From NCBI GenBank assembly GCA_937893205.1, contig CALBJU010000274.1:1-31728 (forward strand): DNA of 31,728 nt. Reading direction: 5' to 3'. Positions 1 to 31,728 of the stretch are shown piece by piece. Within the stretch, counting starts at the first letter, position 1. Every line of letters starts with the position of its first letter. The notes under the pieces are model-generated. The model was not told where the DNA came from. It was given only the letters and a program-made list of their open reading frames with translations, and made no database searches. This stretch comes from an uncultured Bacteroidota bacterium. Its GTDB lineage: Bacteria > Bacteroidota > Rhodothermia > Rhodothermales > UBA10348. The translations under genes and the position numbers were made by a program.

Positions 1-486
1 AGCCTTGAGGGAAACCGGGTCGACACTCAGATTTTCCTGCGTCAGAATGCGCCTCAGATAGCCTATCTGGCCCAGGTGAAACGAAAGATGCGTACACAAG
101 TGCAGTAGAAATTGCTGGGTACCAAGGTCGAATCCACCCACCTGCTCAGGATATTTCGAATCGAGGACCGAGGCGTCCAGTGCCGGAATAACGGTCTGTA
201 GGGAGGAAATCGTCGAAGCGATTTCCTCCAGAATCGATTGGCGTGTCGCTGACCTATCGGAGAATTCTCGGGTGCGGTCCCGAACGTAATCCGTTCCTCC
301 GAGCACATGACAGATGTAGTGTCTGAGATTTCCGCATCCGTGCAGTGCCAGCATTCCAGCGGGGTTGGAGATTCCCTCCGGGGCCACCCAGATGAGTTCA
401 TCATCCGGGAAAGACTCAATTTCTCGCGCCATCGCTCCGAGATCACGTGTAAGGAGAAGTTGAATTTGATCCAGTAAACTTGTCAT
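1..486 (-). CDS. DinB-family (DUF1572-like) protein, runs off the left edge
   Basis: Not in the ORF track; translated by hand from the ATG at 486: MTSLLDQIQLLLTRDLGAMAREIESFPDDELIWVAPEGISNPAGMLALHGCGNLRHYICHVLGGTDYVRDRTREFS...FLLHLCTHLSFHLGQIGYLRRIL. The HxxGN and HLxxHLGQ motifs are typical of DinB proteins. No stop before base 1. Confidence 0.85.
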   Translation of the reverse strand, partial: MTSLLDQIQLLLTRDLGAMAREIESFPDDELIWVAPEGISNPAGMLALHGCGNLRHYICHVLGGTDYVRDRTREFSDRSATRQSILEEIASTISSLQTVIPALDASVLDSKYPEQVGGFDLGTQQFLLHLCTHLSFHLGQIGYLRRILTQENLSVDPVSLKA

Positions 487-540
487 ACGGACGTACTCAC
501 TTTGATTGACCTGCAGATTCGCTCCCACTCCTGATCGCTT

Positions 541-2622
541 CTAGAATCTCAGCTCAAACCCGAGAGAGATCGTGCGCGACGCGGCAGGAAATATGAACAG
601 AGTTTCGGAACCTGCGGGGTCCTGATAAGCCGTGCTGTTGTACTCATTATCCAGTGCGTTGAAGACATCCAACGTTACCGAATAAGCCTCTCGCGAATAG
701 GTGACCCGCGCATCGAGGGTCGAGTAATCTGGCAGCTCCGTCGTATTGGCATCATCCACATAGGTCTTTCGAATTCCTTTCAGCACGACGCTCGTGGTCA
801 CCGGACCCATGTCAGCCACGACGCCACCACTGAAGGCGTGACGAGGAATTGCCTTCACCGCGTTGCCCTTGTTTTCTCCGATCTGGGACGTGACATCCTG
901 GAGCGTGTAATTCAGGAATGCCGACCCAACCCCGTTTTTCGCTGTGCTGATGCCCGTTTCAATGCCTCGATGGCGGCTCTTTCCAATATTGACATTCGAA
1001 AAGGTCTCGAACGAGAAGTCGATTTCGTTCGTCATATCGATGGTGTACACCGACGTGCTGATCATGGTCGACCAGCCATTCGTTCCCCTGATTCGGTGAT
1101 AAAAACCAATTTCGTAGCTGGTGCCTTCCTGAGGAATGAGGCTCGCATTCGCGATCTGGATGGAAAAGGGAGGGAAGGGTACCGGGAAGGCTCGAAGATC
1201 GTAAAGTTGATCGAGTGTGGGAGCCTTGAAGGAGCGGCTGACGCTCGCATACACATTGCCTACCTGAGAGGAGGAGGAGCTGTACCGATAATTCAGTCCG
1301 GCTTTTGGGCTGAACGCCGTGTGCGAGGCCGACGGCACGGACTCCGACAGTCCCTCCACTTCGTCAAATGAATCATTGATCCAGTCGACTCGTGCTCCCA
1401 GAGATAACTTCAGTTTCGAGGAGGGGTTGAGGTCGAGATGGGCGTATCCGGCGGCGCCGTTTCGTGAGGCCGAACCATCGGAGAGTACATCTCCCGGATC
1501 GCCCGAGGCGCCCAAATAAGCATCTGCCAGACCTCCTGTGGCGATGTGACGATATCGCGTGTCCAGTGTGCCGAAAAAACCATCCATACCCACTAAGAGT
1601 TGATTGTCGATCGGTAAGGGGAGTGAAACACCTGAAATCTGAACATTGGATTTGAAACTGAGGGCGTCAACCTGCCTTTTCTGCGTGTCGGCGAAATCTG
1701 CGCTCAGAGGAAGGGTGCGGATGAGGTCTTGATTGCGAAGCTCCCCGGTAATCGAGGCATCGATCTTTCCCATACTCGCCTGCCAGCCTCCGTCGAGAGA
1801 GGCTCGAAAAGTCTGCTCCTCTGCGCCGTCGAACTGAAAGAAAGCGAGGCTCTCGGTCCCGTCATCGGTGATGTCGGTAGAAAGAAGCGGTCCGGGCGTG
1901 TCGAATTCGCGCACATTAAGGGATGCGCTCAGAACGAGCGTTCGGTCTTCTTCGCTAACCACCTGATAGGACCCCTGCAGCGTTCCAGACTTGCGTTCGC
2001 TGTGATCCCGAAATCCGTCGCTTGAGGAAAAATCGCCGAGTATTGAGTACCGATTGCTCAAAAGGGAAGCGTGAATAGTGCGCACGCCCAGGTTTCCGGT
2101 GCTCGCCCGCAAGAGACCGGCAGTTTCCTGAATCGCCTCGGTTCGCACATTGATGACCGCTCCGATGGCAGCATCGCCATAAAGTGAAGAGGCGCCGCCT
2201 CTCAGTACTTCGACGACCGTGGACGACGAGATTGTGATCTGCTCCCAATTAACCAGCCCGTTCTCCAGATTGTTGATCGGCTTTCCGTTCAGCAGCACGA
2301 CAACATATTCGGCCTCACCCCCTCCGTAAAACCCGCGGGTAACCGATTGGGGAGAATATCCGAGACCATGGAAATCCAGGAAGGTCATTCCCTGGATGAA
2401 TCCAAGTAGGCTGGACGCATTTCTGTTTGGAAGAACCCGCAAATCCCTGGCGGTGAGCACCGAGACGCCGACTGTCGAGGACGAAAGCGCGGAAGCAACT
2501 CTTTCAGCCGTGACGACGATTGGGTCGAGCGTCCGAGTCATGGTCGAGTCCGCTTCCTGCGCGTGGGCAGTGGAACTGAGGATCATCCCCGAAAGCAGTA
2601 GAATTGCGGAGCAAAGCTTCAT
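541..2622 (-). CDS. TonB-dependent receptor
   Basis: Signal peptide (MKLCSAILLLSG...AHAQ), TonB-box-like LDPIVVTA, plug motif VEVLRGGASSLYGDAAIGAVINV, FSPKAGLNY/SFKAPTLDQLY barrel motifs and a C-terminal aromatic (FELRF). Start moved from 2685 to the ATG at 2622. Confidence 0.92.
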   Translation of the reverse strand: MKLCSAILLLSGMILSSTAHAQEADSTMTRTLDPIVVTAERVASALSSSTVGVSVLTARDLRVLPNRNASSLLGFIQGMTFLDFHGLGYSPQSVTRGFYGGGEAEYVVVLLNGKPINNLENGLVNWEQITISSSTVVEVLRGGASSLYGDAAIGAVINVRTEAIQETAGLLRASTGNLGVRTIHASLLSNRYSILGDFSSSDGFRDHSERKSGTLQGSYQVVSEEDRTLVLSASLNVREFDTPGPLLSTDITDDGTESLAFFQFDGAEEQTFRASLDGGWQASMGKIDASITGELRNQDLIRTLPLSADFADTQKRQVDALSFKSNVQISGVSLPLPIDNQLLVGMDGFFGTLDTRYRHIATGGLADAYLGASGDPGDVLSDGSASRNGAAGYAHLDLNPSSKLKLSLGARVDWINDSFDEVEGLSESVPSASHTAFSPKAGLNYRYSSSSSQVGNVYASVSRSFKAPTLDQLYDLRAFPVPFPPFSIQIANASLIPQEGTSYEIGFYHRIRGTNGWSTMISTSVYTIDMTNEIDFSFETFSNVNIGKSRHRGIETGISTAKNGVGSAFLNYTLQDVTSQIGENKGNAVKAIPRHAFSGGVVADMGPVTTSVVLKGIRKTYVDDANTTELPDYSTLDARVTYSREAYSVTLDVFNALDNEYNSTAYQDPAGSETLFIFPAASRTISLGFELRF

Positions 2623-2834
2623 CTTGAAATGGTTTTGGCGTGGAAGTCGATTTGAGCATTCTTGTAAGATATAACGTGGCGGCACGATCTCAATGCATCT
2701 TTTCGTTCTGCCCCTGCGTTGTGCAGGCTGAATGAATCTGTCGATATTCGGTCAAATAGGCTATGTTTGCGATCCGCCTTCTGATCGAAAACCCACCTGT
2801 GATTCGGCAATCCATCCTACCATTGAGCTTTACC

Positions 2835-5800
2835 ATGAATAAGATCTCCCTGCTGCTTATCGCTGCCATTCTGCTTGTCCTCCCAGTATCTGTGGTTTCC
2901 GCACAGGAGCGCGATGCTGAGGAGAAAATGAGCGCGGAAACCTTCGATGGACTGAAACTGCGAAATATTGGGCCTGGCTTTATGTCGGGACGGATCTCGG
3001 ACATCGCCATCCATCCTGAGGACGATTCTATCTGGTATGTCGCCGTTGCATCGGGTGGAGTCTGGAAAACGGACAATGCAGGAACGACCTGGACGCCCGT
3101 ATTCGATGAGGAGACCTCCTATTCAACGGGAAGCGTTACTATCGATTCCAGCAATCCGCACGTCGTCTGGGTGGGAACGGGCGAAAACGTAGGCGGACGC
3201 CACATGGGCTACGGAGATGGAGTGTATCGAAGCGACGATGGGGGTGCTACCTGGACCAACATGGGCCTCAAAAACTCGGAGCACGTTTCGACAATCATTG
3301 TACATCCGACAAACTCTGATGTGATCTGGGTAGCAGCGCAGGGCCCGCTCTGGACATCGGGCGGCGACCGTGGCCTCTACAAATCGAGCGACGGTGGACA
3401 ATCCTGGCAAAAGACACTCGGTGACGATGAGTGGGTAGGAGTCACAGATATCGCCATCGACCCCCGAGATCCTGACGTGCTGTACGCGGCCACCTGGCAG
3501 CGGCACCGAACCGTTGCCGCATACATGGGCGGCGGTCCTGGAAGCGGCATTCATCGAAGCACCGATGGCGGCGATACGTGGGGGGAGCTAACCCTAGGAC
3601 TGCCCGAATCGAATATGGGCAAAATCGGAATTGCGATATCTCCACAGCGGCCAGATATCATCTACGCGGCCATCGAACTGGACCGAAAAACGGGAGGCGT
3701 GTATCGATCAACAGACAGGGGCTCTTCCTGGACGAAAATGTCGGACACCGTATCTGGAGCCACCGGCCCGCACTACTATCAGGAGCTGTACGCATCACCC
3801 CACCAGTTCGAGCGCCTGTATCTGATGGATGCTAATCTTCAGATCTCTGACGATGGTGGCAAGAATTTTTTCCGGATGAATGAGCGAGACAAGCACGGGG
3901 ATAACCACGCAATCGCGTTTCGAATGGATGATCCCGACTATCTGCTTGTGGGATCAGACGGCGGTCTCTACGAAAGCTTCGACCTGACGAAAAGCTGGCG
4001 TTTCATCGAGAATCTTCCCGTGACGCAATACTACAAAGTGGCCCTCGACGATACCGAGCCTTTCTACAACATTTTTGGAGGCACGCAGGACAACAGTACC
4101 CAGGGAGGTCCCTCGCGAACGGATAATGTCCAAGGCATCCAGAATTCAGACTGGCGAATAGTCCTGAACTGGGATGGTCACCAGCCGGCGACCGAACCTG
4201 GAAATCCTGACATCATGTACGCTGAGAGGCAGGAGGGAGCGCTATCCAGGATCGACATGATCACAGGTGAGGTGGTAGATATTCAACCTCAACCGGGCGC
4301 AGACGAAGACTACGAGCGCTTCAACTGGGATTCGCCCATTCTGGTGAGCCCCCATCAGGCGTCCCGCATCTACTTTGCATCGCAGCGTGTATGGCGCTCC
4401 GATAACCGTGGAGACAACTGGACGGCGATCTCCGGGGATCTGACGCGGAATCAGGACCGATTCACCCTTCCAATCATGGGGAGCACCCAGAGTTGGGACA
4501 ATGCGTGGGATGTGGGGGCGATGTCCAACTATAACACGATTACTTCGCTGGCGGAATCTCCCTTGCAGGAAGGGCTGATCTACGCGGGAACGGACGACGG
4601 ACTCATTCAGGTGACCGAAGACGGGGGCGCGAACTGGAGAGCGCTCGAGGTGGGATCCCTGCCCGGATTACCCGCAACAGCTTTTGTCAATGACATCAAG
4701 GCCGATCTGCACGATGCCAACACCGTCTATGCAGTTCTGGATAACCACAAGTACGGTGATTACACCCCGTATTTGTTCAAGAGCACCGATCGAGGGCGAA
4801 ACTGGCGCTCCATTCGTGGCAATCTCCCTGATCGGACATTGGCCTGGAGATTGGTTCAGGATCACGTCGATGCGGATCTCATGTTCGCCGCGACCGAGTT
4901 TGGAATCTATTTCACGGTGGACGGTGGCGGAACTTGGGTCAAACTCACCGGCGGCATGCCAACGATCTCGTTCAGGGATCTTGGGATCCAGAAAAGAGAA
5001 AATGACCTCGTTGGAGCATCCTTCGGCCGCGGTTTCTTTGTTCTAGATGATTACAGCGCCCTTCGCGGCGTTTCGGCCACTCAGTTGGAGGAAGAAGCGA
5101 CGCTGTTTCCGACACGAAACGCGTGGTGGTACGTTCCGCGCCCCATGCTGAGCTTTGGCGCCGGGAGGGGATCGCAGGGCAGTTCGCATTATTTGGCGCC
5201 CAATCCTCCGTTTGGAGCCGTCTTCACGTACTATCTGCGGGATGGATTGATGACCCGGGAAGAAGTCAGACAGAAGGCCGAGAAAGAAGCCGTCGAGGCG
5301 GGACGATCCGTTGAGTTTCCCGGATGGGCCGCGGTGGAAGCCGAAAGACGGGAGTCGGATCCGACCATTTTTTTTACAGTGACGGACGCAGATGGGAATG
5401 TGGTTCGCCGTGTTGAGGGCGAGGTGACCAGCGGCTTTCATCGGGTAGCCTGGGACCTGAAATTTCCCTCTCCGCAGGCCGTTGGATTAACCGTTACGGA
5501 TACCGGTACCAGCGGCATGCTGGCCGCGCCCGGTACGTACATCGTCACCATGTCCAAAGGGGTGAATGGAGAGGTAACAAAACTGTCTTCACCACAGACT
5601 TTCGAAGTCGTGCCGCTGCGCGCGGGGGCGTTGGAGGGTTCGTCACATGAAGAGGTAGCGGCATTTTGGAGAATGCTGGAGACGGCGACCCGAGCGGCAT
5701 CGGCTGTACAGTCTACTCTTTCGAAGGCGCTGCAAACCGTAGATGCCATGCAGGTTGCCCTCGGTAGGGCGACGGCCGCTCCAGGCGACCTGGATTCTAG

Positions 5801-6119
5801 AATCCATCAGGCAAAACAGGACCTGCTGGAACTCGACTCAGGGTTAAACGGATTGGGGTCGAAGCGCCAACCGGGAGAGAAAACCCGGCCCACCGTGGGT
5901 AACAGGCTGTCTGCAGTAGAAAGGGGCGTGGGCAATTCGACCTACGGGCCGACGGCCACACATGAGCAGCAGCTCCAGATCGCGCACAATCAGTTGACCG
6001 GATATCGAACCACTCTGGAAGAGCTCCTGGAACGACTATCGGGACTAAGCCGAGATCTCATTGCCGCAGGTGCACCGTGGATCGAAGGTGACGCGCTCCC
6101 GTGGGGTGATAATCGGTAG
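2835..6119 (+). CDS. VPS10/sortilin-like BNR (Asp-box) repeat secreted protein, often annotated as glycosyl hydrolase
   Basis: Signal peptide MNKISLLLIAAILL, LRNIGPGFMSGRISDIA, and many SxDGGxTW Asp-box repeats (YRSDDGGATW, YKSSDGGQSW, RSTDGGDTW, FKSTDRGRNW). Start moved to the ATG at 2835. Confidence 0.9.
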   Translation: MNKISLLLIAAILLVLPVSVVSAQERDAEEKMSAETFDGLKLRNIGPGFMSGRISDIAIHPEDDSIWYVAVASGGVWKTDNAGTTWTPVFDEETSYSTGSVTIDSSNPHVVWVGTGENVGGRHMGYGDGVYRSDDGGATWTNMGLKNSEHVSTIIVHPTNSDVIWVAAQGPLWTSGGDRGLYKSSDGGQSWQKTLGDDEWVGVTDIAIDPRDPDVLYAATWQRHRTVAAYMGGGPGSGIHRSTDGGDTWGELTLGLPESNMGKIGIAISPQRPDIIYAAIELDRKTGGVYRSTDRGSSWTKMSDTVSGATGPHYYQELYASPHQFERLYLMDANLQISDDGGKNFFRMNERDKHGDNHAIAFRMDDPDYLLVGSDGGLYESFDLTKSWRFIENLPVTQYYKVALDDTEPFYNIFGGTQDNSTQGGPSRTDNVQGIQNSDWRIVLNWDGHQPATEPGNPDIMYAERQEGALSRIDMITGEVVDIQPQPGADEDYERFNWDSPILVSPHQASRIYFASQRVWRSDNRGDNWTAISGDLTRNQDRFTLPIMGSTQSWDNAWDVGAMSNYNTITSLAESPLQEGLIYAGTDDGLIQVTEDGGANWRALEVGSLPGLPATAFVNDIKADLHDANTVYAVLDNHKYGDYTPYLFKSTDRGRNWRSIRGNLPDRTLAWRLVQDHVDADLMFAATEFGIYFTVDGGGTWVKLTGGMPTISFRDLGIQKRENDLVGASFGRGFFVLDDYSALRGVSATQLEEEATLFPTRNAWWYVPRPMLSFGAGRGSQGSSHYLAPNPPFGAVFTYYLRDGLMTREEVRQKAEKEAVEAGRSVEFPGWAAVEAERRESDPTIFFTVTDADGNVVRRVEGEVTSGFHRVAWDLKFPSPQAVGLTVTDTGTSGMLAAPGTYIVTMSKGVNGEVTKLSSPQTFEVVPLRAGALEGSSHEEVAAFWRMLETATRAASAVQSTLSKALQTVDAMQVALGRATAAPGDLDSRIHQAKQDLLELDSGLNGLGSKRQPGEKTRPTVGNRLSAVERGVGNSTYGPTATHEQQLQIAHNQLTGYRTTLEELLERLSGLSRDLIAAGAPWIEGDALPWGDNR

Positions 6120-6146
6120 AAAGCTTCCCCCGTGACGGGATAGGGA

Positions 6147-7382
6147 TCATGACCCTACGGTTACTTCGCGTACAAAAGGCTGTTTTTGCATATAGACAAG
6201 AGAGCGCCAGAGCCACTCGAGGGGTCCGAAACGGAAATACTTCAACCAGATAGGTGAGATGATAATCTGAAGGGTCCATATGGCCAGCACGATTCCGAAC
6301 TGGCCTGTGCGACTGATCTGTCCGAAATATCCCAGTCCATGGCCGTAAAAAATGAGCGTCGCCAATACGGTTTGAAGGATGTAGTGCGTGAAGGCCATGC
6401 GACCCACTGCGGCCAAGGAATTCATGATCCGGGATAATCCTGCCTGACAGACGAGCATGATCCCTCCAATCCAACCAAGGCTGACCAGAATGCTCGCCCA
6501 GTAGTTGAATTGCAGCCCGAGAAAGAAATAATTCGGTGATTCCCAATCGTTCGATATGTTTGTATACATGCCGTAGCCCACGATAGGGAGGCCTATCGCG
6601 AGAGCGATGCCGATCAGAATGAGATAGAATCTGCGCGATCGTTTCGCGCTGAAAATATCCATTTTGAACAACGCCATACCCAAGAGCATGAGGCCGCTCA
6701 CGCGCCAAAATGCCCAAAACAAAAAAGACGCTATTTCCAACTCTCGTGCAGCATTCGTTCGATGCTCCATTTGAGTCATCCAATCGCTCTGGTAGATCTG
6801 AACCTCACGTTCTCTTTCCTCGAGGGAAGGCTTGAAGTCCTTGTTCAGCGATTGGAGTTCATCCGCACTCATAAACTCGACCGACAATCCGCCGGCAAGT
6901 GATATCAGCGAACCTACCGCGAGGAACGCGAGACCCCAGACAATCAGCTTTTTCGGTGTGGATTTGCGGAAGAGAAAAACGAACATGCCACACATTCCAT
7001 ACCAGAACAGGATATCGCCATGCCAGAGTAGATGTGCGTGCAGCAGGCCAAAGACGGCAAGCAATCCGACTCTGCGATAGTGGGTTTTGCCGAAAGAAAC
7101 GCCTTTTGCTTTACTACGCTCCCAACCCAAAATGATACCCGCGCCGAAGAGCATCGAAAAAATGTTCATGAACTTCTGGTCCGCCAACAGGTGGGTCAAC
7201 TTCCAGATCCAACCGTCCAATCCCTCAAGGCTTCCCCAAGCGGTTGGGTCGAAATATGTAGCATTTGGCATCGAAAACGATCCGATATTCATGGTCAATA
7301 TGCCCAGAAGGGCAAAGCCACGAAGGACGTCCAGCGACTGAATCCGCTCCCTTTCTTGAATGGGTAAAATGTGAGTTGTCAT
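6147..7382 (-). CDS. DUF418 (YeiB-like) membrane protein
   Basis: ERIQSLDVLRGFALLGIL, KFMNIFSMLFGAG, GDILFWYG, VGRMAFTHYILQT and GPLEWLWRSL are family-typical motifs. Start moved to the ATG at 7382. Confidence 0.92.
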   Translation of the reverse strand: MTTHILPIQERERIQSLDVLRGFALLGILTMNIGSFSMPNATYFDPTAWGSLEGLDGWIWKLTHLLADQKFMNIFSMLFGAGIILGWERSKAKGVSFGKTHYRRVGLLAVFGLLHAHLLWHGDILFWYGMCGMFVFLFRKSTPKKLIVWGLAFLAVGSLISLAGGLSVEFMSADELQSLNKDFKPSLEEREREVQIYQSDWMTQMEHRTNAARELEIASFLFWAFWRVSGLMLLGMALFKMDIFSAKRSRRFYLILIGIALAIGLPIVGYGMYTNISNDWESPNYFFLGLQFNYWASILVSLGWIGGIMLVCQAGLSRIMNSLAAVGRMAFTHYILQTVLATLIFYGHGLGYFGQISRTGQFGIVLAIWTLQIIISPIWLKYFRFGPLEWLWRSLVYMQKQPFVREVTVGS

Positions 7383-7392
7383 TAGGTAGTGG

Positions 7393-7824
7393 TCATGATG
7401 AGGATGACTTCCGACGCGATCTGATAATTGCTCCGAAAACAATCAGCGGCATCATCGTGACAATCATCGCGATTCACATCCAGTCGGGGATGGTCCCGGA
7501 TATTTCCGGATCTGTCATTCCGTAGACGAATCCTAACAACTGAAATCCAGCCAGCGCCAGGCCGTATGAGACCTCAGACTTTCCTGCGATCAAGGCGGCG
7601 ACGTATCCACCAAGAAAGGCTGCGCCGCCGTTATAGAAAAGTTTGGCGACCAGTACTCCGGATCTGTTTCGAACGGCAAAGTATGCCTCCTGGTCGGTGA
7701 GAATGCCACCATTGAGCACTGCGATGAGGACGAATTCGATGGTCTCAGCCACAAAAGTGATCACCATCATGCCGATGAGAATACTGGCAACGCTCCTGGC
7801 CGCTCCCGTCAAGATTGGTTTCAT
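7393..7824 (-). pseudogene. Small multi-TM membrane protein interrupted by an in-frame TGA at 7474-7476
   Basis: The ORF reads ...PEISGTIPDWM*IAMIVTMMPLIVFGAIIRSRRKSSS*. The in-frame continuation encodes another hydrophobic helix with a basic tail and stops at 7393, 10 nt before the DUF418 start. Confidence 0.6.
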
Positions 7825-8112
7825 TACCTGGATTAAAAGGGGGTTCGATAATTCGAGGTCTTGAGCAATGTAATGGTTGCTTCGCCTGGTGTCAGGGCTA
7901 TTATGGTCGGTCGAATCGATCTACCGAAGGATCTTTCCTATTTTCATGCCCATCAGTTCAGTCCAGAATGCATGGTTCGTGGAAACAGGACTCAAGATTG
8001 ATCTGCCTCAATCCGAAAATGAGCATGTATCGCACACGGTAACAATGGTGTACGAGCGGTGACTTGCCGGTCTTTGGTTTCAGATTCTCGTTCTTCACGA
8101 CCAGCACAGCAT

Positions 8113-10656
8113 ATGAACCAGCTCATCCTATTCGTAATTGTTCTGATTGGCTTGACCGGGTGTCGCGAATCCGATCAAATCATAGAGAAGCAGCTCGTTT
8201 TCGATCGATACGACTGGTGGGATAATCGCGATTGGGACTGGTATTCTGAAAACATTCCTTTCATCGAAACGCCAGACCCTCAGATCGATGAAGTCTATTA
8301 CTATCGTTGGGAGGTTATGACCAAGCACCTCACCTACGGTTCGCCCGAAACAGGCTACACATTCACTGAATTTATCGACCGGCCGTTCTGGTCGGGTACC
8401 TATGGCGGGATCGCCTGTCCCCTGGGACATCAGCTTTCTGAAGTACGCTGGCTGAAAAATAGCCGCATCATCGATGACTTTTCACGGTACTGGATCGACA
8501 CAGAGGGCGCGCGGCCCCGAAATTACTCAAACTGGTATGGAGCAGGGCTCTGGCAGATCCATGAGGTCCGGGGTGACGAGGCGTGGATTACGTCTATGCT
8601 TCCGTACATGGAAAAACAGCTGGCGGGATGGTTCAATGTGCACTTTGATCCGGATCATGGTCTCTTTTATCGGACGGGCCACGACGATGGAATGGAAGTC
8701 AACATCAACAGCCGCCAGGCCGAAGATAACTGGGTGGTAGAAGGATATCGACCAACGCTCAACTCATACTTGTATGGCGACCTCCTCGCCGCGTCCCAAA
8801 CTGCGCTGTTAGCAGGCGAAGACGATATAGCGGCTGATTACTCGAACCGGGCAACCCTCTTGAAAACTCGGGTGCTCGAAGAGCTCTGGGACGATCGCCG
8901 CCAGTTCTTCCTACACCAGTGGGTGGATGACCATCCTCCTGGAATTGAGGCTAAGTCTCGGACCTATGAAACGGGACCGTTTGTGGGTGATGAGCACGGG
9001 CGAGAGCTGATAGGCTATGTCCCGTGGCAGTTCAATCTTCCGGACCCCGAGCATGCTGTCGCTTGGAAATATCTGATGGATCCCAACTATTTCTTTGCTC
9101 CATTCGGACCGACAACAACGGAACAGAACGATCCGCAGTTTTACGTGTCACCGAATTGCTGCGTGTGGAGCGGTCAATCGTGGCCGTACGCCACCACACA
9201 GACCCTCGTGGCGATGGCAAATCTGCTCAACGACTATGAACAGGATGAAGTGGATGTAACTGACTATGTCAAACTGCTCGGTATTTACACGCGCACGCAG
9301 TACAAAGATGGCCGCCCCTACATTGCGGAATCGGCCAATCCATTCGACGGATCCTGGTTCGGAAGCGACATGCCCAACCACAGCGAGCACTATTTACATT
9401 CCGGCTACGTCGATCTGATCCTGGGTGGACTTCTAGGGATTCGTGCCACAGCTGGAGATTCGCTGCGGATCAATCCACTCGTCCCGCACGACTGGGATTA
9501 TTTTTCGGTAGAGGGCGTCTCTTATCATGGTCACGAACTGTCGCTGGTTTGGGACCGGGACGGAACGCGCTATAACCGGGGCGCCGGGTTCACGGTCCTG
9601 CTTGATGGTAAAACGGTTCTGAATCGGCCTGATCTGGCAGACATTCAGGTGAGCATTCCACCAACTCGGGCCTCCATGGCATTCGAGCGCCCTCATAATG
9701 TTGCAGTCAATAACGGGCGACGCTTCCCTGAAATCACCGCATCCTACTCGCATCCGTCGACGCCAGTCTTCTACGCAAACGACGGTGGCATATGGTACCA
9801 TGATGTTCCGATAAACCGTTGGACTACACTTGATTCACCAAACCCACAAGATTGGATTGCGGTTGATTTCGGCGTGGTTGGACCCGAATCAAAGCAGACA
9901 GTGTCAGAAGTCAAACTGTATTTTATCGATGACGATGCCTCGCTTGCGCCACCGGCAGCCTACACTGTCGAGGCCCTGATCGAAGGGCAGTGGACCGAAA
10001 TCAGCGAACACTCTCGACACCCGGAGCATCCCGTGGCGAGGCGGGCCAACACGATCTCTTTTGAGCCTCTCGATGTGGAGGGTATCCGGGTCATCTTCAC
10101 CCACGCAGAGAACAGTTTCACCGGACTCTCCGAAATCGAAGTTTGGACGCCCTCGGGTGCACGGATTGTCTCACCTACCGGACAGCCTCGGAATCTTGCC
10201 CTGAATCCGGACCGCAGGCCTTTTCCCCGTGTCTCTGCCTCGTACGCCCTGAATCAGGATGAGCTGGGTGTTTTGATTGACGGCTCATTCGGCCTGACGA
10301 CCTACCAGGCTAATCGCTGGACGGCGAACAATACACCAAATTCGGAGGACTGGGTGCAGATTGAATTCGATGGCCCCAAAACCATTTCGAGAGTTGATGC
10401 CTACTTATGGGGCGACTCCGCTCGCTACTTGGGCCGTATAGACAGCACTGTTTCGGCACCGCGCGGGCTCAGGGTGAGCGTGCTCAGCGAGGGAGAATGG
10501 ATGTCGGTTAATAATCCTTTAAGCGTTCCCGAAATTCCGCTGTCCATGGCCAGAAATACGCTGCATTTTGATCCGGTCGAAACCGCGATGATACGAGTGT
10601 ATTTTGAACACAATCTTCCTTCTGTTTCCGGCGCGACAGAGATTCAGGTCTGGTAA
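8113..10656 (+). CDS. MGH1-like / GH63-related (alpha/alpha)6 glycoside hydrolase lipoprotein with C-terminal F5/8 type C (discoidin)-like domains
   Basis: Lipobox LTGC, NIPFIETPD...YYYRW, GHDDGME, RELIGYVPW, CCVWSGQSWPYATTQ, HSEHYLHSGY, INPLVP..WDYF. Two modules of the RWT...DWxxxxF...EIxVW type follow. Start at the ATG at 8113. Confidence 0.85.
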   Translation: MNQLILFVIVLIGLTGCRESDQIIEKQLVFDRYDWWDNRDWDWYSENIPFIETPDPQIDEVYYYRWEVMTKHLTYGSPETGYTFTEFIDRPFWSGTYGGIACPLGHQLSEVRWLKNSRIIDDFSRYWIDTEGARPRNYSNWYGAGLWQIHEVRGDEAWITSMLPYMEKQLAGWFNVHFDPDHGLFYRTGHDDGMEVNINSRQAEDNWVVEGYRPTLNSYLYGDLLAASQTALLAGEDDIAADYSNRATLLKTRVLEELWDDRRQFFLHQWVDDHPPGIEAKSRTYETGPFVGDEHGRELIGYVPWQFNLPDPEHAVAWKYLMDPNYFFAPFGPTTTEQNDPQFYVSPNCCVWSGQSWPYATTQTLVAMANLLNDYEQDEVDVTDYVKLLGIYTRTQYKDGRPYIAESANPFDGSWFGSDMPNHSEHYLHSGYVDLILGGLLGIRATAGDSLRINPLVPHDWDYFSVEGVSYHGHELSLVWDRDGTRYNRGAGFTVLLDGKTVLNRPDLADIQVSIPPTRASMAFERPHNVAVNNGRRFPEITASYSHPSTPVFYANDGGIWYHDVPINRWTTLDSPNPQDWIAVDFGVVGPESKQTVSEVKLYFIDDDASLAPPAAYTVEALIEGQWTEISEHSRHPEHPVARRANTISFEPLDVEGIRVIFTHAENSFTGLSEIEVWTPSGARIVSPTGQPRNLALNPDRRPFPRVSASYALNQDELGVLIDGSFGLTTYQANRWTANNTPNSEDWVQIEFDGPKTISRVDAYLWGDSARYLGRIDSTVSAPRGLRVSVLSEGEWMSVNNPLSVPEIPLSMARNTLHFDPVETAMIRVYFEHNLPSVSGATEIQVW

Positions 10657-10692
10657 AGTTGTAAAGGGTCTTTCACGGCCCATAAAAACCCT

Positions 10693-11123
10693 ATGCAGCT
10701 AACAACGCTGGATCTGTTCGCTTTCGTCTCGTTTATCCTTTTCGTAATAGGGGTCTCACTCTACGCCGGACGGAAAGAGGAGACCGATGAGGATTATTTT
10801 CTGGCCGGGCGAAATCTATCGTGGTGGCTCATTGGATTTTCTCTGATCGCGTCCAATATTTCCACCGAGCACTTCGTCGGGATGGCCGGACGTGGCTATG
10901 AACTCGGACTTGCGATTGCCTCCTACGAGTGGATGGCCGCCGTTACGCTCGTCATTGTGGCCCTCTTTTTTCTGCCGCGTTTCTTGCGCGCTGGCATTTT
11001 ACCATCCCCGAATATCTCGAGTATCGATACAGCGTGGCGGCTCGGACCCTTATGGCCCTCCTCATGATGGTGATCTATATTTTTGTTGCGCTGGCTGCCG
11101 TCCTCTATTCGGGTGCACTGGCG
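10693..11123 (+). pseudogene. Sodium:solute symporter (SSS, vSGLT-like), 5' fragment with a frameshift
   Basis: DYFLAGRNLSWWLIGFSLIASNISTEHFVGMAG and AIASYEWMAA motifs. The frame shifts at the T4 run 10997-11000 (adding one T gives AGI-FTIPEYLEYRY). Homology ends at LYSGALA after ~144 codons, whereas the family is normally ~500 aa or more. Confidence 0.88.
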
Positions 11124-11188
11124 AGGCCCGTACCAAGAAAAACAATGACTGATATGACGACAAATCGAGGGAAAGTAGAGGTCTGCAT
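11105..11188 (-). pseudogene. 5' remnant of a secreted protein (signal peptide only)
   Basis: The ATG at 11188 gives MQTSTFPRFVVISVIVFLGTGLA (basic n-region, hydrophobic core, small residues). It then runs into antisense SSS sequence and stops at 11105. Confidence 0.45.
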
Positions 11189-11237
11189 GGCGGCGTTATT
11201 ATAATTTAACTGGGGAAGTGTAACCGATAATCATAGA

Positions 11238-11269
11238 TGGGTCTGTATCTGGGTCTGTATCTGGGTCTG
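11238..11269. repeat. 12-bp tandem repeat (TGGGTCTGTATC x2.7)
   Basis: TGGGTCTGTATC TGGGTCTGTATC TGGGTCTG read directly. Confidence 0.85.
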
Positions 11270-11478
11270 GTCGCGGTAGTTGAAAAATGATAGGTGAGTG
11301 GGCGGTAGCTCTGCTGGACGATCACCAACCTGGGAATATGATCGGAATTTCTCTGCAGATACTCAAAATAATCTGTCAGGAAGCAGAAAGGACTAAATTA
11401 CATAGCCTGTCATTCACGTTTGCGAGAGCGCCACGCTCGTATTATTCTTCGCCCAGTAACACCAGACAGGGTATCATT

Positions 11479-12339
11479 TTGATCACAAAACGTATTTCTA
11501 CCGATCAAATCCTCGCCAATCTTAAGGCGAAAGTAGATCAGCGTATTCCGATAATGATTTCTTCAGCTGGAAGCGGGTTGGTAGCCAAATTGCTGGAAAA
11601 ATGTGGTACGGACTGCGTGAACACGTTTTCGGGTGCACGACTGCGCGGCAATGGCATGGGCACGATGGCCATGATGTGGCCCATTCTGGATTCGAATCGA
11701 CAAACGCTCGATTACACCCGCGAGGACATAATGCCCGCGATGGAGGGCAAAGCCTTCGTGTGCGCGTGCCTCAATGCGAATGATCCACTGAAAGACATGC
11801 GCATGGTGTTGCAGGAGTGTAAAGACATGGGCGTCCAGTCTGTCTCCAATATCGGCCCCTCCATTTCATATGTCGATCATGATTCGGAGATCTATAAGGT
11901 GCTGACATCCGCCGGTATCACGCTGCAGAACGAAATTGACATGCTGAAGCTGGCAAGGGAAGAGATGGATATGGTTACGATCGGACTGGGCTTCACGCTC
12001 GAAGACTCGATCGCAGTCTGCGAGAAGGCCAGACCTCACATTTTCTGTTACCACGCTGGCACTACGAAAGGGGGGCTGAAGGGTTATGACAGCGGTTTGA
12101 CCATTGAGCAAACTGCCGAGCAGACAGAGTATGCCTACCAGAAGTGTCGGGAAGTCCACCCGGACGTGATTCTGATTGCTCATGGCGCTGCGATGGAGAA
12201 TCCGGCTGATGCTCAGTACATGTTGGACAATACGTCGGGCCATGGATTCTGGACCGGGTCCTCGACCGAGCGTTTGCCCATCGAGCGGGCGGTCACCGAG
12301 GCCGCATCAGAGTTCGCCAGCCTGCGTTTCTCCAATTAA
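11479..12339 (+). CDS. TIM-barrel signal-transduction / phosphoenolpyruvate-hydrolase-like family protein (divergent)
   Basis: ILANLKAKV..RIPIMISSAGSGLVAK, ANDPLKDM, CYHAGTTKGG, LIAHGAAM and GSSTERLPIERAV match the family pattern, and the gene is adjacent to a Tm-1-like gene. The TTG start at 11479 was chosen by family length (~286 aa) and is uncertain. Confidence 0.85.
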   Translation: MITKRISTDQILANLKAKVDQRIPIMISSAGSGLVAKLLEKCGTDCVNTFSGARLRGNGMGTMAMMWPILDSNRQTLDYTREDIMPAMEGKAFVCACLNANDPLKDMRMVLQECKDMGVQSVSNIGPSISYVDHDSEIYKVLTSAGITLQNEIDMLKLAREEMDMVTIGLGFTLEDSIAVCEKARPHIFCYHAGTTKGGLKGYDSGLTIEQTAEQTEYAYQKCREVHPDVILIAHGAAMENPADAQYMLDNTSGHGFWTGSSTERLPIERAVTEAASEFASLRFSN

Positions 12340-12372
12340 TCTGCTTTTCTCAAATTAACCCAGGCGCGAAGA

Positions 12373-13590
12373 ATGAAAACCATCGCGATTTTAGCCACGC
12401 TCGACACGAAAGCCGCAGAAGCCGACTTCATGCGGAGCGAAATCGAGGCTCTGGGTGGAGAAGCCATGCTCATCGACATCGGGGTCATTGGTGAGCCGGG
12501 GGTAGTAGCGGATGTGTCCAGGGAAGAAATCATCGAAGCGGGGGGTGGTTCACTGGCGGAATTGCTCGACAATCCGAGCCGTGCGAAGGCCAGCCCATTT
12601 GTGATAGCCGGCGCGACGAAAACGATGCTAAAGCTCCAGGAATCCGGCGCCATTGATGCCGTCGTAACGCTTGGTGGAACGCAGGGGACATCCACCTGCG
12701 CGCCCGTCCTACAGGCGCTTCCGTACGGATTTCCCAAGGTGATGCTCTCAACGGCAGCATCCGGAGATACGTCGCCGTTTGTTGGAATCAAGGACATCAC
12801 CATGATGTTCGCCGTGAGCGATATTCTTGGTCTTAACGTGTTCTCCCGCAAAATATTAGCGAATGCTGCGGCGTGCGCCTGGGGTATGGCCCAGGTTGAG
12901 AGAAGCATAACCAGATCGACTGCCAAGGGAGTCATAGGAATGACCAATCTGGGTGTGTTGACCCAGGGAGCGATGCACGCGCTGACCGTATTCGAGGCCG
13001 CTGGATATGAGGTGATCACCTTCCACGCCATTGGAGCGGGTGGAGAGGCCATGGAGCAGATGATGAAAGAGGGTATCATCACTGCAGTCTTTGATTATGC
13101 GATGGGTGAAATAGCTGATGGAGTATATGGAGTGCTCCGCGCCTCAGGACCCGAACGGCTTACCGTGGCTGGCAAACTTGGACTGCCCCAGGTTATCTGT
13201 CCAGGAGGCTCCGAACATCTCGGTATTCTTGTCAGTGAGCCCAACAAGGTCCCCGACGGCTGGGACGACCACCAAATTGTCTGGCACTCACCATTCGTTT
13301 TCGTTCCGCGCTTGAATGCAGATCAGCAGGCCCGTGTAGCGGAAGCAATCGGCGAGCGGCTCGAACACACGACGGGGAATGCCGTTTTTCTGATGCCGTT
13401 GAAAGGAGTGAGCAGTTACTCGGCAAAGGGTGGTGCCCTCTATAATCCGGAACTGGACCAGATCTACTGGGACTTGCTACAGCGTAATCTTCCTGATACG
13501 ATAACGGTCGAAGCACTCGATTATAATGCCGAGGACCCGGCCTTTGTCGAATACGCGGCCGAAAAATTGATAGAGATGATCGAGGCCTGA
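12373..13590 (+). CDS. Tm-1-like ATP-binding domain protein (UPF0261)
   Basis: MKTIAILATLDTKAAE, GGTQGT, LPYGFPKVMLST, DITMMFAVSDILGLN, FHAIGAGGEAME and PQVICPGG; 405 aa. Confidence 0.92.
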   Translation: MKTIAILATLDTKAAEADFMRSEIEALGGEAMLIDIGVIGEPGVVADVSREEIIEAGGGSLAELLDNPSRAKASPFVIAGATKTMLKLQESGAIDAVVTLGGTQGTSTCAPVLQALPYGFPKVMLSTAASGDTSPFVGIKDITMMFAVSDILGLNVFSRKILANAAACAWGMAQVERSITRSTAKGVIGMTNLGVLTQGAMHALTVFEAAGYEVITFHAIGAGGEAMEQMMKEGIITAVFDYAMGEIADGVYGVLRASGPERLTVAGKLGLPQVICPGGSEHLGILVSEPNKVPDGWDDHQIVWHSPFVFVPRLNADQQARVAEAIGERLEHTTGNAVFLMPLKGVSSYSAKGGALYNPELDQIYWDLLQRNLPDTITVEALDYNAEDPAFVEYAAEKLIEMIEA

Positions 13591-13599
13591 GGAGTCCCC

Positions 13600-14220
13600 T
13601 CAGACTTTTTCCGGTCGAAACAGGCGATCGCAGCAGTTCAGCAGGATGGACGCGGCGTGTCCAAGGCTGTTTCCGTAGGCCATTACGCCGTCTTCGTGGC
13701 CACCCATGATGACGAGTTGTTTTGAGGGTCGCTCTTTCGCGGTAAGCAGCCTGATGATCTCGTACGCCATTTCCGGAGTTCCGTAGGTGATGTGTGGCGA
13801 TGTGGTAGGCAACTCATTGCAGTACGTATTCCAGAGGTACGCGTTGTGGATGTGAATCACAGCGCCAATGGATCTCGATGCGGTGTAGAAGGCCGCATGG
13901 CTCATCGTCTCGGAGGACGCCGTGATGGGACCGATACACGACACGCGGTTTTCTTCAAAATTGTAGTCCAGTATTCGGGTGAAATGCTCCCGCCCGAGTT
14001 CCCGGACGTTTCCAGTCGAGGCCCCGGTGATGAGGAACTCACGCGGAGGATTGTCCCGTACGCTGATATTCCCGTATCCGACACCGTCGGGAAGGGCGCC
14101 GATCAGCCCGACCTTGTACATCTGCTGCCGCCACTCACTGAGCGTGCGGATCTTATGCCAACTCACGGGCGGACCCTCGGTCCAATCGGTGTTGAATTTG
14201 ATATATCCTTCGTCGTGCAT
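13600..14220 (-). CDS. Class II aldolase/adducin family protein
   Basis: DEGYIKF, GYGNISVR, FLITGAST, ASSETMSH, VIHIH and a distal GHEDG give the Glu plus three-His metal site of the class II aldolase fold. Start moved to the ATG at 14220. Confidence 0.88.
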   Translation of the reverse strand: MHDEGYIKFNTDWTEGPPVSWHKIRTLSEWRQQMYKVGLIGALPDGVGYGNISVRDNPPREFLITGASTGNVRELGREHFTRILDYNFEENRVSCIGPITASSETMSHAAFYTASRSIGAVIHIHNAYLWNTYCNELPTTSPHITYGTPEMAYEIIRLLTAKERPSKQLVIMGGHEDGVMAYGNSLGHAASILLNCCDRLFRPEKV

Positions 14221-14227
14221 CGGACGC

Positions 14228-15346
14228 CTAATCTCTTTTATCTGGAAGTAGCACATCCAGGCTGCGCATGATAGCAGTATTAATAAAGTACTTATCTCGA
14301 TGTATTTGAATCGAGGTCAGGATGCCAAGTTTTTCAAGCTGATTCAGGTAGCGGGAAGCCGTGACTCGCCCAGCGATTCCTGCGTCGACGAGATGGCCAA
14401 TCTTGCAATACGGGTGTTTAAATATGAGGTCGATAAGTTCTCGAGAGTAGCCAGATTTCATCCTGGTTCGAGAGAGATCCGCGGCTTCATCGATCGCCTT
14501 GTTAAGCTGGATAATTGAGGCAAGTGTCCACTTCGATGTTTCTCGAACCCCAGTTAAGATAAACGAGACCCATCCGGCCCAATCTCCTCGTTCAGTCACT
14601 GCTCGTAACCGCGTGTAGTACTCTGAGCGATGAAGAAGAATGTACCGGCTCAGGTAGAGTACTGGATGCTCTAAAAGTCCGCGTTGAATCAGATATAAAA
14701 CATTTAAAATGCGGCCGGTTCGCCCATTACCGTCATAAAATGGATGAATTGCTTCGAACTGGTAGTGTATCAGTGCTAGACAAATTACCGGATCTAATTC
14801 CTTGTTTTCATGGATAAAAACTTCGAGAGCAGCAAGTTTTTTGCGAATGAGAGCTTCACCGGAGGGAGGGGTGTAAATAATGGTGCCACTCTCAGGGTTG
14901 GAAATGACTGTGCCCATTTGCTGTCGAATACCAGCCTCCGTATTGCGAAGCTGTTGTTGGATGGATACCAACAAGTTTGTAGTGATCAGGCCATTTGCGT
15001 TCATCTTATCCATCCCCATCTTCATGGAGAGGCGATAGCGGAGAACTTCTTTTGCTGGTCCTGATCCTTCCCAACTTGACGAAATGCCACTCAGGGCATC
15101 TGCCTGGAAAAGCTCATCCTGCGTGGTTACGATGTTTTCGATTTCCGAAGAGTCTTTGCTCTCCTGAAGAGAAATCGTTTCCAGAAGAATATCCGGGTTT
15201 GGTAGCGTGCGGCACGTACCCTTCAACTCAGCCAGTGCAGTTCTGGCTTCAATGGTAAGCTGAATGATCTCGCGAGATTCGGAAAACGTAGAATCGGGCG
15301 GTAGATCAGGTAAGTCATTAAAGGGTTTTTCCGGTGCGAAGGTCAT
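14228..15346 (-). CDS. Fic family protein (class II type: N-terminal inhibitory motif, C-terminal wHTH)
   Basis: Canonical HPFYDGNGRTGRIL motif, inhibitory SSEIEN motif and an HTH-like C-terminus (RVTASRYLNQLEKLGIL). Start at the ATG at 15346. Confidence 0.93.
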   Translation of the reverse strand: MTFAPEKPFNDLPDLPPDSTFSESREIIQLTIEARTALAELKGTCRTLPNPDILLETISLQESKDSSEIENIVTTQDELFQADALSGISSSWEGSGPAKEVLRYRLSMKMGMDKMNANGLITTNLLVSIQQQLRNTEAGIRQQMGTVISNPESGTIIYTPPSGEALIRKKLAALEVFIHENKELDPVICLALIHYQFEAIHPFYDGNGRTGRILNVLYLIQRGLLEHPVLYLSRYILLHRSEYYTRLRAVTERGDWAGWVSFILTGVRETSKWTLASIIQLNKAIDEAADLSRTRMKSGYSRELIDLIFKHPYCKIGHLVDAGIAGRVTASRYLNQLEKLGILTSIQIHRDKYFINTAIMRSLDVLLPDKRD

Positions 15347-15371
15347 GCGCTTTCCGTGTACATGAGGCATA

Positions 15372-15408
15372 TGTCATGTACATAATAACGAAAAAAATAG
15401 ACATGACA
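15372..15408. promoter_or_regulatory. Inverted repeat TGTCATGT-N21-ACATGACA upstream of fic (candidate operator)
   Basis: A perfect 8-bp inverted repeat is read directly. Further ACATG/CATGT pentamers and the palindrome ATGTACAT (15376-15383) cluster here. Function is inferred only. Confidence 0.35.
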
Positions 15409-15423
15409 AACATTTGATCTTCA

Positions 15424-15453
15424 ATTCGATATGATTCGATATGATTCGATATG
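15424..15453. repeat. 10-bp tandem repeat ATTCGATATG x3
   Basis: Three perfect copies in the divergent fic/sulfatase intergenic region. Confidence 0.9.
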
Positions 15454-15578
15454 TATACGTTTGAACGAGCGAAAATAGCAGACAACTCCATGCTGGTTGG
15501 ACAGACGCCTCCTTATGATGACTTTCTGCTACTTTAGGAGCAAAATTGCCCACCATGTCAACTAAGCCCAATTCGATC

Positions 15579-17048
15579 ATGCACTATTTCTCGGTTCGGC
15601 GGACGCTGCCCGTCACGGTGTTATTGGTTCTCGCGCTCTCTGCCTGTCGTGTCGACCAAACGGTGGAGCGGCCCAATATTCTGTTTATTTTTTCAGATGA
15701 CCAGCGTGCAGATGCCGTCGGGGCGTATGGTAATCAGTTCGTCAGTACACCTTCGATAGATGAGCTTTCGCGCGTCGGATTCAATTTTCGAGAGGCGCAC
15801 ATCATGGGCTCCATTCATGGCGCCGTGTGCGCGCCGAGCCGGGCCATGTTGATGAGCGGCCGCAGCCTCTATCATGTTTATGACAAACTGGATACGGTTG
15901 CGACTTTTCCAGAACAACTACGAAACAGCGGATATGTGACGTTTGGAACGGGAAAATGGCATCAGAGTCGGGAATCGTTCGCCCGGAGCTTTTCAGATGG
16001 TAAAGACATCTTTTTTGGAGGAATGAGTGATCACGATGCCGCTCCGGTTCAGGACCTCCTGGCCGACGGGCAATTCACAGAGATTGTGCGCAAAGGATTT
16101 TCGACGGACGTGTTTGCCGACGCTGCGATCGACTTTATAGACCGGCATATGGAATCCGATACGACGGCGCCGTTCCTTGCATACGTCTCCTTTACCACAC
16201 CGCACGATCCTCGGACTCCGAAGCCGGAATTCATGACAATGAACCTGGAGGACCGACCGCCTCTTCCGCCCAATTATCTGCCCGTGCATCCTTTCCACAA
16301 TGGATGGATGACGGGTAGGGACGAACGGTTGGCTGCATGGCCCCGCCCTGCGGAAGATGTTCGTAGCCAACTGGCGGAGTATTACGGTCTGATAACCCAC
16401 ATGGACGCCCGGATCGGAGACTTGATCGATGCGCTCGAAAGCAACGGGCTCAGCGAGAACACCATCGTGATTTTTGCGGCCGACAACGGCCTCGCACTGG
16501 GCAGCCATGGTCTGCTGGGGAAACAGAGCCTTTATGAACACAGCACGCACGTTCCGCTGATTATTGCGGGTCCCGGCATTGAATCGGGCTCCTCAGATGC
16601 TCTGGTCGTGCTCTATGACCTGTTTCCGACCATTTCGACGATGACAGGGTTCGAAATGCCCAGCGGGGTCGATGGCCATGACCTTACTGATCTCATGAGA
16701 GGCGATTCTGATGGTCCGCGAGACGTTTTGTACACAACCTTTCAAAACATTCATCGCGCTGTGAGGGATGACCGGTGGAAACTGATCCGCTATCCACGAA
16801 TCGATCGCATCCAATTATTTGACCTGGAGAATGACCCGTTCGAAATGAATGATCTCTCGGCCGATACCGCGTACGCCGATCAGGTAAATCGCCTAATGGC
16901 GATCATGGTAGTGGAACACGAAGCCATGGACGACCCACATCCACTTTGGGTCGACTCCCTGGATTCGCAGGAGTTTGATTATTCAGCGATCAACAGGCGA
17001 CCCGATCGTCACCAACCCCAGTGGGTGATCGACAAATACTTTAATTAG
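15579..17048 (+). CDS. Formylglycine-dependent (Cys-type) sulfatase, lipoprotein
   Basis: Lipobox LSAC, RPNILFIFSDDQR, CAPSRAMLMSGR (CxPxR), GKWH, ADNG..GSHGLLGKQSLYE and QLFDLENDPFE. Confidence 0.93.
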   Translation: MHYFSVRRTLPVTVLLVLALSACRVDQTVERPNILFIFSDDQRADAVGAYGNQFVSTPSIDELSRVGFNFREAHIMGSIHGAVCAPSRAMLMSGRSLYHVYDKLDTVATFPEQLRNSGYVTFGTGKWHQSRESFARSFSDGKDIFFGGMSDHDAAPVQDLLADGQFTEIVRKGFSTDVFADAAIDFIDRHMESDTTAPFLAYVSFTTPHDPRTPKPEFMTMNLEDRPPLPPNYLPVHPFHNGWMTGRDERLAAWPRPAEDVRSQLAEYYGLITHMDARIGDLIDALESNGLSENTIVIFAADNGLALGSHGLLGKQSLYEHSTHVPLIIAGPGIESGSSDALVVLYDLFPTISTMTGFEMPSGVDGHDLTDLMRGDSDGPRDVLYTTFQNIHRAVRDDRWKLIRYPRIDRIQLFDLENDPFEMNDLSADTAYADQVNRLMAIMVVEHEAMDDPHPLWVDSLDSQEFDYSAINRRPDRHQPQWVIDKYFN

Positions 17049-17084
17049 TGGCGCGAGCGCGGACGTCGAGCTACGCGGCCGGTT

Positions 17085-17805
17085 CTACGACTGCAGTGTG
17101 CGTTCGAGGTAAGCCTTCAGCCTACTCCAGGCGTCGAGCCTAGGAGCTGATCGCGTTTCCAGGTCCTGATCGACACGAAGCCAGAATCCGTGACTGACTT
17201 CGTCATAGATGTGGAGACCGTTTTCTATTCCTGCAGCCTCGAGAGCGGCTTCGAAGGCTTCGACATGCTCGGGCGCCGGGCCTCCGTCGAGTTGCGCAAA
17301 CGTGCCATATACTTCATGACTCATGGAAGCCAGCACTTCCGGGTCGTCGACAAGGCGGCCGTAAAAGATGGCAGTAGCTTCGTGATCGACGCCGTCGAGG
17401 CCGAATGAGAGCGATTCCACCTCCAAAGCACCAACCCATGGTGCCGACACGTCCAGTTACATCTTCGCGAGCACGCAGGAGTGATACGGCCGCATCGAGG
17501 TTTGCGATGACGCCGGGCATGTCTTCGCCAGCAGCCGTCATGAGGGCGATGTTCTCATCGCGGTTGGTACCAAGCTCTCCCGAGTAGAGGTCAGCAGCTA
17601 GCGTGACGTAGCCCTCGGCTGCAAAATCGTCCGCGAGTTGGCGCACGCGGTCTGTCAACCCATTCCACTCGTGGATGATCACGAGAGAAGGAAATGGGCC
17701 GTCGCCTTCCGGTACGGAGAGATAACCTGTCGTAGCCATGTCGCCTTCGAGGTAATGCACATCCTCGCCCTCGAGGTCTCCGCCGTTGCCGATGATGGCC
17801 GGGGG
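17085..17805 (-). pseudogene. Dienelactone hydrolase family protein, 5'-truncated and frameshifted
   Basis: IIHEWNGL, GYVTLAADLY and GWCFGG lie in one frame; AIFYG, LDGG and SHGF lie in another. The frame break is at a (CT)n tract, 17407-17411, where +2 nt restores GGIALSFG. There is no credible start; the frame runs into the serine hydrolase fragment. Confidence 0.85.
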
Positions 17806-17806
17806 A

Positions 17807-18448
17807 TGGACCGGTGATGGATATGGCGCCTGGATACGCTCGTCCGACACCGAAGCCTTCTTGATCGACCAGCCCCTGCTGTACCCTGCAGGAACGGTGC
17901 ACTCGTATAATTCTGCAGCCGTCCATCTGCTGAGTGTGCTGACCTCCGAACTGGTGGGTCAATCGTTCATCAGCTATGCGGACAGTCGACTCTTTCATCC
18001 GCTCGGGATAATCGATCGAGAGTGGGAGATGTTTGATTCTGGATACCCAAATGGCGGTGCGGGAATCGATCTCCACGCGCGAGACCTTGCCAAGATCGGT
18101 CAACTCTTTTTACAGCGTGGCATGTCCGGTGATCGCCAGATCATACCTGGAGCGTGGGTTGATGAAGCCACCTCCTCCAAGTTTGCGTTCACGCTGAATC
18201 ACGCGGGTCTGACCAATATTTCGTACGGATACCTGTGGTGGACAGACGAGACCTACGGCGTCTCCTCGTACTTCGCGTGGGGATACGGCGGACAGTACAT
18301 CTATGTATCTCCCGCAAGAAATCTTGTGGTGGTTATAACGACCAGTCATCAGAACGTGCACCAGGAATTCGGGGGCGAAAACGAGACGGCGACAGCGGCA
18401 CTCGAAGTGATTTCGCGACACATTTTGGGAGCAGTGAGTCAGGAATAG
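17807..18448 (+). pseudogene. Serine hydrolase (beta-lactamase/AmpC-like family), 3' fragment lacking the SxxK region
   Basis: PAGTVHSYNS, LFHPLGI, ARDLAKIGQLFLQRG, IIPGAWVDEAT, YGYLWW and FAWGYGGQYIYVSPARNLVVV are present. There is no SxxK motif and no N-terminal part. The left boundary is uncertain by about 20 nt. Confidence 0.85.
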
Positions 18449-18486
18449 TCCGGCGGCCAGTCATGTAGATGCAGAGCTCTACCCGA

Positions 18487-18515
18487 TTGCGATCCGGCTG
18501 AGAGACGGATCGCAA
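18487..18515. terminator. Hairpin between convergent genes (possible terminator)
   Basis: TTGCGATCCG-N9-CGGATCGCAA, a 10-bp perfect stem with no clear U-tract. Confidence 0.45.
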
Positions 18516-18631
18516 CGAGTGACAAGTACTTGATCGAAATGTCACCATTCGACCAGAAACACTCTGCGAGCGCGTCTTCGTGTCGAACCAGCTTAATCCG
18601 GGCTATCCGTGGAGATGGGAGTCGCCACTAC

Positions 18632-21004
18632 CTACAGATCTATCTCCCTTTTCCGAACGAGGAAAAGACCCTCGGTTTTGCTGCTTACGGCGATAATGCC
18701 GCTTTCGAAGAACGGATAATTTCCCCAAGATCCCGCAAATCCATAAATATTTTCGGCGTTGGGGGCCGTGTCGAAGTGGCCAACTTCCACCGGGTTGGTA
18801 GGATCGGTGATATCCAGGATGACAAGGCCCGCATTGTAATTCGACTCGTAGACGAAATTGCCTTTCACAAAGAGATTGTGGTCGCTGGCTCCGTTACTGA
18901 GAAACACTTCTTTGACGAGCAGAGGGTCATCCAGATCACTCACATCCCAGACGAGTGTGCGCGTCCGATCGAATATCTTATTCATCTCGTCGAGCTCGTC
19001 ATTCATGTAGAAATAATTGTGATCCTCACTGAGCCATCCCTGGTGCGTGTAGGCAGTGTTGGGATAGGTCGCATTGGCTACTGTCACCGGATTGCTCTTG
19101 TCTGTGACATCGGCGATCAAGAAGGAGCGTCCGTTTGAGTTGAGACAGATTTCCTTTCCATTGTAGTCATTGTCGCTGCCATGATAAATGACGCATTGTG
19201 CATCGTGCGTTCCACCAGAGTTTGGATCGTTGAAGCATCCTGCAAATGTTGGATTGAGGGGATCGTGCAGATCGATCATGTGCAGCTGACCACCGCAGCC
19301 TTCTGCGCTGCGTCCGGTTCCTACCGCATAGCCAAATCCCGTGTCTTCATTGATAATGAGGTTGTGCGCGCTGGCAATGCCGGTGTAGCGCGCCGTTTCC
19401 TGGAAGTCGACGGGCATGTCGGCCACATCCACATCGCGAAGCTGCGTGAGGTCGAATATCTGCATACCGTGATTTTCGGCGCCGCCAGAGACGATATAAG
19501 CATGATCTTTATACACTTTGACATCCCTCCATGTGCTCCCCGGGGATCCTTCGGTGCGCATGAGTTGACCGACCACCCTCGGATGAGACGGGTCTCCGAT
19601 GTCCACAAAGGAGAGGCCGTCGGTGCGGGCAGCCAGCACCCATTCCCGCCCGGTTTCCGGATCGGTCCAGCCCCAGATGTCGTTCAATTGTGCTCCGCGG
19701 TCGTTCACCATCTCGCTTGCCGATATGAAGGAAATCAGGTCAACGTCATCGCAGGGAAACAGATCGGCGACCAGGCCTTCCTCACACTCCCTCTTTTCGC
19801 CCGAAATCGATTCATAGTAGTTGATGTCGTTTTCGAAAACGCTGGCGCGAGCCCAATTTCCGGAGTTTGATCGTTCAAACAGGGAAGCGATGCCCGCTTC
19901 GTAGTCGGCATTGGGTGAGCCGAGGACGGCCACATCCCCTTCGAGGGCGATTCCCACTCCAAATCCTCTCGAAGTGCGATCGTCAGGCGCTTCGAGCACC
20001 GTGTATCCGGCGTCCAGATCATTCGTATCGAACGTGAAAACCGCGTTTCGAGCGCCAACCATCAGTGTGCCTTCAGATACGGCCAGTCCGAGACCAAACT
20101 GAGGCCGCCTTCTCGATTCTTCGTCAGCAGCGGGAGGCATCAGGGTGTGAGAACGTGTCCATGCACCTTCTGAATTTTTTTCATAGACCAGAACTCCGCC
20201 TGCGCCTGCGTGGCCCATTGCCCCAACGTAGAGGCGTCCGCCGTCCGCGGCCAGAGAACGGCCGAAGAGGGCGCCTTCTTCCAGTTCATCTTCAGTGAGG
20301 GTCGCTGAATGGACCCAATTCCGACTGTCCACATACTCGTAGATCAGGACACCGCCCTTATCGCCGTCAACACTCGGCGTACCGATGAAGAGCGTACTCC
20401 CGGATGAAGCGAGGGACCAGGCATTTGCTTCAGTGAGGACGCCCATGTCCATCCACATCATTCCCATCTGGTGAATGACGTGCACGGCCCCCTCGTTCGT
20501 GTCGGCGTTGTAAGAGGTGACCAGAACGTTGTTTTCAACGGTCGTCATCGTCTGAGGGCGGTATCCACCTCGCGCATAGGCTCCGGCGAACTCCGCGCCC
20601 TCTTTCAAGCCGGAGGCTTCCACTTTGGCTGTTTCGCTCCACTCGCCATCTTTCTTTTCAAACACGTAGACGGCCTTCACTCCCGGGGCGCCCACCAGCA
20701 AGCGGGCACCATCGACCAGAATAGATCGGCCGAAATCGTCGCCCAGCATCCCGTCCTTTGCCTGAAGCCTTGTTGCTTCGGCCCACTCGCCTTGATCATC
20801 GCGGCGATAAATGTAGACTTCTCCAGCCGGGTCCGATCCCCTCGGCCAGCTGATAGTCGCAGACCCGACAAAGACCTCACCGTCAGATATCGCCACGGCT
20901 CCTCCGAATCCAAGAAAGGATCCCTGACTTTCGGAGTAATAGGACTGGGCGTTAGCCGTCAGGACAAAAAGCAGAAGGAAGAGAGCGGACAGGTAGTTTT
21001 TCAT
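18632..21004 (-). CDS. Choice-of-anchor B family protein with N-terminal FG-GAP/beta-propeller repeats
   Basis: Signal peptide, FGRSILVDG..LLVGAPG-type repeats, NDIWGWTDPETGREW, WRDVKVYKDHAYIVS, HDAQCVIYHG, YTHQGWL, YMNDELDE, SNYNAGL and WGNYPFFESG. Confidence 0.92.
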   Translation of the reverse strand: MKNYLSALFLLLFVLTANAQSYYSESQGSFLGFGGAVAISDGEVFVGSATISWPRGSDPAGEVYIYRRDDQGEWAEATRLQAKDGMLGDDFGRSILVDGARLLVGAPGVKAVYVFEKKDGEWSETAKVEASGLKEGAEFAGAYARGGYRPQTMTTVENNVLVTSYNADTNEGAVHVIHQMGMMWMDMGVLTEANAWSLASSGSTLFIGTPSVDGDKGGVLIYEYVDSRNWVHSATLTEDELEEGALFGRSLAADGGRLYVGAMGHAGAGGVLVYEKNSEGAWTRSHTLMPPAADEESRRRPQFGLGLAVSEGTLMVGARNAVFTFDTNDLDAGYTVLEAPDDRTSRGFGVGIALEGDVAVLGSPNADYEAGIASLFERSNSGNWARASVFENDINYYESISGEKRECEEGLVADLFPCDDVDLISFISASEMVNDRGAQLNDIWGWTDPETGREWVLAARTDGLSFVDIGDPSHPRVVGQLMRTEGSPGSTWRDVKVYKDHAYIVSGGAENHGMQIFDLTQLRDVDVADMPVDFQETARYTGIASAHNLIINEDTGFGYAVGTGRSAEGCGGQLHMIDLHDPLNPTFAGCFNDPNSGGTHDAQCVIYHGSDNDYNGKEICLNSNGRSFLIADVTDKSNPVTVANATYPNTAYTHQGWLSEDHNYFYMNDELDEMNKIFDRTRTLVWDVSDLDDPLLVKEVFLSNGASDHNLFVKGNFVYESNYNAGLVILDITDPTNPVEVGHFDTAPNAENIYGFAGSWGNYPFFESGIIAVSSKTEGLFLVRKREIDL

Positions 21005-21181
21005 GATCTGAATCTTGGAGAGCTGTTTCGCGCGATATCGGTTGCCAAGAGGTCAGTATACGATTCAAAAAGGCGTTTTTCACGCAATCTGGAGGGCCTT
21101 GAAGAGGCGATGGGGCCTGCTTGTTGTCGTCCATTTCATGCATTCTGAGCTGGATCGCGGAAACGTCAACAAATAACTGAT

Positions 21182-21271
21182 TCAGTCGACAGACCGCCCA
21201 AAGAGCATGCGCCACCGGACATCTTCGACCGTGCGAGAGCGCTCATTGCCCTCTGAGTCCTCATAGTCCTC
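21182..21271 (-). pseudogene. 3' remnant of an unidentified gene
   Basis: Minus-strand frame EDYEDSEGNERSRTVEDVRWRMLFGRSVD* is protein-like, ends at the TGA at 21182 and abuts the ABC permease fragment. I do not recognise the family. Confidence 0.4.
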
Positions 21272-21571
21272 GAACGACGCACGAGAGAGATGGGGATCCG
21301 CAAAGCGCTGGGAGCATCCGGCAGATCCGTGGTGATGTTGCTCTCCAAAGACCTCGCGCGTCTGGTTCTGATTGCCAACGTCATCGCCTGGCCCGTTGCC
21401 TACTATGCGGCAGACAGCTGGCTTCAGAACTATCCGTTCCGCTCTGAAATAGCACCCTGGATCTTCATTTCTGCTACACTTGGAGCGATGTTGATCGCCT
21501 GGCTAAGCATCAGCTACCGAGCACTCCAGGTGTCACGAGCCAATCCTGTGGAAGCGCTAAGGTATGAGTGA
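21272..21571 (+). pseudogene. FtsX/MacB-like ABC transporter permease, last ~99 codons only
   Basis: ERRTREMGIRKALGAS, LVLIANVIAWPVAYY, WLQNYPFR and RANPVEALRYE are the standard C-terminus. An in-frame TGA at 21254 lies upstream and there is no upstream homology. Confidence 0.9.
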
Positions 21572-21664
21572 GGGGTGGTTGGGTGTGAAGGCGGTGCTCG
21601 ACGCATCTTTTACTAGCGTCCAGATGGTAGATTGGCGGCTCTACCCGGAATAACCTCTGAGCCC

Positions 21665-24001
21665 ATGCCGTCGATCAAACCATTCTTGAGCATTGTTGGA
21701 TTATGTCTGTTCGCTCTCGCGCCGTCTCTTGCACAAGAGCGGTCTGTTTCTCGCAGGTCTGATCTGGAGATCGCCATTCCGAAATTGGAAATTCCCGTGA
21801 TGTCCATCGACGGATACTTGAATGAAGAAGTATGGAGCCAGGCCGCAGTGACAGGCGATTTCATGCAGTATACCCCGGTGGATGGAAGGCCGGCTGAAGA
21901 CGGCACGAAGGTTCTGCTGTGGTACGATTCAAGCGCTCTTTACATCGGGATTGAGGCGGAAGAGATCCACGGAGAAGTACGTTCCACCCTGGCTGACCGC
22001 GACAATCTGGACAACGACGATCGCATACTGATCGTGTTGGATACGTATGACGATCAGCGTTCGGCTTTTGCTTTCATCGTCAATCCGATAGGACAGCAAG
22101 CTGATGGTACGCTCAGAGACGCATCGTCTTCTAGTGGGTTTGGACGCGGCGGCGGGGAAGCGTTCTCGGTCGATGAAAACCCGGACTATGTGTTCACCTC
22201 TCAAGGACGACTGACCGAATCTGGCTACGTTGTGGAGATTGAAATCCCCTTCAAGAGTCTCCGTTTCGGCAAATCTGCATCACAAAATTGGGGATTTAAC
22301 GTGCTTCGCAAAGTCCAACACTCGGGCTACTGGTCGTCATGGAGTGGCGTCCGGCTGGGTGGAGCTTCGTTTCTCGCGCAAAATGGCTCGCTTTCTGGAC
22401 TCTCAGAGTTGAGCCGCGGACGCGTTCTGGATATCAATCCGGAAATCCGTGGAGCCTTGAAAAGAGGTCCCGATCCAGAAACGTTTGAGAGAGACACGAC
22501 CGACCCATTAGGGTTGAACGTACGATATGGCCTCTCCTCGAATATGGTTCTGAATGCGACCCTGAATCCGGACTTTTCGCAAATTGAGGCCGATGTAGTC
22601 CAGATTAACTACGATCCACGCCGGTCTGTATCCTTTCCGGAAAAACGCCCGTTCTTCCTGGATGGCATCGAAATGTTCAGGACACCGACCCGGCTTATTT
22701 ATACCCGGAGCATCGCCAATCCACTTGCCGCGGTTAAAGTGGCAGGAAAGTCTGGATCCACTACCATCGCGGCGTTATCAGCCGTGGACAACGCTGGACC
22801 CTCGATCGCTGATGTGGATGCGGCCTACGTGAACGCGATCCGTCTGAAAAGAGACCTGGGCGCACAAAACAGCGTGGGCGTGGTCTACACGGACCGAATG
22901 CACGATGACTGGGCAAATCGGGTGTTCGCCATCGATGGAAATGTTATTGCGAGGGACAAGTATTCCTTTCGCGCGCAAACAGGATTCAGTTCCACGTCCG
23001 ACATTGATGGCCTGGCACCTATGTGGAACGCGAGCGCCAGTGTATCCACCCGGAAATGGTCCGGCGGACTCAACACGAGCGGTTATCATGCCGATTTCGA
23101 CCCCGCAGTCGGCTTTCTGAGTCGTGGCAACCAAGTGTCTATCGGCGCAAATGTCGTGAGAACCATTTACGGAAACGAAGGCGATTTTCTTGAAAGGTCA
23201 ACCCTTTCGTTCCGCCTGTCGGGGGCGTGGGATTACGACGGCTTCATGAACGGCGACGATCCAGAAGATATCAGATTCTATCCGACCTTTAGTTTCCAGA
23301 TGCGGGGCGGATGGGGTCTGAGAATTTTTACCTGGATAGAGACATTCGGCTATCCTGGCAACTTCTTCACCCACTACTACCTCAAAACGGATGCTGGTTT
23401 TGAGCCTTACAAAGGCGTTCCGAATCTGTTCAACATCGGTCCGATGATCACCCTTTCGACTCCTCAGTTCAATCGCTTCTCAGGATTTATCCGATATGCA
23501 TTTGGCCGGGATCCCAACTATGACGAGTGGGCCGACGCAAACATCCGGACTATTGAATTGGAAGGCAGGTACACGCCTACAGATCAGTTACGCTTCGAGC
23601 TGAGATATGACCATCAGCAGCATTTTAGGGCTTCGGACAAATCACTGGTTTCGTTGAGCCGTGTTCCGAGGCTCAAAATCGAATATCAGGTGACACCAAC
23701 CTTGTTTGTTCGCTTTGTCGGTCAGTATCGCTCGTTATACAAAGATGCTCTCCGGGATGACTCGAGGACCGATCTTCCCATTTATTTCCTTTCGGACGAC
23801 GGGAGCTACGTGAAGGCGGACAGCCGGCGTACGAACAATATCCAGGCGGACTTCCTGCTTTCCTATCGTCCGACACCTGGGACTGTCGTATTCGTCGGGT
23901 ACGGAACAGCGATGAGCGAAGAGGACACGTACCGATTTCGCAATCTGACGCGCCAAGCCGACGGCTTCTTCATGAAGTTGAGCTACCTGTTCCGAGTTTA
24001 A
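21665..24001 (+). CDS. DUF5916 / carbohydrate-binding family 9-like outer-membrane protein
   Basis: IDGYLNEEVW, DTYDDQRSAFAFIVNPIGQQ, YVVEIEIPFKSLRF, LNATLNPDFSQIEAD, FPEKRPFFLDG and the C-terminal FMKLSYLF. Confidence 0.9.
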   Translation: MPSIKPFLSIVGLCLFALAPSLAQERSVSRRSDLEIAIPKLEIPVMSIDGYLNEEVWSQAAVTGDFMQYTPVDGRPAEDGTKVLLWYDSSALYIGIEAEEIHGEVRSTLADRDNLDNDDRILIVLDTYDDQRSAFAFIVNPIGQQADGTLRDASSSSGFGRGGGEAFSVDENPDYVFTSQGRLTESGYVVEIEIPFKSLRFGKSASQNWGFNVLRKVQHSGYWSSWSGVRLGGASFLAQNGSLSGLSELSRGRVLDINPEIRGALKRGPDPETFERDTTDPLGLNVRYGLSSNMVLNATLNPDFSQIEADVVQINYDPRRSVSFPEKRPFFLDGIEMFRTPTRLIYTRSIANPLAAVKVAGKSGSTTIAALSAVDNAGPSIADVDAAYVNAIRLKRDLGAQNSVGVVYTDRMHDDWANRVFAIDGNVIARDKYSFRAQTGFSSTSDIDGLAPMWNASASVSTRKWSGGLNTSGYHADFDPAVGFLSRGNQVSIGANVVRTIYGNEGDFLERSTLSFRLSGAWDYDGFMNGDDPEDIRFYPTFSFQMRGGWGLRIFTWIETFGYPGNFFTHYYLKTDAGFEPYKGVPNLFNIGPMITLSTPQFNRFSGFIRYAFGRDPNYDEWADANIRTIELEGRYTPTDQLRFELRYDHQQHFRASDKSLVSLSRVPRLKIEYQVTPTLFVRFVGQYRSLYKDALRDDSRTDLPIYFLSDDGSYVKADSRRTNNIQADFLLSYRPTPGTVVFVGYGTAMSEEDTYRFRNLTRQADGFFMKLSYLFRV

Positions 24002-24132
24002 CACGGCTCGAGGCCGCTCCTCTGGCGTTGTCGTGCCCGTCATGTGTTTGCACTCTCGCATTATTGATAGTACCGTTAAAATCTCCCTACTGTCGGGAAT
24101 CCACCACCGGGTACTAAACGAAGAGGCCCCTC

Positions 24133-25971
24133 GTGAATACTACTCTATCCCGCTATGCCGCATTTCTAGTAGCAGTCAGCCTTGCCTGGATCTCGACTTC
24201 GTGCGTGCTCGCGCAGGATAATCAGGGCGAACCAGGTGAGAATCAGGCGAGTATGGAGGAGGCAGTCGCCTTCATTGCTCAGGTGGAAAATGAACTTGAA
24301 GATCTCGGGTTGAAGCTGCTTCGGGCGAAGTGGGTACAATGGACTTACATCACGCACGACACTGAACAAATTGTGGCAGACGCCAGCGACGCATTTGGCG
24401 CCGCCTCAATCCAGTTTGTCAAGGACGCCGGGCGCTATGATGATGTGGAACTGCCGTCCGAACTCCGACGAAAATTCGACATCCTCCGATCCCTGCTCGT
24501 GACGCCGGCTCCGGGAGATCCAGCCCTCAACGCGGAGGTATCGAGACTCTACACCGAGCTCACTTCGATGGCTGCTCGACCTGAGTACTGTGATGAAGAC
24601 GGGACCTGTTACGAAATTGACGAACTCAACCGGATCATGAGGACGAGCCGAGATCCAGACAGCCTGAAGTTCGCCTGGCAAGTTGGTAGACTCGCGACAC
24701 CACCCATGCGCGAAAAGTACACGCGCTTTGCAGAACTGATGAATGAAGGGGCTCGCGAGCTTGGTTTTGCCGATCTGGGTGAGATGTGGCGCTCCACCTA
24801 TGATATGGATCCAGACGATTTTATCTATGATTTGGACCGGGTTTGGGAGCAGGTAAAGCCCCTATACGTCGCCCTGCATTGCTTAACGCGTGATACCCTT
24901 CAAGATTTGTACGGTGAAGAGGTTGTGCGCGAGGGCGAACCGATACCCGCGCACCTGTTGGGAAGCATGTCCAGCTCGGGATGGGCGAATCTATTTGAAC
25001 TTATGGTGCCCGAAAACGCAGATCCCGGTTACGATCTGACTGCAATATTGCAGGAGAAAGGACTGGACGAACGCGGTATGGCTGAGTATGGCGAGCGGTT
25101 TTTCACATCACTGGGCCTCGATCCTCTACCCGATACGTTCTGGGAGCGCTCCATGTTCAAGCGGCCAGCCGATCGAGACGTCGTGTGCGGTGCTAGTGCG
25201 TGGGACCTGGATGACAAGGACGATATTCGCATAAAGATGTGTATCGAGATCACCGGAAGGAGCCTGCAGACGGTGCATCACGAAATCGGTCATAACATCT
25301 ACCAGCGGGCGTATCAAGACCAGCCTACTCTTTTCAGGGCGAGCGCCAACTACGGATTTCACGAGGCTCTGGGTAGCACGATGGCACTGTCTCTGACCCC
25401 GCGATATCTGGTAGAGACAAATCTGTTGGAACGGGAGCCTGAAAATGCCAGTGATATTGCGGTGCTCCTTCGCAGTGCGCTGGGCAAGGTGATCTCAGTG
25501 CCGAATGGCCTGATGATCGACCGGTGGCGCTGGAAAGTGTTCAGTGGTGAAATCGGGCCAGAAGACTACAACCGCGGATGGTGGGAGCTTCGAGAAGAGT
25601 TCCAGGGAATCGCACCGCCGGTAAAACGTCCTGAACATCTTTTTGACCCTGGAACGAGACGCCATATCCCAACAAACGTCCCGTACACGAGGTATTTTGT
25701 GTCGCAGATCGTCCAGTTCCAATTCCACCGGGCACTCTGTGAGATTGCTGGCCAGGAAGGTCCCCTACACCTTTGTTCGATATACGGAAGCAAAGAGGCT
25801 GGCGCGCGGCTGAAAGTGTTCATGGAAATGGGAAGACAGTATCCATGGCCGGATGCACTCGAAGCCCTGACTGGAGAGCGAAACATGGACGCTTCTGCAC
25901 TGCTCGAGTATTACGAACCGCTCCGACGCTGGCTCGACGAGCAGAACAGCGGTAAAATGTGCGGATGGTAG
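24133..25971 (+). CDS. M2 family metallopeptidase (ACE-like peptidyl-dipeptidase homolog), divergent active-site pocket
   Basis: GTG start and signal peptide. PIPAHLLG, LPDTFWERSMF, IRIKMC, HHEIGH, GFHEALG, DRWRWKVFSG, VPYTRYF, QFQFHRALC and CSIYGSKEAG are present. Confidence 0.93.
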   Translation: MNTTLSRYAAFLVAVSLAWISTSCVLAQDNQGEPGENQASMEEAVAFIAQVENELEDLGLKLLRAKWVQWTYITHDTEQIVADASDAFGAASIQFVKDAGRYDDVELPSELRRKFDILRSLLVTPAPGDPALNAEVSRLYTELTSMAARPEYCDEDGTCYEIDELNRIMRTSRDPDSLKFAWQVGRLATPPMREKYTRFAELMNEGARELGFADLGEMWRSTYDMDPDDFIYDLDRVWEQVKPLYVALHCLTRDTLQDLYGEEVVREGEPIPAHLLGSMSSSGWANLFELMVPENADPGYDLTAILQEKGLDERGMAEYGERFFTSLGLDPLPDTFWERSMFKRPADRDVVCGASAWDLDDKDDIRIKMCIEITGRSLQTVHHEIGHNIYQRAYQDQPTLFRASANYGFHEALGSTMALSLTPRYLVETNLLEREPENASDIAVLLRSALGKVISVPNGLMIDRWRWKVFSGEIGPEDYNRGWWELREEFQGIAPPVKRPEHLFDPGTRRHIPTNVPYTRYFVSQIVQFQFHRALCEIAGQEGPLHLCSIYGSKEAGARLKVFMEMGRQYPWPDALEALTGERNMDASALLEYYEPLRRWLDEQNSGKMCGW

Positions 25972-26254
25972 AAGAGAATGCACTGGAGCTACCGTTCCAC
26001 TCATTGCGTTGTCGTAATGAAGAGGTCATAATGATGAGATTGTTTGAGTGGCAGCATTATCTTTGTAGTGGAAATCTTCGGAGTGGTCAGTCAATACATA
26101 TCGGCGCCATGCCGAACGTCGTGGGCATTGAAGTGAGCTTCGAGTTGGCCAGCCGACATTGTTCCACGGATGATCACCTCGACTATTATTTCCACATTCC
26201 ACGTGGACACTTCGCACTCACGACTTCAAAGGAATAATCAACTCATTCGGAAAA

Positions 26255-26869
26255 ATGCGCATAACACCACTTTTATTTGTTGCTCTACTTTTAGCCCCTT
26301 CATTAGCCATCGCTCAGATGCGGCCTGCCTCACCTCGCGGGGAAGCTGCCACACAGGTTGGCGGATCCTACGATGACGGAGATTACGGTGGCGGAAGTTG
26401 GGTGGCTGTCGATTATGGCCGACCAATTCTTCGCGGTCGCACTATGATCTTCGGCGAAGGAGAATCCTACGGCGAGGTCGTCAATTCTGACGCGCCGGTG
26501 TGGCGGGCAGGTGCAAATAAGACTACCGTGTTTACGACCGAAACTGATCTGATCTTCGATGGTGAACATCTACCTGCCGGTGAATATTCGTTCTTCATTG
26601 ACCTGGCAGAAAATGAATGGACGCTGATCTTGTCGAATCACATAGTGAGGCCAGGTTTTCGCTCAGAAGAAGCCGGGCTCTGGGGATCATTTGGATACGT
26701 GGAAGAGAAGGACGCGCTACGTGCCCCAATGGCGCTGAAAGAAGCTCCCATGTCATTCGATCAGCTAACGATTGCCTTCGTAGATATGACTAAAGATGGT
26801 GGAACACTGGCCGTCATGTGGGAGGATGTATTGGCAACTGTCGAGTTCTCCGCGGCGAATACCCACTAG
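26255..26869 (+). CDS. DUF2911 domain-containing secreted protein
   Basis: Signal peptide, PASPRG, VDYGRPILRGR.IFG, VWRAGANKTT, LPAGEYSFFI, FDQLTI and LAVMWE. Confidence 0.92.
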   Translation: MRITPLLFVALLLAPSLAIAQMRPASPRGEAATQVGGSYDDGDYGGGSWVAVDYGRPILRGRTMIFGEGESYGEVVNSDAPVWRAGANKTTVFTTETDLIFDGEHLPAGEYSFFIDLAENEWTLILSNHIVRPGFRSEEAGLWGSFGYVEEKDALRAPMALKEAPMSFDQLTIAFVDMTKDGGTLAVMWEDVLATVEFSAANTH

Positions 26870-26945
26870 TCCACAGAACGGGCGAGGATGCGTAGCTCCA
26901 ATGGACCCTTTCTCTCGCTGGTCTGACGCTCAGTGCGAAAAGTAA

Positions 26946-26978
26946 AAAGGCGAATCGGCGTGAAGCCGATTCGCCTTT
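26946..26978. terminator. Bidirectional rho-independent terminator
   Basis: AAAGGCGAATCGGC-GTGAA-GCCGATTCGCCTTT, a 14-bp perfect stem with an A-tract on the left and a T-tract on the right, between convergent genes. Confidence 0.85.
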
Positions 26979-27044
26979 CTAGGTACCATAATCGTAGTTC
27001 CATCTATTTTGGACTTGCGACAGAAGCAAGTTTCGAAGCTCTAT

Positions 27045-27082
27045 CATATCAGATGAATAAGAGCATACCAGATGAATAAGAG
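27045..27082. repeat. 19-bp tandem duplication (1 mismatch)
   Basis: CATATCAGATGAATAAGAG / CATACCAGATGAATAAGAG. Confidence 0.8.
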
Positions 27083-27091
27083 CCGTTGGGA

Positions 27092-27400
27092 TTAAGCTCC
27101 GGCCTGTTCCCATGCCCACCTACCAAGAACTCCAACTGCAGAGGCTGCAGCCAGAGCAGCGAGATTGGTTAGAATATCGGTCAAGTACCCGCCAACGGCT
27201 GGAATCTCACTCAATGCTCCTGCGACAATCGAAAGACCGATCGCAATTACAAAGGTTCTCATGAGATCTCCAGTGTCACGTTGCACGCCAAGAGCAAGTC
27301 CCAGAGCGGCGGTGATGGCGGCTGCATACGGGATTTCAACAAATGCCGTCAATATGACAAACACCAGGCCGACACGAAGAGTGGTTTTCAAATAGTCCAT
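27092..27400 (-). CDS. Hypothetical small membrane protein (102 aa)
   Basis: ATG start, about four hydrophobic segments and IPAVGGYLTDIL; converges on the terminator at 26946. Confidence 0.7.
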   Translation of the reverse strand: MDYLKTTLRVGLVFVILTAFVEIPYAAAITAALGLALGVQRDTGDLMRTFVIAIGLSIVAGALSEIPAVGGYLTDILTNLAALAAASAVGVLGRWAWEQAGA

Positions 27401-27599
27401 GTTTTCCTCAGGATATCAGTTCTTGATTACGAGAATTCCTCCCCGCGACTAGTTTATTCAATCGAAGTCCAAAGACAAAATATTTTGTGACACTATTTAT
27501 ACATCTTTTGATTCACAGAGGTAGAATCTCACCCAATAGAGTTTGAAAAAGGGTTGTTGAACCGTGCTTTAAGGGGATTGTCCTGGAAGCTCGACTTTC

Positions 27600-27694
27600 T
27601 GGCGTGCCCGGGCGGAATTATTCGGCGCTTCGCGCCTCAACCGTCGGAACGCTGTGCGTTCCGACGGTCGAACCCCCGACCTCCTGGTCCATAG
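27600..27694 (-). mobile_element. att-like 3' half of tRNA-Arg (ACG-like) with a 50-nt insertion in the T-loop
   Basis: The minus strand reads CTATGGA (anticodon loop) CCAGG AGGTC GGGGG TTCGA [27667-27618 insertion] TT CCGCC CGGGCAC G CCA. The 5' anticodon stem and D-arm are absent. The loop is one change from Arg CTACGGA. Confidence 0.75.
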
Positions 27695-28109
27695 GTTGAC
27701 GATTAAGCAAATATGACTGAAAAAGAGGCTTAATTGCTCAAATAAGACCGATTACTGGGAAAGTAAAAATAATGGGTGACAGAGAAGGCACAAGCAAAGT
27801 CCCAGGATCTGAATTGAACAGGCGTGCGGTTCGACTCTGCTCACAAGTCAAATAGAATGACCGTAAGTCCATGGGTTTAAATAGATAACGCAAAGGATTG
27901 CTTTAGCAGGTTAAGGATTGAGTTGAGGAAGCAGAAAGCATTCCGTCGCTCCTCATCATGTAGCTAGGAACCCCCGGGTCCCATTTCGGATGTACCGATA
28001 GATCAGTCTGGACGGGTAAACATATTTATTTGATCGGAAAATCGAGACTACATAAAATTCAGACCGTGAGAGCCCCGCTGTGCGCTGGTTACATACACCC
28101 TGAATGCGC

Positions 28110-28154
28110 AGAGGATTTTAAGTCCGTTGCGTCTACTTATTCCGGCATCTCCGC
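28110..28154 (-). pseudogene. Degenerate tRNA-Leu(TAA) 5' half
   Basis: The minus strand reads GCGGAGA TG CCGGAATAAGTAGACG C AACGGA CTTAAAA TCCTCT. This is a Leu-type D-arm (compare GCGGAATTGGTAGACGC) with a TAA anticodon loop, but the stem is mismatched and no T-arm or acceptor 3' strand follows. Confidence 0.6.
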
Positions 28155-28261
28155 AAAGCCGTTTCGACGGTGACTGCTGGTGTTTTGGATCAACTCTTTC
28201 GAGTTAGAATTGTACTTCTGAGAGGTTCCTCGTTTCTTGCGTCAACCCAAGCCCTTGAACC

Positions 28262-28490
28262 ATGGTTGGCAAGTCCTTATCGCACTACAAGATCCTCGAA
28301 GAACTGGGCCGTGGCGGCATGGGGATCGTCTACAAGGGCGAGGACACGAAATGGTACCGGCAGATCTGATATTTCTTCGGACGGGCGATATATCGTTACG
28401 TTCGCCTCTGAAATATTCTTGGAGAAGGTAGAACCACCGGGCGTTTCCATTGAGTGGTGGCAAAATTGGGCGTACTCGTTGGACAAATAG
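28262..28490 (+). pseudogene. Ser/Thr protein kinase gene relic with a large internal deletion (N-terminal 30 codons joined out of frame to a PD40/TolB-type C-terminus)
   Basis: MVGKSLSHYKILEELGRGGMGIVYKGEDTK (subdomain I, GxGGMGxVY) breaks at 28351. Another frame gives SDISSDGRYIV...SIEWWQNWAYSLDK*, which resembles the end of kinase-PD40 proteins. Confidence 0.75.
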
Positions 28491-28672
28491 CTGAAGGATC
28501 GGGCGATTGTAGATTCATCCTCGTGGCCCTACTCATAACAAGCACTTTTTGCAGGCTCGGGCCCACAACTATGATTTGATTAACCGGGAATGAATACGCA
28601 CCAAGCCGCCACCGAATCAAGGAGGCCCTCTCGCGCGTTGGGAGCTCACCCAGAATCCAATAGCCATACACC

Positions 28673-31558
28673 GTGTCTCGATTGCCACTGCTCCTGCTCG
28701 TCCTTGGTCTGATCCTGGCCATCCCGGCCTCCGCCCAGGACATCCCCCTGAAAAAGTACACCCTGCTCCCGGACGAAGCTGAAGAGTCCCACGTACGCGC
28801 CACCGCGCGGGTCAGCGTGCGGACCGAACGGCCGCTCGTGCTGTACTCGGTCGACTACAAAGCGGCCGGTACACCCGAAGAAATCACCCGCTCCTTCTTC
28901 AGGGATCGCGGTATAGATCTCGGCATGGAAACGGGTGGCGACGACATGGTGCTGCAGGCCGTCCGCAAAACACCGGGTGGTACTCGGGTGCGCTTCACGC
29001 AGGTCGTGAACGGGATTCCAGTCTACCAATCGGGCGTCGCCATCACCTTGGACAGAGAAGGAACGGTCCGGTATGTCACGAACGGGTACAAGGCGAACCT
29101 GCACGTCGACGTCTTCACGTCCAAGACGGGTGATGACGAGGCTATTGCCATCGCCGAAGCATTCCTGGAGACGGACAAGGCACGGCACGCCACCCACGAG
29201 CAAGTGATTTACGCTCCATTCGGAGCCGGGCGTTTGGCCCACCGCGTGGAAATGGTCACGGACAAAGGCTCCTGGGAGATCCTGGTTGATGCCGCTTCCG
29301 GAGAGGTCTTCCGCTCAGAGCCGACCTCCCATTTGCGCGATATACGAGCCACCAGCAACGCATCGACTCCCGCAAGCGCTAAACCGACGCCTGCACCTGA
29401 TCTGTCGGCGGGTGTGAGCCGGGTCGATGGATCGGGTTGGGTTTTCGATCCCGATCCGATGTCGACGGCCGGTGTGTTGTACGGCGATGCGTCCGCCTTC
29501 GAAGACTTAAACGACGCGGACAGCCCGGGACTGACCGCCCAGTTGCGCGAGCGCACGCTCCGCGACATCTCGTTCGATGGGACGAATTTTCATTTGACTG
29601 GGCAGTACGCCGCCGTGGCTGATTTCGATGTGCCGAATCGGGGCCTCTTCGCACAAGACAGCAGCAACTTCCACTTCACGCGCAGCCACCCCGCGTTCGA
29701 GGCGGTGAACACGTATTTCCACCTCGACCAGTCCATGCGCTACATCAACGAGACGCTGGGCTTCGAGCTCAAGCCCATCCAGTATGATGGCGGCGTTCAG
29801 TTCGATCCGCACTGGGGTGATCAGACGGTGAACGCCCAGTACCTGTTCACCGGACAGCTCCGATTCGGGGAAGGCGGCGTGGATGCAGCCGAGGACGGCG
29901 AAATTGTTCTGCATGAACTGGGTCACGGGATCCACGACTGGGTCACGGACGGCAATCTTAGTCGACTGCAAGGACTTAGCGAAGGCAGCTCAGACTACTG
30001 GGCAGCCTCGTACACCCGAAGCCTCGGCCTCTGGAATGTAGGCGACGAGGGCCACGATCTCATGGGCCGCTGGGGATTGAAACCATTCTTTGGCAGCCGC
30101 ACGGTCGACTACTCGGGCAACTACCCGTTCGATTTGACCGGCTCAATCCACACGGACGGCCAGATCTGGTCATCGGCGGTGATTTCCGTCTGGGATGAGC
30201 TCGGCAAGGAAACTACTGACTTGCTCTTCCTGGAGGCCCTCTCGATGCTGGGTTCGGGCAGCACGACGGAAGACGCCGCCCGCGCCATCGTGCTCGCTGA
30301 CACCTTGCTGAATGGCGCTGTTAACGCAGCCCTGGTGCTCGACAAAATGGTCGATCGAGGCTTCATCTTCCGGGCAGCCCTTGCAGCGATCGGACGCTCG
30401 GGACCACCACCGCGCGCGGTGACTTTCTTCGATCTCTCGACATTCGGAGCCGGATCGGCCACTGCCTGGGAGTGGGACTACGAAAGCGACGGCATCGTCG
30501 ACAACACGTCCTCACTCGCCAGCTTCACCTATTCCACGCCGGGTTTCTACTCGGTCACGCTCACGGCTTCGGGGGATGGACGCACCCGGACCACGGTATT
30601 GACAGATTACATCTCAGTCAACTCTGGCGTCTATGTCTGGGAAGGCACGGGTAATACCGGCTCGCGTAGTGGTCGATTCATTGCCGATCTGCTTCAGAAT
30701 GCCGGTGTGGAGACGCACTACTCCCGGACACCAATCATCCACCCCTCTCTCGAAGGGTTTGACGCAGTCTTCCTCTCGTTCGGGCCCTACGCTCCCCAGG
30801 ATGCTCCGGTACCGCTCACCCAGATTCCCGCTCGAACCATACGTGACTATCTGGCCGCGGGTGGAAGAGTCTACCTAGAGGGCGGCGAGGCGCTTGGATT
30901 CGATCAGAGATCGAATCCGCAATTGCTGGCCCTCTTCGGCATCCAATTGGCATCGGATGGGGACAACGGGAATCGCCCCGTCACGGATTTGCGCGGGCAG
31001 GACAATTCGATTGCGACGGGTCGCCGGTTCACGTCGTCACAGCAGACGAGTGTGTCGTCAGTCGACACGTTCACGCCGAACAACGAAGGCCGGCCCATGT
31101 TCGTCGAGGAAGGCTACGGCACTGTGGGTGTCCAGGCCGAGACCTCAGGCGGCGGCCGTTCGGTTGTGCTGTCTTACACACTTGCGGATCTTATCGATGG
31201 GGAAAGCCGACGGGTTCAGGTACTCCAGGATATCGTTGACTTCTTCGGCATCTCGGCCATCATCACGGACACCGAGCAGATCGAACTGCCGGAATCCGTG
31301 ACACTGTCGCCCATCTACCCGAATCCATTCAACCAGACAGCTAAGCTTTCGTTTGATCTGCCCCAGGCTTCGTCTGTGCGGATCGAGGTCGTGAATATGT
31401 TGGGTCAGCGGGTCGCGGTGCTTCTGGACGGAGAGGCGTTGTCCGCCGGATCGCACGAAGTCAGCCTGGACAGCAATCGCCTCCCGAGCGGGATGTACTT
31501 CGTGAGCCTGCAGGCTGGTAATCAGGTCAAGCGGATGCCTGTGGTGCTCGTGCGCTGA
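28673..31558 (+). CDS. T9SS-secreted zinc metallopeptidase (FTP/PepSY-like propeptide, M36/M4-like catalytic domain, PKD domain, T9SS CTD)
   Basis: Signal peptide, VRFTQVVNGIPV propeptide, EAVNTYFHLD, IVLHELGHGIHD plus GLSEGSSDY, PKD motif (WEWDYESDG...FTYSTPGFYSVTLT) and CTD (LSPIYPNPFN...LPSGMYFVSL). Confidence 0.92.
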   Translation: MSRLPLLLLVLGLILAIPASAQDIPLKKYTLLPDEAEESHVRATARVSVRTERPLVLYSVDYKAAGTPEEITRSFFRDRGIDLGMETGGDDMVLQAVRKTPGGTRVRFTQVVNGIPVYQSGVAITLDREGTVRYVTNGYKANLHVDVFTSKTGDDEAIAIAEAFLETDKARHATHEQVIYAPFGAGRLAHRVEMVTDKGSWEILVDAASGEVFRSEPTSHLRDIRATSNASTPASAKPTPAPDLSAGVSRVDGSGWVFDPDPMSTAGVLYGDASAFEDLNDADSPGLTAQLRERTLRDISFDGTNFHLTGQYAAVADFDVPNRGLFAQDSSNFHFTRSHPAFEAVNTYFHLDQSMRYINETLGFELKPIQYDGGVQFDPHWGDQTVNAQYLFTGQLRFGEGGVDAAEDGEIVLHELGHGIHDWVTDGNLSRLQGLSEGSSDYWAASYTRSLGLWNVGDEGHDLMGRWGLKPFFGSRTVDYSGNYPFDLTGSIHTDGQIWSSAVISVWDELGKETTDLLFLEALSMLGSGSTTEDAARAIVLADTLLNGAVNAALVLDKMVDRGFIFRAALAAIGRSGPPPRAVTFFDLSTFGAGSATAWEWDYESDGIVDNTSSLASFTYSTPGFYSVTLTASGDGRTRTTVLTDYISVNSGVYVWEGTGNTGSRSGRFIADLLQNAGVETHYSRTPIIHPSLEGFDAVFLSFGPYAPQDAPVPLTQIPARTIRDYLAAGGRVYLEGGEALGFDQRSNPQLLALFGIQLASDGDNGNRPVTDLRGQDNSIATGRRFTSSQQTSVSSVDTFTPNNEGRPMFVEEGYGTVGVQAETSGGGRSVVLSYTLADLIDGESRRVQVLQDIVDFFGISAIITDTEQIELPESVTLSPIYPNPFNQTAKLSFDLPQASSVRIEVVNMLGQRVAVLLDGEALSAGSHEVSLDSNRLPSGMYFVSLQAGNQVKRMPVVLVR

Positions 31559-31728
31559 GGTGAGCCCCGCATACGAGTAGCTATCAGACATTCTTCAAGA
31601 GTAGGATCATGTGTCAAATCTGATTCCTAGAAAAGTCAATTCAAGCCTCGATATACCGCCGCCCGAAACTGTTTCTGTATCTCCCAAGAGAATGGGACAG
31701 CGCGTGTCATGAACAACCCATATATGTT

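Follow-up and report, generated by a model that had tools for sequence, protein, structure and literature searches.

Four gene-truncating junctions in an uncultured marine Rhodothermales bacterium read as probable deletion scars formed without mobile elements

Deletional bias and the decay of pseudogenes have been described mainly in pathogens, symbionts and reductive genomes, as far as the portions of the literature on which we draw extend (Kuo & Ochman 2009, PMC2817411; 2010, PMC2916853; PMC6054270). The locus described here resembles the cases in those portions in that non-functional DNA is deleted, remnants are short-lived and small indels appear in relics; it differs from them in coming from a free-living pelagic member of the Rhodothermales known from metagenomes only, and further evidence comes from its population, in which one site has three alleles and a sister strain is free of the frameshifts. 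In classical work on Escherichia coli lacI, spontaneous deletions reportedly have their ends in short direct repeats, with slipped misalignment or illegitimate recombination as the cause. Like deletions of that type, the first junction of our locus (J1) retains a single copy of the 11-nt repeat that stands on both sides of the missing 3.7 kb in the relative, and the third (J3) and probably the second (J2) lie on short overlaps, with no recombinase sites or IS; unlike them, the fourth (J4) and a second J1 allele are almost without overlap, and the mechanism here is one that we infer from sequence only. Deletions of 2.5–3.8 kb are also rather long for simple slippage. Template-switch or fold-back events of the FoSTeS/MMBIR type produce a deletion together with a short inverted templated insertion, and J3 shares these traits: ∼3.8 kb is lost, a nearby 93-nt piece is present in the opposite orientation, the filler measures 88 nt and the overlap 6 nt. 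One deletion after an inversion of the neighboring 340-aa gene would, however, account for J3 just as well. To our knowledge, the classic streamlined genomes of marine bacterioplankton hold almost no pseudogenes. The present lineage is likewise marine, with a genome smaller than that of its congener and 5 kinases against 50 (the 5 being a lower bound), but its relics are still visible, its estimated size of ∼3.2 Mb is not small, and part of the difference reflects IS and paralogue gain in the congener.

No contig in the fragmented MAG of this marine Rhodothermales bacterium (N50, 7 kb) is longer than the window (31.7 kb), by which we mean the whole 31,728-nt stretch of DNA that was analyzed. 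The window's own assembly (G000) is fragmented and 85% complete, so paralogue counts in it are lower bounds. The reference, G001, is a near-complete (95%) genome of the same genus with ∼89% nucleotide identity to the window. Gene fragments were called with Pfam, and junctions were placed by blastn, tblastn and collinearity against G001. The four junctions and both frameshifts lie where the preliminary description, made from the window's letters, had placed them, and its observation that decay is limited to the broken genes holds, as the eleven other window genes align full-length and in one piece to G001 orthologues. The window also carries a DUF418 gene, which G001 does not have. A Pfam search of the window for transposase ORFs returned none, and neither did a scan of it for tRNA, tmRNA and Rfam elements, positions 27600–27694 included.

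Independent evidence was sought in assembled contigs from four Logan samples belonging to four studies (X3, X4, X5 and X11) and in one JGI contig (L111, Ga0066376_10002686). The JGI contig covers window positions 280–13261 at 99.85% identity without a gap and thereby bridges J1. J2 is bridged in X3 (16789–21301), X4 (16761–22774) and X11 (16454–19058), J3 in X4, X5 (20604–21712) and X11 (20921–21584), and J4 in X11 (21761–29700) and X4 (27628–28487). Contig cover from X11 is absent over ∼14448–16439, a hole that carries no inference. We had considered that the junctions might be artefacts, whether assembler, MDA or binning chimeras, and the frameshifts low-coverage sequencing errors. The pieces between junctions, at 3.5–11 kb, are about the ordinary contig size of this assembly, and in G001 the flanks of J2 fall on two contigs. 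However, contigs from other samples and studies cross every junction with identical sequence, depth is level across the junctions, the frameshifts recur in X3, X4, X5 and L111, and a k-mer assembler would not be misled by an overlap as short as the 11 nt at J1. The independent bridging contigs exclude assembly and MDA chimeras, the latter among the artefacts against which the preliminary description had cautioned, and leave an artefactual origin with almost no probability; they also rule out the longest contig being an end-to-end concatenation of N50-sized contigs. The same account had put the chance that uniform errors would place both frameshifts in broken genes at ∼1%. The arithmetic is right ((2.5/27.5) squared is 0.8%), but the figure is superseded now that the frameshifts prove to be reproducible strain variants. 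No full-length orthologue or reciprocal fragment of any broken gene was found elsewhere in the 85% complete assembly, and the proposal that the deletions are real is thus borne out.

At J1, a sodium:solute symporter relic (10693–11123, plus strand) meets the start of a beta-lactamase-family gene (11124–11188, minus strand). The relic keeps ∼143 of 508 codons and matches positions 1–109 of the 406-position Pfam SSF profile, and its codons 1–107 share 94% amino acid identity with G001 C2:496728–498254. Its partner, recognized by six-frame translation, retains ∼22 codons of the signal-peptide region, the remainder being deleted; the G001 counterpart is a 496-aa protein (C2:499490–500980) with a Pfam Beta-lactamase domain. 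The blastn alignments of both flanks overlap on the microhomology GTGCACTGGCG (11113–11123), which is present as a single copy in the window and flanks the 3.7-kb segment in G001, where the left side matches at 10 of 11 bases. Window position 11123 corresponds to C2:497159 and position 11113 to C2:500875, so that 3.7 kb is gone, comprising the remaining symporter, an aldose 1-epimerase and most of the serine hydrolase.

J1 is polymorphic, with three alleles, two deleted and one undeleted, across samples. In X5 and X11, position 11122 is joined to 11330 via 115 other letters, and a loose end in X4 ahead of 11330 (62 letters) is compatible with this arrangement. The final 30 of the 115 letters, read from the X4 loose end, equal G001 C2:497244–497273 with one mismatch, so the symporter extends 115 nt further in this allele, which has no window positions 11123–11329. 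Its different endpoints, with an overlap of ≤2 nt, identify it as a separate deletion event. The undeleted allele is seen in X3, where the contig to the left of 11113 matches C2:500845–500874 with 4 mismatches in 30. When the 60 nt across J1 were compared with sequencing runs, ten runs held all 3 sampled words, too few words to weigh, and the bridging JGI contig takes the place of this comparison.

At J2, two genes meet head-to-head. The first is a dienelactone hydrolase (DLH) relic (17085–17805, minus strand; codons 52–291 of 291), called by Pfam in two frames (17085–17850); tblastn of the 291-aa G001 protein against the window aligns residues 52–184 and 183–291. Homology ends at 17805 (codon 52), and the first 51 codons, the signal peptide among them, are missing. 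The second is the C-terminal ∼218 codons of a beta-lactamase-family serine hydrolase (17792–18448, plus strand; Pfam profile 108–323 of 329), whose first ∼160 codons are gone, the SxxK motif included; full-length homologues in five other genomes (G008, G012, G014, G002 and G007) align to it from residues 156–256. A candidate 17-nt microhomology (17789–17805) can be read either as DLH (minus strand, PPAIIG) or as the beta-lactamase-family gene (plus strand, PMMAGG), with 14 of 17 bases the same as in the G001 DLH gene and with the MMAGGW motif conserved in G008 and G012 as the sole guide to the second parent.

The G001 flanks of J2 lie on separate contigs (C2:511638 and C3:∼1993235). The beta-lactamase-family gene lacks an orthologue in G001, no relic of it was found there beside C3:1993235, and none of the five full-length homologues has a DLH or FG-GAP neighbor. 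From these alignments, J2 may be a rearrangement breakpoint rather than a simple deletion. A version of this idea, in which J2 marks the breakpoint of a large inversion or translocation between the two species at which a little DNA may also have been lost, would account for the window tracking the C2 plus strand left of 17805 and the C3 minus strand right of ∼18469, and for DLH and the beta-lactamase homologue occupying different contigs in G012. We consider it unlikely, given that neither the reciprocal junction nor the missing 5′ fragments were found in the 85% complete G000, that the rearrangement may instead have taken place in the IS-rich G001, and that G001 genes beyond both sides (12 kb past DLH, 11 kb past the FG-GAP gene) have no G000 orthologues, which fits loss.

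J3 is more complex and spans 21097–21277; its G001 flanks run from C3:1989225 to 1985307, and ∼3.8 kb is lost. It opens with an 88-nt filler (21097–21184), for which a source was sought and no match found in G001 C3:1984900–1989400 or elsewhere in G000. There follow the final 31 codons of a 340-aa gene (21185–21277, minus strand), inverted relative to G001, with 25 of 31 residues identical by tblastn; by blastn, window 21184–21277 equals C3:1988141–1988234 in the opposite orientation. A 6-nt overlap (GAACGA) links this piece to the tail of an FtsX/MacB-type permease (21269–21571, plus strand), consisting of the final 100 codons and the stop and recognized by Pfam as an FtsX C-terminal fragment (21290–21571). 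The tail corresponds to codons 788–887 of 887 (21269–21568), and 95 of its 100 residues are identical to those of G001 C3:1985008–1987671. The junctions had been said to carry no IS, terminal repeat or spacer; no IS, terminal repeats, tRNA, Rfam elements or att sites were found at any of them, but at J3 the filler and the inverted 31-codon tail do separate the joined genes.

J4 had been described as a fusion of two genes, and proves instead to be a deletion inside a single kinase gene. Thirty codons from the start of a Ser/Thr kinase with a PD40 propeller (28262–28351, plus strand) share 91% nucleotide identity with G001 C3:1963035–1963124, and the gene is the positional orthologue of an 897-aa G001 kinase (C3:1960481–1963174), the Pfam domains of which support this identification. 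Kinase homology stops at 28350, and the last ∼45 codons of a kinase-family tail follow in the +1 frame (28352–28490, plus strand), with the tail motif DISxDG...WWxNWAxSL; its blastp match to G001 kinase C-termini is weak (E = 0.069, 35% identity over 40 aa). The internal loss is ∼2.5 kb, with an overlap of ≤2 nt. An undeleted J4 allele was sought in loose ends of X3 and X4 at 28260, 28296 and 28350. These continue as intact kinases, but paralogues or other organisms with the conserved first 90 nt would look identical, and the candidate was rejected.

The symporter relic carries a −1 frameshift at 10996/10997 (four T in the window, five in X11), and the DLH relic a −2 frameshift at 17410, where one GC stands instead of GCGC. 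Both recur in several samples, X3, X4, X5 and L111 sharing the window's frameshifts. Strain X11 has J2, J3 and J4 but neither frameshift, with an additional T at 10996 and an additional GC after 17410. Because X11 has J2 without the frameshift, DLH decay came after breakage, as had been proposed for both genes. For the symporter the order is ambiguous: both J1 deletion alleles (window and X5) carry the 10997 frameshift, which needs recurrent slippage or recombination, and from the allele comparison it could also have preceded the J1 deletion. Relaxed selection, also part of the preliminary description, is not borne out by dN/dS against G001, which is 0.02–0.07 in relics and 0.04–0.30 in intact genes, with the 31-codon piece (0.36) as sole exception. 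As the relics are as low as intact genes, the losses are recent. These values point to very recent inactivation and not to continued function, which truncation and frameshifts make implausible.

Taken as a whole, we hold it to be highly probable that the junctions are genuine deletion scars in a natural population, made by illegitimate joining with no mobile element and followed by decay of the relics. The molecular route, as we read it from the junction sequences, would be loss of the DNA between two sites and joining of the ends by RecA-independent illegitimate recombination, whether through replication slippage, template switching or Ku-independent end joining, using microhomology where present (11 nt at J1, ≤17 nt at J2, 6 nt at J3, ≤2 nt at J4). 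The J1 event took out a sugar-uptake module (most of the symporter, the aldose 1-epimerase and the serine hydrolase), and at J2 two divergent genes would each have lost the 5′ end. At J3, most of the FtsX permease and the 340-aa gene were removed, leaving the inverted piece and the filler, a pattern suggestive of a template-switch event or of inversion and then deletion; the J4 event left a kinase gene with nothing but its two extremities. The relics would now be unselected and beginning to gather slippage frameshifts. Microhomology joining, as first suggested, is thus clear at J1, likely at J2, short at J3 and near nil at J4, and the overlaps of ≤2 nt at J4 and the second J1 allele indicate that it is not general. 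The multi-kilobase sizes expected of the losses are confirmed from the close relative at J1 (3.7 kb), J3 (∼3.8 kb) and J4 (∼2.5 kb), where collinear flanks enclose extra DNA in G001, and not at J2, whose flanks are not collinear there. The inventory of repair genes called for earlier found no Ku (PF02735) in G000 (85% complete) or G001 (95%), with a control genome matched, and MutS present, which fits the absence of an NHEJ route.

How far these scars amount to genome erosion is less settled, and the earlier claim of active erosion is only partly polarized by the data: the relics lie on the G000 side, while several extra G001 segments are IS256 or IS3 insertions or possible family expansions in that genome. 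In the window, clean gaps stand at 17049–17082 (in G001, a 4.1-kb kinase gene, itself broken by IS3, with no relic in the window), 24006–24047 (4.1 kb, a kinase gene broken by an IS256 element) and 25972–26202 (4.1 kb, an 896-aa kinase and a 318-aa gene). An attempt to polarize the clean gaps with more distant relatives found synteny already broken in other genera. About 6 of ∼10 extra G001 segments have no relic in the window, and several are IS256 or IS3 insertions in G001. Contig C398 carries at least two further relics, and three ∼880-aa FtsX permeases of G001 are absent there. Pkinase matches number 5 in G000, a lower bound, and 50 in G001, and estimated genome sizes, from size and completeness figures, are ∼3.2 and ∼4.6 Mb.

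It is possible, if doubtful, that the lineage is not specially eroding, most differences being G001 gains (IS256/IS3, kinase and FtsX-permease expansion) and the scars ordinary turnover in a variable region. The relic-free segments would fit this, as would the repeated IS256-type transposase genes in and between extra G001 segments, the IS3 within one kinase, the DUF418 gene missing from G001, contig C369, which is collinear with G001 across 20 kb, and kinase numbers that vary from 1 to 50 over the family, roughly tracking genome size; the G001 kinase family may indeed have expanded. However, the four relics within 18 kb, together with two or more on C398, are proof of losses in G000, a kinase relic sits exactly at the site of an intact G001 kinase, two independent J1 deletion alleles argue for continuing loss, and the difference in estimated size counts against ordinary turnover. 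The lineage as a whole may be shrinking.

Whether selection drives the losses is a separate matter. Adaptive removal of the J1 sugar-uptake module, sensory kinases and permeases would explain why J1 was deleted twice, by independent 3.7–3.8 kb deletions of the same three genes with different endpoints, and why losses are concentrated in two big paralogous families. Kuo & Ochman (2010, PMC2916853) report faster removal of young pseudogenes than the neutral expectation. Against this, the undeleted J1 allele persists in X3, the relics and frameshifts match a neutral-decay prediction, two events at one locus are a small sample, and an earlier inactivating frameshift could make both J1 deletions neutral; we regard adaptive loss as possible but doubtful. 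With similar reserve, one may picture a pelagic population in the midst of selection-driven streamlining, in which the J1 module was deleted at least twice, independently, in strains that coexist and alongside a surviving undeleted allele, and the kinase and FtsX families are lost locus by locus through IS-independent, Ku-independent joining, one join being a template switch.

The highly probable reading, that of deletion scars left by illegitimate joining, invokes a known process (deletional bias and illegitimate recombination), here with population evidence, and no new mechanism or system. Our results settle that the odd gene fusions in this MAG reflect biology rather than assembly error, which matters for annotating its genome, where five genes are pseudogenes (symporter, DLH, beta-lactamase-family gene, FtsX permease and kinase). 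They provide a small documented case of gene loss in an uncultured marine bacterium, multi-kilobase, IS-free and sometimes on microhomology, with relics that still look selected. Loci of this kind could be used to measure how fast deletions arise in the ocean and to weigh neutral against adaptive loss there; if the streamlining picture were true, the density of relics, together with the series of alleles, would make the rate and spectrum of deletion in a wild marine bacterium directly measurable and datable.

The window makes up an entire contig, the longest in the fragmented MAG G000 (2.72 Mb, 477 contigs, N50 of 7 kb, 84.6% completeness). The runs that contain it, spread over at least 12 studies, are metagenomes of marine or seawater origin, and the closest genome found, G001, is from the same genus (3 contigs, 4.4 Mb, 87–92% nucleotide identity). 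We identified gene fragments by Pfam and six-frame translation and judged missing DNA against G001. Together with the G001 alignments, these searches recovered the fragmentary genes and four gene-fusing junctions (J1 to J4) of the preliminary description: a sodium:solute symporter N-terminus (10693–11123) with a frameshift near 10997, a minus-strand dienelactone hydrolase (DLH, 17085–17850) in two frames, a beta-lactamase-family fragment (17792–18448) that lacks the N-terminal third, the C-terminal end of an FtsX protein (21269–21571), and the start of a kinase gene (28262–28351). The remaining window genes are in one piece and align over their full length to G001 orthologues at 87–97% amino-acid identity. 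Searches for transposases, terminal repeats, tRNAs, and Rfam elements found none, either at the junctions or elsewhere in the window, and the joins are IS-free, as described.

Three further features of the window were recorded. A DUF418 gene (6147–7442, minus strand) faces only 96 nt at the matching place in G001 (window 6122–7415), an indel that runs opposite in direction to the others between the two sequences. A PEP-hydrolase-like/UPF0261 gene pair occupies 11479–13590; the UPF0261 protein is 74–78% identical to many marine Akkermansiaceae and Verrucomicrobiales proteins and 78–84% identical to those of other Rhodothermales, and horizontal transfer of this gene is possible. Within a 1.3-kb gene-poor, low-GC (47%) region, ∼600 nt (26903–27498) are 87% conserved with G001 contig C3:1965807–1966421, with no long ORF in either sequence and no Rfam match.

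The contig is long and its pieces between junctions are N50-sized, so a concatenation of contigs was suspected; this is ruled out by independent bridging contigs, namely Logan contigs from four other runs (X3, X4, X5, and X11) in four studies and a JGI contig for J1. The latter, Ga0066376_10002686, corresponds to window 280–13261 (99.85% identity, gapless) and shares the 10997 frameshift. J2 is bridged by X3 (16789–21301), X4 (16761–22774), and X11 (16454–19058), J3 by X4, X5 (20604–21712), and X11 (20921–21584), and J4 by X11 (21761–29700) and X4 (27628–28487). Because independent contigs cross all four, the junctions are real and not unsupported contig joins. Full-length copies elsewhere in the assembly had been named as evidence against this reading; the broken genes have no full-length orthologues in the rest of G000 (84.6% complete), and no reciprocal fragments turned up there. 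The proposed multi-kb losses also stand, since 3.7 kb is absent at J1, ∼3.8 kb at J3, and ∼2.5 kb at J4 relative to G001. The observation is confirmed, and its interpretation as genuine deletion or rearrangement is supported.

At J1 (11123), G001 contig C2 parallels window 9500–11123 up to position 497159 and window 11113 onward from 500875. The intervening G001 DNA completes the 508-aa symporter with ∼365 further codons and encodes a 412-aa aldose 1-epimerase; it also holds, on the other strand, a 496-aa beta-lactamase-family gene except for its first ∼22 codons. The flanks share 11 nt (GTGCACTGGCG), which both ends carry in G001, with a left-side match of 10/11 bases. J1 is polymorphic in the population. 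In contigs of X5 and X11, 115 other letters connect 11122 with 11330, and an X4 loose end before 11330 (62 letters) is consistent with this form. The last 30 of the 115 letters, taken from the X4 loose end, match G001 C2:497244–497273 with one mismatch, and their length is exactly that of 497159–497273. This second allele has 115 nt more symporter than the window and lacks window 11123–11329; as neither allele is derivable from the other, the three genes were deleted twice. An X3 contig that matches the window rightwards from 11113 runs on, to the left, into sequence like the body of the 496-aa gene in G001 (4/30 mismatches); it represents an undeleted allele.

The two frameshifts vary between strains. 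Strain X11, which is 0.3–2.5% divergent from the window along the stretch, has J2, J3, and J4. It carries one extra T after 10996 and an extra GC after 17410, so its symporter and DLH reading frames are unbroken; the window frameshifts agree with X3, X4, X5, and the JGI contig. Both are slippages at short repeats (T5 to T4, GCGC to GC). DLH was truncated before it was frameshifted. The symporter frameshift occurs with both J1 deletion alleles, which implies recurrence, recombination, or a frameshift older than the deletions. Against G001, the relics of the symporter, DLH, and FtsX have a dN/dS of 0.02–0.07, and eleven intact genes 0.04–0.30; the relics were thus under purifying selection for almost the whole period since the G001 split, and they were inactivated recently. 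Strain indels also occur outside genes: relative to the window, X11 is 18 nt longer after 17053 and 7 nt shorter at 21602, and a 12-nt stretch after 28102, present in X3, X4, and X11, is missing from the window.

At J2, DLH homology stops at 17805 (codon 52/291), and homology to full-length beta-lactamase-family relatives, on the opposite strand, starts at 17792, ∼160 codons in and past the SxxK motif. The 17-nt stretch 17789–17805 is compatible with both parents. The lost span cannot be sized because the second gene has no orthologue in G001, where the flanks of J2 lie on separate contigs. J3 (21097–21277) is a more complex join, where the claim that no spacer was left behind fails. The conserved promoter region of an FG-GAP gene is followed by 88 nt of no traced origin, then by the terminal 31 codons of a 340-aa gene, inverted with respect to G001; these are joined through a 6-nt overlap to what is left of an 887-aa FtsX permease, its last 100 codons. 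Either a template switch or an inversion with a later deletion would fit.

At J4 (28351), the first 30 kinase codons share 91% DNA identity with the position-matched G001 kinase (897 aa, with PD40 repeats) and are joined directly, one frame off, to a ∼45-codon tail bearing the kinase family's C-terminal signature, DISxDG...WWxNWAxSL. J4 is an internal deletion within one gene. Nucleotide identity over the initial 90 nt of the kinase genes together with an upstream leader (28184–28351) is 76–91% among ∼30 G001 paralogues and 88–91% in other genera; ordinary genes, at 70–75%, lie far lower. This conservation points to gene conversion or to a common regulatory leader. A 59-nt double-hairpin element has two genomic copies with 88% identity (window 27604–27662 and, on another G000 contig, C92:6687–6745); ARAGORN and Rfam give no match for it. 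The copies flank the kinase relic and a 961-aa M36-like protease that G001 lacks. About 140 nt downstream of the C92 copy is a 1011-aa gene, which in G001 comes after the kinase locus. An X11 contig extends beyond the window's end to the C92 copy, so C92 probably follows next.

Gene turnover between G000 and G001 extends further. Across the window, G001 has ∼10 extra segments (1.4–4.1 kb), four with kinase genes, and some of the extra segments are IS256 or IS3 insertions; losses were polarised in the window only at junctions with relics. On other G000 contigs, C398 faces four extra G001 segments over 20 kb, C326 and C257 one or two each, and C369 is entirely collinear. C398 lacks three permeases of ∼880 aa and carries two clear relics: a 550-aa gene is reduced to its first 74 codons (3894–4115) and a 292-aa gene to its last 50 (7355–7504). 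At C257:945–2219, a 557-aa gene lacks codons 67–195. Pkinase matches number 5 in G000 (84.6% complete) and 50 in G001, with a family range of 1–50 (31 genomes). The window is a dense case of turnover within variable regions. Of the genome erosion proposed earlier, losses at relic-bearing junctions hold, and a lineage-wide process is plausible and only partly shown. G001 itself carries repeated IS256-family (Transposase_mut) genes and IS3 OrfB (C2:507188–508015 and 1387954–1389252; C3:1977174–1978472 and 462250–463548), with kinase genes interrupted by IS3 at the first of these loci and by IS256 at C3:1977174–1978472. An IS3 OrfB on G000 contig C416 is 87% identical to the G001 copy.

The joins would fit RecA-independent illegitimate recombination. 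As for the proposed use of microhomology, J1 appears to have relied on it, J2 probably did, J3 did so weakly, and J4 and the second J1 allele hardly at all. The process also resembles classical deletions between short repeats. No IS or att site was found involved at the junctions and no Ku in G000 or G001; MutS is present. The pattern matches what three published accounts (PMC2817411, PMC2916853, PMC6054270) describe for bacteria, namely deletional bias and the rapid removal of pseudogenes. This kind of event is already known; what this case adds is the population evidence for it in an uncultured marine lineage.
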